From an uncultured virus (IMG/VR IMGVR_UViG_2850949226_000002) (taxonomy: Duplodnaviria > Heunggongvirae > Uroviricota > Caudoviricetes), in IMG/VR virus record IMGVR_UViG_2850949226_000002: 64,000 nucleotides of DNA; one strand, given 5' to 3'. The position numbers were made by a program, and so were the translations under genes. Of this stretch, positions 1 to 64,000 are shown in pieces. Within the stretch, counting starts at the first letter, position 1. Every line of letters starts with the position of its first letter. A model generated the notes under the pieces. It ran no database searches. It had not been told where the DNA came from and was given only the letters and a program-made list of their open reading frames with translations.

Positions 1-960
1 ATGGCACGGCGGTCAAATAAGTTAGTAACCGATCAAGCATCGGACAAGCCCGAAATTGAATTGACGGATTTTGAGACGGCTTTTAATTCGTTTATACGCG
101 AATGTAAGCTGAAGAATTTATCGAAACACACCGTTAAGTATTATCGCGATGAATTACTCGCATTTCGTACGATGCTTGAACGGCAGGGAATTTCGACAAA
201 ACCCGGTGATATCACGCTGAAAATTATTAAGGAAAACGTTATAGTCTACATGATGGAAACGTTAAATCGAAAGGAAACTTCGATCAATACGCGACTGCGG
301 GCGATTCGGGCGTTCTTTAATTTCCTCGAAAAAGATCGTCAAATATACGAAAATCCAGTACGGGAACTTTCGCTCTTGAAGCAGAAGAAGGAAGTTGTAG
401 AAACGTTCTCACGCGACCAATTAAAGGTCTTACTGAGACAGCCGGACTTAGGGACATTTACTGGTTTTCGCGATTATACGATCATGCTCTTACTTATTGA
501 AACCGGTGTGCGGGTACGGGAGTTGACGGATATTTGCGTTAAGGATATTCGGTGGGAAGATTCGCAAATAAGGATCGATGGGAAGGGATATAAAGAGCGC
601 CTTGTACCGATACAAGCGACGATGAAACGCCAGTTAAGGAAATATATACAAATACGCGGAGACGTACCGAACGAAGCTTTGTTCGTTACGATAGATAATA
701 CTCCGTTGACAATTCGCCAGGTACAAAACCGTTTAAGAAAGTATGGACGAAAGGCAAATATTAAAAACGTTAGATGCTCGCCTCATACTTTCCGACACAC
801 CTTTGCGAAAATGTCCGTTCAAAATGGAGCCGATGTTTTTGCGCTTCAGGCAGTTTTAGGGCATACGAGCTTAGATATGGTTCGGAATTACGTTAATTTA
901 TTCAGCAGTGATGTTATGGATGCTCACAAGAAATTTAGCCCTGTGGAGAAATTGTTTTAA
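1..960 (+). CDS. int: Tyrosine recombinase/integrase
   Basis: Catalytic R (TGVRVREL), HTFRH, LGH and Y (VRNY) motifs; N-terminal SAM-like domain. Confidence 0.95.
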   Translation: MARRSNKLVTDQASDKPEIELTDFETAFNSFIRECKLKNLSKHTVKYYRDELLAFRTMLERQGISTKPGDITLKIIKENVIVYMMETLNRKETSINTRLRAIRAFFNFLEKDRQIYENPVRELSLLKQKKEVVETFSRDQLKVLLRQPDLGTFTGFRDYTIMLLLIETGVRVRELTDICVKDIRWEDSQIRIDGKGYKERLVPIQATMKRQLRKYIQIRGDVPNEALFVTIDNTPLTIRQVQNRLRKYGRKANIKNVRCSPHTFRHTFAKMSVQNGADVFALQAVLGHTSLDMVRNYVNLFSSDVMDAHKKFSPVEKLF

Positions 961-992
961 CCTCGTCTTTTTAGGCGGGGTTATTTTTTTTT
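959..992 (+). terminator. Intrinsic terminator after integrase
   Basis: aacctcgtct/aggcggggtt stem followed by a T9 tract. Confidence 0.8.
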
Positions 993-996
993 GTCT

Positions 997-1158
997 AAAA
1001 CGGTGTCCGATCCGGAAAGTTTATACGCAACTAATAATGAACGCAGAAAAACGTGTGCCAATCCGAAAGTGACTTCGCAGTTATTTATGACAGCGGAATT
1101 TTAAAAACGGTGTCCATTTCGGAAAGTTGTTGCGCAGTTATAAGTGAAGGCGGAAAAA
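997..1158 (+). repeat. Three degenerate tandem ~52-bp units, probable phage-specific promoters
   Basis: Units at about 997, 1048 and 1104 share TGT(C/G)C-N6-GAAAGT-N5-CGCA(G/A)(T/C)TA; a fourth copy lies at 25635-25665. Confidence 0.7.
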
Positions 1159-1170
1159 TTTCGAATTTAT

Positions 1171-1200
1171 TGTGCGGTTTTAAAAAGTCGCGGGTATTAT
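1171..1200 (+). promoter_or_regulatory. 30-bp conserved site, copy 1 (TGTGCGG...GTCGCGGGTATTAT)
   Basis: 28/30 identical to 12186-12215; both lie just upstream of an RBS. Confidence 0.75.
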
Positions 1201-1219
1201 CTTGTGAGGAGGTGGTTGG

Positions 1220-2149
1220 GTGACTCTAACGGAAAAGCAAGAACGTGCGTTGTGTGTCTTAGACGACCTGATCGATGAAGGAATAGACGTCACAAATCTA
1301 CGGCAGGAAATCCACTTGTCAAATACGTACTCGTACGATGCAGTGAGAACTCGATTACGTAGGGCGTTTGGAAGCGTAGAAAATGCACTTAGGGCGTACG
1401 GTCTTTACGATCAGACAGCGGAGCCGGAACGGCTTGAATTAGAGCGGTGCTTTTACATTGACCAGGACTACCGTGTCTCAGAGAATCGATATAAGTCCGA
1501 AGAATTAAAAGAGTTGTACGGAATTTCGGAAATTAAATTCCAACAATACAAAAAAGGTTTGCTTGAAAACCTCGAACGAGAAGCATTGGACATCTATGTT
1601 AGGGATACATTTCCTTACGGCTTGAAAAGAGACTACATCTATAAACATAAATTATGGCACGTCGAAAAATATTTACGCAACTTCTACGGTCATAGTGTTA
1701 GGAAACTTTGCGAAGAATGGGATTTTTCTTACGAACTGTTCAACGATTCATACTCATCTTTTTATATTACACAAGGGCATAAATTCGAGGATCTCGTCGG
1801 GGAGGTTTTGGATGCGATTTACCCCGGGCGCGTTGAATCACAGAGAAGAATCGAAAACTGTATTCCAGATTTTATTGTTAACGGAACACATTGGATTGAC
1901 GCTAAGCTTAGCGAAAAAACAGCATTTAATCGGGCTAGTAAGACTTTCTCTAAGTACCTCAAGCACACGGAAGATCTAACTATAATATATGCGCAAAAAT
2001 CCGATGGGGTATATAGCTTTCCGAACGTCACTCTTGTTCATATTTCACGATATATCCCTGAACTTATAAAGATACATCGAAGTGATTTAGTTGAAAAAAT
2101 TAACGCATTTTTATCCAATTTAAAAATTACTATTGAGAATGTTTCTTGA
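1220..2149 (+). CDS. Protein with C-terminal PD-(D/E)XK nuclease domain (homing-endonuclease-like)
   Basis: GHKFEDLV...IPDF...IDAK motif; RBS GAGGAGGT. Confidence 0.6.
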   Translation: MTLTEKQERALCVLDDLIDEGIDVTNLRQEIHLSNTYSYDAVRTRLRRAFGSVENALRAYGLYDQTAEPERLELERCFYIDQDYRVSENRYKSEELKELYGISEIKFQQYKKGLLENLEREALDIYVRDTFPYGLKRDYIYKHKLWHVEKYLRNFYGHSVRKLCEEWDFSYELFNDSYSSFYITQGHKFEDLVGEVLDAIYPGRVESQRRIENCIPDFIVNGTHWIDAKLSEKTAFNRASKTFSKYLKHTEDLTIIYAQKSDGVYSFPNVTLVHISRYIPELIKIHRSDLVEKINAFLSNLKITIENVS

Positions 2150-2165
2150 GATAGGAGGTATTCAC

Positions 2166-2540
2166 ATGACAAACGAAAAGCGACCGATTGATTTCCACGA
2201 CCACAGGTTCGTCCGCGTTACGAAAGCGGTCCTCGAAGACGAGACGTATTTAGATAAGCCGATACAGAAACTCGTATATTCGATCTTGTGTTTTTACGCA
2301 GACAACACGAGTAAGAAATCGCATCCAAGCGTACAGACTATCGCAGACAAATGTCGATGCTCTTCGAATACAGTTCGGGCAGCATTGCGTCGACTAAAGG
2401 AACTCGAATTAATCGATATTACCGAGCGCAAAACAGAGAACGGGCAGACGTCGAATGAGTATACGTTGTGGGAGCCGGCGGAGTGGTTTTACTCCGGCAC
2501 TTCAAAAAACGATAGTAACCCCCTTCATGACTTGAAGTGA
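2166..2540 (+). CDS. Short replication-initiator-like wHTH (HTH_36-type) protein
   Basis: KLVYSILC...PSVQTIA..CRCSSNTVRAALRRL..L..I...NGQTSNEY pattern of phage initiator N-domains; RBS GGAGGT; iterons at its 3' end. Confidence 0.75.
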   Translation: MTNEKRPIDFHDHRFVRVTKAVLEDETYLDKPIQKLVYSILCFYADNTSKKSHPSVQTIADKCRCSSNTVRAALRRLKELELIDITERKTENGQTSNEYTLWEPAEWFYSGTSKNDSNPLHDLK

Positions 2541-2700
2541 CCTACTTCACAGTTTGAAGACGAACTAAACTCATTTAACTATACTTATTTATCTAAACTA
2601 ATAATAGCGCTCATATACATTCGCGCGGACATTCTTAAATAAAAGATATATCGCGATAAAGGAACATCTGCAAGAGAGAGCGTATGCGAACGAATTGCTA
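2500..2700 (+). other. Origin-like module A (iterons, three AT-rich 14-mers, shared TATCGCGATAAAG core)
   Basis: CTTCA-N5-TGAAG at 2523 and 2545 (half site at 2500); 14-mers at 2563, 2577, 2591; core at 2649-2661; GAGCGTATGCGA at 2678. Confidence 0.65.
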
Positions 2701-2734
2701 GGTCTTATTAATAAACGGAAGGGATTGCGAAAGT

Positions 2735-3082
2735 ATGAACGATAAGACGATTCTCAAAGGTATGATCGAAATTTATCAAAACGAATTTATGTGCGGGTAC
2801 GACGGACCTGATAAGGATGAGCTGCGTATTATCTTCTTAGAGCTAATCGTACACGCTACGCAATATATTAACGACTTTAGGTACTGTAGTAACCCGAAAT
2901 GCCCGTGCAGTCCGGAGTTTGGCATCGGAAAGCTAATGCGCAATCACGGACAGAAAATAAATTCTGTGCTATTCGGCGGTGCGTTCGGACTGAGTGAAGT
3001 TCCGATGCGACCTATTCGCGACTTTCTCAATCAATTTAATAACGAAGGAGATGACGAAGTTGACGGAAGCACAAACGGATGA
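2735..3082 (+). CDS. Hypothetical protein
   Basis: ORF with RBS in the early operon. Confidence 0.7.
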   Translation: MNDKTILKGMIEIYQNEFMCGYDGPDKDELRIIFLELIVHATQYINDFRYCSNPKCPCSPEFGIGKLMRNHGQKINSVLFGGAFGLSEVPMRPIRDFLNQFNNEGDDEVDGSTNG

Positions 3083-3248
3083 CCTGAAGTCGACGATCGA
3101 ATTTTTACTCGAGAATATGGAACTAGTCGCCCACCAAGTCGAACTAAACGCGGTCCTGATGCGGAAAGGAAAAGACGCACTTATACGCGCAGGATTCACC
3201 GAAGACCAAGCGCTCGAAATTATCAAAGCGAGAGGAGCGATGTTGTAA
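3060..3248 (+). CDS. Hypothetical protein
   Basis: RBS GAAGGAG then TTG; stop overlaps next start. Confidence 0.65.
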   Translation: MTEAQTDDLKSTIEFLLENMELVAHQVELNAVLMRKGKDALIRAGFTEDQALEIIKARGAML

Positions 3249-3571
3249 TGACGATTAACATCACGCTATCCCCCGATTACAAACTCACGTCAGACGAACG
3301 CAATATCATCGTCAATGAACGCTATTTCACCGATCCAACGAAAGCGCCGAACTGGCCGAAGCGGCTAGCCGAAAATCCCGATCTTGATCCGTCACCGATC
3401 GCACGTTGGCGGGAGATCGCGTACTTCTCATCCGTTGATCGCGCAATCATGTTCGTCATGGATCGGCGTGTAAAACTATCGGACGCCAAGACGCTGGAAG
3501 AACTCGCACGAATTATACGGGAATTTCGCGGGGAATTAGCGGCTTTGTTGACGGTCGAGGGTAATCGGTAG
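3248..3571 (+). CDS. Hypothetical phage protein
   Basis: Translationally coupled ORF. Confidence 0.75.
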   Translation: MTINITLSPDYKLTSDERNIIVNERYFTDPTKAPNWPKRLAENPDLDPSPIARWREIAYFSSVDRAIMFVMDRRVKLSDAKTLEELARIIREFRGELAALLTVEGNR

Positions 3572-3745
3572 GGTAGACGATAAAACGGTGGAGAGGCGGC
3601 GATATTGTGGCGGATGGTACGAGATGAATCTCGGAGCTCACCGACGTACAGCGTTTGAAATTAGCCGAGATTGCGGAGGAAAACACCAAACGAAGCGAGG
3701 AAGGTCTGACGGTTATCAAAAAAGACGATGAGTGGAGGCGTTAAA

Positions 3746-4081
3746 ATGATCGTTCCAAAATTCGATATAGACCACATTATCAAGGTCGCTAAGGAACTCG
3801 GCATTGAGGTGCGGGAGGTTGCTCCGGGAGAGGGCGGCGTTTTTATCAAGGAGGAAGACGGATCAGAGCGTGAGTTGACGACGTTCGATCTGTTTCCGGA
3901 AACTAAAGAAATCGCAGACCTACGTTGTGCCCTTGCCGGATTGATTGCGGAAAACGAGCGGCTGAAGAAGGCGCTGAAATTAATTGAATCGAAGTCGGAG
4001 CTTCCCGAAGAACCAGTCGATTTAATACCGATTACTGAGCTATACGAAATAAATTTGCACGCAAAGGAGGCGTTAAAATGA
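3746..4081 (+). CDS. Hypothetical protein
   Basis: RBS GGAGGCG; contains a 59-bp repeat shared with the next gene. Confidence 0.75.
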   Translation: MIVPKFDIDHIIKVAKELGIEVREVAPGEGGVFIKEEDGSERELTTFDLFPETKEIADLRCALAGLIAENERLKKALKLIESKSELPEEPVDLIPITELYEINLHAKEALK

Positions 4082-4145
4082 CGGACGAAATCGCAAGCCT
4101 ACGCTGTGCCCTTGCCGGATTGATTGCGGAAAACGAGCGGCTGAA
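3908..4145 (+). repeat. 59-bp direct repeat (3908-3966 and 4087-4145) encoding EIA(D/S)LRCALAGLIAENERLK
   Basis: 56/59 nt identical by direct comparison. Confidence 0.9.
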
Positions 4146-4323
4146 ACGCACGATCGAAGAAGCGGAAGAACTAACGGCCGACCTCTACGTCAGGTCAGAG
4201 TGGCAGCCGTCAGAGCCGGGCGTGATCTCGATGAAACTTCCGGAGAATCTTTCGGCTGATCAGCGGCATATCGTCACCGCATTGCACGGACTACTAATGC
4301 ACGAATTAAAGGAGGGCGAATGA
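4078..4323 (+). CDS. Hypothetical protein
   Basis: RBS AAGGAGG; coupled to neighbours. Confidence 0.75.
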   Translation: MTDEIASLRCALAGLIAENERLKRTIEEAEELTADLYVRSEWQPSEPGVISMKLPENLSADQRHIVTALHGLLMHELKEGE

Positions 4324-4496
4324 TGAACGTTACAATCAGCCTTTTAGACGACGAAATCGAGAAGATTCTCCGAGACCACTTTGCGCAAAAAGGATTTCAC
4401 GTAAAGGGGTCGCAGATACAATCGGACGGAAGCGGCCTTATCCGATTCGATATACAACTGTATGCGTACGATATTCTCGCGAAGGAGGACGAATAG
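4320..4496 (+). CDS. Small hypothetical protein (58 aa, not in ORF track)
   Basis: MMNVTISLLDDEIEKIL...; RBS AAGGAGG; fills the operon gap. Confidence 0.7.
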   Translation: MMNVTISLLDDEIEKILRDHFAQKGFHVKGSQIQSDGSGLIRFDIQLYAYDILAKEDE

Positions 4497-4823
4497 TTGA
4501 GCGAAATTAAAAGGCCGGTAATTACGAAGGAGCAGGCGGATTCGATAGCGGCGTTTTTAGAGGTGGGGACAAAAGAAGAACTGCTGACTGCTAAAGTACA
4601 CTGTTGTCATTTCGGAGATGAATATTCCGGAATTAATACTATCGATATCATGACGCTCGCAGCCGCATTAATCAACGGGTACGAAGTCGAAAAGACACCG
4701 GAGGAGAAGGTGCGGGAGTACTACGAATCTCACGGAGGTTCACCTAGCGCAGAGGAACGGAAAGCGGCCATTCGCGAAACGTTATACAAACTAGGAATCA
4801 AAATCGAAGGGGTGAATTCGTGA
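4497..4823 (+). CDS. Hypothetical phage protein (DUF1642-like)
   Basis: LAAALINGYEVEK motif common in Bacillus phage proteins. Confidence 0.7.
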   Translation: MSEIKRPVITKEQADSIAAFLEVGTKEELLTAKVHCCHFGDEYSGINTIDIMTLAAALINGYEVEKTPEEKVREYYESHGGSPSAEERKAAIRETLYKLGIKIEGVNS

Positions 4824-5191
4824 TGACGAAAGACGACCTTGAAGCGATCAGACAGCGTGCTGAAGCGGCAACGGAGGGCTACTGGGGCGCAGATGATAGT
4901 GAGTGGCCGGGAAATGGAAATCTTCGGTATTGGATAAACACTCATTGGGACGGCGTTGCGGCGGCAGTAACGAAAGAAGACGCAGAGTTCATCGCAAACG
5001 CCCGCCAAGACATCCCGGCTCTGCTCGATCACATTGCGGAGATCGACCGAGAATTACGTAAAGCAGAGTTAATTATCGGTAGGGTCGAGGACTTGTTGAG
5101 CAGCATACAACATGGTACCGGTTACGAAGTATACGATGAAGTTTATCGCTTTATTTACGAAGAAGGTGACGAAGATGACGACGACAGATAA
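4820..5191 (+). CDS. Ead/Ea22-like protein
   Basis: RAEAATEG.W...DAEFIANARQDIPALL motif. Confidence 0.65.
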   Translation: MMTKDDLEAIRQRAEAATEGYWGADDSEWPGNGNLRYWINTHWDGVAAAVTKEDAEFIANARQDIPALLDHIAEIDRELRKAELIIGRVEDLLSSIQHGTGYEVYDEVYRFIYEEGDEDDDDR

Positions 5192-5558
5192 ACCGGTATC
5201 CAAGTGGAATGTGCGCGACTTCCAGGCGTACTTAAAAGCGGAGCATGAGCGGCTGTACGGCGTCCCTTACGTTCCGATGCCTACTCGCGAACCATGGAAG
5301 GCGGAAGCGGGAATGCTCGGGCGCTGGGTCGGAACGAAGCGGAAGCCGGGCGAATACGGGCCGGAAGCAACGAAGCGATTCATCGATCTGTGCTTTGCGG
5401 AATACAGGCCGACGGCAGAATGGCCGGGCATCAGCTTCGGATTTATGCAGACGTATATGGGACGGAATTTGCAGCGGGCAGTGGCGGAAATCAAGGCCGA
5501 AGCAGCAGCGCAACAAAGGCGGAAGCAGCAGGCGGAAATCGGCGACGACTTTTATTAA
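5175..5558 (+). CDS. Hypothetical protein, possible helicase-loader partner
   Basis: RBS GAAGGTG; position upstream of the loader gene; function is inference. Confidence 0.65.
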   Translation: MTTTDKPVSKWNVRDFQAYLKAEHERLYGVPYVPMPTREPWKAEAGMLGRWVGTKRKPGEYGPEATKRFIDLCFAEYRPTAEWPGISFGFMQTYMGRNLQRAVAEIKAEAAAQQRRKQQAEIGDDFY

Positions 5559-5574
5559 ACGGAGGGGTTATGAT

Positions 5575-6169
5575 ATGGAAAACGTTGAACAACGATATGA
5601 CATTGCGGTAGAAACAGCGCGAGATGCGATCGAGGAATTGCGGCTAGCTGCATACGCAAAAGGATACGAAGATGCGAGGCGTGAATTAATGGCGCAGGCA
5701 CCGGCTGAAAAGACCGCACAAGAACGCCGGGATGAAATCGTCGAGCAGGCGAAGGCGGATGTATCGGGTTTACTCAAAAGAGACATCGGACATGATCACG
5801 AATTCATCGTAAACACCGAAAAAAGAACCGTCGTGGTTTTGAGAAAGCTGAGAGGATGTACGAACATAGTCCGCAGGAGGAATCGCCAAGGCCGCACCGG
5901 ACGATTGCTTCAACGAACATATCGGAGAAGCCATCGCTCTCCATCGCGCACTTGGACTCGAAGTGCCTGACGAATATCTTAACGCACCGCAGCCGACTGA
6001 GGTTCGTGTGGGGGATGTTGTCGCTTACCGCGGATTCTATAAAACAATTGATTATGTGACTGTAGTTGCCGATGGTGAACCGACAGGGGGCGGAAGAGCT
6101 GCGCTTACATCTATTGCTGTCAAACACGGAAAAATCATCGACGACAGCCGGACGGGGGTGGGCGAATGA
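5575..6169 (+). pseudogene. Frameshifted conserved Bacillus phage protein
   Basis: MENVEQ...KRTVVVL frame shifts near 5872-5880 into GIAKAAPDDCFNEHIGEAIALHRALGLEVPDEYLNAPQP. Confidence 0.75.
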
Positions 6170-6312
6170 CATACGATCCAGCAAGAGTAACGACTGATCT
6201 CGATTTCGTCGAAGGTATGCTACACGTCGTAAAAGGGGATGAGTACACCGTATATCTCCTCGTAGACAAACACAACGGAAATATCCACGTAGTAAACGTA
6301 ATCGAGAACTAA
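6166..6312 (+). CDS. Small hypothetical protein (48 aa, not in ORF track)
   Basis: MTYDPARVTTDLDF...; ATGA overlap with upstream stop. Confidence 0.55.
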   Translation: MTYDPARVTTDLDFVEGMLHVVKGDEYTVYLLVDKHNGNIHVVNVIEN

Positions 6313-6330
6313 CGAAAGGAGTGAACGCCA

Positions 6331-7125
6331 TTGACTAACGAAAGAAACTGCGTCCTGGCTACCGGATGCAAAGCGGCCGGCACGTCCGCCTGTAACCGCC
6401 GATGCCCGCACTTCATCGCACTACACGGCGCGACAGGAAACGGCGGGCGGTCAGCGGCGGCAGGCTTACCGCGAGAATATCGACTGACAACGCTCGCCAA
6501 TTCGCCAGCCAGAGCGGATCAGCCAGCGATATATAAATCGGTTGAAAACTACGTCAAGACGTTCGAGCGTCAGTTTGAGCAGACGGAAGGCTACATCGAA
6601 CCGGCTGACCGTATCAAGTCGTTGTATCTCTTCAGCGCGAACTCTGGCACCGGAAAGACGACGACAGCGGCGGCAATCCTTAACGAATGGCTGCGCGTCC
6701 ATTACAGCGGATCTTTGCGGAGAGGTTTAACGCCGTCACTGCGTCCGGCCTATTTCCTCGATGTGAACGAATGGCAGACGGAATTCAACCTCGCAACCAT
6801 GACGAACGACGAGGACGGCCTGACGGAATTCAAACGGAAGATGACGCTGGCGATGACGGCTCCCTTTGCAGTACTGGATGACGTAGGGGTGCGGGATTGT
6901 ACGCCGGCATTTCGCGGCTATCTTCACGCAATAGTTAACGCAAGAGTGACGAATCAGTTACCGACTGTCTACACGAGCAACATTGCGATCGAACGGCTGC
7001 CGGACGTTTTCGGAGAGCAACGTCTGACGGACCGTATTCGTGACCTATGCCGCGTAATTGAATTCGAGGGCGAATCGAAAAGGGGGCTGCGGAGATGGAA
7101 ACGGACATCGCTTTCGGTGACCTAG
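6331..7125 (+). CDS. DnaC/DnaI-like helicase loader ATPase
   Basis: Cys/His N-terminus, GTGKTT Walker A, VLDDVG Walker B, YTSN, DRIR. Confidence 0.85.
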   Translation: MTNERNCVLATGCKAAGTSACNRRCPHFIALHGATGNGGRSAAAGLPREYRLTTLANSPARADQPAIYKSVENYVKTFERQFEQTEGYIEPADRIKSLYLFSANSGTGKTTTAAAILNEWLRVHYSGSLRRGLTPSLRPAYFLDVNEWQTEFNLATMTNDEDGLTEFKRKMTLAMTAPFAVLDDVGVRDCTPAFRGYLHAIVNARVTNQLPTVYTSNIAIERLPDVFGEQRLTDRIRDLCRVIEFEGESKRGLRRWKRTSLSVT

Positions 7126-7595
7126 TCGCAGTAGACGGATATCCTGACCGCATATTCTTCGTGGATGCGCGTCGGGACGTTGAGGAAACGGACGATACCG
7201 GCGTCTCTACTTACGTCGAGTTCGATCTGACAGACGCAATACATGGCGAATGGATTCTCGCTGATGCGAACGATATCCGCCTAGTCTGCCGCAGTCAGTT
7301 TGTTGACGAATATCTTGACGGAGTTGATTACGAAAACTATCCGGAGCCGGAGGGAACGGCGTTTCATTGGGCGGAATATCTTCCGGAATTACCGTATGCC
7401 GATACCGTAGCTAAGCTTAGCGAAGGAATTAAAAAGGCGTGGGATGATATGGCGAAAGACAAGGCGAAGAAAATTGATGATCTGCTCGACGAGTTAAACG
7501 ATTACAAGCGTTTGGAAGCGATGTGCGGCGATGAGGAATATAAGGCGAAGCAGGACGAGGCGAAGGCGAAATTAAAGCGGGAGGTCAAGCGGTGA
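7095..7595 (+). CDS. Hypothetical protein with C-terminal IDEAL-like helix
   Basis: KIDDLLDELNDY motif. Confidence 0.7.
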   Translation: METDIAFGDLVAVDGYPDRIFFVDARRDVEETDDTGVSTYVEFDLTDAIHGEWILADANDIRLVCRSQFVDEYLDGVDYENYPEPEGTAFHWAEYLPELPYADTVAKLSEGIKKAWDDMAKDKAKKIDDLLDELNDYKRLEAMCGDEEYKAKQDEAKAKLKREVKR

Positions 7596-7798
7596 TGTAC
7601 CGCCTACTCTATCCGTTAAAGTGGACGTTTGCTGCGCTAGATTGGGCGTTTTATTACATCGGTGTCGCTGCGGATTCCGTTTCGGATATGTTTGGGAATG
7701 CGGCTGACTTCTTCCGTATTCGAATAGAAATCGCAGAGCAGGCGAAAAGAGGCGTCCGAGTGATTTACGTTAAGAGAGTGAGGAGGGATCGCGGATGA
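7592..7798 (+). CDS. Hypothetical protein
   Basis: Coupled ORF with RBS GGGAGGT. Confidence 0.6.
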   Translation: MMYRLLYPLKWTFAALDWAFYYIGVAADSVSDMFGNAADFFRIRIEIAEQAKRGVRVIYVKRVRRDRG

Positions 7799-9144
7799 AC
7801 TACGGTGTTTTAATGCTATCGAAAGTAATCGAGCAGAACGATCCGAACGCGCTGCTGCGCTTTAATATTACCGCCGAGGACTTACCAACGGAAGGCGAAC
7901 GCAAAGCACTCCGATACATCACGGAATATGCGGAGAAACACGGAGGCCAGGCGCCGACGGCCGAGATGGTAACGCACGAGGTGCCGGATTTCGAGCCGAA
8001 TTTTGGTATCGAAGCTAGTTACGAGTTTATCGCGAAGAAATTGAAGAATTACGCGTCTTTGCGGGACTTTTCCGAAATTGTTAACGGTAGAGGAGACGGA
8101 GAAGAATCCGAATTTATAAAGCGGTGGGAGAGCGCGCAAGACAATCCGGAAGAATTTTTTTCTTGGTTGACGGAGCAAGCCGAAAGATTTAAAATTAGAA
8201 CAAACGTTCGTAGTTCGGTTGGTACCGACATCAAAAAGGATACCGACAAATTCAAAGCCGAATACGAAAACCGCAAGGCTGGCGAGTCTTTCCGGATCTG
8301 GCTCAGTAAATTCGACTTCATAAACCGGGCGATGGGCGGCTATGTTTCATCGAACGTATACGTTATTTACGGGAAGTCCGGCCGGGGAAAATCGGCCATT
8401 GCGTTGGAGGAAGCGATTAATTGCGCGATGCAGGGGGCGAACGTTCTGATTTGGTCGATGGAGATGGGATGGTATGAGGTTCTCGTCAGGCTTTACGTTT
8501 CCATTTCGGCAAGCATTGGCGTGACAAAAGCGAATCTTGATGGCGTCGATATTGAGGCCGGATTTAATTCGCGGGATGTTCGCCAGGGAAAGCTATCCGA
8601 CGAATTCGAATCCGGCTTTATGGAGTTCCTCGATAAGATGAACGAATTGATTCCGGGTAATATTATTGTCCGCGCGGTAGACGACGAAGACTTCGGCTCC
8701 CGGAAACTGCGGGATTTAAAAGCGGATATCCTCGAAACGAAAGCCGATGTCGTGCTAATCGACCCTTTTTACTACCTCGATTACGAAAAGAACACGTCAA
8801 AGACTGCGGGCGGAGACGCGGCCGAGACTTCGAAAAAACTCCGTCGTCTGGCCGGACAAACAAAAACGACTGTCTTTGCGTTGACGCAAGCGGAAGAAGG
8901 CGAAGGGAAAGACGCTGATTCCGAATTAAAGTTGCCGCAGCGTAAAGACGTCAAGAAAACAAAGGCTCTTCTCGAAGATGCTGCGCTATTGATTGCGGTG
9001 GATACGAACGCAGAGGAAGGTCGGGGCCTGATCGGTCTGAACAAAGGCCGGGATGGCGGCGAAGGTCAGCGCGCAGAGATCGTTTATTTGCCGCAGTTTG
9101 GCGTCATTAAGCAGCTAGGGGGAGCGGATCAGTTCGATTTCTAA
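7795..9144 (+). CDS. DnaB-like replicative helicase
   Basis: GKSGRGKS Walker A, SMEM, LIDP, ALTQ and KGRDG motifs. Confidence 0.9.
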   Translation: MNYGVLMLSKVIEQNDPNALLRFNITAEDLPTEGERKALRYITEYAEKHGGQAPTAEMVTHEVPDFEPNFGIEASYEFIAKKLKNYASLRDFSEIVNGRGDGEESEFIKRWESAQDNPEEFFSWLTEQAERFKIRTNVRSSVGTDIKKDTDKFKAEYENRKAGESFRIWLSKFDFINRAMGGYVSSNVYVIYGKSGRGKSAIALEEAINCAMQGANVLIWSMEMGWYEVLVRLYVSISASIGVTKANLDGVDIEAGFNSRDVRQGKLSDEFESGFMEFLDKMNELIPGNIIVRAVDDEDFGSRKLRDLKADILETKADVVLIDPFYYLDYEKNTSKTAGGDAAETSKKLRRLAGQTKTTVFALTQAEEGEGKDADSELKLPQRKDVKKTKALLEDAALLIAVDTNAEEGRGLIGLNKGRDGGEGQRAEIVYLPQFGVIKQLGGADQFDF

Positions 9145-9165
9145 GACGAAAGGAGTGAGACGAAA

Positions 9166-10185
9166 GTGCCGACATTGACGTTAAACGGCCGTCCGGTCGA
9201 CGTCGACATACGATATGAGCTCGAACAGTTCGAATGGACGCGGCCGACCTGGACGGATGAGCGGCTCCTGGCCGCAAGTCCTTTCCGATATGACCGGACG
9301 CCGAGTTTTTACGTATATCTTGACGATACGACATCCGCAAAGGCCGGCTATTGGGGCGATAGCGGCTATTATGACGCAGAGTATGCACGGGGTGGCTTCG
9401 TTAAGCTGCTAGCGTTCTTGCGCGAAGAAACCGAAGAGGAGACGGTCGAATACCTCATCGATGCGTATGCGCCGGATTCAGATAACGGTAAATTAACGCT
9501 AAGGCTGCCGAAGCTGAAGATCGCAAAGAATCGCGAACCTCTAAGCGAATCGATTCTCGACGACGTGGTTGCGGGGCCTAACGATTATTTAAACAAGCGC
9601 GGAATCATGCCGGCGGTCCAGCGTCTAATGGGCGTCGGAATGGCAGGCGGTGCGGTTGCGTTGCCCTGGCGGCTCCCGAACGGCCGGCTCGCTAACGTAA
9701 AGTATCGGTCAACGCGGGGCAAAGCGTTCTGGTACGTAAAAGGCGGCTGGCCGATCCGGGATCTCGTTTACGGAATGAACGTCGTGTATGATCGGCGGCT
9801 GAGGCGCGTTGTCTTATGCGAGGCGGAGATCGATGCGCAGTCGTGGATGACAGCGGGCGTGCCGGCGATCGGAACCGGAGGATCTTCGTTCAACCAACGG
9901 AAGGCGGACATTATCGTCCAGTCTCCGATCGATCACGTAACCATCGTGACGGATAACGATAAGGCCGGCGAGAAGTTGCGGTCGGAGGTCGAGCGTTATT
10001 TATACGGGAAAGTCGGACTGGCACACGGATATATTACGGAAGGAAAGGATGCGAATGAATTATTGCTTGCGAAGGGGAGAGCGGAGTTGAAGGCGGTGTA
10101 TGAGCGTGCGGATGACGTTAAGAAGTGGCGGGTGAGTTTACAGTACGGGAATACCCGTACTAAAGGTCGGCGGAGGTTATATTAA
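9166..10185 (+). CDS. DNA primase (TOPRIM)
   Basis: CEAEIDA, DNDKAG and KDANE TOPRIM motifs. Confidence 0.9.
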   Translation: MPTLTLNGRPVDVDIRYELEQFEWTRPTWTDERLLAASPFRYDRTPSFYVYLDDTTSAKAGYWGDSGYYDAEYARGGFVKLLAFLREETEEETVEYLIDAYAPDSDNGKLTLRLPKLKIAKNREPLSESILDDVVAGPNDYLNKRGIMPAVQRLMGVGMAGGAVALPWRLPNGRLANVKYRSTRGKAFWYVKGGWPIRDLVYGMNVVYDRRLRRVVLCEAEIDAQSWMTAGVPAIGTGGSSFNQRKADIIVQSPIDHVTIVTDNDKAGEKLRSEVERYLYGKVGLAHGYITEGKDANELLLAKGRAELKAVYERADDVKKWRVSLQYGNTRTKGRRRLY

Positions 10186-10421
10186 CCCTCCGTGTTATTG
10201 CCGGATACCTCGGACCATTCGTAAAGATCTTCAGGAACACAACCAAGTACATGAGCGATATTATAAGCTCGCTCGATGCTTGGAATGTTGCGGAGGCTTA
10301 CGTAGTCCGTTATGTGCTGTTTTGTTAAACCGACTTTAGCTGCGAGTTGAGTCTGATCAATACCGCGTTTATGGCAAAGTTCGGGTATCCGGCATTTGCC
10401 GACCTTAAACGTAACAAACAC
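10182..10421 (-). CDS. XRE-family HTH regulator
   Basis: QTQLAAKVGLTKQHITDY...PSIERAYNIA...EDLY; start position uncertain. Confidence 0.8.
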   Translation of the reverse strand: MFVTFKVGKCRIPELCHKRGIDQTQLAAKVGLTKQHITDYVSLRNIPSIERAYNIAHVLGCVPEDLYEWSEVSGNNTEG

Positions 10422-10482
10422 CTCCCATCATTAAAGGTGTCCGTACTATTTTACACTAGACGATAATATCTCGCTAGGTTAG

Positions 10483-10680
10483 CTAGTCCCTTATGATCCT
10501 AACGACACATTCGATCGGAACGTCTAATTCCTTGCACAAAAACTCAATTGTCGAGAGACTTACAGCTTGTCCCTTATTTATACGAGCCTGCGTTTTAGAA
10601 TTTAGTCCTTTTTCACGGAAATGACTCAAAGCTATTTCTTTTTCATTAAGACATTTAAATAATGGAGAATAATCAATCAT
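10483..10680 (-). CDS. Cro/C1-type (HTH_26) regulator
   Basis: MIDYSPL...VSLSTIEFLCKELDVPIECVV; RBS GGAAGG favours ATG at 10680. Confidence 0.8.
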   Translation of the reverse strand: MIDYSPLFKCLNEKEIALSHFREKGLNSKTQARINKGQAVSLSTIEFLCKELDVPIECVVRIIRD

Positions 10681-10788
10681 AATTATCTTCCTTCCAAATT
10701 TTTTGAATAATAATGTGTACAAAAGTACACATATGTATTATACTTAGAAATATAAACGAGCGCAATTAAAAATAGAGGGGGTTTAAAT

Positions 10789-11967
10789 TTGGGCGCACTT
10801 CAGCAAGATGTTTTAAACTGTTTCGACGATTTGTTTTTGGATTTTGATTCAGCTGCAAGTAAATTAAATATTCATGTGAATCAGCTTTACAATTTCAAAA
10901 GAACTGGGAAAATCGGATTTCGAACATTATTAAAATTGTCACAATTTTTCTATAAAGCGAAGTATCATGAATTAATGCAAGAATGGTGTTTGAAACTAAC
11001 TACAACTGAGGCTATTAAACATGCTTTTGAGTATGCGGCAATAAAGCGTGATATTCCTTTGTTAGAAAAATTGCTGAAAGCGCATAGAATGGATTCCAAC
11101 CTAATCAATTATACACAATTTTATCAGGTAATATATAACTACATGTTAGGGGAATTCAGACCACAAGAGTTGAGGAATTATGTGAACACTTTAAAATGCG
11201 GAAAGGATAAAGAATTAAAGGTTTTGAAAGATATCTTTTCTTGCTACTGTCTTTATTTTGAAAATAAATATGCAACAATCGTTGAAAAAGCTTCCGATAT
11301 CGAAAAAGAGATATACGAATTAAGTGACGCAAGGAAAACGTTTTTTAAAGAGTGTTATCTTATCAGACTCTCCGAAGTATTTGCGCCTGCTTATTTATAT
11401 CTTAAAGATCTTTCAAAAGCGCGACGTCATGCAGAATTTCTTTTTTCTTCGAATTTAAGTGCGAAAACGAAATCTGACGGGTATTATTACATGGGTGTTT
11501 CTTTTATAGAGGAAGATAAGAAAGAGTGTCTTCGCTATATAAGGATGAGCGCTGATGAGGCAAAAAAGACAAACGATTTGAGGATTGCTGCGGAAGCAAA
11601 AAACACATTGAAGTTAGTCGAGGGATTTTATTCGTATAAAGAGAAAGGGGAGATTCCTCAAAATTTACCAACACCGAAAGACATGATACTAGGCGAAAAA
11701 AATCTATTTCTGCGGTACTTCCAATTGATCAAGGATGGGACCTTATCAGATCTGGCCTGCGCGTATAGTACATTCACACAAGAATTCAACTTCCTGTTTT
11801 CAAGCATCGTTGTGGGTGATATGATCGATGCCGGATTAGACCCTCTCGTCGCTGCCCCTATAAAGGACATCCAATTAAATTACAAGGGAGAGGAATACTT
11901 TGAAAAAGATTTTATTGGCAGTTTTATTTACAGCGGTGGTTCTGCTAGTGGGAAGTTCGTTAATTAA
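10789..11967 (+). CDS. aimR: Arbitrium receptor AimR (RRNPP family, HTH plus TPR)
   Basis: ~390 aa, N-terminal HTH, IKHAFEYAA motif, helical TPR-like body; overlaps a secreted pro-peptide gene. Confidence 0.85.
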   Translation: MGALQQDVLNCFDDLFLDFDSAASKLNIHVNQLYNFKRTGKIGFRTLLKLSQFFYKAKYHELMQEWCLKLTTTEAIKHAFEYAAIKRDIPLLEKLLKAHRMDSNLINYTQFYQVIYNYMLGEFRPQELRNYVNTLKCGKDKELKVLKDIFSCYCLYFENKYATIVEKASDIEKEIYELSDARKTFFKECYLIRLSEVFAPAYLYLKDLSKARRHAEFLFSSNLSAKTKSDGYYYMGVSFIEEDKKECLRYIRMSADEAKKTNDLRIAAEAKNTLKLVEGFYSYKEKGEIPQNLPTPKDMILGEKNLFLRYFQLIKDGTLSDLACAYSTFTQEFNFLFSSIVVGDMIDAGLDPLVAAPIKDIQLNYKGEEYFEKDFIGSFIYSGGSASGKFVN

Positions 11968-12022
11968 TAATGTGACAGAAGATAATACAACACAGTTAGC
12001 AGACCCAGTCCCAGGTGGTTGA
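11900..12022 (+). CDS. aimP: Arbitrium pro-peptide AimP (40 aa; predicted mature peptide DPVPGG; not in ORF track)
   Basis: TTG start after GGGAGAGG; MKKILLAVLFTAVVLLVGSSLINNVTEDNTTQLADPVPGG has a signal peptide and a C-terminal hexapeptide after LA. Confidence 0.88.
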   Translation: MKKILLAVLFTAVVLLVGSSLINNVTEDNTTQLADPVPGG

Positions 12023-12036
12023 TTTTTCTTTTTTAG

Positions 12037-12062
12037 CCCGTCATTCGACGGGATTTTCTTTT
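12037..12062 (+). terminator. Terminator after aimP
   Basis: cccgtc-attc-gacggg followed by a T-rich tract. Confidence 0.7.
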
Positions 12063-12076
12063 ATTTGCGAATATTC

Positions 12077-12112
12077 ATTACATTAAATTATTTTTCGGAA
12101 ACATAGTGTGAT
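12077..12112 (+). promoter_or_regulatory. Candidate AimR operator
   Basis: ATTACA-N24-TGTGAT imperfect inverted repeat, similar in shape to the SPbeta AimR box (6-bp arms, ~25-bp spacer), directly after the aimP terminator. Confidence 0.5.
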
Positions 12113-12185
12113 AGAGAAGAATTATCCAAATTACATGTTATTATTTCTTTACAGAAGAAAAACTTAGAAAAAAATTAAGAAATTA

Positions 12186-12215
12186 TGTGCGGCTTTAAAA
12201 TGTCGCGGGTATTAT
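12186..12215 (+). promoter_or_regulatory. 30-bp conserved site, copy 2
   Basis: 28/30 identical to 1171-1200. Confidence 0.75.
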
Positions 12216-12242
12216 TAAGTGAAAAAAGGAGGGTGAAAGTTT

Positions 12243-12857
12243 TTGAAAGAAAAACTGAATAGCCTGGTATTGAATTATCAAAAGACAAGAAGTAATAATT
12301 CCTTCACAGAGATTTATGACCTAACCATCACTCCGATGCGATCGACATTTGAAGAGGTGGCGCGATCGTTGAGGGCTAGCGTTCCGGAGGTGTTAGCATT
12401 ATACGAGGATGTCCTTATGAATTGTGTTGCTTCTTATTCCGGTGAACATGACTTCGAAAACTATTTTAAGTTCAGTCTAAAAAATAAACGAGCGAATCTT
12501 TATAGGAATAAAAAGAAAAGGCATCAGAATGAAGTGTTAGAGTGTGGGTTATCTTCGAATGGCGATGAAGGCGCGGCAACGCTGAGAGTCGTCGCAGAAG
12601 ATACACCAGAGAATTTATTTTTCAGAAAAAAAAGAGCCGATCAGCGGCAACTGATCGACAATTTGGTTGAAAAATCGGACGAAACAACAAAAGTAATTGT
12701 TGAGACGTTCCTAGCGTGTGAACGCCCAACGCCGACGGCAATCGGTAAGAAGTTAGGCGTCCATCACATGACAGTCATTCGCAAACTCGAAAAGCTGGCA
12801 GGCTACTTCGATACTCAACAGTTCGGTGATTACCGAGACTATTTGTTTGCGAAATAA
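12243..12857 (+). CDS. Sigma-factor-like transcriptional regulator
   Basis: Region-2-like FENYFKFSLKNKRANLYR and C-terminal HTH TAIGKKLGVHHMTVIRKL. Confidence 0.7.
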   Translation: MKEKLNSLVLNYQKTRSNNSFTEIYDLTITPMRSTFEEVARSLRASVPEVLALYEDVLMNCVASYSGEHDFENYFKFSLKNKRANLYRNKKKRHQNEVLECGLSSNGDEGAATLRVVAEDTPENLFFRKKRADQRQLIDNLVEKSDETTKVIVETFLACERPTPTAIGKKLGVHHMTVIRKLEKLAGYFDTQQFGDYRDYLFAK

Positions 12858-12895
12858 CTTAGCGTAACTAGCCCGGAAGGCATCGCTACACCCTC

Positions 12896-12924
12896 ATCAT
12901 ATACAATCTGTTGTCAAAAGACAA
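12896..12924 (-). promoter_or_regulatory. SigA-like antisense promoter facing the sigma-like gene
   Basis: Minus strand TTGTCT-N17-TATGAT. Confidence 0.45.
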
Positions 12925-12993
12925 GCGAACAGAATGCGAACACACCTTCCGATCTAGTGCGTTTTACCTAAATAATATGGAGGCGAACGTACT

Positions 12994-13146
12994 ATGAATA
13001 TCCCCAAATTTATCGATTCCAATACGTATCCAGCGCTAGATCAGCGCAAACTTACCGAAATTTTATATCAAGGCGCATGGCCGGTCGACGAAGATCCGGC
13101 GGACTACTACCGTCCACTTTCGATACAGGCGGTGCGGGTCGGATGA
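12994..13146 (+). CDS. Small hypothetical protein (50 aa, not in ORF track)
   Basis: RBS GGAGGCG; MNIPKFIDSNTYPALDQ...; ATGA overlap with next gene. Confidence 0.7.
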   Translation: MNIPKFIDSNTYPALDQRKLTEILYQGAWPVDEDPADYYRPLSIQAVRVG

Positions 13147-13667
13147 AAGTCACGCTATCCCACCACGCAAAGAAACGAATTACCAAGCGCTTTAAGATCG
13201 GCAACCAAACGCCGGAAGCATGGGCGTCGCAGATGTTATCTAATGCGATTTACTGCGGCATCGGTCCGGACAACAACGGAAAAGATGCTCGGATGTATTC
13301 CCATCGTGGAGCAACGTTCATGCTCGCGGTAGATGAAGACGTTGTTAAAACCGTGATCCCACCGAATAAAGGATGCATCAATCGTATTCGGCGTAAAGTG
13401 ACGAATTTCATTACGGAAGAAATTACGAAAATGTCGCAACAAATTACGGAAGAGGTGGCTAGGATCGATAAGTTTCGCGATGAACTCGAAGAAGAAATGG
13501 CACATTTAGAAGACCGTTTGTCTCGCGCCCGGTCATTGTCGACTAAATTGGCGTTGCAGGCCCGAATTAATGCGGTGCGTATGCGTATGGACGAATTACC
13601 GACGGAATCGCACGAATTAAGACGCGAACTGACGCGTACAGCGAGGGGAGTCGCCGCCTATGTCTAA
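13143..13667 (+). CDS. Hypothetical protein (SHHAKKR N-domain plus coiled coil)
   Basis: Start reassigned to coupled ATG 13143. Confidence 0.7.
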   Translation: MKVTLSHHAKKRITKRFKIGNQTPEAWASQMLSNAIYCGIGPDNNGKDARMYSHRGATFMLAVDEDVVKTVIPPNKGCINRIRRKVTNFITEEITKMSQQITEEVARIDKFRDELEEEMAHLEDRLSRARSLSTKLALQARINAVRMRMDELPTESHELRRELTRTARGVAAYV

Positions 13668-13755
13668 CGCATGGTTAATCGAAATTGTTGGCGTCATAAC
13701 TCTGCTTTGTATTTGTCGACTTATTTACGAAATTAATCGCGAAGAAGGCGAGTAA
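13660..13755 (+). CDS. Small membrane peptide (31 aa)
   Basis: RBS GAGGGGAG; MSNAWLIEIVGVITLLCICRLIYEINREEGE. Confidence 0.5.
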   Translation: MSNAWLIEIVGVITLLCICRLIYEINREEGE

Positions 13756-13914
13756 GGGCGGCGGATATGCGGCCCGGCGCTCGGAGAATGTCGGGGTGGC
13801 CGTTAAGTAACAGAGTCGCGTCGCTACGGCTTAGCGCTGGCGGCGTTTCGGACGCAGATACCGGCATTTTGCGAGGGCGAAAAGCCTCAAAATTAAAACG
13901 TAGGGGGAAATCGA

Positions 13915-14670
13915 ATGAGCATTAGAGACATTTTGAAAGAGCGCGAAGAAGAACGTGATAAGGCGGCTAACGGCGAAAGCGAATTCCCGGAGGGCGTTAC
14001 GCGTTATGTCCGCGTCGGAAGTCGCGGGGAGATCAACAAAGAAGGACGTACGTTGGTTATGCTTGCGCCGTACGATGAGTGGTACGTCTATTTCGTACAT
14101 GAAAACAGAGAATACACCGGAAAGGGCTACGATCATAAATTCCGAAAGCATACGTGCTTGCACTCCCCTCGTAGTACCGTCAGCGTTGACGAGTTAAAAA
14201 AATACTTCCAGCCAGGAAAAAATGAGTGCATTTCGTGCAAAGCGGGAGCAAAACGAAAAATGTTCTTTATGATACCGGTGTACGATCCGACATACAAAAC
14301 TTATCGCGTTATAGACATTGCGGAATTCCACGCAAACAGTTTAATGGATGATTTTGATAAAGCGGAGAAGCCGGTCAAGAAAATCAAGTCGGATTATACA
14401 CTCGTAGGTCAAGCGGTGCATTTTAAGCAGTCCGACAAGACTTATTCGTTAGAAACTGGAGATCTACCTGGCGATGTTCTTGAAGAAGCAAAAGCGTTTA
14501 TCGGCATCGACTACAAATACGAAGAACTCGCTAACTTCCGCGATGAAGAAGACATCGTTAAGATTCTTCACGAAGCGAAAGAGGGCGTCAAGAAAGCCGT
14601 TCTGCCACCATTAGCGGAATCTAATAACGAAAAATCTAACGAAATCAGTGACGATGATCTGCCGTTTTAA
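13915..14670 (+). CDS. Single-stranded DNA-binding protein (gp32-like, Zn-binding)
   Basis: His/Cys ligands (CxxC) and acidic C-terminal tail DDDLPF. Confidence 0.75.
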   Translation: MSIRDILKEREEERDKAANGESEFPEGVTRYVRVGSRGEINKEGRTLVMLAPYDEWYVYFVHENREYTGKGYDHKFRKHTCLHSPRSTVSVDELKKYFQPGKNECISCKAGAKRKMFFMIPVYDPTYKTYRVIDIAEFHANSLMDDFDKAEKPVKKIKSDYTLVGQAVHFKQSDKTYSLETGDLPGDVLEEAKAFIGIDYKYEELANFRDEEDIVKILHEAKEGVKKAVLPPLAESNNEKSNEISDDDLPF

Positions 14671-14693
14671 TAAAACGAGGGGGGGACGATTGA

Positions 14694-15125
14694 ATGGCGC
14701 ATCTCAAGGAAACTATCGGCAAATATTCCGAACTGATCGCCCGCGCAGCTTTAATGGCGAGCGGGTGGCAGGCGGTATCAAAAGCGGAGACGGAAGAATC
14801 CTTCGATATCAGCGCAAGAGATCCGGGCACTGGCGAATGGAAGACGTTTCAGGTTAAGACGATTCGTGATCGTCGGGAAGACCGCGGCTACTTAACGGTA
14901 GAAGGGCGCAAAGGAGACGGTCAGCCTTATACGACGGACGACGTCGACTTCTTCATCGGCGTGCTGATCGGTGAGGGCAAGTTCCCTCGCGTCTGGATGT
15001 TCGACAACCGCGGCATTACGGACTATTGGGGGCCTTCAGTAAAGGAAGGCAAGCGCTGGGTCGAAATGGATCTGAATTTCATGCGGGAAGATTTTGCGGA
15101 AAATAACGAAGCGGAGGCGGTTTGA
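14694..15125 (+). CDS. PD-(D/E)XK endonuclease (I-Ssp6803I-like), free-standing
   Basis: GKYSELIA...FDI...FQVKT...Y...DVDFF pattern. Confidence 0.7.
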   Translation: MAHLKETIGKYSELIARAALMASGWQAVSKAETEESFDISARDPGTGEWKTFQVKTIRDRREDRGYLTVEGRKGDGQPYTTDDVDFFIGVLIGEGKFPRVWMFDNRGITDYWGPSVKEGKRWVEMDLNFMREDFAENNEAEAV

Positions 15126-15165
15126 CCTTACCGGGTCGGACGGTCAATAAAAGGAGGACGATTCG

Positions 15166-16245
15166 ATGGCGAAATTAGACTGCGTTAAGACTCTCGATAT
15201 GGTGAACGGGGAAATTACGAAGGTTGCGTATGACGGTGCGGAGTATGAGCGCGTGGAAGGCCCCGCGCAAACGGGCGATTTAGTTTTACCCATTACAGAT
15301 GGATTTCGCGATGCAACTAAGGGTAGTTTTTACAAAGCTATTGATGTTGATCGTGATGGGGACGCTGTAATTCTCGATGATGTTGGCGATAGAGATGGTT
15401 CGTTTAGGCATAACTACGACCTATTCCGCAAAGTCTCCGCGTCCCATCCGTCACTAGAAGATCGCGTCAGCACAAACGAAAAGGATATCGAATCCCTAAA
15501 ATTCGACGTTGCTACGCTAAAAGGCGAAGCTGAACCGAAGTACATCCGGATTGCCAGAAGCGAAGCGCGCGCGGGCGATTACGTTAAGTTTATCGAGACT
15601 TACGATGACGATATTACAATGGAAAAGATGTACGAAATTGACCAGGTCGATTGGCTAGGAGATATCTATTTTACTGACGATGTCGGTGACGAAAACTATG
15701 CCTCAGCGGATGATACTTACGCAGTCTATCGCAAAGTAAGCGCCGCAAGCGCTGAGGCCGAGCCGAAGCCTGAGCGGTTGAAAGTCGGTGATTATGCGAA
15801 GGTGGTCCGTGAGGAATTCGGCCACCTGTTTGATACCGATGACATAATCGAGTTAATTGAGGCGGGAAACAACCCGAATTTTAAAGCGCGACGTCTCTCA
15901 GACGGAGAAGTTTGGTTCGTCGATGCGTCGGAACTCGTCCGCGCTACTGACGAAGAAGTTGCCGAAGCAAAACGAAAGCAGGCCAAAGAGGAAGAGCGTA
16001 AGAGGTGGGCCGCAATCGGACGCGAGGTTGGCGAGTACAAGGTCGGCGACGTCGTTGCGTATGATGCTCAGAGGTGGTTCAGGAATAGCGGAATTGGAGA
16101 AGTCATCGGCTTCGGAGCTACAGGAAATCCGGAAGTTGAGGCGATCGATTATGAAGGCCATAGAATGTCTTATTTTCTAAAATCTGAGCACCTGAATCTC
16201 GTAACGCCAGTCGAATCCCGTTTCGATCGAAAGGGCGACGAGTAA
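15166..16245 (+). CDS. Hypothetical protein with repeated SH3-like modules
   Basis: Four (A/K)xxGD-hydrophobic modules. Confidence 0.75.
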   Translation: MAKLDCVKTLDMVNGEITKVAYDGAEYERVEGPAQTGDLVLPITDGFRDATKGSFYKAIDVDRDGDAVILDDVGDRDGSFRHNYDLFRKVSASHPSLEDRVSTNEKDIESLKFDVATLKGEAEPKYIRIARSEARAGDYVKFIETYDDDITMEKMYEIDQVDWLGDIYFTDDVGDENYASADDTYAVYRKVSAASAEAEPKPERLKVGDYAKVVREEFGHLFDTDDIIELIEAGNNPNFKARRLSDGEVWFVDASELVRATDEEVAEAKRKQAKEEERKRWAAIGREVGEYKVGDVVAYDAQRWFRNSGIGEVIGFGATGNPEVEAIDYEGHRMSYFLKSEHLNLVTPVESRFDRKGDE

Positions 16246-16425
16246 GTGGACGCAAAACCTGCCGCCATCTGCGCCGAATGTAACCGGGTAATAAACGAAG
16301 GGCAGTCCGTAACCTACGATTCGCTCTTCGACCGGTACTTTTGTGACAACGCTTGCTGGTCGGATTGGTATGCGGATAACGAGGCGGAATACAAGCGGAA
16401 GTACGTAAGTCGCGAAGATTTATGA
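16246..16425 (+). CDS. Small zinc-finger protein (59 aa, not in ORF track)
   Basis: CAEC...YFCDNAC (TRASH/MYM-like); GTG directly after upstream stop. Confidence 0.7.
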   Translation: MDAKPAAICAECNRVINEGQSVTYDSLFDRYFCDNACWSDWYADNEAEYKRKYVSREDL

Positions 16426-16444
16426 CGTCGTAAGCGGAAGGAGG

Positions 16445-18748
16445 ATGCGAATGGAACTCGGAAATCTACGGTTGAATCTTAGCGCTTTGACGCCTAAAAA
16501 TGACGAAGTTAAAAACGAAAAAGTTGCCGAAACAGCCAAGCGGAAAAAGAAGGCGAAAACGGCCGAACCGATCGAGGAAAGCTGGCGCCGCATATTCGCA
16601 AGCAAGCTATCGGAAACTGACCGCCAACGATTAAACGAAGTCAAGGCGGCAATGGACGCGGGCAAGCTCGCCAGGAATCCGTCTGACTGCGTGAACAAGG
16701 CCGGAAACCCGAAGGCGTTCAGCAAGGCGGAGGCCATGCGATTATGGAAGACGCTTCAAGAATCCCAGCGCGAAGAAACTTTGCGGAAGATGGTCGAGAA
16801 TACACCGGCAAACTACGAATTAATTACGACTGAAGCCCGATTCCAGGCTTTAATTGAGGCGTTAAGTAGCGAAGAAATTATCGCAGTGGATACCGAAACG
16901 ACCGGCGTTGATGTATATACGGATGTTATCGTCGGGCTTTCGCTCACGCTTCCGAGCGCTGACTGGCACGTTTATATACCGGTTGATCACGTAGATTGCG
17001 AGCAACTGAGTCGCGAATACGTGCTTGAAGGATTGGCGCCGGTATTTAACGATGAGTCGATCGGAAAAGTCCTGCACAACGCGATATTCGATATTGCGAT
17101 GGTTCGCCGACATGGATTCGAGCTGAAAGGCGTCGTTTGGGATACGATGACTGCGATGCACATGCTAAATGAAAACGAAGGTGATCGCACGTTGGGCGGT
17201 GCCGGATCATTTAAATTAAAAGACTTGGCGCCAAAATATCTAAAAACACCGGCAGATACGTTCGACGCTTTGTTTGGTCGGGACGCGCAATTCAAAGAAG
17301 TGCCATTAGACATCGCGCTAGTTTACGCAGCTAAAGATACGGAATTAACGTGGAAGCTGTACAAATTTCAACGTCAACACACGGAAAAAATGCCTACGAT
17401 TTTGGAGTATTACCAAACCGTTGAAATTCCATTGCTGTACGTAATTGTCGACTTAGAAGCTAACGGATATATCCTCGACTTGGATTTCGCAAAGGAATAC
17501 GGAGAAAAACTGCATAAGCGTGCGGAAGAGTTGCGGTCGGAATTAGTTACGGAGCTGACTCCGTTCCATGAAGGCGACGGTCCGTTAAATTTAAACTCAA
17601 CCCAACAGATGCGCCCTGCACTTTCTAAGGCGATCGGCAAAGAGCTTCCGAACATGGACGCAAAGAAAACATTAAAGCCGCTAAAAGGCGACCACGAAGT
17701 CATTGCAAAGTTGTTGGAGTACAAGAAAATTACGAAGCTCTCCGGTACCTACATTGAAACTCTGCCATTGAAGCAAAATCCGACAACTAAGCGTTGGCAT
17801 TCGCGCTTTAATCCGATGGGAACCGTAACGGGAAGATTCAGCTCCGGCAAGGATGATGAGGATAAAACAGATCAAGGCTTTAACGTACAGAATCAGCCTC
17901 AAGAAGCCCGACCGATGTTTAGCCCTCCTCCCGGAAAAGTGTTGCTGGGTGCCGACTTTAAAGCGCAGGAGATTCGGTGTGTGGCTTATTTATCCGGAGA
18001 GCCGGTACTGATAAACGCGTTTTTAGAGGAGCGCGATCCTTACGCTATGATGGCATCAAACTTCTATAAGCGTCCGTACGAGGAAGTCTATAAAAACGCC
18101 GATGGCTCAGACACTAAGGAGCGTAAGCAAATGAAGGTCGTGTGGTTAGCGACACTTTATGGGATGAGTGACTATTCTCTTGCGGATATGCTAGGCGTTA
18201 ATAAAAAAGAGGCGACAAAGTTTAAGGGTGAGCTATTCGGAAGTATGCCGAAGTTATCGGCTTGGCTAAAAGAAAACGAGGAGTTTGTGCGAAAAAACGG
18301 ATACGTTTGGGCTGATCTAAAGGCGCGAAAACGACGGCTTCCGGACGCTAAATTACCTCGAAAACCTATTCCGTATGGAAAATGGAATGATCCGAAATAT
18401 GAGGACGCCAGGAAACATAACTCGCGGATCAATCGTGCTTTGAGGCAGGCGACAAATGCCCGCGTTCAAGGATCGTCGTCTATACAAACGAAGGTCACGA
18501 TGATTAAGGCTCATGAATATTGCGCTAACAAACCGGGCTGGGCGCTGTGGTCAACGGTACATGACGAATTGATATTCGAAGTTCCGGAGGATTTTACGTG
18601 GGAGGAAGCGCAAGACATTCGCGATATCATGCTTAATTCATATCGTTGGGGAGACGTTGTACCTAACGGAACAGATATCGAAGTGATGCGAAGATGGGGC
18701 GAAGGAGTTCCCGTGGAAGAGTGGTTTAAAACGAAGGGAGACGATTAA
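16445..18748 (+). CDS. Family A DNA polymerase with 3'-5' exonuclease domain
   Basis: DTETTG, TVTGRFSS, ADFKAQEIR, R..MK......LYG and VHDE motifs. Confidence 0.95.
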   Translation: MRMELGNLRLNLSALTPKNDEVKNEKVAETAKRKKKAKTAEPIEESWRRIFASKLSETDRQRLNEVKAAMDAGKLARNPSDCVNKAGNPKAFSKAEAMRLWKTLQESQREETLRKMVENTPANYELITTEARFQALIEALSSEEIIAVDTETTGVDVYTDVIVGLSLTLPSADWHVYIPVDHVDCEQLSREYVLEGLAPVFNDESIGKVLHNAIFDIAMVRRHGFELKGVVWDTMTAMHMLNENEGDRTLGGAGSFKLKDLAPKYLKTPADTFDALFGRDAQFKEVPLDIALVYAAKDTELTWKLYKFQRQHTEKMPTILEYYQTVEIPLLYVIVDLEANGYILDLDFAKEYGEKLHKRAEELRSELVTELTPFHEGDGPLNLNSTQQMRPALSKAIGKELPNMDAKKTLKPLKGDHEVIAKLLEYKKITKLSGTYIETLPLKQNPTTKRWHSRFNPMGTVTGRFSSGKDDEDKTDQGFNVQNQPQEARPMFSPPPGKVLLGADFKAQEIRCVAYLSGEPVLINAFLEERDPYAMMASNFYKRPYEEVYKNADGSDTKERKQMKVVWLATLYGMSDYSLADMLGVNKKEATKFKGELFGSMPKLSAWLKENEEFVRKNGYVWADLKARKRRLPDAKLPRKPIPYGKWNDPKYEDARKHNSRINRALRQATNARVQGSSSIQTKVTMIKAHEYCANKPGWALWSTVHDELIFEVPEDFTWEEAQDIRDIMLNSYRWGDVVPNGTDIEVMRRWGEGVPVEEWFKTKGDD

Positions 18749-19798
18749 TTGACGAATATAAACGGAAGATCAGCCGCAAATTCACTGCGGGCACACATAA
18801 AAGAACCGACCACATACGCGCAGCAGATTGCGGACGAATTGGTCGAATATCTAAACGAATGGCACTCGCTGCCGGAGACGTGGGATAACGCCCTGGACGC
18901 GCAGATTCATAAATGGTACGCCAATGCTCCGAAAGTATTTCCGAAGAAGCCGTATTTCTCACCGTCATCTGCTAACGCTTGCCCGCGCGAGCTTTACCAT
19001 AAAGCGATCGGATCTCCGAGGGACGAAACGAAAAAGCCTCCGTATCAAGGACGGTGGACTCGAATCGGTACAGCGATCGGCGACGTAATCCAGCGCGACA
19101 TTCTCTTCATGGAAAAACACTTCGAGAAGAAGACTGGCCGCCCCTGTCCGTTCAGCTTCGAAAAGAACGAAGACGGCACGCCGATGTTCGAGGATTTCGC
19201 GAAAAGGAATCATCCGGTCACACATCGCGGATACTCGTTCAACCTTTACGGAACGTGCGATGGCATCATGCGCTACGTAACGGAAGACGGCGAAGTGATG
19301 CGCGTCGGCCTCGAGATTAAATCGAAGCAGACTACCGCTGCAAAGACGTCCCTCCATTCGATGCGGCAGCCGGAAGAAAAGCACGTCAAGCAATGCGTCG
19401 CCTACGGTCCGATGTACGGCGTCGACCTTTACGTCATCCTCTACGTGAACGCGGCTAAGAAATCGTGGGTGTATCCGGAAGGAGAGTTCGAAAAGTCTCC
19501 GGATATGCGGGCGTTCGGCATCGAAATTACGGAAGAAGACGTCGAGCAGCTATTCGATAGATTCGTAGAGATCCGCAAGTCTGTCGAGGAGGGCTCGCCT
19601 TTACCGTTGGATCTGAACGGCTGGACGTTTAACGGATACAAAACGGCGATTGCGAAGTCGTTGACTGACGAAGAACTGGCGGAGCTTCGCGCAAAGGTGT
19701 CGCAGGTACGGAGATCGAACGTATACGAATCTACGAAACGGCAGTACGTTGAGGCGCTCGAATTTATCGAAAGAGTACGCAAAGGGGAGGCGGTTTGA
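18749..19798 (+). CDS. Cas4-like/PD-(D/E)XK exonuclease
   Basis: FSPSS...CPRELY, GTCDG, LEIKS, Q...Y motifs. Confidence 0.8.
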   Translation: MTNINGRSAANSLRAHIKEPTTYAQQIADELVEYLNEWHSLPETWDNALDAQIHKWYANAPKVFPKKPYFSPSSANACPRELYHKAIGSPRDETKKPPYQGRWTRIGTAIGDVIQRDILFMEKHFEKKTGRPCPFSFEKNEDGTPMFEDFAKRNHPVTHRGYSFNLYGTCDGIMRYVTEDGEVMRVGLEIKSKQTTAAKTSLHSMRQPEEKHVKQCVAYGPMYGVDLYVILYVNAAKKSWVYPEGEFEKSPDMRAFGIEITEEDVEQLFDRFVEIRKSVEEGSPLPLDLNGWTFNGYKTAIAKSLTDEELAELRAKVSQVRRSNVYESTKRQYVEALEFIERVRKGEAV

Positions 19799-20118
19799 TG
19801 GCGGGAAAGATTAAAGTTTACTACTGTAGCGCGTGTGATGCTGAAGTTAAAAATCCGTACTTTCTGCGACATCATTGCGGAAATGACCTCAAATTAATGG
19901 AACGTGAGAAAAAACGTGAGACAGGTCGTTTTGAAGTGGTCGATTGGTTTTCTACGAGATCAAGCGCTGGTCTAGTTATCGAAGATAAATCGCAAGATAT
20001 TAGGTGCGAGATTTTCATGAGCGATCTGTTTAAGTACCTAGAAGGCGTAAATCTTGGCGAAATCACCTTAGAGGAGACGAAAAAAGGGTCCGCCTATTCA
20101 TGGAAGGTCGTAGAATGA
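19795..20118 (+). CDS. Hypothetical zinc-ribbon protein
   Basis: CSAC...HCG. Confidence 0.7.
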   Translation: MMAGKIKVYYCSACDAEVKNPYFLRHHCGNDLKLMEREKKRETGRFEVVDWFSTRSSAGLVIEDKSQDIRCEIFMSDLFKYLEGVNLGEITLEETKKGSAYSWKVVE

Positions 20119-20633
20119 CTAGCGCCAAGCCTATCCGGGTCCTCGGCCTTGACCTTTCGTTAACATCGCCGGGATTCGCAATCATCGAAGCAAAGGGCGG
20201 AAAAGCTCGCCTCATAAAATCCGCCCACTTTAAAACGTCCGCATCAACCGATCAGCCATTGCGCTACGAAGAGATCGAAGCGTTTACGCTACTGTTTGTT
20301 CGCGACAACCAACCGTTCGATGTGATCGTTCGGGAGATTTGGCCGCCGAGCCGCAACTATGCGCAGAACAATAAGATTCACGGAACCTGGTCGTCAGTTG
20401 AGCGGGCGCTACACCGATACGGATACGATATCGACGTCCATGTTACGCCGGCCAACGTTAAAAAGACGGTCACCGGCAATGGAAGCGCAAAGAAGCCGCA
20501 AGTTGCCGAGAGCGTGCGCGAATGGCTCGGTTTGTCGGCCGACCACAAATTCGCAACAGACGATCATAGCGATGCTTGTGCGGTGGCGCTTACGTATCTG
20601 ATTCGCGAGAAGATTATTAAACCGAAGGAGTGA
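20115..20633 (+). CDS. ruvC: RuvC-like Holliday junction resolvase
   Basis: LGLDLS, VKKTVTGNGSAKK and DHSDA motifs. Confidence 0.9.
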   Translation: MTSAKPIRVLGLDLSLTSPGFAIIEAKGGKARLIKSAHFKTSASTDQPLRYEEIEAFTLLFVRDNQPFDVIVREIWPPSRNYAQNNKIHGTWSSVERALHRYGYDIDVHVTPANVKKTVTGNGSAKKPQVAESVREWLGLSADHKFATDDHSDACAVALTYLIREKIIKPKE

Positions 20634-21004
20634 GTCGAATGGATAAAGCGATGGAGTATATCGATAAGCTGGCGGCAAAGCTCGGAGTCGCAGCCGAGCA
20701 TGTATACGGAGTTCTCGTTAAGCAGGCGGTTGCTAACGGTGTGACTGCTGTAATTATCGGAGCCGTTTTTCTAATGATCGCAGTGGTCGCGGGAGTCATA
20801 ATTACGAAGATGACTATAAAGATGTATGGGGAGCGGCATTGTAATTGGGATTACGAATGGTTTTTCGTGGTGCTTGCTGTCGGTTTTTTAGTGGTTCCTC
20901 CGGGAGGATTCGGTATTTATGCGATCACCGAAGGAATCAAAGCGTTAATCAATCCGGAATACTACGCGATCAAGGAAATCCTCGACACGATCGGAGGGAA
21001 GTGA
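20630..21004 (+). CDS. Two-TM membrane protein
   Basis: LAAKLGVAAEHVYGVLVKQA...NPEYYAI phage family pattern. Confidence 0.75.
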   Translation: MSRMDKAMEYIDKLAAKLGVAAEHVYGVLVKQAVANGVTAVIIGAVFLMIAVVAGVIITKMTIKMYGERHCNWDYEWFFVVLAVGFLVVPPGGFGIYAITEGIKALINPEYYAIKEILDTIGGK

Positions 21005-21008
21005 TCGA

Positions 21009-21266
21009 ATGTTTAAGCAGCGACTTATCGAAGCCCTAACGATCGTTGCGCTAATCGGTCTGAGTGTCGCGGGAGGATGTATCGGATATTTTGTCACTAA
21101 TTTTCTACTCGCGATTCCGGTTATTGGTGTGATTGTTTGGGTCGTTATAAGTATCATAGCAGTCTTCATGGTGGCGGTAGTTATCTGTGGCAGCGCTGTC
21201 CGGCTACAAAACGCCTATCTCGAACACAAACACGTTCAAAAGGACGTAGAGGAGGAGACGAAATGA
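21009..21266 (+). CDS. Membrane protein
   Basis: Two hydrophobic segments. Confidence 0.7.
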   Translation: MFKQRLIEALTIVALIGLSVAGGCIGYFVTNFLLAIPVIGVIVWVVISIIAVFMVAVVICGSAVRLQNAYLEHKHVQKDVEEETK

Positions 21267-21457
21267 AAAACGGTTATTTCATTATTGCGGGTAAAGAGGA
21301 AGGCTTTTCGTATAAAGATGCGGAGATACTCCGTGTGGAGTCTGATACGGATGCAGAAGCGACGGTCAATTCGCTCAGGGGGTCCGGTTACAAGATCTTT
21401 TATATTACGAAAACGATCGGACACATTGACGATATTGTCGGAGTTGTTAACCGATGA
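21263..21457 (+). CDS. Hypothetical protein
   Basis: RBS GAGGAG; ATGA coupling. Confidence 0.65.
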   Translation: MKNGYFIIAGKEEGFSYKDAEILRVESDTDAEATVNSLRGSGYKIFYITKTIGHIDDIVGVVNR

Positions 21458-21654
21458 CCTACGAATGCTGCGGCGTCCCGGTCGCACAGTTGCGACAGTC
21501 CTTACGGTGGCTTGACGAACAACTTACAGATGTTGATTACGCAATCAGCCGGCACGATACGAAGCTGAGCGAATTGAAAAACGAGCGTGACCGGATTCTG
21601 GCGCAAAAAGACGAAATAGAGGCGGAACTAAAACGGAAGGAGTCGATCGAATGA
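21454..21654 (+). CDS. Small coiled-coil protein
   Basis: Coupled ORF. Confidence 0.65.
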   Translation: MTYECCGVPVAQLRQSLRWLDEQLTDVDYAISRHDTKLSELKNERDRILAQKDEIEAELKRKESIE

Positions 21655-21800
21655 CATACGTTGCGATAGCGTGTCTGCTTTTCTTTACGGTAATGTTACT
21701 GCCGATTGAAGCGAAAACTACCGCAGATAAGCTCGCGAAAGCCGCCGTCCTGATTATGTACGCGATTCCTATCGGAGTATTGGTGGCGTCTTTATGCTAA
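21651..21800 (+). CDS. Small membrane protein (49 aa, not in ORF track)
   Basis: RBS GAAGGAG; MTYVAIACLLFFTVMLLP... Confidence 0.6.
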   Translation: MTYVAIACLLFFTVMLLPIEAKTTADKLAKAAVLIMYAIPIGVLVASLC

Positions 21801-22156
21801 TCGCCTACTACTCGCTGGCCGGAAACGTCCGTCGATTCGTAGCCAAGACCGGCCTGCCTGCGGTCGAAATCAAGGCGGATATGCTCTTAACGGAGCCGTT
21901 CGTCTTGGTAACGGGAACTTACGGATTCGGCCAGGTCGCCGGCACCGTTTGGGATTTCCTCGCGGACAATGGCGATTTAATGGCGGGCGTGGCTGCGTCA
22001 GGCAATCGTAACTGGGGCGATAATTTCGCAAAGGCGGCGGATCTGATTGCGGAAGAATACGGAGTGCCGATCGTTCTCAAGTTTGAGTTGGCGGGCACGG
22101 CGGAGGATGTCGCTAAAGTTCGCGAGTTTGTGAGCGAATATTTACGGAAAGGGTGA
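21794..22156 (+). CDS. nrdI: Class Ib ribonucleotide reductase flavodoxin NrdI
   Basis: YSLAGNVRRF, TYGFG, SGNRNWG, KFEL motifs. Confidence 0.93.
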   Translation: MLIAYYSLAGNVRRFVAKTGLPAVEIKADMLLTEPFVLVTGTYGFGQVAGTVWDFLADNGDLMAGVAASGNRNWGDNFAKAADLIAEEYGVPIVLKFELAGTAEDVAKVREFVSEYLRKG

Positions 22157-22162
22157 GAGCTA

Positions 22163-24262
22163 TTGACGAATAAACACGCGAAGTATATCGAACTTAATAA
22201 CGAAATTATGATACGGAAGAACGGCGGCTTTCAATTCGAAAAGGATGCCGAAGCCGTCCGCAGTTATTTCATAGATTACGTGAATCAGAATACGGTCTTT
22301 TTCCACGATCTGCGCGAAAAGCTCGACTATCTGATCGAGAACGACTATTACGAACGCGAAGTCTTCGAGCCGTATACGTTCGACGAAATCAAAGCGGTCT
22401 ACAAGGCGGCATACGCGAAGAAGTTCCGTTTTCCTTCGTTCATGAGTGCGTTCAAGTTTTACAACGATTATGCGCTCAAGACGAACGATAAGAAGAAGAT
22501 CCTCGAACGCTATGAAGACCGGATCGCTGTCTGTGCGCTATTCTTTGCGAAAGGAGACGCAGCCAAGGCGATCGAGTTTGCGGAAATGATGATCCGTCAA
22601 GAATACCAACCGGCCACGCCGACGTTCTTGAATGCCGGCCGCAAACGCCGCGGCGAACTTGTATCGTGTTTCCTTCTTGAAGTGGGCGACTCGCTGAACG
22701 ATATTCAAATGGCGATCGGAACAGCGATGCAACTATCGAAGATGGGCGGAGGCGTAAGTTTGAATTTATCGAAGCTACGCGCGAAAGGTGAATCGATCAA
22801 AGGGATCGAGAACGTGACGAAGGGCGTCGTTGGAGTCATGAAACTCCTCGATAATGCCTTCCGCTATGCAGATCAGCAAGGCGCGCGTTCTGGGGCAGGA
22901 GCTGCGTATTTGAACGTATTCCATCGCGATATCAACGATTTCCTCGACACCAAGAAGATCAGCGCAGATGAAGACGTCCGGGTCAAGACGTTGTCGATCG
23001 GCGTTGTCATTCCGGATAAATTCATCGAACTAGCGCGAGAAGATCGTCCAGCTTACGTTTTCTACCCGCACACGGTTTATAAGGCATACGGCACGCATCT
23101 TGACGACATGGATATTGGCGCAATGTACGATGAACTCGTAGATAATCCGGCGGTGCGCAAGGAACGCATTAACCCACGTCAGTTGCTCGAAAAGATGGCC
23201 GTGCTGCGTTCCGAATCAGGCTATCCGTATCTAATGTTTCAAGATAATGTGAACCGAGAACATGCGCTTAATCACATTTCGAAGGTTAAATTTTCCAACC
23301 TCTGTTCAGAAATTTGTCAAGCGTCTAAAGTATCCGAATACACCGACTACGGCGAAGAGGACGCGATCGGCCTCGACATTTCGTGCAATCTCGGCTCGCT
23401 GAACATTGCGAACGTGATGGCGAATAAGTCGATCGAGCAAACGGTTAAGCTCGCTGTTGATGCGCTGACGGTCGTATCGGAATCAACGAATATCAAGAAC
23501 GCGCCTGCAGTCGCTAAGGCTAACCGTCAGATGCGTTCGATCGGACTTGGCGCGATGAATCTGCACGGATATCTTGCGCAGAATGGGATCGCTTATGAAT
23601 CGGAAGAGGCGCGGGACTTCGCTAACGTATTCTTTGCGCTCGTCAATTATTGGTCGCTTGTGCGTTCGATGGAGCTCGCAAAAGAAACCGGCAGCACGTT
23701 CGAGGGATTCGAAGGATCAACGTATGCGGACGGCAGCTACTTCGATAAGTACGTCGCGGGAGATTTTCGTCCTAAAACGGAGAAGGTCGCGAAGCTGTTT
23801 GAAGGCGTTGAAATTCCGGAACGCATCGATTGGGTTCGGCTGGAGGATAACGTACGGAAACACGGACTCTATCATTCGTATAGACTAGCGATCGCACCGA
23901 CGGGATCTATTTCGTATGTGCAGTCGGCTACAGCGTCGGTCATGCCGATTATGGAGCGAATCGAAGAGCGTACGTACGGCAATTCGAAGACGTATTATCC
24001 TATGCCGGGGCTATCGCCGCAGAATTGGTTCTTCTACAAGGAAGCGTACGACATGGATATGTTTAAAGTCGTCGATATGATCGCAACGATTCAGCAGCAC
24101 GTCGATCAAGGCATCTCATTTACGCTGTTCCTGAAGGATACGATGACGACACGCGATCTGAACCGAATTGACCTATACGCACATCACAAAGGGATCAAGA
24201 CGCTGTATTATGCGCGGACTAAAGATACGGGGCAGGAAGGTTGCCTGTCATGCGTGGTTTAA
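22163..24262 (+). CDS. nrdE: Class Ib ribonucleotide reductase alpha subunit
   Basis: PATPTFLN, SCF, SNLCSE, APTGS, LYY and C-terminal CLSC; uninterrupted. Confidence 0.97.
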   Translation: MTNKHAKYIELNNEIMIRKNGGFQFEKDAEAVRSYFIDYVNQNTVFFHDLREKLDYLIENDYYEREVFEPYTFDEIKAVYKAAYAKKFRFPSFMSAFKFYNDYALKTNDKKKILERYEDRIAVCALFFAKGDAAKAIEFAEMMIRQEYQPATPTFLNAGRKRRGELVSCFLLEVGDSLNDIQMAIGTAMQLSKMGGGVSLNLSKLRAKGESIKGIENVTKGVVGVMKLLDNAFRYADQQGARSGAGAAYLNVFHRDINDFLDTKKISADEDVRVKTLSIGVVIPDKFIELAREDRPAYVFYPHTVYKAYGTHLDDMDIGAMYDELVDNPAVRKERINPRQLLEKMAVLRSESGYPYLMFQDNVNREHALNHISKVKFSNLCSEICQASKVSEYTDYGEEDAIGLDISCNLGSLNIANVMANKSIEQTVKLAVDALTVVSESTNIKNAPAVAKANRQMRSIGLGAMNLHGYLAQNGIAYESEEARDFANVFFALVNYWSLVRSMELAKETGSTFEGFEGSTYADGSYFDKYVAGDFRPKTEKVAKLFEGVEIPERIDWVRLEDNVRKHGLYHSYRLAIAPTGSISYVQSATASVMPIMERIEERTYGNSKTYYPMPGLSPQNWFFYKEAYDMDMFKVVDMIATIQQHVDQGISFTLFLKDTMTTRDLNRIDLYAHHKGIKTLYYARTKDTGQEGCLSCVV

Positions 24263-24281
24263 ATTATCAGATTGATAGGAG

Positions 24282-24626
24282 GTGGTATTGATAGTGAGCG
24301 AACCAACTAATTTCGTTAAGGTTTACTGCGATCTCATTTTGAAGAAAATCGCATCGAACATACTCTCTAATCAAAACAAGAAAACAAAAGCCTTAAATAT
24401 AGCTATGAAAACAGCCGAAACAGGGCAACAAGTCAGAACAGCGAGGCATTGGCGAGCGGTGGGAGACATTGAATTTTACTACGAGGAAATCCAAAAAGGA
24501 TTTCAGCAAATGAAGGAGCTTGATGAATTAACCGGGTGGAGCGAGAACTTGCATCAAGACAGGTTTAAGTTCATGCGAGATAAATATGAAGACATATTGA
24601 ACGAATATTTAAGCAGACGCAGCTAG
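24282..24626 (+). CDS. Hypothetical protein inserted between nrdE and nrdF
   Basis: RBS AGGAGGT; AT-richer than neighbours; start uncertain. Confidence 0.65.
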   Translation: MVLIVSEPTNFVKVYCDLILKKIASNILSNQNKKTKALNIAMKTAETGQQVRTARHWRAVGDIEFYYEEIQKGFQQMKELDELTGWSENLHQDRFKFMRDKYEDILNEYLSRRS

Positions 24627-24664
24627 TAAATCCGAAAAATAACAAAAAGAAGGAGGACGAATAA

Positions 24665-25633
24665 TTGACGGAATATACAGCAGCAAACTGGTCGCAACAC
24701 GAAGACGGATTCACGCAGATGTTTTACGAACAGAACGTTAAGCAGTTTTGGCTTCCGGAGGAAATCGCTCTAAACGGCGACCTCCTAACGTGGAAGTATC
24801 TCGGTACCAACGAACAGGACACATACATGAAAGTGCTCGCGGGTCTAACGCTGCTCGACACGGAGCAAGGGAACGAAGGTATGCCGCTAATTGCCGCCCA
24901 GGTATCCGGCCACCAACGTAAAGCCGTCCTAAATTTTATGGCGATGATGGAAAACGCAGTCCATGCGAAGTCGTATTCGAACATCTTCATGACGCTAGCG
25001 CCAACGGAGAAGATAACGGAACTTTTCGAATGGGTGAAGACGAATCGATACCTGCAGCGGAAAGCCGCAATCATTGGCGGATTGTATAACGCGATTGAGG
25101 CAGGCGATGACATTTCGTTATACAAAGCGATGGTTGCGTCAGTCTACCTCGAAAGCTTCCTTTTCTACAGCGGCTTTTACTATCCGTTATATTTCTACGG
25201 TCAAGGAAAGCTGATGAACAGCGGCGAGATCATTAATTTGATAATCCGCGATGAAGCGATTCATGGTGTTTATGTCGGTTTGCTTGCGCAGGAAATTTAC
25301 AATCGCCAGTCACCGGGCGTACAGATCGAATTGCGCGACTTTGCCGTCGAATTGCTTGCGGAACTCTACGAGAATGAGGCCGCCTACACCGAAGACCTGT
25401 ACGACCAAGTCGGACTGACTCACGACGTTAAGAAGTTCGTGCGATACAACGGAAACAAGGCGCTGGCTAACCTCGGATTCGATCCGTATTTCGAAGATGA
25501 AACGGTAAATCCGATCGTGCTGAACGGGTTGGATACGAAGACGAAATCGCATGACTTCTTTTCGATGAAAGGTAACGGATACAAAAAAGCGACGGTCGAG
25601 CCGTTGCAGGACAGCGATTTCTATTTCGAGTAA
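24665..25633 (+). CDS. nrdF: Class Ib ribonucleotide reductase beta subunit
   Basis: [28 protein letters not shown] motifs. Confidence 0.97.
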
Positions 25634-25634
25634 G

Positions 25635-25665
25635 CGTCCATTAACGAAAGTATATTCGCAGTTAT
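25635..25665 (+). promoter_or_regulatory. Copy of the 1-kb tandem promoter-like motif upstream of dut
   Basis: CGTCC-N6-GAAAGT-N5-CGCAGTTAT. Confidence 0.65.
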
Positions 25666-25683
25666 TAACGAGGAGGGTTTCGT

Positions 25684-26265
25684 ATGAACGTAAACATTAA
25701 ACGCCTATCACCCGATGCAAAAATCCCGCAATATGCTCACGCTTCAGACGCCTGCTTCGACCTGGTTGCGGCAGAAGACGTCGTTATCGAGCCGGGAGAA
25801 ACCGCGCTAGTCAAAACGGGGCTAGCGTTCGAGGTTCCGGAAGGCTACGAAATGCAGATTCGGCCACGCTCCGGCATTACGCTGAAGACGAAGCTTCGCG
25901 TTCAGCTCGGTACAGTTGACGCGGGATATCGGGGCGAGGTCGGAGTGGTTGTCGATAATATTGCGCAATGGATTTACGATACTAACGAGGCCGGCACACT
26001 CATAAATGTTTGCCGAGGGTATGCGGAAAGTGTGAGCGGAACATTGGTCGACATACCTTACGAAATTGTCGGTGCGGGAACGTACATCATCCGCAAAGGA
26101 GATCGCATTGCCCAGGCCGTAATTAAGCCGGTCGAGCAGGCGGCATTTACGGAAGTAGCCGAGTTGGGCGATAGCGATCGGGGAGCGGGCGGTTTCGGGA
26201 GTAGCGGTGTCGGAAGTCCCCATCCGGAATATTTCGGAGAGCCGATCGGAAAGGAGCTGATATAA
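25684..26265 (+). CDS. dut: Trimeric dUTPase with internal insertion
   Basis: ACFDL, RPRSG, GTVDAGYRG, GDRIAQ, RGAGGFGSSG motifs. Confidence 0.95.
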   Translation: MNVNIKRLSPDAKIPQYAHASDACFDLVAAEDVVIEPGETALVKTGLAFEVPEGYEMQIRPRSGITLKTKLRVQLGTVDAGYRGEVGVVVDNIAQWIYDTNEAGTLINVCRGYAESVSGTLVDIPYEIVGAGTYIIRKGDRIAQAVIKPVEQAAFTEVAELGDSDRGAGGFGSSGVGSPHPEYFGEPIGKELI

Positions 26266-26492
26266 TGCCGCAAACATACGCATGTTTCATTAACGGAAAG
26301 TTTTACGGCGCGGGCGATCTCGAATATATGAACGAACTGTTTCGCGATTATGTTGTCACTTCCGAAATGTACGGAAAAGACGATTGCACTTTTCGGATCA
26401 CAACGAAAGAGAAAGCGAGAGAAATAGTTACGCAATCTATTAACGACCAATACCGAAGAGTTTTCGAAAGTCTAGCGAAGGAGGACGAATAA
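26265..26492 (+). CDS. Hypothetical protein
   Basis: RBS AAGGAG; coupled. Confidence 0.7.
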   Translation: MPQTYACFINGKFYGAGDLEYMNELFRDYVVTSEMYGKDDCTFRITTKEKAREIVTQSINDQYRRVFESLAKEDE

Positions 26493-26663
26493 ATGGCGGA
26501 AACCAAAATGAACGTACAGCTAATCGCCCATACACTAGTTTCAGAGAAATTTGCGAAAATGTTCGCGCTTAACGAAACTAAGGACGCATTGACCGATGTT
26601 GGAGAATTATTTCGCGAAGGTGAATTCTTTTTTATTCGCGAAGAACAGCTAAGAAAGGACTGA
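26493..26663 (+). pseudogene. thyX: Probable thyX remnant (56 codons)
   Basis: N-terminus MNVQLIAHT resembles ThyX starts; located in the nucleotide-metabolism block; catalytic core absent. Confidence 0.45.
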
Positions 26664-26667
26664 TTTT

Positions 26668-27225
26668 ATCGGTATCCTAACGAATTTCACGATAACAGCG
26701 CAGCTATTCTCCGGCCATTGTCCGGCAGATCAGCCGCCAGAACCGCCAAGGATAACGCCAGAACAGGCCGCCATCCAATCGGCTGAATCGCGCAACAGAG
26801 AATTAACGAAAGAGATAACGAAAAAGGACGCACGCATACAGGCGCTTGAGGACGAAATCAAGGCGCTGAAGAAGTCGAAGCAGATGTACGTAAAGAGTAC
26901 AAAAGTTGAATCGGGATGGAAAACGTTCGAGGCCTCGGCTTATACCGCATTCTGTTCGGAAGGCTGCACCGGCATCACCAAAACGGGAGTCGACGTCAGC
27001 CATTCGATCTACTACGAGGGAGCACGCGTCATAGCGGTCGATCCGTCTGTGATTGCGCTTGGCTCTACGGTTGAAGTCCGGCTCGCTGACGGTTCGAGCT
27101 TCCGAGCGAAGGCGATCGATACAGGGGGAGCGATTAAAGGCGCACGGCTCGATCTATTGGTCGCGAATGAATCCGACGCAGTACAGTTCGGCCGGCAGTC
27201 GGTAGAGTTGCGGGTTATTAAATAA
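26668..27225 (+). CDS. 3D-domain cell-wall protein with coiled coil; probable ATC start
   Basis: ASAYT...IAVDP...AIDTGGAIKG..LDL; frame open 72 codons upstream of the track ATG; RBS AAAGGA 8 nt before ATC. Confidence 0.8.
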   Translation: MGILTNFTITAQLFSGHCPADQPPEPPRITPEQAAIQSAESRNRELTKEITKKDARIQALEDEIKALKKSKQMYVKSTKVESGWKTFEASAYTAFCSEGCTGITKTGVDVSHSIYYEGARVIAVDPSVIALGSTVEVRLADGSSFRAKAIDTGGAIKGARLDLLVANESDAVQFGRQSVELRVIK

Positions 27226-27240
27226 CGGGAGGGCGAATAA

Positions 27241-28305
27241 ATGACGAAAACTAACGAAAAAATCCACGTATTGGCTGACGAATCACTTGGCGGAATCAAA
27301 CGAGAATATGTAGAGGTCAATAGGAAGGCGGAGGAAGGCGAGAAGATTGTGATCGTAGACAAAAGGTATCCGGGCGATATTTACGAGAACGGAGATGTTT
27401 TTACGGTAGACCGCGAAGTTCCTCCGGGATCGGGTTTTGTGGGAAGTGACGAGGCTATATCCGAGATGAACAGTTCCGGACTTATCTACCTCGGAGAATA
27501 CCGCGTGCTCGAACCGACCAATATCGTCCACATTGACGGACCTGACGGCACGGAGCGCTACGAAATGGTCGACCGAGAGGCGGAAGTGGGCGAGAAGGTT
27601 ATTCATTTGAGCGAATTGTATTCGGATGGAACAGTAACGGAGGTCACTAGTGTGGGCGCTGGCATGGTCGACGTAATTGAATACGAAGATTCAGACGGAG
27701 ATATTACATGCGGATTTTCGCACGGATGCTATCGTGTCCTCGTCCCGGCCGAATCCTCCGAAGAAGAACCGCAGCCCTCCGACCCGATCGACGTTATCGC
27801 TAACCTAGCGACGCGTGTTGCGGAATTGGAACGCGAGAATAAACGGATCAAGGAAGATCTCGGATGGAACGAAATGGGGGCGGGAAGCATCGCTAATCTA
27901 CGGAATGACGTTGCGGATATTCGCCACGATATCGCTAAGCTAGAGGATAGAATCGTACACGATTATGCTACAAACGAGGATGTGACCGATTTTCTATACG
28001 AAGAAGTTAAGCGTCTACAAGACGAAATAGACACGCTTCACAAAGACAACCGGAGGCACGGCGAAGAGATAGCGCAGTTAGAAAAAGGCGTACACGCGCA
28101 ATCACAGCGCCATCTATATCGCCAACAAGAAATTGAGCGCGTCTGGGAACGTATGGATCGCATAGAGTCGGAAACGGAGTCGCTGAAATATGCCGCAAAG
28201 GAAACGGACGGAAAGGTGGCGAACCTCGAATCCGACTCAGATACGCGCTTATTCACTGCCGAAGAGGTTGCCGCACTTCTTAACGCAATGAGGGAACGCC
28301 AATGA
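27241..28305 (+). CDS. Hypothetical protein (two SH3-like modules plus long coiled coil)
   Basis: V.R.AE.GEK...YRVL repeat; heptad-rich C-terminus. Confidence 0.75.
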   Translation: MTKTNEKIHVLADESLGGIKREYVEVNRKAEEGEKIVIVDKRYPGDIYENGDVFTVDREVPPGSGFVGSDEAISEMNSSGLIYLGEYRVLEPTNIVHIDGPDGTERYEMVDREAEVGEKVIHLSELYSDGTVTEVTSVGAGMVDVIEYEDSDGDITCGFSHGCYRVLVPAESSEEEPQPSDPIDVIANLATRVAELERENKRIKEDLGWNEMGAGSIANLRNDVADIRHDIAKLEDRIVHDYATNEDVTDFLYEEVKRLQDEIDTLHKDNRRHGEEIAQLEKGVHAQSQRHLYRQQEIERVWERMDRIESETESLKYAAKETDGKVANLESDSDTRLFTAEEVAALLNAMRERQ

Positions 28306-28862
28306 AGATCGCCCTCACCGCACCACTTCGCGCAGGCAAGTCGCTGGCCGCATCGTACATCTCGCTTCACTACGATTTCCAGCCGTTCGCATTTGGCGAC
28401 GAACTGAAGGACGCATTTCACCGCGCATTCCCTCACGTTCCGAGAAATCCGAAGCCGCGCGCTCATTATCAGAAGTTCGGACAGTGGGCGCGGGAAGCCT
28501 TCGGAGAGGACGTATGGATCGACGCTCTCATGCCGAAAATAGCCGCCTATCTCGACCGCCATCCTTGCGACTGCGGCAATACAGCGCTAAAGAATCGCGT
28601 GATCGTCGATGACTGCCGCCAGCCTAACGAATACAAGCGATTGAAGGACGAAGGATTCGTATTTATCCGCATAACAGCGCCCGTCGATCTCCGCATTGAA
28701 CGCGCTAAAAAAGCCGGCGATCAATTCGATCTTGTCGACTTGGAGCATCCGACTGAGCTTGCCGTTAACAGTTTCGAAGTTGATTACGAAATTGAGAACG
28801 CAGGCAAGCCGGAAGAGTTATACGAGAAGCTGGACGCGATTATGGCGGAGCTACTCGTCTAA
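28302..28862 (+). CDS. Deoxynucleoside monophosphate kinase-like P-loop protein
   Basis: APLRAGKS, FGDELK, DDCR..NE, HPTE motifs. Confidence 0.8.
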   Translation: MKIALTAPLRAGKSLAASYISLHYDFQPFAFGDELKDAFHRAFPHVPRNPKPRAHYQKFGQWAREAFGEDVWIDALMPKIAAYLDRHPCDCGNTALKNRVIVDDCRQPNEYKRLKDEGFVFIRITAPVDLRIERAKKAGDQFDLVDLEHPTELAVNSFEVDYEIENAGKPEELYEKLDAIMAELLV

Positions 28863-29237
28863 CTGAAACGCATACGTGCCTTTCGGATAGGCCAGGTACG
28901 GTTGTTTTGACGCCTCGCCATCGCCGATCAAATAGTATCGTTGCGGAAGCTTATCGAAATCAATGCCGATTTTACGCAAGAATGGCCATGCCGAAACATT
29001 GCCGCGCTTATCGAACTTGAACGGTTTGACATCCGGCTGCTTAACGAGTTCGGGCTTGCCGACAACAATGCGCTTTTCAGCCGCGTCATATGCGACGGAT
29101 AAATAAAACGGTCCGTCCGTAGGCAGTCCGATGACGCGCCGCGCACCGGCCGAAATAAATAAACGTCGTTGCTTTTCGATTGTTATATACGCTTTAGTAT
29201 TGCGCTCAAAGTCGTTTGAAATCCACGTAAGTGTCAT
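28851..29237 (-). CDS. Hypothetical moron-like protein, opposite strand
   Basis: RBS AAGGAG; own SigA-like promoter. Confidence 0.75.
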   Translation of the reverse strand: MTLTWISNDFERNTKAYITIEKQRRLFISAGARRVIGLPTDGPFYLSVAYDAAEKRIVVGKPELVKQPDVKPFKFDKRGNVSAWPFLRKIGIDFDKLPQRYYLIGDGEASKQPYLAYPKGTYAFQLDE

Positions 29238-29267
29238 ATCGAATCTCCTTACGAAAGTATTTACGTT

Positions 29268-29297
29268 CAGTATAGACGGAATAGTTACCGATAGTCA
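29268..29297 (-). promoter_or_regulatory. SigA-like promoter for 29237-28851
   Basis: Minus strand TTGACT-N18-TATACT. Confidence 0.6.
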
Positions 29298-29347
29298 ACA
29301 GTAGTGTGCGGATTGTTAACGAAGTTATTAACGAAGGAGGAAACTGA

Positions 29348-30622
29348 ATGGGGAAAGCCGATCGCAAAAGGTGGGAAGGTAACGTTAAATCAATGGAAAT
29401 CATCGCAAAGGAACGCGACCAAATAACTGAAGAAGATCTCGAATTCTTACGACAAAACTATACGTCTGCTGGCGGACTGTTACCGAACGCATTCTCAGGC
29501 GGTGCATTCTTCACGCCAACCCACGTCGCTAAATTCATATGGGACGTACTAAAGCCTCGCTTACCTGAGAATCCGAAAGTCCTCGAACCTTCCGTCGGTG
29601 CCGGTGTCTTTCTCGAACACGCTCCGGACGGTGCGGACCTGACTGCGTTAGAACTCGATAAAACAAGCGCAAAGGTAACGTCGCTGCTTTATCCAGACGC
29701 TGAAATTGTCGAAGGGAATGCGCTTCTTCATGATCGACGGGACTATTACGACTTAGTTGTCGGAAATCCTCCGTATGGCGTCACTGTTAAATTCGAGCCG
29801 AAAGAGGGAGAAGAGTGGCGGTCAGTTACGAAAAAGAAGGGCGAATACGGCGGAAAGTCAGAGGTTGCGTTTATTGAACTTGCAATCAAGGCGGCAAAGC
29901 CTGGCGGATATATTGCGTTTGTCCTTCCGTTAGGACTATCTTACGGTAACTACGCGGCCAAGCTGCGGAAGTTAATGCACGAAACATGCTGGCAAGTTGC
30001 GACGATTATGCTGCCGAGTGAGACGTTCCAGCATGTAGGGACAACGGTTCCAACGCAGATTTTGATTTTACGGAAGGCACCACCCGGTACGCAATTAATA
30101 TCACCAGCGACTACGAAATGGGAATCGAATTTTAGAAGAGGCGGAGACAAAGACATAACAGAATACAACGCAAAGTTTCTCGAAGGCCAGCAGCCAGCCT
30201 ATTTCGCTCAAGTAACGGATATCGGTTGGGACGCGAAAGGTAAATTGACGGATAAATGGAGCGATGGCCTAACGCAACTTGACGATCTTCTTAACGATTT
30301 TACTGACGACAACCTAATGCGCGAAAATCTATATCCGCACCTTCCAAGCTGGCACGGAATCGAGAAAGGTAACGACGCGTTTTTCTTCTCTCATGGTAAC
30401 GGCATCTGCGACGGCCACAGAGACGCGGAAAGAACGTTCTCAGACGGGCCTTACCGATGGAACGAATTAACGCTAGGGGCAGGCGATGAGATCGAATGGA
30501 ATGGTCGTATGGTGAGTTCGTTTGATTTTGATTGGCAGGACGAAATTGTCCGCAACTATTTCGATAGACTGCGCGATTCCTACGGTGAACCACATAATTC
30601 AGCGAAATTGGAGGCGGTTTAA
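29348..30622 (+). CDS. Solitary N6-adenine DNA methyltransferase
   Basis: GAFFTP, VLEPSVGAG (SAM-binding) and GNPPY (catalytic) motifs. Confidence 0.88.
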   Translation: MGKADRKRWEGNVKSMEIIAKERDQITEEDLEFLRQNYTSAGGLLPNAFSGGAFFTPTHVAKFIWDVLKPRLPENPKVLEPSVGAGVFLEHAPDGADLTALELDKTSAKVTSLLYPDAEIVEGNALLHDRRDYYDLVVGNPPYGVTVKFEPKEGEEWRSVTKKKGEYGGKSEVAFIELAIKAAKPGGYIAFVLPLGLSYGNYAAKLRKLMHETCWQVATIMLPSETFQHVGTTVPTQILILRKAPPGTQLISPATTKWESNFRRGGDKDITEYNAKFLEGQQPAYFAQVTDIGWDAKGKLTDKWSDGLTQLDDLLNDFTDDNLMRENLYPHLPSWHGIEKGNDAFFFSHGNGICDGHRDAERTFSDGPYRWNELTLGAGDEIEWNGRMVSSFDFDWQDEIVRNYFDRLRDSYGEPHNSAKLEAV

Positions 30623-31011
30623 TGGGTACTGTCAAAATCGATCTACACCGAAAGGATCGCGAATTTGAAACGACATATGCGCTAGACAATGCGGAGGGCG
30701 TCAAAACGTTGCTCTCCGATTATCCGAAGTTCGTCAGCCGCAAACGACTCGGAGAATACGAAGCTGCCGAAGTGCTGCTCGATCTGCACAACGCGATTGA
30801 GCTTGCGGATCTGACCGACAGACAACGCGAAGCTATCCGGCTCGTATATTTCGAAGACCTGACGCAAGTCGAGGCGGGAAAACGGATGGGGGTCGGCAAG
30901 GATTCCGTTAATCATCTGATAAATCGAGCGGCTGATTCGATTGCGGATATTTACTACTATTGGGCGGGACATGGCGAAGGATACTCGACGGGAGGACGAA
31001 TTAATGGATAA
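30622..31011 (+). CDS. Sigma-70 region-4 HTH regulator, possible late activator
   Basis: LTDRQREAIRLVYFEDLTQVEAGKRMGV. Confidence 0.8.
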   Translation: MGTVKIDLHRKDREFETTYALDNAEGVKTLLSDYPKFVSRKRLGEYEAAEVLLDLHNAIELADLTDRQREAIRLVYFEDLTQVEAGKRMGVGKDSVNHLINRAADSIADIYYYWAGHGEGYSTGGRING

Positions 31012-31492
31012 AGCACTATTGCACGAAATGATTACCGAATTATATCAACGAACAAAGGCCGGAGAATTGGATCGTATTGAACGTATTGAGGAAATTACCG
31101 CGCTGGCCGACGCTTACTTCGATGCCGTCGGAGAGCATCCGGATTCTATCGCGCTTGAACGTATGGCGAATCTCGTAATCTACGAAGAGCTAGCGAACCC
31201 ACACCCGGATAAAATGGCTCGCGAAGAGTACCCGATCATGAGCGAAACGCAGCGAGAAGAGCGCATCAAGTCGGAGGCATCCGAAAAGCTCGCAGAAGAG
31301 TACGGGGCAGATGGTCGAAATTATAAAGTTCCGACGCGAAGAAAACGCTCTTCATACGAGGAAAAGTTCGTTGATAGATCGGCCAGGGCGCGAAATAAAG
31401 AACGAAGAAGCCGCTATAACGATTTCGTAAAGGGAAGATCACCGGGACAGTTCACGATCAATATCGAAACCGGCGAAAAAATTTCTCATTAA
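31004..31492 (+). CDS. Hypothetical phage protein
   Basis: RBS GGAGGA; HPDKM..EEYPIMS motif. Confidence 0.75.
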   Translation: MDKALLHEMITELYQRTKAGELDRIERIEEITALADAYFDAVGEHPDSIALERMANLVIYEELANPHPDKMAREEYPIMSETQREERIKSEASEKLAEEYGADGRNYKVPTRRKRSSYEEKFVDRSARARNKERRSRYNDFVKGRSPGQFTINIETGEKISH

Positions 31493-31499
31493 ACCCGTT

Positions 31500-31533
31500 A
31501 CTTTTACCCGTTTAGCTGTCTATACGTTATGAG
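31500..31533 (+). promoter_or_regulatory. 34-bp promoter-like motif, copy 1 (ACTTTTAC...TGTCTATACGTTATGAG)
   Basis: 30/34 identical to 35351-35384. Confidence 0.75.
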
Positions 31534-31580
31534 GGCGCCAAATCCGCGCTCTTTTATTTTGCGACAAAGGGGACGATATT

Positions 31581-32381
31581 TTGAAAAGATTACGAGTAGT
31601 AAATGCAGAGACGGGCGAAGATCTATCGACAGACTACACGCTCAGACACCGGAACCAGGACGAAGCTTTCCGGGAACAGCAAAAGCAGACGACGGACAGG
31701 CGCGACTTTTCCAACGCCAATATGTCTTATATTCACGAAGTCTATGACGCCCTCACAACGGCACAATGCGGGTATTTGATGTTGCTGCAATGCTACGTCG
31801 ACTATAACGGTGTTCTCGTGAAATCTAGCCGCGATAAAACTCCGATGACGACAGCGGATATGATGTCCGTTCTCCAGCTCGCGAAGAAGCCGCGAACGTT
31901 CTACGATTTCCTGAGCGCCTGTACTGCGCATGATATTATCCGGGAGGAAGGCGGCATATACTCGGTGAACGAACGCTATCATTTCAAAGGTAACTTCGGT
32001 AGCCAGTACGTCGTCAAACTCTATACCGCGAAGATTAAGAAGGTGTACAGCGAAGTGAAAGCGACAGACATCGGCCTGATCTACCGAATGCTGCCGTTCG
32101 TCCACTACGAAACAAACGCTCTTTGCGAGAATCCTTTCGAAAAGAATCCGAAGTATATTCGTTGGTTCAATAAAAAAGAGCTTGCGGCAGCGATCGGAGT
32201 AACGCCGGATACGCTTGGCCGGCGCCTGAAGCAGATGAAATTCGACGGTGAATTCGTTGTTGCGCGAATAAAGGTCGGTGGCGAGCCGGAACGTTACACG
32301 TTCAATCCTAACGTGTTTTATCGACAGTCCAAGGCGCCGGATAAGACGCTGCTTGCGATGTTTAACGTTAAGAAACCGTAA
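31581..32381 (+). CDS. RepL-like replication initiator (tandem wHTH)
   Basis: VVNAETGE, YSVNERYHFKG and YTFNPNVFYR motifs resemble Firmicute plasmid RepL proteins. Confidence 0.6.
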   Translation: MKRLRVVNAETGEDLSTDYTLRHRNQDEAFREQQKQTTDRRDFSNANMSYIHEVYDALTTAQCGYLMLLQCYVDYNGVLVKSSRDKTPMTTADMMSVLQLAKKPRTFYDFLSACTAHDIIREEGGIYSVNERYHFKGNFGSQYVVKLYTAKIKKVYSEVKATDIGLIYRMLPFVHYETNALCENPFEKNPKYIRWFNKKELAAAIGVTPDTLGRRLKQMKFDGEFVVARIKVGGEPERYTFNPNVFYRQSKAPDKTLLAMFNVKKP

Positions 32382-32389
32382 ATAAACGA

Positions 32390-32414
32390 AAAAGGGCGCC
32401 GTAATTGGCGCCTC
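32390..32414. terminator. Terminator between convergent genes
   Basis: aaaagggcgcc-gtaatt-ggcgcctct. Confidence 0.65.
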
Positions 32415-32725
32415 TAATTCGTCTTAAACCCATTCACAAAGCTTTCTCCGTCCTGTTCCGTATGAATAAGCTGCTGAGCGCTTTGGCTGATCCGCTGTGC
32501 GAGCGCCTGCTGCGCTTTCCCTTCGAAGCTGTAGAGAAGTGATGAATAGACGCTGTTCATTTCCTTTTGTATGTCATCTACTTTGAATTTCGGTCTGAGG
32601 GTATTTCGAACGGATTCGAGCTTGGTTCCGGCCACGCCTCTCATACCCGTTTTCAGCATAGCAAGCTGCCTGCGCTTTTCCATTGGGTCGTTCTGCTTTT
32701 TGATTATTTGATCTAACGTATCCAT
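32414..32725 (-). CDS. Small helical WXG100-like partner of the lipase toxin
   Basis: 103-aa helical protein with central FEG, directly downstream of the toxin. Confidence 0.55.
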   Translation of the reverse strand: MDTLDQIIKKQNDPMEKRRQLAMLKTGMRGVAGTKLESVRNTLRPKFKVDDIQKEMNSVYSSLLYSFEGKAQQALAQRISQSAQQLIHTEQDGESFVNGFKTN

Positions 32726-32736
32726 CTACTCATCTC

Positions 32737-34164
32737 CTATAACTTTAACCAGTTTGCGAGCATCTTGTCTTTTGATTTGAAATCCTTTGCGATTTGTGCG
32801 AGATAACCGCTGATCTCCTCTAAATCTGAAATCGTATCCTGCAATGACGCGATATAGGCCGCTTCGGCATCGACATCGTAAAACAGCGGATTCCCTTTTT
32901 TATCGAACGACTGCGCCAAATCATTCAGCGTATTGTTTACATCATCGAGCGTAAGCTGATCGTATAAGCCGTGACCGACCTGGCGATAGGTATCGCATTT
33001 CAAATCGCTTATCGCAGCGTCATGTTCCTGGTAGGCGTTTTCCGCTTCTCTTTTCATCGTACGCAGGTCGTTTATAATCGCATTTACTTTTTCCGCAAGC
33101 TGCTTAGCGACTTCGGGGGTGACTTTAATCGCGCCGCTCCCTGATGCCACTTCAGCCGGCAGCATTGCTTTTAAATTTTTATCGTAGACGAGTTCATCGC
33201 CGTCTATATTCTTAATATTACCGTCTTCGTCGAAAGAGAAATTATTGCTGCCGACCCAATGCGTATCAGGCATTCCCAAGATTGCTGTCTGAAAGAAGTA
33301 CGCAGCGTTTTCGCCAATTTGATCAGTTACCTTGCCTCGCATTCGCATTTCGCGCATAGCATTCGATACAGCAGGATCTTTTGTATATATCGTTGTTCCA
33401 TTGTGGCGGTCGTACTCATTCCACCAACCGGCTCCGATCATATCATCCGGATTTACGATCGACTTTACATACCGGTTGTATTCACCGTTATTGATTTCCT
33501 TTTGCTTTTCTTCGGAATGTAATTTAACGACGGAGGGATTGTTGAATGCGACGGCATAGATATCGTTGTTGACCGCACTGTATTCCGCTTCTGCACCTCC
33601 GAGTGAGTGTCCAGTCGTTGAAATGATCGTCGGGGTGCCTTTATATTTTTGTTTGATTTCTCTTATAAGATCGTCGGCTTGACCGATTTGGGACGGTTTT
33701 GTAATCAATTTGTAGTTACCGGTGCTAAGCATAGCGTCTTGTGAGGGTGTGGAATTGTATTTTCCCAGTGTTTTGGATGTATCTTTCGCATCTTTTTCGA
33801 TTATATAATGCGTTTTCTTTTTTGGATCTTGCCCCATCACGATATTTCCACCGTCTGCTTTTACTAAGTCATCGATCGGGTCCTTTCCGGCGTCAGTACC
33901 GGCGAAGGCTACGACGACGTTTTTGGGGTTATCTGATTTAACCCACTTTCCGTTTTTCTCTTCGGCTTGTGACAGAACAACCGCATCAAGTCCGGTATCG
34001 TCATCCGACTTAATTTTTTCAACATACCACCGAGAAGAACTACTCGTCGTTAAAGGTCTATTTTCTTTTAATGATTTTTTGATTTTGTCATAGTTATAAG
34101 AAAACCTACTTAAATAATAATATTCTTTATCGCTAATGTTTGGAATATCGATATTCTTAGGCAT
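32737..34164 (-). CDS. Lipase-family toxin with C-terminal T7SS-type helical domain (TslA-like reverse arrangement)
   Basis: VVAFAGT, GHSLGG nucleophile elbow, FN.P; C-terminal IKVTPE...FKSKDKMLA helical domain; RBS GAGGTG before ATG 34164. Confidence 0.75.
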   Translation of the reverse strand: MPKNIDIPNISDKEYYYLSRFSYNYDKIKKSLKENRPLTTSSSSRWYVEKIKSDDDTGLDAVVLSQAEEKNGKWVKSDNPKNVVVAFAGTDAGKDPIDDLVKADGGNIVMGQDPKKKTHYIIEKDAKDTSKTLGKYNSTPSQDAMLSTGNYKLITKPSQIGQADDLIREIKQKYKGTPTIISTTGHSLGGAEAEYSAVNNDIYAVAFNNPSVVKLHSEEKQKEINNGEYNRYVKSIVNPDDMIGAGWWNEYDRHNGTTIYTKDPAVSNAMREMRMRGKVTDQIGENAAYFFQTAILGMPDTHWVGSNNFSFDEDGNIKNIDGDELVYDKNLKAMLPAEVASGSGAIKVTPEVAKQLAEKVNAIINDLRTMKREAENAYQEHDAAISDLKCDTYRQVGHGLYDQLTLDDVNNTLNDLAQSFDKKGNPLFYDVDAEAAYIASLQDTISDLEEISGYLAQIAKDFKSKDKMLANWLKL

Positions 34165-34214
34165 GTACAACACCTCAACTCTAATGTAAAATTGTTTTAG
34201 GAAAGGATGAGTCT

Positions 34215-34559
34215 ATGAGAAAATACATAATTATCCTAATCTCCATCGTAATTATAACATTTGGAGGTATTTACATGAAGCACCAACACGATCAAAAAGT
34301 AGCAGAAACCGAGTTGTTTAATCAGGCTAAAACTAAGATGAAAACTTTTTTAGAAAAAAACTATAAAGATATTAAAGAAATAAATTTTTCGGATTCATAT
34401 GACATAGACCCTATGGGCGGGATAACTGTAGAAGGATATATAAATGGGGATAAAAATAAAGAGTTTTTCGGTACTTATGATAAAACTAACGATGAGATAG
34501 GTATTTCTTCAGTGGACGCAGAAGAGAAGCCAGAGTGTCAAGATAAAGTTTGTAAATAA
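34215..34559 (+). CDS. Membrane-anchored DUF1433/DUF1310-like protein, candidate immunity
   Basis: N-terminal TM helix and PMGGITVEGYINGD motif. Confidence 0.6.
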   Translation: MRKYIIILISIVIITFGGIYMKHQHDQKVAETELFNQAKTKMKTFLEKNYKDIKEINFSDSYDIDPMGGITVEGYINGDKNKEFFGTYDKTNDEIGISSVDAEEKPECQDKVCK

Positions 34560-34560
34560 A

Positions 34561-34596
34561 GAGCCCGACTCAATTTTGAGTAGGGCTTTTCGTTTT
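34561..34596 (+). terminator. Intrinsic terminator
   Basis: agccc-g-actca...tgagt-a-gggct followed by T-tract. Confidence 0.75.
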
Positions 34597-34695
34597 ATAT
34601 GCTCTTTTTCATTCCACAACGGCGGCACTCGCGAAGAAATATGCCGTCCTTAACCGAACTTTTAAACAGCGTATAATCGCAGGAGGTGCCGGCAA

Positions 34696-34914
34696 ATGAT
34701 CGTTAAATTAAAGATAGCCGAGCTACTTGATCGGAAGAATATGACGCAGAAGGAACTCGCTGACTTAACCGGAATCCGTCCGACTGCCATTAGCGAACTG
34801 TGCCGCGGAATTAAGGAACGGGTGCAGCTCGACCATCTCAGCCGGATTGCGACCGCGTTGAATATATCGGATATACGGGAGCTTATCGACCTGACCGAGG
34901 ACGCTGACGAATGA
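34696..34914 (+). CDS. XRE/HTH_26 regulator
   Basis: MTQKELADLTGIRPTAISELC; RBS AGGAGGT. Confidence 0.88.
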   Translation: MIVKLKIAELLDRKNMTQKELADLTGIRPTAISELCRGIKERVQLDHLSRIATALNISDIRELIDLTEDADE

Positions 34915-35044
34915 TTGGCGTCTATTTTTTCGTGTTGATACCGTATATTTATACGTTAGTATGAATAATAATACGTTGAATGTAACGGTGAGACATCGGA
35001 TGATTATCGTCTTATTCTCAATTAGAATAACGTAATTGATAATG

Positions 35045-35312
35045 AACACGACTTTATTCGCACAAATCGGCCAAAAACACGACTTTATTCGCACAACCGA
35101 AAATAGGGTTCGTGCTTACGGCCGCAAGGGATACAGCGATTTTGAGTGCGGAATTACTTCTTAGTCTTCTGAATTCGAAGACTAGCGGGAACTACGTTTC
35201 ACTACGTCCCGCAGAAACGCAATCATGTATATTGTATAAATAATTGTATCGCGATAAAGGTCTTAATAATATCCGCGGACACGTAGGAGCGTAAGCGACG
35301 GAGTGGGCGCTA
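35045..35312 (+). other. Origin-like module C (two 21-bp iterons, hairpins, TATCGCGATAAAG core)
   Basis: AACACGACTTTATTCGCACAA exact at 35045 and 35076; core at 35247-35259; GAGCGTAAGCGA at 35287. Confidence 0.65.
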
Positions 35313-35350
35313 TGTTTTAAAACATTCGAAAATATTCCGTTAATATATCA

Positions 35351-35384
35351 ACTTTTACACGCGTAGTTGTCTATACGTTATGAG
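35351..35384 (+). promoter_or_regulatory. 34-bp promoter-like motif, copy 2 (candidate late promoter)
   Basis: 30/34 identical to 31500-31533; heads the packaging/structural operon. Confidence 0.75.
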
Positions 35385-35872
35385 AAGGACGCTACAACTA
35401 CGGAGCAACAACGGGCACTAGCCGCACACTTGGCGTCCTTTTAGTACATATTGCGGCGAAGTCATTAACGAGCACAAAGCGGAATGCGCAAATCACACGG
35501 AATTAGACGTTTTAGCCTTCTCCGAGGGTATTCGGTAGGGTGACGGTTAGAAGCGCTAATTTCGTGTAATTTTATTCGTACCGGGCGCGTACCTCCTTAC
35601 ACGGGTCATTGAAAACCGCGCGAAATAAGAGGAAAGCGTTCGGAGCGCTTAATACTCTGATAAGGCGTGTAACCTGACAAGAGCAACAAAAAAAGGCCTC
35701 GCGGAAGGATTATAACCGGTCTTGCCTTCCGAAAAACCACGTCGCCCAGTCTTGAGGCGGCGGGTGTTAATAACGCAATCAGAACGAGGGCGATCCGAAT
35801 ATGGGTCGCTCTTTTTGTGCTTGCGATAAATAAGCCGGAACGCCTCTCAACGATGCGGACCAAGCCCGGTAT
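35385..35872 (+). ncRNA. Candidate large structured leader RNA or structured ssDNA element
   Basis: No credible ORF; many nested stems; internal terminator-like hairpin at about 35786-35817. Confidence 0.45.
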
Positions 35873-35899
35873 TTAAAAACGAAAAAGGAGACGATGTGA

Positions 35900-36178
35900 A
35901 TGGCGGAATCAAAGCGCGAATCAATCGGCAAAATTAAAATCGACTTGGATGTATCCGACGCGATAACCGGACTCAAGGCGGTTCAACGCGAAGCAAAGGC
36001 GGCGACTAAGGCGCTGGCCGAATTTCAGGACCTAGCTGAACGGCTCGGTGAGAAACCGTTAGCTGACGGTTGGGAGACGACCCGATCATTGCGGTCTATA
36101 TTCGATAGGTTAGACGAAGAGCCTACCGTTTATCTGGTCGGAAAGGAAATTCGAAGGAGGAGCGCTGATGAGCGGTAA
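35900..36178 (+). CDS. Hypothetical protein
   Basis: RBS AAAGGAG. Confidence 0.75.
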   Translation: MAESKRESIGKIKIDLDVSDAITGLKAVQREAKAATKALAEFQDLAERLGEKPLADGWETTRSLRSIFDRLDEEPTVYLVGKEIRRRSADER

Positions 36179-36542
36179 AATAACCGTTAAACTTACCGCC
36201 AGCGACGAATATGACGAACAGCTCGATGAATTGCGCCAAGCCTTTTTCGCTCTGTCCGACGGCCCTGAACAAGAAGAGTGGCGACTCGCTCTCGTTGTAG
36301 GAAGGACCGTTAGCGAAGCCAAAACGATATGGAAACGGGTGAAAACGAACTATCCGAGCTATAAGTACACGCAATTTGTATCGCGTAATCCTTACGTACT
36401 GGACGGCATAAATCCGGAAAACATATCGCTATTTATGCTACCGGGCTACGCGGATAATCCGATTGTAAACGATCCAATGTTTCGATGGATTATCGATAAT
36501 GCAGCCGAAGTTATTTACGTTGAGGAGGGGGCGGATGAGTAA
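36168..36542 (+). CDS. Hypothetical protein
   Basis: RBS AAGGAGG; coupled. Confidence 0.75.
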   Translation: MSGKITVKLTASDEYDEQLDELRQAFFALSDGPEQEEWRLALVVGRTVSEAKTIWKRVKTNYPSYKYTQFVSRNPYVLDGINPENISLFMLPGYADNPIVNDPMFRWIIDNAAEVIYVEEGADE

Positions 36543-37083
36543 CGTTGTAGCGCTGAACAACAGAGACCAACCAGACCGCAAGCCAATGCCGAATGACAAA
36601 GCCGCGCTCTTAGACAATCCGCAAGGGTTCGAGGTATACAGTCGGGAGCTTATGCGCAAGGTATTTCCGCGTTTGATTAACGAAGCTTATGATGTAGTCT
36701 ATGCGGACTACAAACGAAAGCCTGAGATACGCGATGTGGTGGCGTTTTACTTTCTGTTGCAGTCGTATATCGACGGTAACTATACGCGCAGTGACGGAAG
36801 CCTTAACGATAGGTTCGGCGCTTGCTTCTTAAACTACGAAACTATTCAGCAGCACCTTCGCGTCGATCGTAACCGGATTAATCTGCTGGCCGCGATCTTA
36901 GAGACTAACGGGATCATACGGACGACCGGACATTACGAAGGGACAAAGCGTTTCAAGTGGTACTTTCCGTCGTTCTGTCCGCACATAACTGACGATGGAT
37001 ATATCGTTAATGAGTTCGGCGAAACGGTGCGACCGGACTTTAGCGTGTACTTGCCGAAGCGTCGCAGAAAGGAGCGTAATTAG
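36535..37083 (+). CDS. Initiator-like wHTH protein
   Basis: AFYFLL...GACFLNYETIQQHLRVDRNRI..L...LETNGII resembles initiator wHTH domains; iterons downstream. Confidence 0.5.
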   Translation: MSNVVALNNRDQPDRKPMPNDKAALLDNPQGFEVYSRELMRKVFPRLINEAYDVVYADYKRKPEIRDVVAFYFLLQSYIDGNYTRSDGSLNDRFGACFLNYETIQQHLRVDRNRINLLAAILETNGIIRTTGHYEGTKRFKWYFPSFCPHITDDGYIVNEFGETVRPDFSVYLPKRRRKERN

Positions 37084-37473
37084 GTGGCGTTAAAATGGTC
37101 GTATAAAAGGAGAGAAGAGTTCGCTGATTTAAGCGCAAGGAAATGCGCTCACTGCGGAGTAGAAGGACTCGTTAGTAAGCGTGAAGCTAACGGTAACGAA
37201 AGCCTAACGTACAATATCGATCATATTATTCCGCAAGCGAGTGGTGGTACAGATGACATCGACAATCTCCAGCTACTCTGTCGTCCGTGTAACGCTGCTA
37301 AAAGCGCATTGAATACCGAGGAGTTCCCGAGCCATTACGATTGTAAGCACGAAGTGGAGCGCATGAAGATCGAGCTAGAAGAAACAACCGGTTTAGATAA
37401 CGAGTATATAGAACGCATGCTACGCACCTTCAGTATTAAGGATCGGTATCACGTTCTATCCAAGCTGTTATAA
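37084..37473 (+). CDS. HNH endonuclease
   Basis: CAHCG...IDHIIP...GG...DNLQLLCRPCN. Confidence 0.9.
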   Translation: MALKWSYKRREEFADLSARKCAHCGVEGLVSKREANGNESLTYNIDHIIPQASGGTDDIDNLQLLCRPCNAAKSALNTEEFPSHYDCKHEVERMKIELEETTGLDNEYIERMLRTFSIKDRYHVLSKLL

Positions 37474-37489
37474 ACGTTGCTATGACGCA

Positions 37490-37700
37490 TAGTATGCCTA
37501 GGACATACGATCGCTAGTATGCGCAAGACATACGATGGATCATCTGCACAGGGCGGACTGTAAAAAGAGAAAGAAGTAAAAGAGCAATACGTAAAAGAGA
37601 AACAAATAATAGCGATCTATTCGCTGCGCTCATACGATACGCAGATATTGGTAATCTATTAAATACATTATCGCGATAAAGAACTTATATAAAAGATAAA
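37490..37700 (+). other. Origin-like module B (two 22-bp iterons, three A-rich repeats, TATCGCGATAAAG core)
   Basis: TAGTATGC-N4-GACATACGAT at 37490 and 37515; GTAAAA(A)GAG three times in 37560-37600; core at 37669-37681. Confidence 0.65.
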
Positions 37701-37783
37701 GACAAAGTGCAACGGTATTGGTGGGCGCGTCGGATTGGTAAATCACCGTAGAGTGATTGACGCTTTAGTATGAGAAAGGAGGG

Positions 37784-38089
37784 ATGACGTTGGCTAATCC
37801 GATTAATGCTGCGCTTAATGCGGTCGAGTATATACGTAGTAAGTACGGCAGTACGTCCGTATCTACTAAGCCTTATACCGGCTATGTAACGCCTATCACG
37901 TTTACTACAGCGAAGCGAGAGAATTACGTTAAGGTAAAGCTTCCGGGATACAGTACGGAAGAAGAACGGGAGGCAACGAAAAGCGTCATATCCGGACTAA
38001 TGAACGATGGAGCTAACGAGTTTATCTTTGCGGTAAATGACGATGGAGGATTAGAAGTACGCTATAAACGGAAGGAAACGGAGGGATAG
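37784..38089 (+). CDS. Hypothetical protein
   Basis: RBS AAAGGAGG; start may be the TTG two codons downstream. Confidence 0.7.
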   Translation: MTLANPINAALNAVEYIRSKYGSTSVSTKPYTGYVTPITFTTAKRENYVKVKLPGYSTEEEREATKSVISGLMNDGANEFIFAVNDDGGLEVRYKRKETEG

Positions 38090-38091
38090 CG

Positions 38092-38334
38092 TTGGAGGTC
38101 AAACCTAAACCGAACTTACTAACGATAGAACTAACGGATGAACAATCGATACCGCGCGTTGTATATAAGGGCGAAGAGATTACCGGCCGTATTGCGGTAG
38201 ACTTCGAGTGGCGGACTAAAAACGATAAACAGATCGGTGGTACTTATTTCCGTATCAAGCACGCCAATACATGTACTAAGCTTCCGGTAACAGAGACAAA
38301 GGAATTGTGCGTAGGAGAGAAGGCCTGTGAATAG
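38092..38334 (+). CDS. Hypothetical phage protein
   Basis: P.VVYKGEEI...VDFEWRT family pattern. Confidence 0.7.
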   Translation: MEVKPKPNLLTIELTDEQSIPRVVYKGEEITGRIAVDFEWRTKNDKQIGGTYFRIKHANTCTKLPVTETKELCVGEKACE

Positions 38335-38503
38335 AGAACGTAAGCAGCGCTATAGATACCTACGAGAGCAACGAAGAGAACGCGACTATGAGCTTGGACT
38401 TATACAACTGGCTGGCCGTCCGTTCTGTAAGCCATCCATAACGATAGTACCAGGGCGCAATCCGCTAACCCTATCGAGATTCATGGCGGGGGCAAGGCGA
38501 TGA
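38327..38503 (+). CDS. Small basic protein (58 aa, not in ORF track)
   Basis: GTG after AGGAGAG; stop overlaps HNH start. Confidence 0.5.
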   Translation: MNRERKQRYRYLREQRRERDYELGLIQLAGRPFCKPSITIVPGRNPLTLSRFMAGARR

Positions 38504-38838
38504 GTAACTACTACGACAGACATAAGCGTGACCCGGAAGCACGTGCTTTCTATAAGTCTACAGCCTGGGCTAAGTGCCGAGCCTTAGTGCTCAAGCGCGA
38601 CCATCACCTGTGTCAAGACTGTCTCGCAAATAAAACGATCACTAAAGCAGAGACTGTACACCACATAAAGGAGCTGCGAGAATACCCTGAATTAGCTTTA
38701 GATGCATCAAATTTGGTCAGCCTTTGCAATTCCTGCCACAACAAACGCCATCCGGAGAAGGGGCAGAAAAGTGCCAAAACAGAGAAGAAACAGAGAAAAA
38801 TCAGGGTTGTAAAGACAGAGGCTAACCCCGAATTATAG
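38500..38838 (+). CDS. Terminase-associated HNH endonuclease (HK97 gp74-like)
   Basis: FYKSTAW..R..VLKRD..LC..C...VHHI...NLVSLC..CH; directly before terS. Confidence 0.92.
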   Translation: MSNYYDRHKRDPEARAFYKSTAWAKCRALVLKRDHHLCQDCLANKTITKAETVHHIKELREYPELALDASNLVSLCNSCHNKRHPEKGQKSAKTEKKQRKIRVVKTEANPEL

Positions 38839-38932
38839 CCCCCTCCCCTCTGGACTAAAAAACAAAAATACAAGGGACCGGCGGGCCCCCTTCGCTTGTT
38901 GCGCGACCAGAAATTTTACATTAAAGGGGGGT
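38838..38932 (+). other. Probable cos region
   Basis: C-run...GACCGGCGGGCCCCC...G-run between HNH and terS, the usual layout in HK97-like cos phages; cut site not determined. Confidence 0.55.
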
Positions 38933-38957
38933 CTCCCCGAATGAAAGGAGTGTTTTA

Positions 38958-39281
38958 ATGGCGGTACCGACAGCGAAAAAAATCCGGGAATACCTCGGAG
39001 ACAGGTATAAAGAATCGGATGAAGAACTGATCGAACTCTACGTTGACACTCATAAGTTTTACCGCCGACTAAAAAAGGAAGTAGCCGAGAACCCTTTAAT
39101 GATGCGGCATACGAACAAAGCAGGCGCGGAGAACCTTGTCAAAAATCCGTTAGCGATTGAGCTTACGAAGACGGTGACGACGTTAAACAATCTTCTGAAA
39201 TCGCTCGATCTTACGCCGGCTCAAAGAAAAGAATTAAACGCGGGCGGTGAAGAAAATGACGACGGTTTCGATCAGCTCTAA
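38958..39281 (+). CDS. terS: Terminase small subunit (P27 family)
   Basis: HTNKAGAENLVKNP...LDLTPAQR. Confidence 0.9.
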   Translation: MAVPTAKKIREYLGDRYKESDEELIELYVDTHKFYRRLKKEVAENPLMMRHTNKAGAENLVKNPLAIELTKTVTTLNNLLKSLDLTPAQRKELNAGGEENDDGFDQL

Positions 39282-41037
39282 CCCGACAGACATCGAAAAA
39301 TGGTATAAAAACTGGCTAAAAACGCAAAAAGTAGCCGGATTTATACGCGAAAAACCGGCGGAAAAGTTGCTTACAACATGGTATGCGGAAAAAGTAGTCT
39401 CCGGGGAGATAATCGCAAGTAAGAAAAATATTCTCGCTTGTAAACGACATCTTCGCGATTTAAAACGCGCAGGAACAGACGAATTTCCATACGTTTTTAA
39501 CGAAGAAAAAGGGCATCGCCCCATACAGTTTATCGAGAAGTTTTGTAAACCGTCTCAAGGACAATACAACAGTTTGACGCTTCAACCGTGGCAACATTTT
39601 GTGATCGGATCACTGTACGGTTGGGTTCATCGCGATACTGGCCTTCGGAGATTCCGTGAAGGCCTTGTTTTTGTTGCGCGGAAGAACGGAAAAACAACGA
39701 AAATCAGCGGTTTAGCCAATTTTGCGATAACAAAGGACGACGAACCGGGCGCTCGGGCCTACGTCTTAGCAAACTCGAAGCAACAAGCGGGTGTTTTATT
39801 CGAGGAAAGTCGTGCAATGGTTCAGAAGTCACCGGTACTTCGGAAGCGTCTGCGCGAGAATCAAAAAGGCATCTATCATGACGCGTCTATGAGTCAGATC
39901 GAGGCGCGGGCGTCTGATAGCGAAAAGTTAGACGGTTTGAATACGCATCTCGGCATATTCGATGAGATACACGAATTCAAAGATTCAAAATTGATCAGCG
40001 TAATCAAGAACTCAAGGGCAGCTCGACGGCAGCCATTAATTATCTACATCACGACGGCCGGATATCAACTCGACGGGCCTCTCGTCGAATATTACGAAAT
40101 TGCTTCCGATGTTTTGGACGGATCTAACGTTCAGGAGCGGAATTTTTACTTTATGGCCGAATTAGACGACATTTCTGAGGTGGAAAACCCGGAAATGTGG
40201 ATCAAAGCGAACCCTAACATTGGAGTAACGATGGATATTCCGTCAATGATTCAGGACTTCAATGCAGACCGCCACGTACCTCGTGAATACAACGACTGGC
40301 TGGTCAAACGGTTTAATATCTTCGTGGATAACGGAGAGGAAAGCTTCATAGACTTCGAAGTCATCAAGCGCAATAACGGACATGTCGATCCGGAATCGTT
40401 GCGTGGTATGAGATGCATTGGCGGCTTCGACTTATCACAAACGGAAGACTTTACAAGCGCGTGTCTGGAGTTTTTGCTACCGGATAATCGCGTTTTTGTT
40501 ATGTCTCATTCGTGGGTACCGGCGGCAAAAGTACAAAAAGATAACGAAAAAATCGACTACCGTGGGTTTGAAGCCGACGGTTTTTTGACGATTATACCCG
40601 GAAATTACGTTCAGTACGAGTACGTTTACGACTGGTTCGTTGAAATGTCGCGTAAATATCAGATCGATAAGATCACGTTTGACCCAGCGAATGCGATGCG
40701 ATTGGTTCACGATCTTCAAAACTACGGATTTCAAACCGAAGTTGTGCGACAAGGGTACATTACTCTGAGTGACCCGTTAAAGCATATCAAAGAATTATTG
40801 CTTGACGGAAACGTCGTTTACAACGAAAACAAGCTTTTCACATGGTATCTAAACAACGTCAAGCTCGTCGAAGATCGGAACGGTAACTGGTTGCCGACTA
40901 AACAAACGAGGTACCGGAAAATCGATGGCTTTGCGGCTTTTCTGAACGCACATACACAGGTTTATCTCGATATGACGAAGCCGGTTGAGGGCGGAAGCGT
41001 CGGATTTATCTCAATTAGCGATCTATTAAACGGTTAG
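39256..41037 (+). CDS. terL: Terminase large subunit
   Basis: LQPWQ, ARKNGKT, DEIH, ITTAG, FDLS, KIDG motifs. Confidence 0.96.
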   Translation: MTTVSISSNPTDIEKWYKNWLKTQKVAGFIREKPAEKLLTTWYAEKVVSGEIIASKKNILACKRHLRDLKRAGTDEFPYVFNEEKGHRPIQFIEKFCKPSQGQYNSLTLQPWQHFVIGSLYGWVHRDTGLRRFREGLVFVARKNGKTTKISGLANFAITKDDEPGARAYVLANSKQQAGVLFEESRAMVQKSPVLRKRLRENQKGIYHDASMSQIEARASDSEKLDGLNTHLGIFDEIHEFKDSKLISVIKNSRAARRQPLIIYITTAGYQLDGPLVEYYEIASDVLDGSNVQERNFYFMAELDDISEVENPEMWIKANPNIGVTMDIPSMIQDFNADRHVPREYNDWLVKRFNIFVDNGEESFIDFEVIKRNNGHVDPESLRGMRCIGGFDLSQTEDFTSACLEFLLPDNRVFVMSHSWVPAAKVQKDNEKIDYRGFEADGFLTIIPGNYVQYEYVYDWFVEMSRKYQIDKITFDPANAMRLVHDLQNYGFQTEVVRQGYITLSDPLKHIKELLLDGNVVYNENKLFTWYLNNVKLVEDRNGNWLPTKQTRYRKIDGFAAFLNAHTQVYLDMTKPVEGGSVGFISISDLLNG

Positions 41038-41048
41038 GAGGTGAGAAA

Positions 41049-42347
41049 TTGGGCTTTTGGAGCAATGTTCGGAACTTTTTTCGCAAGCCATCCGATGTCA
41101 AGGCAGAAACGAGAAGGGATCTAACACACTGGTATATTCCTCGAGCTACTATTCTAGGAAATTACGGAGAACATGCGCTGGCTGACAACGAAACAGTTTT
41201 CTCGGCTGTGTCGCGATTATCAAACACGATGTCAAGCCTACCGATCAAGGCGTATAAAAATTATCAACCGATTGAGTCTCAGGCTTCCGAGCTTCTGACA
41301 TACGCGCCGAATCATAACATGACATCCGGGCAATTTATCGGCCTTTTGGAGACGCATCGGGCCGTATATGGCAATGCTTACGCAATAAAACGGTACGGAA
41401 TGCGCTATGAAGTCGTCGGATTAGAGGTTTTGGATCCTTCGAGAGTGCAGCCGGTGATTGAAGAGACTACTCGTGAACTTTGGTACGAGATTTTAGGAGA
41501 CAACGGAAATTATTTCGTTCACAACATGGACATGATTCACGTTAAATATACGTCGGTAGACGGGTTGAAAGGAATCTCACCGCTAAAGGTTCTGCGGAAC
41601 GCTCTCGACTTTGATCGCGACGTCCGGCTGTTCAGTCTCGAACAAATGGACGGAGCAAAGATATCGTTCATTCTGGAATTGGCGAATCAGCTCGACGATA
41701 CACGCAAAGAAAAGATGTTAGAGAACTTTAAAAGTTTCTATAAAGACAACGGAGGCCTCTTAATTCAGGAACCGGGGGTAAAAATACGCGAATTAAAGAA
41801 GGAATTCATCGATACAAAGGCGTTTGAGGTCGAAAAAGTGACACGTTCAAGAGTCGCGCAGGCCTTTAATATTCCGTTGTACATGCTTGGCGAGACACAA
41901 GGCAGCGTCTCCAATATGGAGCAGCTTTATATCGATTATGTACAAGGCACGCTAATGCCTATCGCAACTCAATACGAAAAAGAATTTAACCGGAAGCTGC
42001 TGACCGAAAAGGAACGCAAGTCCGGTTATTATTTTAAGTTCAGTATGAACGCGTTACTGCGTGGGGACATGCAGACCCGCGGTAATTTTTATCAACAAGG
42101 TATCCGGAGCGGCTGGTTTAAGCCGAATGAGGTGCGTGCGTGGGAGGATTTGCCGCCAGAAGAGGGCGGAGATACGCTTTATTTAAGCAAAGATTTATTC
42201 CCAATCGACCAGGTTGCGCAACAGAAAATAACATCGGCGGATGTACCGACGCCTCCAACGTTAGAAATTAACGAAGGTGATAACGAAAACTCGAAAGGAG
42301 GTGAGGACGATAAAGAAGTTCTGGGAAATCAAAGCGGCGAAGAATGA
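41049..42347 (+). CDS. HK97-family portal protein
   Basis: YGNAY, G.SP, VAQAFNIP, LLRGD, PNEVRAWEDLPP..GGD motifs. Confidence 0.95.
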   Translation: MGFWSNVRNFFRKPSDVKAETRRDLTHWYIPRATILGNYGEHALADNETVFSAVSRLSNTMSSLPIKAYKNYQPIESQASELLTYAPNHNMTSGQFIGLLETHRAVYGNAYAIKRYGMRYEVVGLEVLDPSRVQPVIEETTRELWYEILGDNGNYFVHNMDMIHVKYTSVDGLKGISPLKVLRNALDFDRDVRLFSLEQMDGAKISFILELANQLDDTRKEKMLENFKSFYKDNGGLLIQEPGVKIRELKKEFIDTKAFEVEKVTRSRVAQAFNIPLYMLGETQGSVSNMEQLYIDYVQGTLMPIATQYEKEFNRKLLTEKERKSGYYFKFSMNALLRGDMQTRGNFYQQGIRSGWFKPNEVRAWEDLPPEEGGDTLYLSKDLFPIDQVAQQKITSADVPTPPTLEINEGDNENSKGGEDDKEVLGNQSGEE

Positions 42348-43047
42348 CGCTAAAACAGGCGAGATTTACATTTACAGTGAAATCAGTTCGGCCCAGTTCT
42401 GGGGTGACGAAGTGACTGCGCAAACTTTCAAGGAGGATTTAGACGGACTTGGCGAAGTTTCTGCGCTAAATATCTATATCAATTCGCCAGGTGGCTCTGT
42501 TTTCGAAGGGAATTCGATCTACAACATCATAAAGCGGCACAAAGCCCATGTTAACGTCTACGTCGACGGGCTGGCTGCCTCTATCGCAAGTGTCATCGCA
42601 ATGTCCGGTGACACTATTTTTATGCCCGCAAACGCGATGATGATGATTCACAACCCAATCATTACCGTCAACGGAAACGCTGAAGAGCTTCGTAAGTGGG
42701 CTGACGACATGGATCGCATTCGCGAAAGTCTTATCGAAGCTTACCTCGAAAAAGCAGGCGGAAAACTCGATCGTGATCGTTTGATCGAACTTATGGACGC
42801 AGAAACGTGGCTGTCGGCGCAAGAATGCCTCGATTTAGGGCTGTGCGATTCTATCGAAGCTCCTAGCACTGCCGTTGCGAAAGTAGACACGCAGTTATTT
42901 GCGAAGTACCGGAACACTCCGGAATCACTTCTTAATCAGACGAAAGAGGACGAAAAGCAGGCGGAAAAAGAGCGCCTGTTCCGTGAGCAGCTTATCGCGG
43001 AAGCACAAACGAATTTACTAAAACTTCAAAACGGGGGAATCATTTAA
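42310..43047 (+). CDS. ClpP-like prohead protease; probable ATA start
   Basis: INSPGG, GLAASIAS, MIHNP, ETWL motifs; SD AAAGGAGGTGA 5 nt before ATA-KKFW. Confidence 0.9.
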   Translation: MKKFWEIKAAKNDAKTGEIYIYSEISSAQFWGDEVTAQTFKEDLDGLGEVSALNIYINSPGGSVFEGNSIYNIIKRHKAHVNVYVDGLAASIASVIAMSGDTIFMPANAMMMIHNPIITVNGNAEELRKWADDMDRIRESLIEAYLEKAGGKLDRDRLIELMDAETWLSAQECLDLGLCDSIEAPSTAVAKVDTQLFAKYRNTPESLLNQTKEDEKQAEKERLFREQLIAEAQTNLLKLQNGGII

Positions 43048-44201
43048 TGGAACTATTTGATCTGAAGGCAAACTTAAACACTGTAGGTACACAATTAGCA
43101 TCGGTTGAAAAAGAAATCATGAACAAAGCAGCCGACCCTAACGCTTCTATCGACGAAGTACGGTCTTTAAAACAAAAAAGAGACGATCTTAAAGAACGCA
43201 TGGATATCCTGCAAAACCAACACGATGCTTTAGAGCAGGAACAAAAAGCTAAAATTCAAGCAAGCCTTGAAAAAGCAAAAGCAGGCGCGTCTGCTGGACT
43301 TAACAGCGAAGATCCAAAAGTTAAGAAAATTTCTGCTAAAGCTGGATTAATCCGTGCAACAATGCGAAAAGAAGTACCGGCTCCTGAGGTACGTGCTGCG
43401 TTAGGAGATAATAACGGAACAGGCGGGGAAAAACTCCTTCCTAAAACAGTTTCGGAAGAACTTATTCACGAACCTTTTGTAAAGAATCCGTTGCGTGAGC
43501 TTTCAACGTATACGAGTGTAACAAATCTCGAAATCCCTAAAGTTGATTTTTCCCTTGACGATGATGACTTCATCCAAGACTTGCAGACTGCTAAAGAACT
43601 TGAAGTAGACGGAGATGTAGTTACTTTCGGACGTCGCAAATTCAAAGTCATGGCAAAAATCTCCGAAACTATTTTGGCAGCCACTGATACTGATCTGGTC
43701 GCTACAGTTGAGCGCGCTTTACAATCCGGCCTAGCTGCAAAAGAGAAAAAAGTTTCTTTCGCAGTAACACCGAAACAGGGAGAAGAGGAAATGTCCTTCT
43801 ACGCTGCCGGAATTAAGCAAGTATCTGCGGAAGATAAATATAAAGCAATCAAAAAAGCTATTGCTGATCTTCCGGAGGACTTCCGTGAAAACGCAAAAGT
43901 AATGATGACATACGCAGACTATCTCGAAATCATTGAAACTTTGGCTAATGGAAGTGCAACTCTTTACGGTGCACAACCGGAACAAATCATCGGTAAACCA
44001 GTTGAATTCTGTGACGCTGCGGTTGATCCTATCGTCGGTGACTTCCGTTACTCTCACTTCAACTATGATCCAGCAATCACTTACGAAAGCGATAAAGACG
44101 TTAAAACTGGCGAAAATGTATTCGTTCTTACTGCGTATTTCGATCACAAAATTAAACTGAAATCTGCATTCCGTATCGCTAAAGTAGACACTACTCCCTG
44201 A
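43047..44201 (+). CDS. HK97-fold major capsid protein
   Basis: Coiled-coil delta domain, GG..LP.TV, ISE..L motifs; position after protease. Confidence 0.93.
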   Translation: MELFDLKANLNTVGTQLASVEKEIMNKAADPNASIDEVRSLKQKRDDLKERMDILQNQHDALEQEQKAKIQASLEKAKAGASAGLNSEDPKVKKISAKAGLIRATMRKEVPAPEVRAALGDNNGTGGEKLLPKTVSEELIHEPFVKNPLRELSTYTSVTNLEIPKVDFSLDDDDFIQDLQTAKELEVDGDVVTFGRRKFKVMAKISETILAATDTDLVATVERALQSGLAAKEKKVSFAVTPKQGEEEMSFYAAGIKQVSAEDKYKAIKKAIADLPEDFRENAKVMMTYADYLEIIETLANGSATLYGAQPEQIIGKPVEFCDAAVDPIVGDFRYSHFNYDPAITYESDKDVKTGENVFVLTAYFDHKIKLKSAFRIAKVDTTP

Positions 44202-44739
44202 AGCACCCCAAGGGCTAAAGGCATCTTCGACTGACTCATCGGTGTCCCTAAGTTGGGATGCCGTAGCCTTTGCTGGGGGAATCAAAGAATACGAAATCTT
44301 TAGGGACGGGGTTTCCGTCGGGACCCGCGTTGGCACGTCGTTTAATGAGAGTGGTTTAAAGCCGGAAACTACGTATAAATACCAAGTTCGGGCGATCTCA
44401 ATGGCGGGAAATCCATCGGAGCTGAGTGACGAGCTTTCCGTTACAACAGAGCCGACGCCTGTTCCTGATCCGGAAAGCATCAGCGTCAGCCCATCGTCTA
44501 AAACATTGAACGTAGGTGAGACGCAGCAAATTACCGCAACAGTATCGCCAAGTGGAGCTGACCAAGGCGTAACATACACGTCGAGCAACACGTCAGTCGC
44601 AACGGTGACGAGCTCTGGAAAGGTAACTGCGGTTGCAGCCGGATCTGCTACGATTACTGTCAAATCGAAAGTTAAGACAACGGTTAAGAATACCGTAACG
44701 ATCACTGTTGTCGAACCAACACCATCTGGCGGTGAGTAA
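44200..44739 (+). CDS. FN3 plus Ig-like extension fused to capsid by +1 frameshift
   Basis: CCC-TGA at 44196-44201; +1 frame reads EAPQGLKASSTDSSVSLSWD...; no independent RBS. Confidence 0.8.
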   Translation, partial: EAPQGLKASSTDSSVSLSWDAVAFAGGIKEYEIFRDGVSVGTRVGTSFNESGLKPETTYKYQVRAISMAGNPSELSDELSVTTEPTPVPDPESISVSPSSKTLNVGETQQITATVSPSGADQGVTYTSSNTSVATVTSSGKVTAVAAGSATITVKSKVKTTVKNTVTITVVEPTPSGGE

Positions 44740-44741
44740 AT

Positions 44742-44981
44742 ATGAAAATCACTCCCGATGAGGTAAAAGAATATCTGCGGATTGATGGAGATGAGGAGGA
44801 TTCCCTTATCTCCTTTTTTATTTCCGCCGCAGAGAAACATCTGGAAAACGCCGGTGTAACCGACAAGGAATCGGAACTATATAAACTGGCCGTCCTCATA
44901 TACGTCACAGATGCGTATGAAAACAGATCAACCGCAATGAGCGGAAACAAAGTAGCCGGCATTGTATTGCAACTGAGGTGA
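44742..44981 (+). CDS. Head-tail connector (gp6-like)
   Basis: EVKEYLRID..EED.LI...YENR. Confidence 0.9.
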   Translation: MKITPDEVKEYLRIDGDEEDSLISFFISAAEKHLENAGVTDKESELYKLAVLIYVTDAYENRSTAMSGNKVAGIVLQLR

Positions 44982-44985
44982 TCAC

Positions 44986-45321
44986 GTGAAAACAGGAGAT
45001 TTTAATAAGCGGATCACATTTCTCCGTTTTACCGAAACAACAAACGATGAGGGATTCGAAATAAAGGAATGGTTACCGGTTGCGACCGTTTGGTCAGCGG
45101 TTAAGACGGTTCAGGGGCGCGAATTTTACCAGGCGGGCGCAGTACAGGCGGACAGGACAGCGCGGTTTGTTATTCGATATTCAAAACGGATGAAGTCGCT
45201 TCTTAGAAATGACTTGCGCATTTCATACGCGGGAAGGACGTTCGAAATAGAAAGCTTTATAAATGACGATGAACGTAACGTCACCTTTACGTTAGTGACG
45301 AAGGAGGTCGGAATCAAATGA
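44986..45321 (+). CDS. Head closure protein
   Basis: G.FNKRITF...VW..V...GREFY.A...F.IRY. Confidence 0.9.
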   Translation: MKTGDFNKRITFLRFTETTNDEGFEIKEWLPVATVWSAVKTVQGREFYQAGAVQADRTARFVIRYSKRMKSLLRNDLRISYAGRTFEIESFINDDERNVTFTLVTKEVGIK

Positions 45322-45740
45322 GCATTCAGATTTCCGGGTTTGACGAAGTAATGCGAAACATCCAACGTATGGGCAATCGGGCTAATTCATTAAAATCCGG
45401 CGCATTAGATGCCGGAGCAAAGCCTATCTATAAAACTATGGAAAATAAAAACCCAAGTAAAAGATACAAGATCGCTGTCGAAAAAAGTAAGTCAGACGAA
45501 GTAGTAATCGGTCCTGAAAAAGACTTTTTCACAGCGCATTTTCTTGAATTCGGCACAAGCCCACACCTTATAAAACTGCGAAAAGCCAAGATACAAACAG
45601 ACGGCCAAGTTGTTTACGGTAAGGAAATTAACCACCCAGGGCACGCTCCTCGACCATTCGTTGAGCCGTCTTTTATTGCGTCTAAGGAAGATGCGCAACA
45701 AGAGATTGTTAACTACCTGAGAAGGAATTTATTGCCATGA
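45318..45740 (+). CDS. HK97 gp10-like tail component
   Basis: HFLEFGT...PRPFVEP. Confidence 0.88.
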   Translation: MSIQISGFDEVMRNIQRMGNRANSLKSGALDAGAKPIYKTMENKNPSKRYKIAVEKSKSDEVVIGPEKDFFTAHFLEFGTSPHLIKLRKAKIQTDGQVVYGKEINHPGHAPRPFVEPSFIASKEDAQQEIVNYLRRNLLP

Positions 45741-46081
45741 GTCTACGGAGTCTAGTAATGGCGACTTTAAAGGATATTGGCGTACCTGTTCGATTTATTA
45801 CGTATTCGGGCGACGAGGATACGTACATTCTCTTTTATGTTTATACCGTATCTGACGCACTTTCAATGGAGGATGAAGAAACTTTCGCTAATCACTATGT
45901 TCAGATTAGTATCTTCACAAAAGACCCGACAAAATATTCAGAATTAGAAAAAGAGGTAAAGAGCCGGCTCAAACGAGCTGGCTTTTTTCGTTCAAACGAG
46001 CAGGACCTTTATGAAAACGAAACCGAGCTTTTTCACAAAGTCTTGCGTTATGGGACGACACTAAATACGGAAGAGGAGTGA
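45737..46081 (+). CDS. Tail terminator/completion protein
   Basis: Position; QISIF...GF.R...DLYE.ET..FHK motif. Confidence 0.8.
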   Translation: MSLRSLVMATLKDIGVPVRFITYSGDEDTYILFYVYTVSDALSMEDEETFANHYVQISIFTKDPTKYSELEKEVKSRLKRAGFFRSNEQDLYENETELFHKVLRYGTTLNTEEE

Positions 46082-46089
46082 AGCAACCT

Positions 46090-46671
46090 ATGGCAAAAGG
46101 CGTACGCGTAGGTTTAAAAAATATACACTTTGCGAAAATTCTAACGGAAGATGAGAACGGAGTTACTTACGATACTCCGGTTAAAATCGGAAATGCGATC
46201 GAAGCAAGTATCACACCGAACACAAACAGCGAAACTCTATATGCTGATGACGGCCCTTCAGAAGTTGAATCTTCGTTGGGAGAAACGGAAGTTGAAATCG
46301 GTATCGATCAATTATCAACTACTGCACAGGCGTTGTTGCTCGGTCACACTATTCTTAGCGATGGTGTACTAGAGAAGAAAGAAACGGATATCGCACCGTA
46401 CGGAGCGTTGCTTTTTGAGTCAGCTACTACTGGAGGGAAATCTAAACTTTACGCGCTATATAAAGGGAGATTCCAGCCGCAAGAGGAGTCTTTTGCAACT
46501 AAAGGAGATAGTCCAGAATTCCAAACAGACTCAATTTCTGGCGTATTTGTACGTCGCGATCACGACAAGGTTTGGCAACGTAGCGTATTTACGGGAGATG
46601 AGGGCGTGAAAGCAGAGGTTATTGAAAACTGGTTTAAGAAAGTTTACGAACCAACAACCTCTACTCCCTGA
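46090..46671 (+). CDS. Major tail protein (phi13 family)
   Basis: GLKNIHFA, LYADDG, LYKG.F, TKGD..EFQ motifs. Confidence 0.92.
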   Translation: MAKGVRVGLKNIHFAKILTEDENGVTYDTPVKIGNAIEASITPNTNSETLYADDGPSEVESSLGETEVEIGIDQLSTTAQALLLGHTILSDGVLEKKETDIAPYGALLFESATTGGKSKLYALYKGRFQPQEESFATKGDSPEFQTDSISGVFVRRDHDKVWQRSVFTGDEGVKAEVIENWFKKVYEPTTSTP

Positions 46672-46936
46672 TGCGCCCCAGAATCTACGGTACGACAGTA
46701 CGACAGATTCTATTACAGTTGAATGGGATCCCGTAGATGGGGCGACTTCATACAACGTTTACAGAGGCGCAGACAAGAAATTCGCTGAAAACGTGACGCA
46801 ACCTAAGTATGTAACAACCGGCATGAGTCCGGATACTAAACTCACAATTAACGTAACGGCTGCTAATGAGTCCGGCGAGTCTCCTATGAGCGAAATTGTG
46901 ACACAAACGAAGATGAAAATAGAAACGGAGAGCTAA
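46670..46936 (+). CDS. FN3 extension fused to major tail protein by +1 frameshift
   Basis: CCC-TGA at 46666-46671; +1 frame reads DAPQNLRYDSTTDSITVEWDPV... Confidence 0.8.
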   Translation, partial: DAPQNLRYDSTTDSITVEWDPVDGATSYNVYRGADKKFAENVTQPKYVTTGMSPDTKLTINVTAANESGESPMSEIVTQTKMKIETES

Positions 46937-46955
46937 GTTTTTAGCTCTCTTTTTA
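46928..46955 (+). terminator. Terminator after the tail tube genes
   Basis: gagagctaa-gttt-ttagctctc followed by T5. Confidence 0.75.
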
Positions 46956-46986
46956 TTAAAAAATAAAGAAATTAGGAGTGTGGGTT

Positions 46987-47322
46987 ATGCAAATCACATT
47001 AATGATTGATGGTGAAGAGAAGGTATTTCAAGCACCTTTCGTAAAGGGGCGTATGTTGCGGGAAGCTATTAAACTTTCGAAGTCGAGCAACTTTGATGAT
47101 TTGGATGTTGAAGATTTGGACGCATTGGTAGGTTACGTAGTCCGAGTTTATGACGAACAATTCGATATCGATCAATTTTATGATGGGATTTCTTCTGAAA
47201 AACTAATTCCTACAATTACGGAAACAATCCAACAAGTCGTTGGAACTGTAGCTGTTCCAAATGAACAAGTTGGCGAGAACAAAGAAACTGAAGCGCAGGC
47301 AATCGGTGAGGTAAAAAACTAA
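46987..47322 (+). CDS. Tail assembly chaperone (gpG-like)
   Basis: Position; ends in slippery A-AAA-AAC. Confidence 0.85.
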   Translation: MQITLMIDGEEKVFQAPFVKGRMLREAIKLSKSSNFDDLDVEDLDALVGYVVRVYDEQFDIDQFYDGISSEKLIPTITETIQQVVGTVAVPNEQVGENKETEAQAIGEVKN

Positions 47323-47546
47323 CACCGGGGTATATTTTACCCCTTGATGTTTTAGATCAACTTGATAGGGATCTCAAAAAGCTCTATCTCGACAACTCCG
47401 AAAAACCCTCGGATATCTATTACCTAGACGAAATGGACATCGGGTGGTTTTGCGAACTAATGAATTTTAGTGATGGTGGTAGCTCTCACGGAAGCGGAAA
47501 AACACAACAAAAACTCGGCTATATCGATCAGATACCGGGTTTTTAG
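47313..47546 (+). CDS. gpT-like -1 frameshift extension of the chaperone (not in ORF track)
   Basis: -1 frame KLTPGYILP...LDEMDI...YIDQIPGF; hairpin GGGGTA..TACCCC downstream of the slip site. Confidence 0.82.
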   Translation, partial: KKLTPGYILPLDVLDQLDRDLKKLYLDNSEKPSDIYYLDEMDIGWFCELMNFSDGGSSHGSGKTQQKLGYIDQIPGF

Positions 47547-47564
47547 AAGGGAGGTATCGGAGAT

Positions 47565-50500
47565 TTGGCGACTGAATCAGTCGGATCTATACGCGTTAGT
47601 TTAGGTCTAGACAACATTGACTTCTCTCGCGGCCTACAGGACGTTAACAGAAAATTAAAGGTACTAAACTCGGAATTCAAAGCGGCAATGGCTGGAGCTG
47701 GCCGATTCGATAACAGCCTGGATTCACTGCGTAATAAGACCGACATATTAAATCGGACTTTACAAACGCAAAAGGCGAAACTTAACGAGTTGAAGCGGCA
47801 ATATGAAGAGAGCGTAAGGACGACGGGAAGGTATTCGGCACAATCTGAAAAGCTCCTCGCCCAGTATAATCGAACTGTTGCAGCGGTTCGGAAAACTGAG
47901 GATCAATTAGACCTTCTTAACCGTAAAATGCGAGAGCAGAGCAACGGCTTCAGTCAATTAGGCGCTAAAATTAGCGCAAGCATTAAGACGATCGATACGA
48001 AGTTACGCGTATTGGATTCGTCATTTGAGGCTGCATCAGCCGGCATAAGGGATTTCGGTTCTACTACCGAGCAACTACGGCAAAAATCGGAACATCTTAC
48101 GCAATCGATCTCGTTACAAGAGCAGCGTCTTAAAAACATCCGCCGATTGTATCTCGAAGCTAAACGAGCAAAAGGCGAAGATGCTCAGGCGACTCAAGAA
48201 TTGCGCGTTCAAATGAATCAAGCGACGGCACAACTTCGAACAACTCAAGCCGAACTGGCCGCAACAAACCGGCAGATCCAATCGAACACAGGCCGTTGGA
48301 ACGAGCTCGGCAACCGGATGGGCGAAGTCGGAGATCGGATGCGGGACGTTGGCGGTCGGATGCAATCTGCGGGATCTGAAATCGCGATGTCATTCGGCGT
48401 AGCGACAGCGGCTTTAGGCGGAGGTCTTGCGGTTTCAACGAAAAAAGCGATGGACTTCGAGCAGCAGATGTCGAGCGTGAAGGCGGTCATGAATCCGGCA
48501 GAAGCCAACCAATACAGCGCTGCCCTTACGGAATTAGCCATTAAACTCGGTGCTGATACGAAATACAGTGCGCTTGAAGCTGCGCAAGGTATGGAAGAAC
48601 TCGTAAAGGCCGGTGTATCTACGAAGGACATACTGAATGGCGCACTTAAGGGCGCGCTATCGCTTGCGACAGCGGGAGAGTTAGAGCTTGCGGATGCGGC
48701 GGAAATTGCGTCGACTGCACTGAATGCGTTTAAAGACGATAACATTAGCGTTGCACAGGCAGCAGATATTCTCGCAGGGGCCGCAAACTCTTCTGCAACA
48801 ACGGTTGGAGAGATGCGGTATGGTCTTCAAATGACATCCGCAGTAGCGGCTGGAATGGGTCTTTCTTTTAAAGACACGGCTACTACATTGGCTCTTTTCG
48901 CTCAGAATGGACTGAAAGGGTCCGACGCAGGTACTTCAATGAAAACGATGTTAAGTCGTTTAGTACCTATGACAAAGGCTCAGTACGAGACCATGCACGA
49001 TCTTGGTCTAGTCACCCTTGATACTTCCGAAGCTTTTAAACGTATGGCTGATAAAGGCTTCAAACCAGCGAGTAAAAATATCGGCGATATATACGAGGCA
49101 CTTAACAAGTATGTTGAAAAGACGACAGGAGCGAAGCAAGGGACCGAAAAGTTCGAGAAGGCCTTTGACAAAGCCACTCGGAGTCTTGGAATCATGGACA
49201 ATAAATTTTTTGATGCTAACGGAAATATTCGGAGTATGACAGAAATATCTGGAGAGCTTTCTAAAGCGCTTGACGGTTTGTCCGCAAAAGATAAACAAGA
49301 AGCCCTTTACAATATTTTCGGTAGTGACGCTATTCGAGGCGCGTTGATTCTTGGTAAGGAAGGAAGTAAAGGCTTCGATAAAATGGCGGCTGCAATGGAT
49401 AAAATTAAAGCCGATAATGTTGCTGCTGAAAAAATGAATAACCTTAAGGGTAAAATCGAAGAGCTTTCCGGTGCCGTAGAAACTGCACAAATTTCATTTG
49501 GTAATGCGCTAACCCCAGCTATCTCTGCACTCGTTTCTGTGCTTCAGAGCGCGACGGACTGGTTTAACGGTCTATCTAAAGGAATGCAATCGTTCGTAGC
49601 TATTTCTTTAGCGGTTACAACTGTAATTATGGGCATTGTTGCAGCGTTAGGTTTTTTAATGCTAGGTGTCGGCCAAATGATATCTGGACTCGGGACTGTA
49701 AGCGGTCTTTTAAAAGGTTTGATAAAAAGTGAAAAGTTTATAAAGGTTTTAGGTGTTGCATTCGGAGCACTTACGAGTCCGATCGGCCTTACGGTTCTTG
49801 GCATAACCGCGGTAGGAGCAGCACTTGTAATCGCGTACAAAAAGTCTGAGAAATTCCGTAATTTTGTGAACGGTGCCTTTGAGTCAGTTAGAAATGTGAC
49901 GGTTACGGCATTCAGCAGTATTGCGGCAGTGGTAGGCGACACATTTAATTTTATACAAAAAGCTTCGGTAGCCGGATGGGAGAGATTTGCTGACGGCGTC
50001 TCCGTTATTGTTCCGGCAGTACGACAGCGATTTGCTAACGTGGTTAATTCGATAGGTGAATTCGTTTCAAACATCGGATCGTCGATCGCAGATAGATTCG
50101 GTTCCGGACTAGCGGATAGAGCCGGCTCCGCAGTAGATTTATTCATTCAGAATTTAAGGGCTGCGTTTTCGAGCGTGGGCGGAATCATATCGATTTTAGC
50201 GCCAACCGTGACTGCGTTAGGGCTGGCGATGGCCGGAGTTTCCGGATCTATTGGTTTTGTCATCACCTCTCTTGTTAGTCTAGCCGGTTTTTTATTCCGA
50301 CTATATCAAACAAACGAAGAGTTTAGAGCGTCTGTACAGAACGCCTGGTCACAGTTTATGTCGGTGATCGGTAACGTTGTAGTTGCGATTCAGCCAATCA
50401 TAAATCAATTTATCGGGTATTTTTCGGATATTGCAGCAGAGCTTGCACCTGAATTCGCGAAAACGGGCGAAGTCATAATGTCCAGCATTAGTTCGTTAGG

Positions 50501-52865
50501 ACCAACGTTTACTGAGCTCGGAAATGCTTTTGGGGAATTGTGGACAACGTTAGGTCAATCATTCTCTGAAATTGCGGTTCAGATAGCGCCGGTAATCCAG
50601 GAATTAGGCGTGACTTTCGCGGCGTTTCTACCGCAAGTTGTAACTTTGGTTGGACAGTTGATTCAGACATGGGCATCTTTCCAAGTCCAATTCGCACAAC
50701 TTATTATGCAAGTCGCATCGGTACTATTGCCAATGTTAGCTCAAGCATTTACATCTTTGCTTCCGCTGATTTTACAAATCGTATCGTCTGTACTTCCAAT
50801 AGTGCTACAGTTGATTCAGTCCCTTGTTCCAGTAGTAACCACTATTGCGACTACCTTGTTACCAATTTTGCTACAGGCGTTTCAATCAATTTTCCCGCCA
50901 GTACTGGCGATAATTCAGTCTGTAGTGCCTATCGTCGCTAATCTGTTAACATCAGTTGCTCAAATCTTGAGTCAGTTGGCTGTAACCTTGCTACCACTCA
51001 TTCTGCAAGTTGTTCAGGCTGTTTTCCCTGTTGTAACAAGCATCATTCAGATTGCCATGCAGGTAGCCGTAACGGTTTTACAGTTAGTGGCAACTATAAT
51101 TCGTACTGTTCTTATCCCAGCGATCCAATTCGTGCTGAAAATTGTGCAAGTCGTGTTCCCTGTAGTTGTTAGTGTAATCCAAAACGCACTCAATATCGTG
51201 ATCAACGTAGTTAAGTTTTTCACTGCGCTACTAAAAGGCAATTGGAGTGCGGTCTGGAATGCGATACTTGGGATTCTGAAAAGTATTTGGAACATAATCA
51301 TCGCAGTAATCCGAGGAGCTGTAAATGTAGTCCTCACACTCTTTTCTGGATTGGTCAATGGGGCAGTTAGCGCCTGGAATTTCTTGAAGGACAGAACAGT
51401 AGGTTTGTTCAAATCAATCGGGAAATTTGCGGCCGACACGTTCCACAACATGATCGAGGGAGCAAAGGCGCTACCAGGTGAAATTGGTGACGGAATAAAA
51501 AATATGGCCGGCAGAGCTCTATCCGGAGTTAAATCTCTAGGAAATACGATGATCGGCGGACTTGAAGGAATTATCAATGGCTTGACGCAAAAAGGGATTA
51601 ACAAGCTACTCGATACATTCGGGGTGGATAAAAAACTCCAGATCCCTAAACTCGAAATTCCGAGGTTCGCTAAAGGTACGCCAGCAGGTGGGCACAAAGG
51701 CGGTCTTGCTATCTTAGGAGATGGAGGCGGTCCGGAGTTATTCCGTACACCTTCCGGTTTCACAGGTTTAAGCCCTGGAACCGACACGCTCTTTAATCTG
51801 CCAAAGGGGACGCAAGTCTTGCCGCATAAAGAAACACGCGAGGTACTATCTTCTGGAATCCCCGCATTCAGGAAAGGTACGAAGAACAAAAGTTTCTTCG
51901 ATTCTGCTATCGATGTTGGAAAATCCGCTGTTGATGCGGGTAAAGCTGCCGTAAACAGTGTTAAGGATTTCGCTTTTGATGCGTGGGAATACGTAAGCAA
52001 TCCGTCAAAACTTATCGCTAAAACGATAGAAAGTCTCGGACTGAAGTTGCCGGATATTTCCGGAGCTTTCGGGACAATTGCGAAAGGTGCCTTCGGTAAA
52101 GTCAAAGATTCCGCCGTCAGCTTTATGAAAAAGAAACTCGCTGACTTTGGTGGAGCTTTCGGAAGTGGCGATAAAGCGTCCGGAAACGTTAAGCAATGGA
52201 TTCGGGCGGCGATGGCTAAAACGAATTCGCCAGCTTCTTGGTTCGCCCCACTCGTTACAATTGCGATGAAAGAGTCCGGAGGCCGTACGGGTCCGTCTAC
52301 AATTAACCGTTGGGACTCGAACTGGAGACGTGGTACACCGTCAATGGGTCTTATGCAAACGATCAAACCAACGTTTGATGCGTATAAGCTTCCGGGCATG
52401 GGCGACATCATGAATCCGGTCCACAACGCGGTTGCGGCGATTCGTTATATCAAATCTCGCTATGGAAGCCCGTTTAATACTCCAGGCATCAGATCGATGG
52501 CGAAAGGCGGTCCGTACAAAGGATATAAAATCGGCGATATTGTGACGCAAAAGCAGCTCGCCTGGATTGCGGAAGAAGGTCCAGAAGCGATTATTCCGTT
52601 GCAAAACCATAGGCAGCGGGCGCAGCAATTATGGACGGCGGCAGGAAGAGAAATCGGTATGGATCCGTCCGGTGGAAGTAACGAGGAGGAAATTGCTTTG
52701 CTACGGGGACAAAACGCATTACTGCGCCAAACCAACACGTTGCTAACAGGTATTCTACGTAAGGATCCGAATGTTATTGTCGACTCGACGGCGCTTACAG
52801 ACAGTGTAGAAAAAGGCCAAGCACAGAACATCGGATTCAATAAATTGTTGTGGGGTGATCGATAA
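47565..52865 (+). CDS. Tape measure protein with C-terminal lytic transglycosylase domain
   Basis: 1766 aa; TP901-like core, amphipathic repeats, KESGG...GLMQ...AIRYIKSRYG motifs. Confidence 0.96.
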   Translation: MATESVGSIRVSLGLDNIDFSRGLQDVNRKLKVLNSEFKAAMAGAGRFDNSLDSLRNKTDILNRTLQTQKAKLNELKRQYEESVRTTGRYSAQSEKLLAQYNRTVAAVRKTEDQLDLLNRKMREQSNGFSQLGAKISASIKTIDTKLRVLDSSFEAASAGIRDFGSTTEQLRQKSEHLTQSISLQEQRLKNIRRLYLEAKRAKGEDAQATQELRVQMNQATAQLRTTQAELAATNRQIQSNTGRWNELGNRMGEVGDRMRDVGGRMQSAGSEIAMSFGVATAALGGGLAVSTKKAMDFEQQMSSVKAVMNPAEANQYSAALTELAIKLGADTKYSALEAAQGMEELVKAGVSTKDILNGALKGALSLATAGELELADAAEIASTALNAFKDDNISVAQAADILAGAANSSATTVGEMRYGLQMTSAVAAGMGLSFKDTATTLALFAQNGLKGSDAGTSMKTMLSRLVPMTKAQYETMHDLGLVTLDTSEAFKRMADKGFKPASKNIGDIYEALNKYVEKTTGAKQGTEKFEKAFDKATRSLGIMDNKFFDANGNIRSMTEISGELSKALDGLSAKDKQEALYNIFGSDAIRGALILGKEGSKGFDKMAAAMDKIKADNVAAEKMNNLKGKIEELSGAVETAQISFGNALTPAISALVSVLQSATDWFNGLSKGMQSFVAISLAVTTVIMGIVAALGFLMLGVGQMISGLGTVSGLLKGLIKSEKFIKVLGVAFGALTSPIGLTVLGITAVGAALVIAYKKSEKFRNFVNGAFESVRNVTVTAFSSIAAVVGDTFNFIQKASVAGWERFADGVSVIVPAVRQRFANVVNSIGEFVSNIGSSIADRFGSGLADRAGSAVDLFIQNLRAAFSSVGGIISILAPTVTALGLAMAGVSGSIGFVITSLVSLAGFLFRLYQTNEEFRASVQNAWSQFMSVIGNVVVAIQPIINQFIGYFSDIAAELAPEFAKTGEVIMSSISSLGPTFTELGNAFGELWTTLGQSFSEIAVQIAPVIQELGVTFAAFLPQVVTLVGQLIQTWASFQVQFAQLIMQVASVLLPMLAQAFTSLLPLILQIVSSVLPIVLQLIQSLVPVVTTIATTLLPILLQAFQSIFPPVLAIIQSVVPIVANLLTSVAQILSQLAVTLLPLILQVVQAVFPVVTSIIQIAMQVAVTVLQLVATIIRTVLIPAIQFVLKIVQVVFPVVVSVIQNALNIVINVVKFFTALLKGNWSAVWNAILGILKSIWNIIIAVIRGAVNVVLTLFSGLVNGAVSAWNFLKDRTVGLFKSIGKFAADTFHNMIEGAKALPGEIGDGIKNMAGRALSGVKSLGNTMIGGLEGIINGLTQKGINKLLDTFGVDKKLQIPKLEIPRFAKGTPAGGHKGGLAILGDGGGPELFRTPSGFTGLSPGTDTLFNLPKGTQVLPHKETREVLSSGIPAFRKGTKNKSFFDSAIDVGKSAVDAGKAAVNSVKDFAFDAWEYVSNPSKLIAKTIESLGLKLPDISGAFGTIAKGAFGKVKDSAVSFMKKKLADFGGAFGSGDKASGNVKQWIRAAMAKTNSPASWFAPLVTIAMKESGGRTGPSTINRWDSNWRRGTPSMGLMQTIKPTFDAYKLPGMGDIMNPVHNAVAAIRYIKSRYGSPFNTPGIRSMAKGGPYKGYKIGDIVTQKQLAWIAEEGPEAIIPLQNHRQRAQQLWTAAGREIGMDPSGGSNEEEIALLRGQNALLRQTNTLLTGILRKDPNVIVDSTALTDSVEKGQAQNIGFNKLLWGDR

Positions 52866-53687
52866 TTGGCGTACCTGACGATTATAAAGAACGGTGAGAC
52901 TATCGATCACCGTAAATACGGCTTAAAGCTTTTGAGCTTTCGTAAAGAATCATTAACACACCGGACTAACTACGAGGAAGTAGACGGTCGTCACGGCACG
53001 ATTGATACCGGAACAACGTTCGGTGAGCGAAAGCTCAAAGCGAAGTTTATGATTCAGGGCGTAGACCATCTCGATTACCAATTGGTGATCGATGAGGTTT
53101 ACGCTTTATTTGCGTGCGAAGAACCTATAGAACTAATCGATTCGAGACAGCCCGGTAAAGTGTGGACGGTAAAACCGAGCAGCACCTTCGAGCCAGAAGA
53201 CGTAAACCCAAGGACCGGTACATTTGAAATTGAATTTACGTCTCCGATACCGTTTGCGAGTTCAGTCGGTTCGACACTTGATCCTTTCACATTCGGTGAA
53301 AATATTTGGCAGATAGGTCAGGGACTTATACCCGCGGATGAACTTGTTTATATCCATCGCACTAAAAAATTCAGAATCTATAACGCTGGTAACGTAACAG
53401 TCGATCCTTGTAACGAGATGCCTCTGAATATCGTATATTCCGGATCATCCACAAATTTTGCGATCAAGAATATAACAACGGATCAAACTGTTTCATACAA
53501 CGGAACAACGAAATCAACCGACAAGATAAAACTCGAGGGGTTGCGCCATCTGAAAAACGGTATTAGCGTTTACGGAAATACTAATCGAGGATACATTTCG
53601 TTGAAACCTGGGTGGAATGACATCGAACTTTCTGGTACATCTGGAAGTTTCGAAATCTCGTTTGATTTCTTCTTTTTCTATAAGTAG
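52866..53687 (+). CDS. Distal tail protein (Dit)
   Basis: Position after TMP; VDGRHG, P.PFA.S, IYNAG, LKPGWN motifs. Confidence 0.88.
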   Translation: MAYLTIIKNGETIDHRKYGLKLLSFRKESLTHRTNYEEVDGRHGTIDTGTTFGERKLKAKFMIQGVDHLDYQLVIDEVYALFACEEPIELIDSRQPGKVWTVKPSSTFEPEDVNPRTGTFEIEFTSPIPFASSVGSTLDPFTFGENIWQIGQGLIPADELVYIHRTKKFRIYNAGNVTVDPCNEMPLNIVYSGSSTNFAIKNITTDQTVSYNGTTKSTDKIKLEGLRHLKNGISVYGNTNRGYISLKPGWNDIELSGTSGSFEISFDFFFFYK

Positions 53688-53696
53688 GTGAATCAA

Positions 53697-55223
53697 TTGA
53701 AAATATTAGCGGTTAAAGATGCAACAGGTGTAATGGAGCCGTTGCCAGGCTTTGTGACAACGCGAACTGACGGTAGTGACGGTGCGCGGTCGTTAAAAGT
53801 TACGGGGGTCAAGACTAAGAATAATCAGTCTGGCTATAACCTTGTCAAAAATGAAAATACACTTATTTTTGATAACGAAGAATATATCATCAAAACCCAC
53901 CGAGAACGAACGTACCGGAAAGGCGTCGGAGTTGAAGTAACGGCCATCCATCGTATCTTCGACGACTTAATGAATAACTATATATACGAAGAAAAGACGG
54001 GCACGCTTCGATTGGATGCGATGCTCTCTTTTGCATTAGCGGGAAGTGGGTACACTTTCGAAATAGATACGACAGACTTGCCGATATCTGTCAGGGTAGA
54101 AAATTTCGGTTGGAACAATTCGCTTGCTCTTTTTCGTGATATTCTCGAAAAGTTCGGAGCGGAGTTCGACTATAGAGGCAAGAAAATCTACGTTGCTAAA
54201 AAATTCGGCATTCAAAGAGATGATTCATTCTTGCGATATAAGTTCAACGTAAAAGATCCGCAAAAAGAGATCGATACCAGTAGTTTTTCGACATATATTC
54301 GAGGATATGGGAAGAAGGACGAAAAGGGCAATTATTTGTTCGCTGAATATAAGAGCCCGTTAGCGGAATTCTACGGCATCAAACATGCGGATCCGGTTAA
54401 AGACGAACGATACACAGATAAAGAAAGTCTTCTAGCGGCCATGAAAAAGCAGCTAAACGATAGCATGGATATATCCCTCACGTTTACTGCAATTGAACTT
54501 AAAAGCATGGGGCTGTCTGATATTAAAAAAGGTGATTATGTATGGTGTGTTATTGAGCCTTTTGATTTGAACGTTCAGCTACGAGCGGTGAGTAGGGAGG
54601 ATTACTCTGACGAATCCAAATCGCCTACATTTACTTTCGGGTCGATAGCGAAAAAGGCTTCTGACATAATCGCAAGTTTTAATACAACAAAAAAAGCGGT
54701 CGACAAAGTTATTGATACTTCAACTGGAAAAATAAAAGACTCTGCAATAAATATGAATGGAATCGCAACCAAGGCGGAACTTCAGTCCCACATAAGTAAT
54801 ACTGTTGTCCATATAACCGCAGAAGAAAGAGCGACATGGAATGCGGCTTCGAATTCCCTGGATAATCTAGATTCGATTACATGGGCAACTCCAATTCTTA
54901 AAAATGGCTGGGTGCAGTACCCAGATCAAAGTTGGAATTATCCGATTCAGTACGGAAAAGATTTCGTTGGTACAGTCTACCTTCGAGGCGCCATATCCTC
55001 AGGTACAATTGGTAACGCTATACCAGCTTTCACTCTTCCAGTTGGATATAGGCCTCCTTTCCCGTACTTGTTTATCGGAGTTTCGTCAGTGTCTCCAGAT
55101 GGGATTCCACAGTATTTCCGAGGCGTAGTCACTCCTAGTGGAGATGTGTGCATCGAAAACAGTTCTAGTGCAGAGTTGTCGAACCAATTCATCGGTATTT
55201 ATACGCAATTTAAAGCTGTATAA
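53697..55223 (+). CDS. Tal/baseplate hub protein with C-terminal fibre module
   Basis: TYIRGYGK, DERY motifs; C-terminal LKNGW...VYLRG...LPVGYRP. Confidence 0.82.
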   Translation: MKILAVKDATGVMEPLPGFVTTRTDGSDGARSLKVTGVKTKNNQSGYNLVKNENTLIFDNEEYIIKTHRERTYRKGVGVEVTAIHRIFDDLMNNYIYEEKTGTLRLDAMLSFALAGSGYTFEIDTTDLPISVRVENFGWNNSLALFRDILEKFGAEFDYRGKKIYVAKKFGIQRDDSFLRYKFNVKDPQKEIDTSSFSTYIRGYGKKDEKGNYLFAEYKSPLAEFYGIKHADPVKDERYTDKESLLAAMKKQLNDSMDISLTFTAIELKSMGLSDIKKGDYVWCVIEPFDLNVQLRAVSREDYSDESKSPTFTFGSIAKKASDIIASFNTTKKAVDKVIDTSTGKIKDSAINMNGIATKAELQSHISNTVVHITAEERATWNAASNSLDNLDSITWATPILKNGWVQYPDQSWNYPIQYGKDFVGTVYLRGAISSGTIGNAIPAFTLPVGYRPPFPYLFIGVSSVSPDGIPQYFRGVVTPSGDVCIENSSSAELSNQFIGIYTQFKAV

Positions 55224-55265
55224 TAGGCAGTCATACCAGGGTGAAAATAGCAAAGGAGGAGACAG

Positions 55266-57314
55266 ATGCCGAATTACCCTTATAAAAAAGCAGGCAATGC
55301 TTTCGATCGTGATTTTAGAAACAGCTACAATGACAATCTAGTGGATATTGCGGAAGACATTAGTGGATCATACAATGGATTAAAATCTCATATTAAAGGT
55401 CAGGCATCCCATACGTCCGATCAAATAAGCCACCTTGACGGGTTAACAGTCTCAGATGAGATTGAGAAAACGAAAAAACGGATCAATAACCTAATTTTAA
55501 ACGCGGACGGAACAAATATAAAAGAGGTTGTAGACCTCCGAGTGAATAATAAAGGGGAAGTTTTCGATACAGCCAACGATCGATTATTCAATACAGAAAG
55601 TAGAATTGATAACCTTTATGGGGAGCAAGTAAAAAGAGATCGAAAGTTCGAGGAGTACCTTAATTATCAAAAAATTATATTCTCTGTTTTGGCCAGGGAT
55701 AACTCTCTGCCATTCCCACAAGCCATTTCTATAAATCAAGAAGACGATGAGTTGTATATTGCAAGGCAAGAAAACGGTGGTAGTGTTTGTATCATTTCGC
55801 GCTATGAACTATCTACATCAGCTCTGAAGGATTCCCAACAATTTACGATCACAAGTTCAACGTATAACGAGGGTATTCCTTGGTTTAAGAACTCAGAAGG
55901 GGAATTGTGCTTTCTTGTGAGGCAGCAGTTTGAAAATGAGCTTTCTATCTTTAACTATACCACTGGGGAAATAGAAGAAACGATGGAAGTTCTCGGATCA
56001 TATAAGACGGGAAATGATATCGATAAAAAATACTTCGTTTCCGGAAACTCAACGAATGAGAGAATGGACCGGATATACATTTATGATTTTCAAAGTATTA
56101 TCGCAGGAAGTCCTAGATTGCTAATGGAGGTCTCAGTAAACAACCAAGAGATTATGTTTGAAAAGGTACAAGGGATTACTTTCCATGATAATAAAATTGT
56201 CTTAGGACAAGGAAAAGATTACCCTGCGATTACCGTCCTTAATCTAGACGGAAGCATTGCTAAGTCGTATTCATTCTCGAAAGAGTCATTCGCTGACTTA
56301 ATTGAGCAGAACTACGATTTTGACAGAGTCAATTACGCCTTCGAAAATGAGGGTGTTTGTATGTTTAATTATGATGGATACGTTATTCCGGCTCTGATGC
56401 AAATAGCGGTTGAAAGAAGCGGTAGGGAACTGGTATTTGTGACGTTAGCTGGAGCGCAAGACGGAAAGCTAATCGAGACTGCTCCGCGACCGCGGCCGAA
56501 TATCACAGATATAACGTACGATAAAGTCGCATTGCATATGCCGAACAGGAACTTCGTAACTAACGGAGCCTTCGACGTATGGCAGCGTGGAACTAGTTTT
56601 ACTGATGATGGTGTATTCACTGCTGACAGGTGGCTCGTTAATGCTGTTGGTACCAATGAGAGCGGGATCAATCGGACTGAAAGAGTGAAAAAGCCGATGA
56701 GTGCTCCTTTTTCTAATAAGTATGGTTTAAGAATAACGAAATTGAAAAATGTTCCGGATCTCTCGAGAACTGATTTAATACAGCGAATAGAAAATCCAAC
56801 TCAGTTTAAAAGCGGCGAAGATTATACTTTAGCTTTATGGGCGAGGACCAATAAATCCTCTCACAGAATGAAACTTCATCTTGATATGACACATGATGGA
56901 AAACACGACAATCTTGCAATCCGTTCTTGTCAAGTAACAACCAGGCTCACATTCTTTGTATTGAACATAAAGATGCCTGATATGTCAGCTTATAAATTTA
57001 AGGAAGAAGACTACGTTGAAGTTCAAATAGATGTCGACACAACAAACAGTTCTTCCTATGATAGTTTGGCTCCCGGCGAATGGGTAGAATTTTACCTAGT
57101 CAAATTAGAAAAAGGAAGATTTGCTACGCCATATGTCGCACGTCCTCTAACTGAAGAAATAGCCGAGTGTCAAAGATATTACCAAGTCCTCAGCACCGGC
57201 TCTGTAAAGCAAGTTGATCTTAGGCCGATGATGCGTAAAACGCCAACAGTTACACAAAGATCTGACGGGAATTACGGGTACGATGCGGAGCTACCTGAAA
57301 CTCCAACATACTAA
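55266..57314 (+). CDS. Receptor-binding/baseplate protein (beta-propeller plus carbohydrate-binding-like domain)
   Basis: EVVDLR N-terminus, QGI...ENEG propeller motifs, NG.FDVWQRG...CQRYYQ module. Confidence 0.7.
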   Translation: MPNYPYKKAGNAFDRDFRNSYNDNLVDIAEDISGSYNGLKSHIKGQASHTSDQISHLDGLTVSDEIEKTKKRINNLILNADGTNIKEVVDLRVNNKGEVFDTANDRLFNTESRIDNLYGEQVKRDRKFEEYLNYQKIIFSVLARDNSLPFPQAISINQEDDELYIARQENGGSVCIISRYELSTSALKDSQQFTITSSTYNEGIPWFKNSEGELCFLVRQQFENELSIFNYTTGEIEETMEVLGSYKTGNDIDKKYFVSGNSTNERMDRIYIYDFQSIIAGSPRLLMEVSVNNQEIMFEKVQGITFHDNKIVLGQGKDYPAITVLNLDGSIAKSYSFSKESFADLIEQNYDFDRVNYAFENEGVCMFNYDGYVIPALMQIAVERSGRELVFVTLAGAQDGKLIETAPRPRPNITDITYDKVALHMPNRNFVTNGAFDVWQRGTSFTDDGVFTADRWLVNAVGTNESGINRTERVKKPMSAPFSNKYGLRITKLKNVPDLSRTDLIQRIENPTQFKSGEDYTLALWARTNKSSHRMKLHLDMTHDGKHDNLAIRSCQVTTRLTFFVLNIKMPDMSAYKFKEEDYVEVQIDVDTTNSSSYDSLAPGEWVEFYLVKLEKGRFATPYVARPLTEEIAECQRYYQVLSTGSVKQVDLRPMMRKTPTVTQRSDGNYGYDAELPETPTY

Positions 57315-57334
57315 AAGAAAGGGAGGTAATACTG

Positions 57335-58774
57335 TTGGCTATTTATAAAACCGGCTCTTACACGTTTGATATAAACCCGATAACAGAAGGAAATTATAAT
57401 TCAGCTTTTATATTTTCGACGCAAGATATTAATACGGCAAAGTTGATATTTTATTTACGCAAGGACGGCATCCCTTTGCCCCTATCAGCTGTGACCGGGA
57501 AAGTAATCCTCGTTCCGCCAAGCGGCAAGCAAAGAATACGGGACGTCACGATAGTTGATCCGTTTGAAGGTATCGCAGAGTACGTTTTAGACAAGGACGA
57601 AATTAAAATGTATGGCAAATTCAATTGTCAGCTCATTCTAAAGTATACGAACGGACAGTCACTCTCTGCGCACAAATTCGGCTTTGAAGTATCGCAAAGT
57701 CTTGCGGACCAGAATATCGCACCTCTTGCGGAATATTACGTCGATGATTTTGAATCGTTAAAAGCGTTGATCATCGCGTTGTATGACGAAGAAACAGCGA
57801 TGCTCGACGAATTAAAAGCGAAGTTCTCGGACCTCGACCGGATCGAGACGAAAGAGGGAGCGCAGGAAAAGGCGGATGCTGCGGAAGCTCACGCAAAGGC
57901 TTATACGGATGCACACGCAGCTAAGACGGACAATCCGCACAAGGTAACGAAAGCGCAGGTCGGGTTATCCAACGTTGATAACGTCAAGCAAGCGACGAAA
58001 ACAGAGTTTGATAGCCATGCTAATAATAAGAGCAACCCTCACGCTGTAACGAAGGCACAAGTTGGATTGGCTAACGTTGACAACGTAAAACAGGCAGCGA
58101 AAACGGATTTTGATGCACATACTGCGGATAATGTACGCCATATTACCGCTGATGAGCGGACTAAGTGGAATAAGGGGCAACTGTATAAATTGACACAAGA
58201 TAATGGTGTGCGAATCCTTATTCCTGATGGTACTGATTTATTAACTTTGCCGCCTGGTTTTTATTACGGTATCAATAATAGACTGCTTAATAACCCCGAC
58301 CCTAATGATGCTGGATGGTTCAATTATGACATTATGGATGGAAACTCTGGAAGAAAAACAATTATAGCCACAGCAAGTTACCACAATAAGATGTAGTTCG
58401 CAACCATCCACACAGATGGAGTCTTTAGGGGCTGGAATCGTATTATAACTGCTAATGATCTTGAGCCTGCATGGACTGAAGTTCCTTTGAAAAACGGTGC
58501 GGAACATGGGGCTAGAAAAGTTATGTGTGCAAATGTTGGGGGCTTGCTTTATTTAAAGGGTGAGATCATCACTAATAGGAGTGTAGTTTTCGGAACCCTC
58601 CCGGCATCTTATAGACCTGCCCAACTACGCAGCAAGCTTGTTCCTATATTCGGTACAACAGGGATGACTAAATTGTATATTGAAACAAACGGAAATATGA
58701 GGCTGGAGGGGCAAATCGCTGATAAGTCCGAGAACATAACTTCTTATGGTTTGGACGAAATTATTCCCCTGTAG
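57335..58774 (+). pseudogene. BppU-like baseplate/fibre gene interrupted by in-frame TAG at 58394-58396
   Basis: Frame continues after the stop (NKM*FATIHTDGVFRGW) in frame into ORF 58487-58774. Confidence 0.8.
57908..58140 (+). repeat. 34-aa (102-bp) tandem fibre repeats
   Basis: NPH.VTKAQVGL.NVDNVKQA.KT.FD.H twice plus a partial third. Confidence 0.85.
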
Positions 58775-58786
58775 GAGAGATAAATC

Positions 58787-59083
58787 ATGAAAAACATTTT
58801 TAAATATGACAAAGAGACGTTCTTGTTAATTGATAATGATATTATTCAGCCTGATGATCAAGGGAATTATGAAATTCCGGATGGGTGGACAGACATTCCA
58901 TTTGACCCGGGTTTATATCTTCCGAAGTTTTATCCGGACGAAAAGGTGTGGAAGGAATCGGCTACAAAAGAGTATATTGAAAGCTTGCAGCCTCCGGAGC
59001 CTGATCCCGGACCGTCAGAAACCGAGGTTCTCCAGAAACAAGTGGCGGATTTATACTACTTAATCGCGTTAGGAGGTTCGTAA
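58787..59083 (+). CDS. Fibre-associated/XkdW-like protein
   Basis: IP.GWTD...LY.PKF...W.E and LQKQVADL motifs. Confidence 0.65.
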   Translation: MKNIFKYDKETFLLIDNDIIQPDDQGNYEIPDGWTDIPFDPGLYLPKFYPDEKVWKESATKEYIESLQPPEPDPGPSETEVLQKQVADLYYLIALGGS

Positions 59084-59278
59084 ATGCCAATCGATTGGTA
59101 CACGTATATTAAAGGATTCTACGAAGACGGTCTTTGGACGAAAAAGCAAGTGCATGACGTTGTGGCTGCCGGACGGATCACGCCGGAACAATACGAGGAA
59201 ATTACCGGAGATCCTTACGATCCTGATTCGCCGCCAAACGAAGACGAAAACGTAACTAATAGCGAACAGGAGGCGTAG
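59084..59278 (+). CDS. xkdX: XkdX-family protein
   Basis: IK.FY..GLW...V..G.ITPEQYEEITG..Y. Confidence 0.85.
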   Translation: MPIDWYTYIKGFYEDGLWTKKQVHDVVAAGRITPEQYEEITGDPYDPDSPPNEDENVTNSEQEA

Positions 59279-59281
59279 TCA

Positions 59282-59545
59282 TTGGGCGAACCGTCGAACA
59301 ACGAATTGCACGGTAAGATTGCCGATATTCGCGAATGGCTTGTACGAATCGATACGAAGGTCGACTATTTCAACGAAGTAAAACATACGGCAGATCGAGC
59401 GCATGAAAAGGCGGATGAGGCGTTGGCACTCGCGAAAGAAAGTCGGGCGGATATCTCCGACATGAAAGCAAATACGAAATGGTTATGGGGCGTAATTCTC
59501 ACGGTCGTCGGGTTAGCGATCTCGGGAATTGCGCTATTTTTATGA
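59282..59545 (+). CDS. XhlA-like lysis-associated membrane protein
   Basis: Coiled coil, then NTKWLW and a C-terminal TM helix. Confidence 0.75.
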   Translation: MGEPSNNELHGKIADIREWLVRIDTKVDYFNEVKHTADRAHEKADEALALAKESRADISDMKANTKWLWGVILTVVGLAISGIALFL

Positions 59546-59578
59546 GCCCGTTCGGCGAGAGTCCGGCGGGCTTTTTAT
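59545..59578 (+). terminator. Terminator-like hairpin before endolysin
   Basis: agcccgttcgg...ccggcgggct followed by T-tract. Confidence 0.6.
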
Positions 59579-59611
59579 ATACGCAAAATTAACGAAAAGG
59601 GAGACGATTAG

Positions 59612-60547
59612 ATGGCGATTTCAGTCAAGAAAAACCTCGTCGCATCAAGCAAATATCACGTTAAGTGTCCGTATTCAATGGATGCGAAGTACATTACGTT
59701 TCACAATACGGCGAACGACGCTTCAGCAGCGAATGAAATTGCGTACATGATCCGCAATAACAACCAAGTATCGTATCACTTTGCGGTAGACGATAAAGAG
59801 GTCGTTCAGGGGATTCCGACAAACCGTAACGCATGGCATTGCGGAGACGGCAACGGACCAGGCAACCGTTCATCTATCGGCGTCGAGGTTTGCTATTCGA
59901 AATCAGGCGGCGCTAAGTATAAAGCGGCCGAAAAACTTGCGATTAAATTCATCGCTCAGCTTTTAAAAGAGCGCGGTTGGGGCGTTGATCGCGTTAAAAA
60001 ACACCAGGATTGGAGCGGAAAATACTGCCCGCACCGTGTACTCGATGAGGGGCGTTGGGATGCGGTGAAAGCGGCCATCGCTACGGAATTGAAGGCGCTC
60101 GGAGGAAAGTCGTCTAGCCCGGCGAAACCAGCGGCTAAGCCATCCGGTGCAACTTATACCGTAAAGAAAGGCGACACGCTTTCGGAAATCGCGGTTAAAA
60201 CAGGCGTTAGTGTGGCGAAACTCCAGTCCTATAACGGTATTAAAAATCCGAACAAAATCATGGTCGGCCAGGTTCTGAATCTTACGGGAAGCAGCGGTTC
60301 CAAACCGTCATCAAGCGGTAAGAAATGCGTATATCTTCCGGCATCTGCCGACTCATGGCGCATCTATCCGACTAACAAAGCGCCGGTCAAAGGGAACGAA
60401 TGCGGATTCTTGCGGCCGAAGAAATTTGGCGGTCTTAAATACGAGATCCTTGCGAACCCTCAAACGGACGTCTATACAATCAAGACGGATCAGTTCGGAA
60501 AAGTGAATATCTACGCGGCGAAATCAACTGGCGCAACTATTAAATAA
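59612..60547 (+). CDS. Endolysin, N-acetylmuramoyl-L-alanine amidase with LysM (XlyA-like)
   Basis: [40 protein letters not shown]ysM. Confidence 0.95.
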
Positions 60548-60568
60548 CAGAAAAGGGAGACGATATAA

Positions 60569-60826
60569 ATGGAAGAAGTATTATTATTTGCGACTGTGTT
60601 GGCGCCCATCCTAACGGCGCTTGTTCAACTTGTTAAGAAAACGATTAACATGCCGACCAATGTTGTGCCTGCGGTTAGCTTCGTTTTAGGAATCGCACTC
60701 GGAGCCGTGGCCTATCCGTTTACGGACCTCGAACTAGTATTGCGGTTGTGGGCCGGCGGTTTTGCGGGACTGGCTGCGACGGGTCTTTTCGAGATCGGCG
60801 CAAAACGTGAAGGAACGACTAAGTAA
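60569..60826 (+). CDS. Holin
   Basis: Three hydrophobic segments; ALVQLVKK...GLAATGLFE. Confidence 0.88.
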   Translation: MEEVLLFATVLAPILTALVQLVKKTINMPTNVVPAVSFVLGIALGAVAYPFTDLELVLRLWAGGFAGLAATGLFEIGAKREGTTK

Positions 60827-60914
60827 GCGGAACTTTTGGCGGGCGCCTGCGTATAAATTCGTAGGTGCTCGTATACATAAATCAGCTATAATATAAATAA
60901 CGGAGGTTGATCGA

Positions 60915-61232
60915 ATGGATTTCGTACGTGTAGAAGTACTGAAGAGGCGGATGTCGGTTGGGCGTATAATTCCTCGCGTTCTTTCAGGCCTAATTGGATT
61001 GTTCTTGTTGTTGATCAGCATAATATTGTTCGTTACTATTATCGGTATACTGCCAGGAATAGGTTTAGGCGGCATCGGACTCCTCTTCTTAGTCGGAGCA
61101 TTTACGGGCAGTGAGCAGTTCGAATGCCCTCGTTGCGGATTCAAAAAGAATATTATTCTATACGGAAAACATAACGCAAGCTGTCGAAAATGTAAACAAA
61201 ACATATCGATAGACTGGATAAAGGATAAATAA
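60915..61232 (+). CDS. Two-TM protein with C-terminal zinc ribbon
   Basis: TM hairpin and CPRC...CRKC. Confidence 0.75.
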   Translation: MDFVRVEVLKRRMSVGRIIPRVLSGLIGLFLLLISIILFVTIIGILPGIGLGGIGLLFLVGAFTGSEQFECPRCGFKKNIILYGKHNASCRKCKQNISIDWIKDK

Positions 61233-61268
61233 AAACTCTACCCTTATCCGGTAGAGTTTTTTTCTTTC
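61231..61268. terminator. Bidirectional terminator
   Basis: aaaaactctacc-cttatcc-ggtagagttttt. Confidence 0.85.
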
Positions 61269-61269
61269 T

Positions 61270-61536
61270 TTAATATATCTCATTTTCGCCGATTTTATCG
61301 GCTGCTACATACACCATTTCATCCTTATGCAGAATACTTCCTTTATACGAAGGTGACCCAAGAACGCTTTCTTTCTCTGTTTCACCATATAATTTAATGT
61401 TATAGACATCAGAGCTATGATTTTCTGTGGTGTTGAAATAAAGGTATAGTTCGTCTCTCTCGCTTTGTAGAGAAACTAATTCGCTACCAGACGGAACTAC
61501 GATTACATCACTGTATTTTTGTTTAATAATAGACAT
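61270..61536 (-). CDS. Hypothetical protein co-transcribed with the glycosyltransferase
   Basis: RBS GAGGAG; AT-rich. Confidence 0.7.
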   Translation of the reverse strand: MSIIKQKYSDVIVVPSGSELVSLQSERDELYLYFNTTENHSSDVYNIKLYGETEKESVLGSPSYKGSILHKDEMVYVAADKIGENEIY

Positions 61537-61556
61537 TTTATTCTCTCCTCGCGTTG

Positions 61557-63071
61557 TTACTTCGAAAGTTGTTTAAACAGGCCTAACCAATTCTTCTTAT
61601 AACGAGCATAACTAAACCGCTTGTACACATCCAATGAATTTTTCGCGAACTTTTTCTGTTTCTTGCTGTCCAACATTAATTCAATTACTTTTTCCGCAAC
61701 TTCTTCGTAGTTATTGTATTCTGTTAGGTATCCGTCTTTTCCGTCTCTGATAAGTGTTTCCGGTCCGTACTTCGTCCGGTAACTAACTACTGGCGTTTGG
61801 TTGGCTAGACTCTCCATGATCACTAGACAAAAGCCTTCAAAACGGGACGTCATAATAGACAATCCATGTTTTTGGATTTCTCTATTAACGTTATGGGTGA
61901 ACCCGTGAATATAAACATTGTTTTCGAGTTTCAACTCCTTTATTAACGCTTGTAAATTTTCTTTCTCTTTTCCATAACCAAAGATGTGATACTCGGCTTC
62001 TTTAATAGTATCGACTACAATACGGAAAGCTCGAATTCCGTCCGCGATATTTTTGCTGTCCTCCAAGCGAGCTAGTGTTATGGCTGATTTAGGATTTCGC
62101 TCAATTGATTCATCTAGTATTTCATCTTTGTCCAATGTGACCGCATGAGGAACTACAACAAATCGTTTATCCTTACCGTAGTCTTCCTCGACATCCCTTT
62201 TTTGTTCTTCAGTTAAGAAAACAATCGCATCGAATTCATCCCTGTGATCAAATATCTCTTTATACACGCGCCTATATGGAGATCCTTTAACGTGTGGCTT
62301 ATCAAGATGCGTATTATGCAAGGTTACGATTTTATAACAATCGTTGCTCACCTTACGGAAAACATCTAGTAATCCCAATTCATCAAGCATTAAAAACGGA
62401 TTCGTGTAATCTTTTAGAACAGACTCAACCCAATAGACGTGCGCATCAGTTATATGATTAAATGCTTTGTTAATTCCAGCGTGAATAACACACTTCGTTC
62501 TCTTCCCTGAAGAATTTACCCAAACAGATAAATAACATTCTTCATTAATATCATAATATTTTTCAAACGCAGGTTTGTTGTTCTGAAGGTTGTATCTAAT
62601 CTCACGTCTCTTTCTGCCGTTAAGATCATACTCAACTCTATGGGTACGTTGGAGATTAAGGTCACGATAATCAATGAACTTAAGTCTCATTTCTTCGTCG
62701 AATAGTTTGTACTTTACATAGTTCCCGTCCTTATCATAGTACCTGTAGCCATTTGTATTAGGGCGTTCATCTATATAGTGAGAAAGCCCATCCTCGACCA
62801 ACCCAAGCTCAGGAGATTTATCCTTATTAGAGATTCGCTCAGGTAAGTTGTAGAAGTGCTCGTGAAAATTGTATACCTCGATATTCTCCGCGAGTCTCCC
62901 TCTTTCTTTCATTCTAGAGATAATGTGTTCGTGGTTATTTTGAAAATTAAGAGTTAGAAACGAGACTTCTCCCCGCTCTGTAGCAACCATATTAGCACGT
63001 CTTTCGGTTGCGAGAGCCATTCCGGATCTAACTTCGTCTAAGAAATCAATAAGTATAAAATTATGATTCAT
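61557..63071 (-). CDS. GT4 glycosyltransferase, TagE/GtfA-like, probable teichoic-acid modifier
   Basis: LHNTH, VFLTEEQKRD, ARL...K, TSRFEGFCLVIMESL, KYGP motifs. Confidence 0.85.
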   Translation of the reverse strand: MNHNFILIDFLDEVRSGMALATERRANMVATERGEVSFLTLNFQNNHEHIISRMKERGRLAENIEVYNFHEHFYNLPERISNKDKSPELGLVEDGLSHYIDERPNTNGYRYYDKDGNYVKYKLFDEEMRLKFIDYRDLNLQRTHRVEYDLNGRKRREIRYNLQNNKPAFEKYYDINEECYLSVWVNSSGKRTKCVIHAGINKAFNHITDAHVYWVESVLKDYTNPFLMLDELGLLDVFRKVSNDCYKIVTLHNTHLDKPHVKGSPYRRVYKEIFDHRDEFDAIVFLTEEQKRDVEEDYGKDKRFVVVPHAVTLDKDEILDESIERNPKSAITLARLEDSKNIADGIRAFRIVVDTIKEAEYHIFGYGKEKENLQALIKELKLENNVYIHGFTHNVNREIQKHGLSIMTSRFEGFCLVIMESLANQTPVVSYRTKYGPETLIRDGKDGYLTEYNNYEEVAEKVIELMLDSKKQKKFAKNSLDVYKRFSYARYKKNWLGLFKQLSK

Positions 63072-63134
63072 GAAATTCTCCTTAGTAATTTATTACTATT
63101 AGTATACATTAAATTCGAATGCAAGTGTTACTGT

Positions 63135-63350
63135 TTACCTGTCCTTTTCTATTTCGATAATTTCCCGAACATCATCAATCTCAAACGTATTTACAATTCG
63201 TTCTAAGTGGTCGATTGAAACGCGGACAACATGGTTTCGAGAAAGTTGCGAAATTGCGGCTGGTCTGATCCCGACCTTTTCGGCGAATTCACCCTGATTT
63301 AGTCCGTAGCGATCCATTAGCTTATCGATTCGTAGAACTACTCGTCTCAT
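63135..63350 (-). CDS. XRE/HTH_26 repressor
   Basis: GLNQGEFAEKVGIRPAAISQL; RBS GGAGG. Confidence 0.88.
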   Translation of the reverse strand: MRRVVLRIDKLMDRYGLNQGEFAEKVGIRPAAISQLSRNHVVRVSIDHLERIVNTFEIDDVREIIEIEKDR

Positions 63351-63396
63351 CGTTCTGCCTCCAATCGTTTTATTTAATTATAATGCACGAAAGTGT

Positions 63397-63473
63397 TTTC
63401 GTAAATACGTAAAAAAGAAATTTACGCAAAAACGAAAATAATCGTTGACTAGTATTACGCATAAACGTAAAAT
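63397..63473 (+). promoter_or_regulatory. SigA promoter with three TTWCG-N6-CGWAA operator-like sites
   Basis: TTGACT (63445)-N17-TAAAAT; pseudo-palindromes at 63397, 63422 and 63455. Confidence 0.7.
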
Positions 63474-63509
63474 ACGTATTAACAAACGATACGTAAAGGC
63501 GGAATCATT

Positions 63510-64000
63510 ATGCATTATTTAGCGGAACACCAAACGTTCGACTCGACGGCCGAACTCAACGCGGCTGTCTACGAACACATCAAGCGCAATACATACGAAT
63601 TAAACGACACCGACCGGTTCACGCTGAAGACGATCGCTCGCTATGCGGTCAAATTTGCCGGAGCTGCGCATCTCAAAGCGGAGACACTCGCGGACCTGAT
63701 CGGAAAGTCCGTCAAGACTGCGCGTCGTGCCGTCAACAAACTCGCATCACTTTCGATCATCCAGAAGATCGCAACAACTCGGAAAATAAACGGCGGCCAC
63801 GGCGCCAATATCATCGTCATTCTCCCGGTCGGAAGAAGAGTCGAGGACACGCAACTGTCCGAAGATGACCAGTCGACAATGACCACGCGTGGGGATGCCG
63901 AAAAGCCAACGGAGCCAACGGATGAAGCGCCTAAAATTACGAATGAACCATCGGATTCTATAAATCTTTCAAAAAATCACGTAATAGATACGGTGCCGGC
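63510..64000 (+). CDS. Initiator-like wHTH protein, truncated by window end (not in ORF track)
   Basis: MHYLAEHQTF...AETLADLIGKSVKTARRAVNKL...GGHGANIIVILP; frame open to the window end. Confidence 0.75.
   Translation, partial: MHYLAEHQTFDSTAELNAAVYEHIKRNTYELNDTDRFTLKTIARYAVKFAGAAHLKAETLADLIGKSVKTARRAVNKLASLSIIQKIATTRKINGGHGANIIVILPVGRRVEDTQLSEDDQSTMTTRGDAEKPTEPTDEAPKITNEPSDSINLSKNHVIDTVP

Follow-up and report, generated by a model that had tools for sequence, protein, structure and literature searches.

Three cassettes around a shared palindrome

We analyzed a provirus record of 72,215 bases from a temperate Bacillus phage; the window, to which all positions refer, is a stretch of 64,000 nt of this record. 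An exact search of the whole record found the 13-mer TATCGCGATAAAG (termed M1) three times, always on the + strand (2649, 35247, and 37669), and the reversed control pattern not at all. All three copies lie in gaps without ORFs, which bears out a preliminary description that had placed the exact 13-mer in three intergenic regions in the same orientation. With up to two mismatches and the palindrome counted on both strands, there were 12 matches in comparison to 3.8 +/- 2.0 expected ones, and none of 100 shuffles reached 12. In the window, the 13-mer is the only 11-mer family that any three intergenic gaps have in common, and the 8-bp core ATCGCGAT occurs at seven places, three of which are these gaps. 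The shared core is built as a perfect 10-bp palindrome between inverted half-site-like elements (M0 and inverted M0).

We labeled the sites A (2649), B (35247), and C (37669) by position, and the labels B and C are therefore swapped relative to the preliminary description, whose B is our site C. The cassettes hold up as real, and all three follow a parallel plan of a DNA-binding gene, a private repeat pair, and the shared core. Cassette A comprises the following features:

2166-2540, + strand: gene of a 124-aa winged-helix protein (HTH_36/DnaD_N; Pfam, PHROGs)
2523-2559, + strand: inverted repeat CTTCA-N5-TGAAG, two copies, period 22 (pattern search)
2563-2599, + strand: three AT-rich direct repeats (AACTAnAC), period 14, 81% AT, conserved in relatives
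2600-2633, + strand: left core, AATAATAGCGCTCA followed by TTCGCGCGGACATT (element M0), seen in relatives
2649-2661, + strand: M1 13-mer, holding the palindrome TATCGCGATA (exact search, relatives)
2662-2734, + strand: inverted M0 (GAACATCTGC), GCAAGAG, GAGCGTATGCGA, and conserved sequence as far as the ribosome site; candidate for a transcribed leader

The two inverted repeats start at 2523 and 2545 (0.09 expected; 0 of 100 shuffles reach two), with the first copy overlapping the winged-helix gene's stop codon. The AT content of the window as a whole is 54%. At site B, we found:

31581-32381, + strand: gene of a 266-aa protein with two tandem winged helices, closing a long middle block; the protein is a candidate for binding the 21-mers
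34696-34914, + strand: gene of a 72-aa XRE-type HTH protein just before cassette B, served by a sigma-A-like promoter (34650) and a terminator (34899-34923) of its own
35045-35096, + strand: exact 21-mer twice (35045 and 35076), period 31, identical in phi18-2
35162-35212, + strand: two short G+C-containing inverted repeats
35247-35259, + strand: M1 13-mer (exact search)
35267-35298, + strand: TAATATCCGCGGA (-10-like hexamer plus inverted M0), then GAGCGTAAGCGA
35299-35899, + strand: ORF-free leader with a TTTTAC-N17-CGTTATGAG element (35353-35384) and terminator-like hairpins

The leader hairpin at 35786-35813 was scored by the terminator scan, and the other terminator-like hairpins were recognized by eye. 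Cassette C lies only 2.4 kb from B, and both are directly before packaging genes:

36535-37083, + strand: gene of a 182-aa extended winged-helix protein (structure comparison)
37084-37473, + strand: inserted HNH endonuclease gene (Pfam) that separates the cassette-C gene from its repeats
37490-37536, + strand: TAGTATGC-N4-GACATACGAT, two copies (starts 37490 and 37515), period 25
37560-37604, + strand: three purine-rich direct repeats (GTAAAAGAG), period 15-16, 71% AT
37605-37649, + strand: left core, AATAATAGCGATC ... CGCAGATATT (M0)
37669-37681, + strand: M1 13-mer, 103 nt before the first late-block gene (exact search)

The late block behind C holds HNH, terS, terL, and portal genes. The HNH gene at 37084-37473 is absent from the near-identical relative G005, and a joint that skips it (37064->37472) was found in contigs of three of the four RNA-library runs.

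Every private repeat that had been named for the cassettes was present, and beyond chance in shuffles. The triple AT-rich repeats at A and C were also confirmed, while the AATAATAGCG element said to follow them (2600 and 37605) is weak on its own, as 4 of 100 shuffles reach two copies. GAGCGTAWGCGA, described as common to A and B downstream of the 13-mer, was recovered at 2678 and 35287, a number reached by none of 100 shuffles. The similarity between A and C spans about 80 nt. Neither Rfam (nothing in the window at the gathering score, and no match in 34900-36000 at E up to 1) nor RNA folding (z-scores of -1.87 to +1.60 on either strand) pointed to a structured RNA, and GC skew is monotonic without inflection at any of the three sites.

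Neighboring proteins and conservation in relatives

The preliminary description had put each cassette downstream of its own winged-helix gene. This is directly the case only at A; at C the HNH gene intervenes, and at B the gene of the 266-aa protein ends 2.9 kb upstream of the site (2.7 kb from the 21-mers), with four genes between. These neighbors had further been called initiator-like, which finds some support in the A protein and, weakly, in the B protein; the C protein looks like a generic winged helix.

For the 124-aa protein of cassette A, Pfam scored HTH_36 with 46 bits and DnaD_N with 30 (cut-off 27), and 13 of the 16 PHROGs matches bear annotations of replication initiation, helicase loading, or primosomal proteins. 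The best one is phrog_270 (E 7.6e-15), aligned at profile positions 34-129 of 383, and the protein thus matches phage initiators in their N-terminal domain only. No fused or split partner of it was found; for 3248-3571, 76 of the 78 representatives are stand-alone (45-234 aa). The gene precedes those of a DnaC-like loader, a DnaB-like helicase, and a primase by 3.6-6.5 kb.

For the 266-aa protein, the best VIA match was the R6K Pi initiator, which is a weak one (Z 5.9, rmsd 4.8, 173 residues aligned), and the weak Foldseek matches were RepE54 and a Rep-DUE complex, with TMq 0.31-0.35. Among its 120 listed homologs, three have a PF05732 (RepL) record and two carry 'Replication protein' names. 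A 24%-identical homolog is encoded on the 16-kb plasmid PL16, on which there is no recognised Rep. Identities to relatives are 87%, 86%, and 25%, the last value being that of KLEB27-1. The 182-aa protein appears from its structural matches to be a generic extended winged helix, with TFIIE/TFE, Fur, and the Geobacillus DnaB N-domain tied at Z 7.1-7.3 and the Foldseek entries 'Structure of initiator' and 'Rep-DNA complex' on top (probability 0.98, E 0.02). All these structural scores are below the tools' own informative or caution levels, and a winged-helix fold cannot discriminate between an initiator and a transcription factor.

To follow site A in other phages, we used ten relatives that were found without the motif: BLAST gave three, and the protein encoded downstream led to seven distinct sequences. 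All ten retain the site-A block, with varying flanking genes; the core ATCGCG[AT]T is invariant in 10/10 and the exact 13-mer present in 2/10, and the palindrome shows one G-C to A-T double change across relatives. About 150 nt are better conserved than the neighboring coding DNA. As this conservation continues through GCAAGAG..GAGCG..TTGCTA to the ribosome site even when a different gene follows, it fits a transcribed leader. KLEB27-1-like phages keep the element at site A only, beside the replication genes, and outside its ORFs KLEB27-1 has no further 13-mer copy within two mismatches. In phi18-2 and 268TH007, a B-type site that shares both the 21-mers and TATCGCGATCAAG is positioned about 220-230 nt before terS, and their late module differs from that of our phage.

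Possible transcription control at the heads of three gene blocks

Our tentative preference, held at a little under an even chance, is that the cassettes are promoter/operator cassettes that switch between stages in a relay. Three paralogous control cassettes would head three rightward gene blocks, namely a replication/middle block from 2735, a pre-late block made up of the leader and 35900-37083, and a late packaging, structure, and lysis block from 37784. A winged-helix gene would close each block, and its product may bind to the pair of private repeats that lies immediately downstream, thereby switching on the next block, in an order that we infer. The core AATAATAGCG ... CGCAGATATT ... AT-rich ... 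ATCGCGAT would be the common part on which the same machinery acts at all three sites, presumably RNA polymerase and a single dimeric regulator, common to the sites, on the palindrome.

Position favors transcription control, as all three cores are co-directional with the genes and the gaps that hold them are the sole sizeable ones without ORFs ahead of co-directional blocks. The perfect palindrome with its flanking half-site-like elements, and the recurrence of a site-A 11-mer in the switch region of phi18-2, are likewise reminiscent of an operator. A sigma-A promoter (at least 9 of 12 positions, -35 and -10 hexamers 16-18 nt apart) had no match in 2541-2734 (+ strand), 35200-35300, or 37474-37783. 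The late block of 23 kb needs a promoter, and none of the sigma-A type was found for it in the gap 37474-37783. A candidate late transcription factor is also encoded:

30622-31011, + strand: gene of a 129-aa sigma-like protein, region 4 only (Pfam, PHROGs)

This protein matches Sigma70_r4 (42.6 bits) and phrog_3512 'sigma factor' (E 1.2e-39) and is 70%, 65%, and 51% identical in relatives. A terminator precedes cassette B, and terminator-like hairpins follow in the leader. The terminator scan found none before A or C, so that the next block could be expressed there by read-through without a promoter. The contigs of all four RNA-library runs span site C unbroken, which is compatible with read-through, contigs being no proof of a transcript. 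Contig breaks at 35281-35285 occurred in three runs from two studies, and a strain difference at 35284 accounts for those in two of the three runs.

Activator-dependent late promoters of Gram-positive temperate phages are of the RinA/ArpU/LtrC type or, in TP901-1, use Alt. They resemble the present arrangement in having a small DNA-binding gene directly before an HNH/terS/terL block and a promoter with upstream repeats but without a sigma-A -35 element, and the position of such a promoter is occupied by C and, in phi18-2 and 268TH007, by the B-type site. In contrast to those systems, our phage has winged-helix proteins that belong to other families (the NCBIfam scan gave no RinA or ArpU match among the proteins scanned), and one core is used three times with three proteins, including before replication genes.

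Several aspects speak against promoters. The spacings vary between sites, both from AATAATAGCG to M0 and from the 13-mer to the -10-like hexamer (0 nt at A, 7 at B, 11 in the B-type site of phi18-2, and 4-6 at C), and no known promoter geometry fits. The private repeats are 100-200 nt upstream of the 13-mer, which is far for a simple activator. The retention of the element solely next to replication genes in KLEB27-1-like phages also argues against this reading, and so does the closer likeness of the winged-helix genes to initiators than to the late activators usually found. An origin, moreover, has as its textbook layout paired binding sites with three AT-rich 14-16-mers after them.

Rival readings as origins, operators, or linkers

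Modular replication origins, as the preliminary description had proposed, are the less likely of the two main explanations of the three cassettes. Each winged-helix initiator would sit on its own repeats, the AT-rich repeats would melt, and the core would be the common site for loader, helicase, or primase, or for a single origin-binding protein as at SPP1 oriL/oriR; in a variant, cassette A might be the only origin, B and C being copies with another use. What stands of the proposal are the parallel modules and some likeness of the proteins to initiators: an A gene with initiator N-domain matches ahead of the loader, helicase, and primase genes, and a 266-aa protein with two winged helices like an iteron Rep, with its weak Pi, RepE54, and Rep-DUE matches, the RepL and replication names among its homologs, and the PL16 relative. 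The B repeats of 21 bp have iteron size, the top Foldseek entries of the 182-aa protein bear initiator and Rep-DNA complex titles, A and C do carry paired repeats followed by three AT-rich 14-16-mers, and the non-coding block is conserved above the surrounding genes.

The flat GC skew and the position of B and C immediately ahead of packaging genes speak against origins. Cassette B has no triple AT-rich repeat, only a 32-nt stretch at 78% AT, and the 124-aa protein is an N-domain alone. The structural support is below caution levels, with the 182-aa fold tied with TFIIE/TFE and Fur. The cassettes resemble the iteron origins of R6K Pi, F RepE, and lambda O/ori in the winged-helix gene beside repeats and an AT-rich stretch, and at B also in the two-winged-helix build and the 21-bp repeats, but there are only two private repeats per cassette, inverted rather than direct at A and C, and at B the structural match is weak and the gene distant. 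We know of no helicase loader with a sequence-specific loading site, and a shared sequence-specific core would suit RNA polymerase or a regulator better than helicase loading. For one Bacillus phage, SPP1, two origins have already been reported: oriL and oriR are both bound by one initiator, gp38, and the cis-sites combine direct repeats with a stretch rich in AT, one site being in a late intergenic region (PMC6316719). The likeness is that more than one cis-site of similar build occurs in a Bacillus phage; in our phage, however, the repeats differ at each site and only the downstream core is shared.

It is improbable that the palindrome is an operator, silencer, or roadblock of one common repressor that shuts three lytic regions in the lysogen, the rest being local signals. 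A perfect palindrome is typical of dimeric HTH proteins, and just before B there is the small XRE gene, which has a promoter and a terminator of its own. An M1-like 11-mer of site A in phi18-2 recurs between the divergent HTH switch genes of that phage (given by 45 of 20000 shuffles), but the switch region of our own phage (63351-63509) holds ACGTAAA repeats and no 13-mer-like site; the three copies here are all intergenic. No small HTH protein is common to all element-carrying phages, the 72-aa XRE protein has a close homolog only in phi18-2, and the A/C similarity is much longer than an operator. A precedent is SPBRE, a short element in several SPbeta promoter regions that is bound by the master regulator MrpR and reported at ten peaks (PMC10516654). 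The resemblance lies in the layout, a short repeated element in a Bacillus prophage, and each of our three sites differs in having a private repeat pair and its own DNA-binding gene.

That the core is a mere module-border linker for homologous recombination between mosaic phages, with no life-cycle function of its own, is highly improbable: mosaic joints do coincide with the cassettes (the genes up- and downstream of A and the whole late module differ among relatives while the block is kept), but a perfect palindrome, a fixed orientation, and parallel private repeat pairs beside DNA-binding genes are not expected of a passive linker, nor are about 150 nt at A conserved above neighboring coding DNA.

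Returning to the relay of promoter/operator cassettes, promoter and origin roles at A could be mutually compatible, as transcription from cassette A could also help to open the DNA for replication. At T4 oriF/oriG and in T7, a phage-specific promoter beside an AT-rich stretch can act as an origin. R-loops and transcript priming at the cassettes described here would be hypothetical. A promoter-plus-unwinding-element origin of the T4/T7 type would reconcile the promoter and origin readings.

The shared 13-mer and its setting

The window covers bases 1-64000 of a provirus record of 72,215 bases. By its Pfam and PHROGs gene content, the phage is a temperate Bacillus-type siphophage with nearly all genes directed rightward. 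The following features are relevant here:

1-960, tyrosine integrase
2166-2540, small HTH_36/DnaD_N gene (124-aa protein, site A)
2649, + strand, 13-mer at site A
6331-7125, DnaC-like loader
7795-9144, DnaB-like helicase
9166-10185, primase
10789-11967, AimR; a family-A polymerase and ribonucleotide reductase are listed after it
30622-31011, 129-aa sigma-like protein
31581-32381, gene of the 266-aa protein (site B)
35247, + strand, 13-mer at site B
36535-37083, gene of the 182-aa protein (site C)
37669, + strand, 13-mer at site C
38.5 kb onward, HNH, terS, terL, portal, protease, and capsid genes

The preliminary description had placed one palindrome-containing 13-mer in three intergenic regions in the same orientation. 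These three exact copies are present, each within an ORF-free gap, and the 72,215-base provirus record holds no other; in the window, no other 11-mer family is common to three intergenic gaps. Every other repeat in that description, including the private repeat pair of each cassette, was likewise found in its place, with chance controls, as were the AT-rich triple repeats, which occur at A and C and are absent from B. The likeness between A and C spans about 80 nt and comprises AATAATAGCG, the motif M0 (CGC[AG]GA[TC]ATT), an AT-rich spacer, and the 13-mer, and an inverted copy of M0 lies downstream of the 13-mer at A and B. Single-strand folding of both strands of each site gave no significant hairpin (z-scores from -1.87 to +1.60), and no Rfam family was matched.

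Other repeats were noted in the left part of the genome. Between the integrase terminator and a 54-nt repeat, a unit of about 55 nt occurs three times in tandem (997-1158, 62-76% identity). The 54-nt repeat itself (76% identity) is found at 1154-1207 and, directly after aimR, at 12169-12222, just upstream of the genes 1220-2149 and 12243-12857; the two copies may mark promoters regulated by arbitrium (AimR), and one of these would drive the operon ending in the winged-helix gene of cassette A. A 59-nt repeat (3908-3966 and 4087-4145, 95% identity) lies inside the adjacent small genes 3728-4081 and 4078-4323, which appear to be tandem paralogs.

Winged-helix proteins of the cassettes

All three cassette proteins are winged-helix DNA binders. 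Their earlier designation as initiator-like is fair for the 124-aa protein, which resembles initiator N-domains, possible for the 266-aa protein, but unproven for the 182-aa protein. The 124-aa protein has HTH_36 and DnaD_N matches above Pfam cut-offs and aligns with the N-terminal hundred residues of phage initiator families in PHROGs, where 13 of its 16 matches are annotated as replication-initiation, helicase-loader, or primosomal. Gene 3248-3571, a 'replication initiation protein' in PHROGs, was considered as its missing C-domain and rejected, since no fused form was found: 76 of 78 representatives stand alone with 45-234 aa, and the two long ones match via many short stretches.

The 266-aa family is well conserved (207 proteins at E 0.001 or better); among the 120 matches listed, identity ranges from 55 to 97%, three carry PF05732 RepL, and two are named 'Replication protein'. 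Its predicted model (pLDDT 77, pTM 0.70) contains two tandem winged helices and had no Foldseek match at E 0.001 or better. An all-against-all aligner placed R6K Pi first with a score below the informative level of the tool (Z 5.9, rmsd 4.8, 173 residues). Distant homologs are encoded on small plasmids, among them PL16 (16 kb), which has no recognised Rep. For the 182-aa model (pLDDT 79), the best Foldseek matches (E 0.02) were entries titled 'Structure of initiator' and 'Rep-DNA complex', which we take to be staphylococcal RepA_N proteins, and a wider structure search put TFIIE/TFE, Fur, and the Geobacillus DnaB N-domain level at Z 7.1-7.3. Neither hhalign nor BLASTP detected kinship among the three families: a relationship between the 266-aa and 182-aa families was rejected at an hhalign probability of 1.4%, and the 124-aa and 182-aa proteins gave a BLASTP E of 0.26.

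Conservation in related phages

The named relatives are the Bacillus phages phi18-2, 268TH007/002, and vB_BauS_KLEB27-1, and protein names given in the source suggest hosts of the B. licheniformis group. Phages phi18-2, 268TH007, and KLEB27-1, B. licheniformis-group prophages, and a 65-kb circular 'plasmid' constitute a family of temperate Bacillus phages of about 65 kb, for whose names a full-text literature search returned a genome announcement and passing mentions only and no study of transcription or replication.

Occurrence of the 13-mer in relatives of the phage
G005: three copies, one strand
NZ_CP126497.1, 65-kb circular: three copies, one strand
G001: only the B and C copies, each within one mismatch
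phi18-2, 268TH007: A-type and B-type copies
KLEB27-1: A only
G002, G003, G004: A, plus a coincidental match inside nrdF

In ten site-A sequences gathered independently of the motif (BLAST gave three, and the downstream protein led to another seven distinct ones), ATCGCG[AT]T was kept in all ten and the exact 13-mer in two. Over phi18-2, 268TH007, and KLEB27-1, the site-A gap aligns with a mean column identity of 72%, while the upstream HTH_36 gene shows 82%, 49%, or no detectable relation to these three. The downstream gene differs between relatives, and conservation reaches the ribosome site even when another gene comes next. No relatives of the downstream protein were found among species-representative genomes. 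The B-type site of phi18-2 and 268TH007 lies about 220-230 nt before terS with 21-mers identical to those of the window, and the late genes of these phages are unrelated to those of the window. Phage phi18-2 has a further copy of its own 11-mer variant between divergent HTH switch genes (recurring in 45 of 20,000 shuffles); the switch region of the window carries no copy of the element. A 14-mer scan of viral contigs yielded 114 stretches, 27 of them window-like, of which 9 fall at site A, 11 at B, and 7 in nrdF; the nrdF matches are coincidence and the stretches beyond the 27 chance matches.

Several records bear on the form of these genomes. A close relative (two compared proteins 94-98% identical) is filed as a B. 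paralicheniformis circular 'plasmid' of 65,049 bp (NZ_CP126497.1), with all three sites present, and homologs of the 266-aa protein occur on 63-68-kb records from B. cereus and Paenibacillus (NZ_CP133652.1; NZ_CP062261.1). All of these may represent episomes or phage-plasmids, or else phage DNA that had excised and was captured by the assembly. The record pBL027-2 (11.5 kb, 100% match to site A) was considered as a natural mini-replicon and rejected, being a linear fragment that spans the phage attachment junction. In NZ_CP021679.1 (11.5 kb, linear), a YolD-like gene is joined directly to the integrase, an excised-phage junction that places the end of the phage at about 64.8 kb in the provirus record; the genes past that point (within 64.7-72.2 kb), of Rap-like and LXG/Ntox50 type, are probably host or cargo DNA. 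The same 309 bases open and close the phi18-2 record (L005 1-309; L004 4140-4448), starting about 70 nt past terS; they represent either a direct repeat at the termini or an overlap from assembly. In the window, a G+C-rich stretch of C- and G-runs between the second HNH gene and terS (38839-38957) is likely a cos region.

Gene-block borders and the function of the cassettes

Each cassette lies at the border of two gene blocks, and its winged-helix gene is the last of the preceding block. This rule requires discounting a mobile HNH gene at C and leftward cargo genes plus a self-contained XRE gene at B; the original statement that the cassettes lie downstream of winged-helix genes applies to all three, but with intervening genes at C and B. 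The free-standing HNH gene (37084-37473) is precisely missing from the 93%-identical G005 and from the contigs of three of four RNA-library runs and looks like a mobile homing-type insertion. The four runs consist of contigs in which starts, ends, and strand are unreadable and uncovered stretches carry no meaning; contig breaks at 35281-35285 are largely accounted for by a strain difference at 35284.

A scan found no sigma-A-type promoter at any of the three sites, be it the gap before the replication block or that before the 23-kb late block. Compared by eye, the SigD, ECF sigma, and SPO1 late promoter consensuses did not appear to fit the three sites, and a literature search on PBSX Xpf late promoters returned nothing usable. 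Upstream of B there is a terminator, and the 640-nt leader downstream of the site, which is free of ORFs, holds terminator-like hairpins; no terminator was found upstream of A or C.

Part of the site-B leader (35260-35900) shows homology (76%) to the ORF-free gap of 1.7 kb between yonN and yonK in SPbeta/phi3T (L016 1660-3342), just upstream of structural genes. Homology covers 35590-35729 and a hairpin at 35786-35813 followed by GTGCTTGCG. In the SPbeta gap, Rfam matched DUF3800-VIII RNA (47.5 bits) and, weakly, skipping-rope; the window gave no match. The leader and the gap are a candidate large leader RNA common to unrelated Bacillus phages. Moreover, TTTTAC-N17-CGTTATGAG occurs at 31502-31560, upstream of the 266-aa gene, and at 35353-35445 within the leader, and includes an exact 17-mer present twice (3 of 100 shuffles), each copy directly followed on its 3' side by a hairpin and T-run. 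In phi18-2 and 268TH007, it is kept upstream of the 266-aa gene and of terS. It may act in attenuation or antitermination, or else as the promoter of the sigma-like factor.

Because of the block-border position, the missing sigma-A-type promoters, and the terminators around B, we tentatively read the cassettes as relay promoters, a proposal that we regard as plausible and just short of probable. Each pair of private repeats would be the binding site for the winged-helix protein encoded at the end of the preceding block, and the core common to the three sites would be recognised by one machinery, made up of RNA polymerase and a single dimeric regulator on the palindrome. The 272-aa HTH_36 protein (63510-64328) is a purely inferred candidate for this regulator; it is encoded by the first gene after the switch and is 65-74% conserved in each of the three named relatives with the element.

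It is less likely that the cassettes are replication origins, an explanation that keeps some weight because the spacing from the 13-mer to any -10-like hexamer varies between sites, A and C lack an upstream terminator, universal presence of the element is confined to site A, which adjoins the replication genes, and paired binding sites are followed by three AT-rich 14-16-mers, as in the classical origin layout. A phage promoter adjoining an AT-rich stretch can itself act as an origin, as in T4 and T7. GC and AT skew are monotonic and track gene direction. We consider doubtful the more specific idea of modular origins or origin-promoter hybrids that provide stage-specific replication starts. 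In this scheme, three different initiator-like winged-helix proteins would open their own sites via the private repeats, and all would lead to a common core at which the phage replication machinery or a priming transcript would start; theta replication would begin early at A, and late starts would occur at B and C, beside the packaging genes. The Bacillus phage SPP1 is already known to have two origins (PMC6316719).

The three cassettes are a genuine and conserved feature that the searched literature leaves unexplained, and they vary known kinds of cis-element, with no new kind established so far. If they are origins, several initiators would share one common start site, of which we know no earlier case. 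A reusable core with swappable pairs of DNA-binding protein and target site would illustrate the way in which mosaic phages retime gene blocks by exchanging small cassettes.
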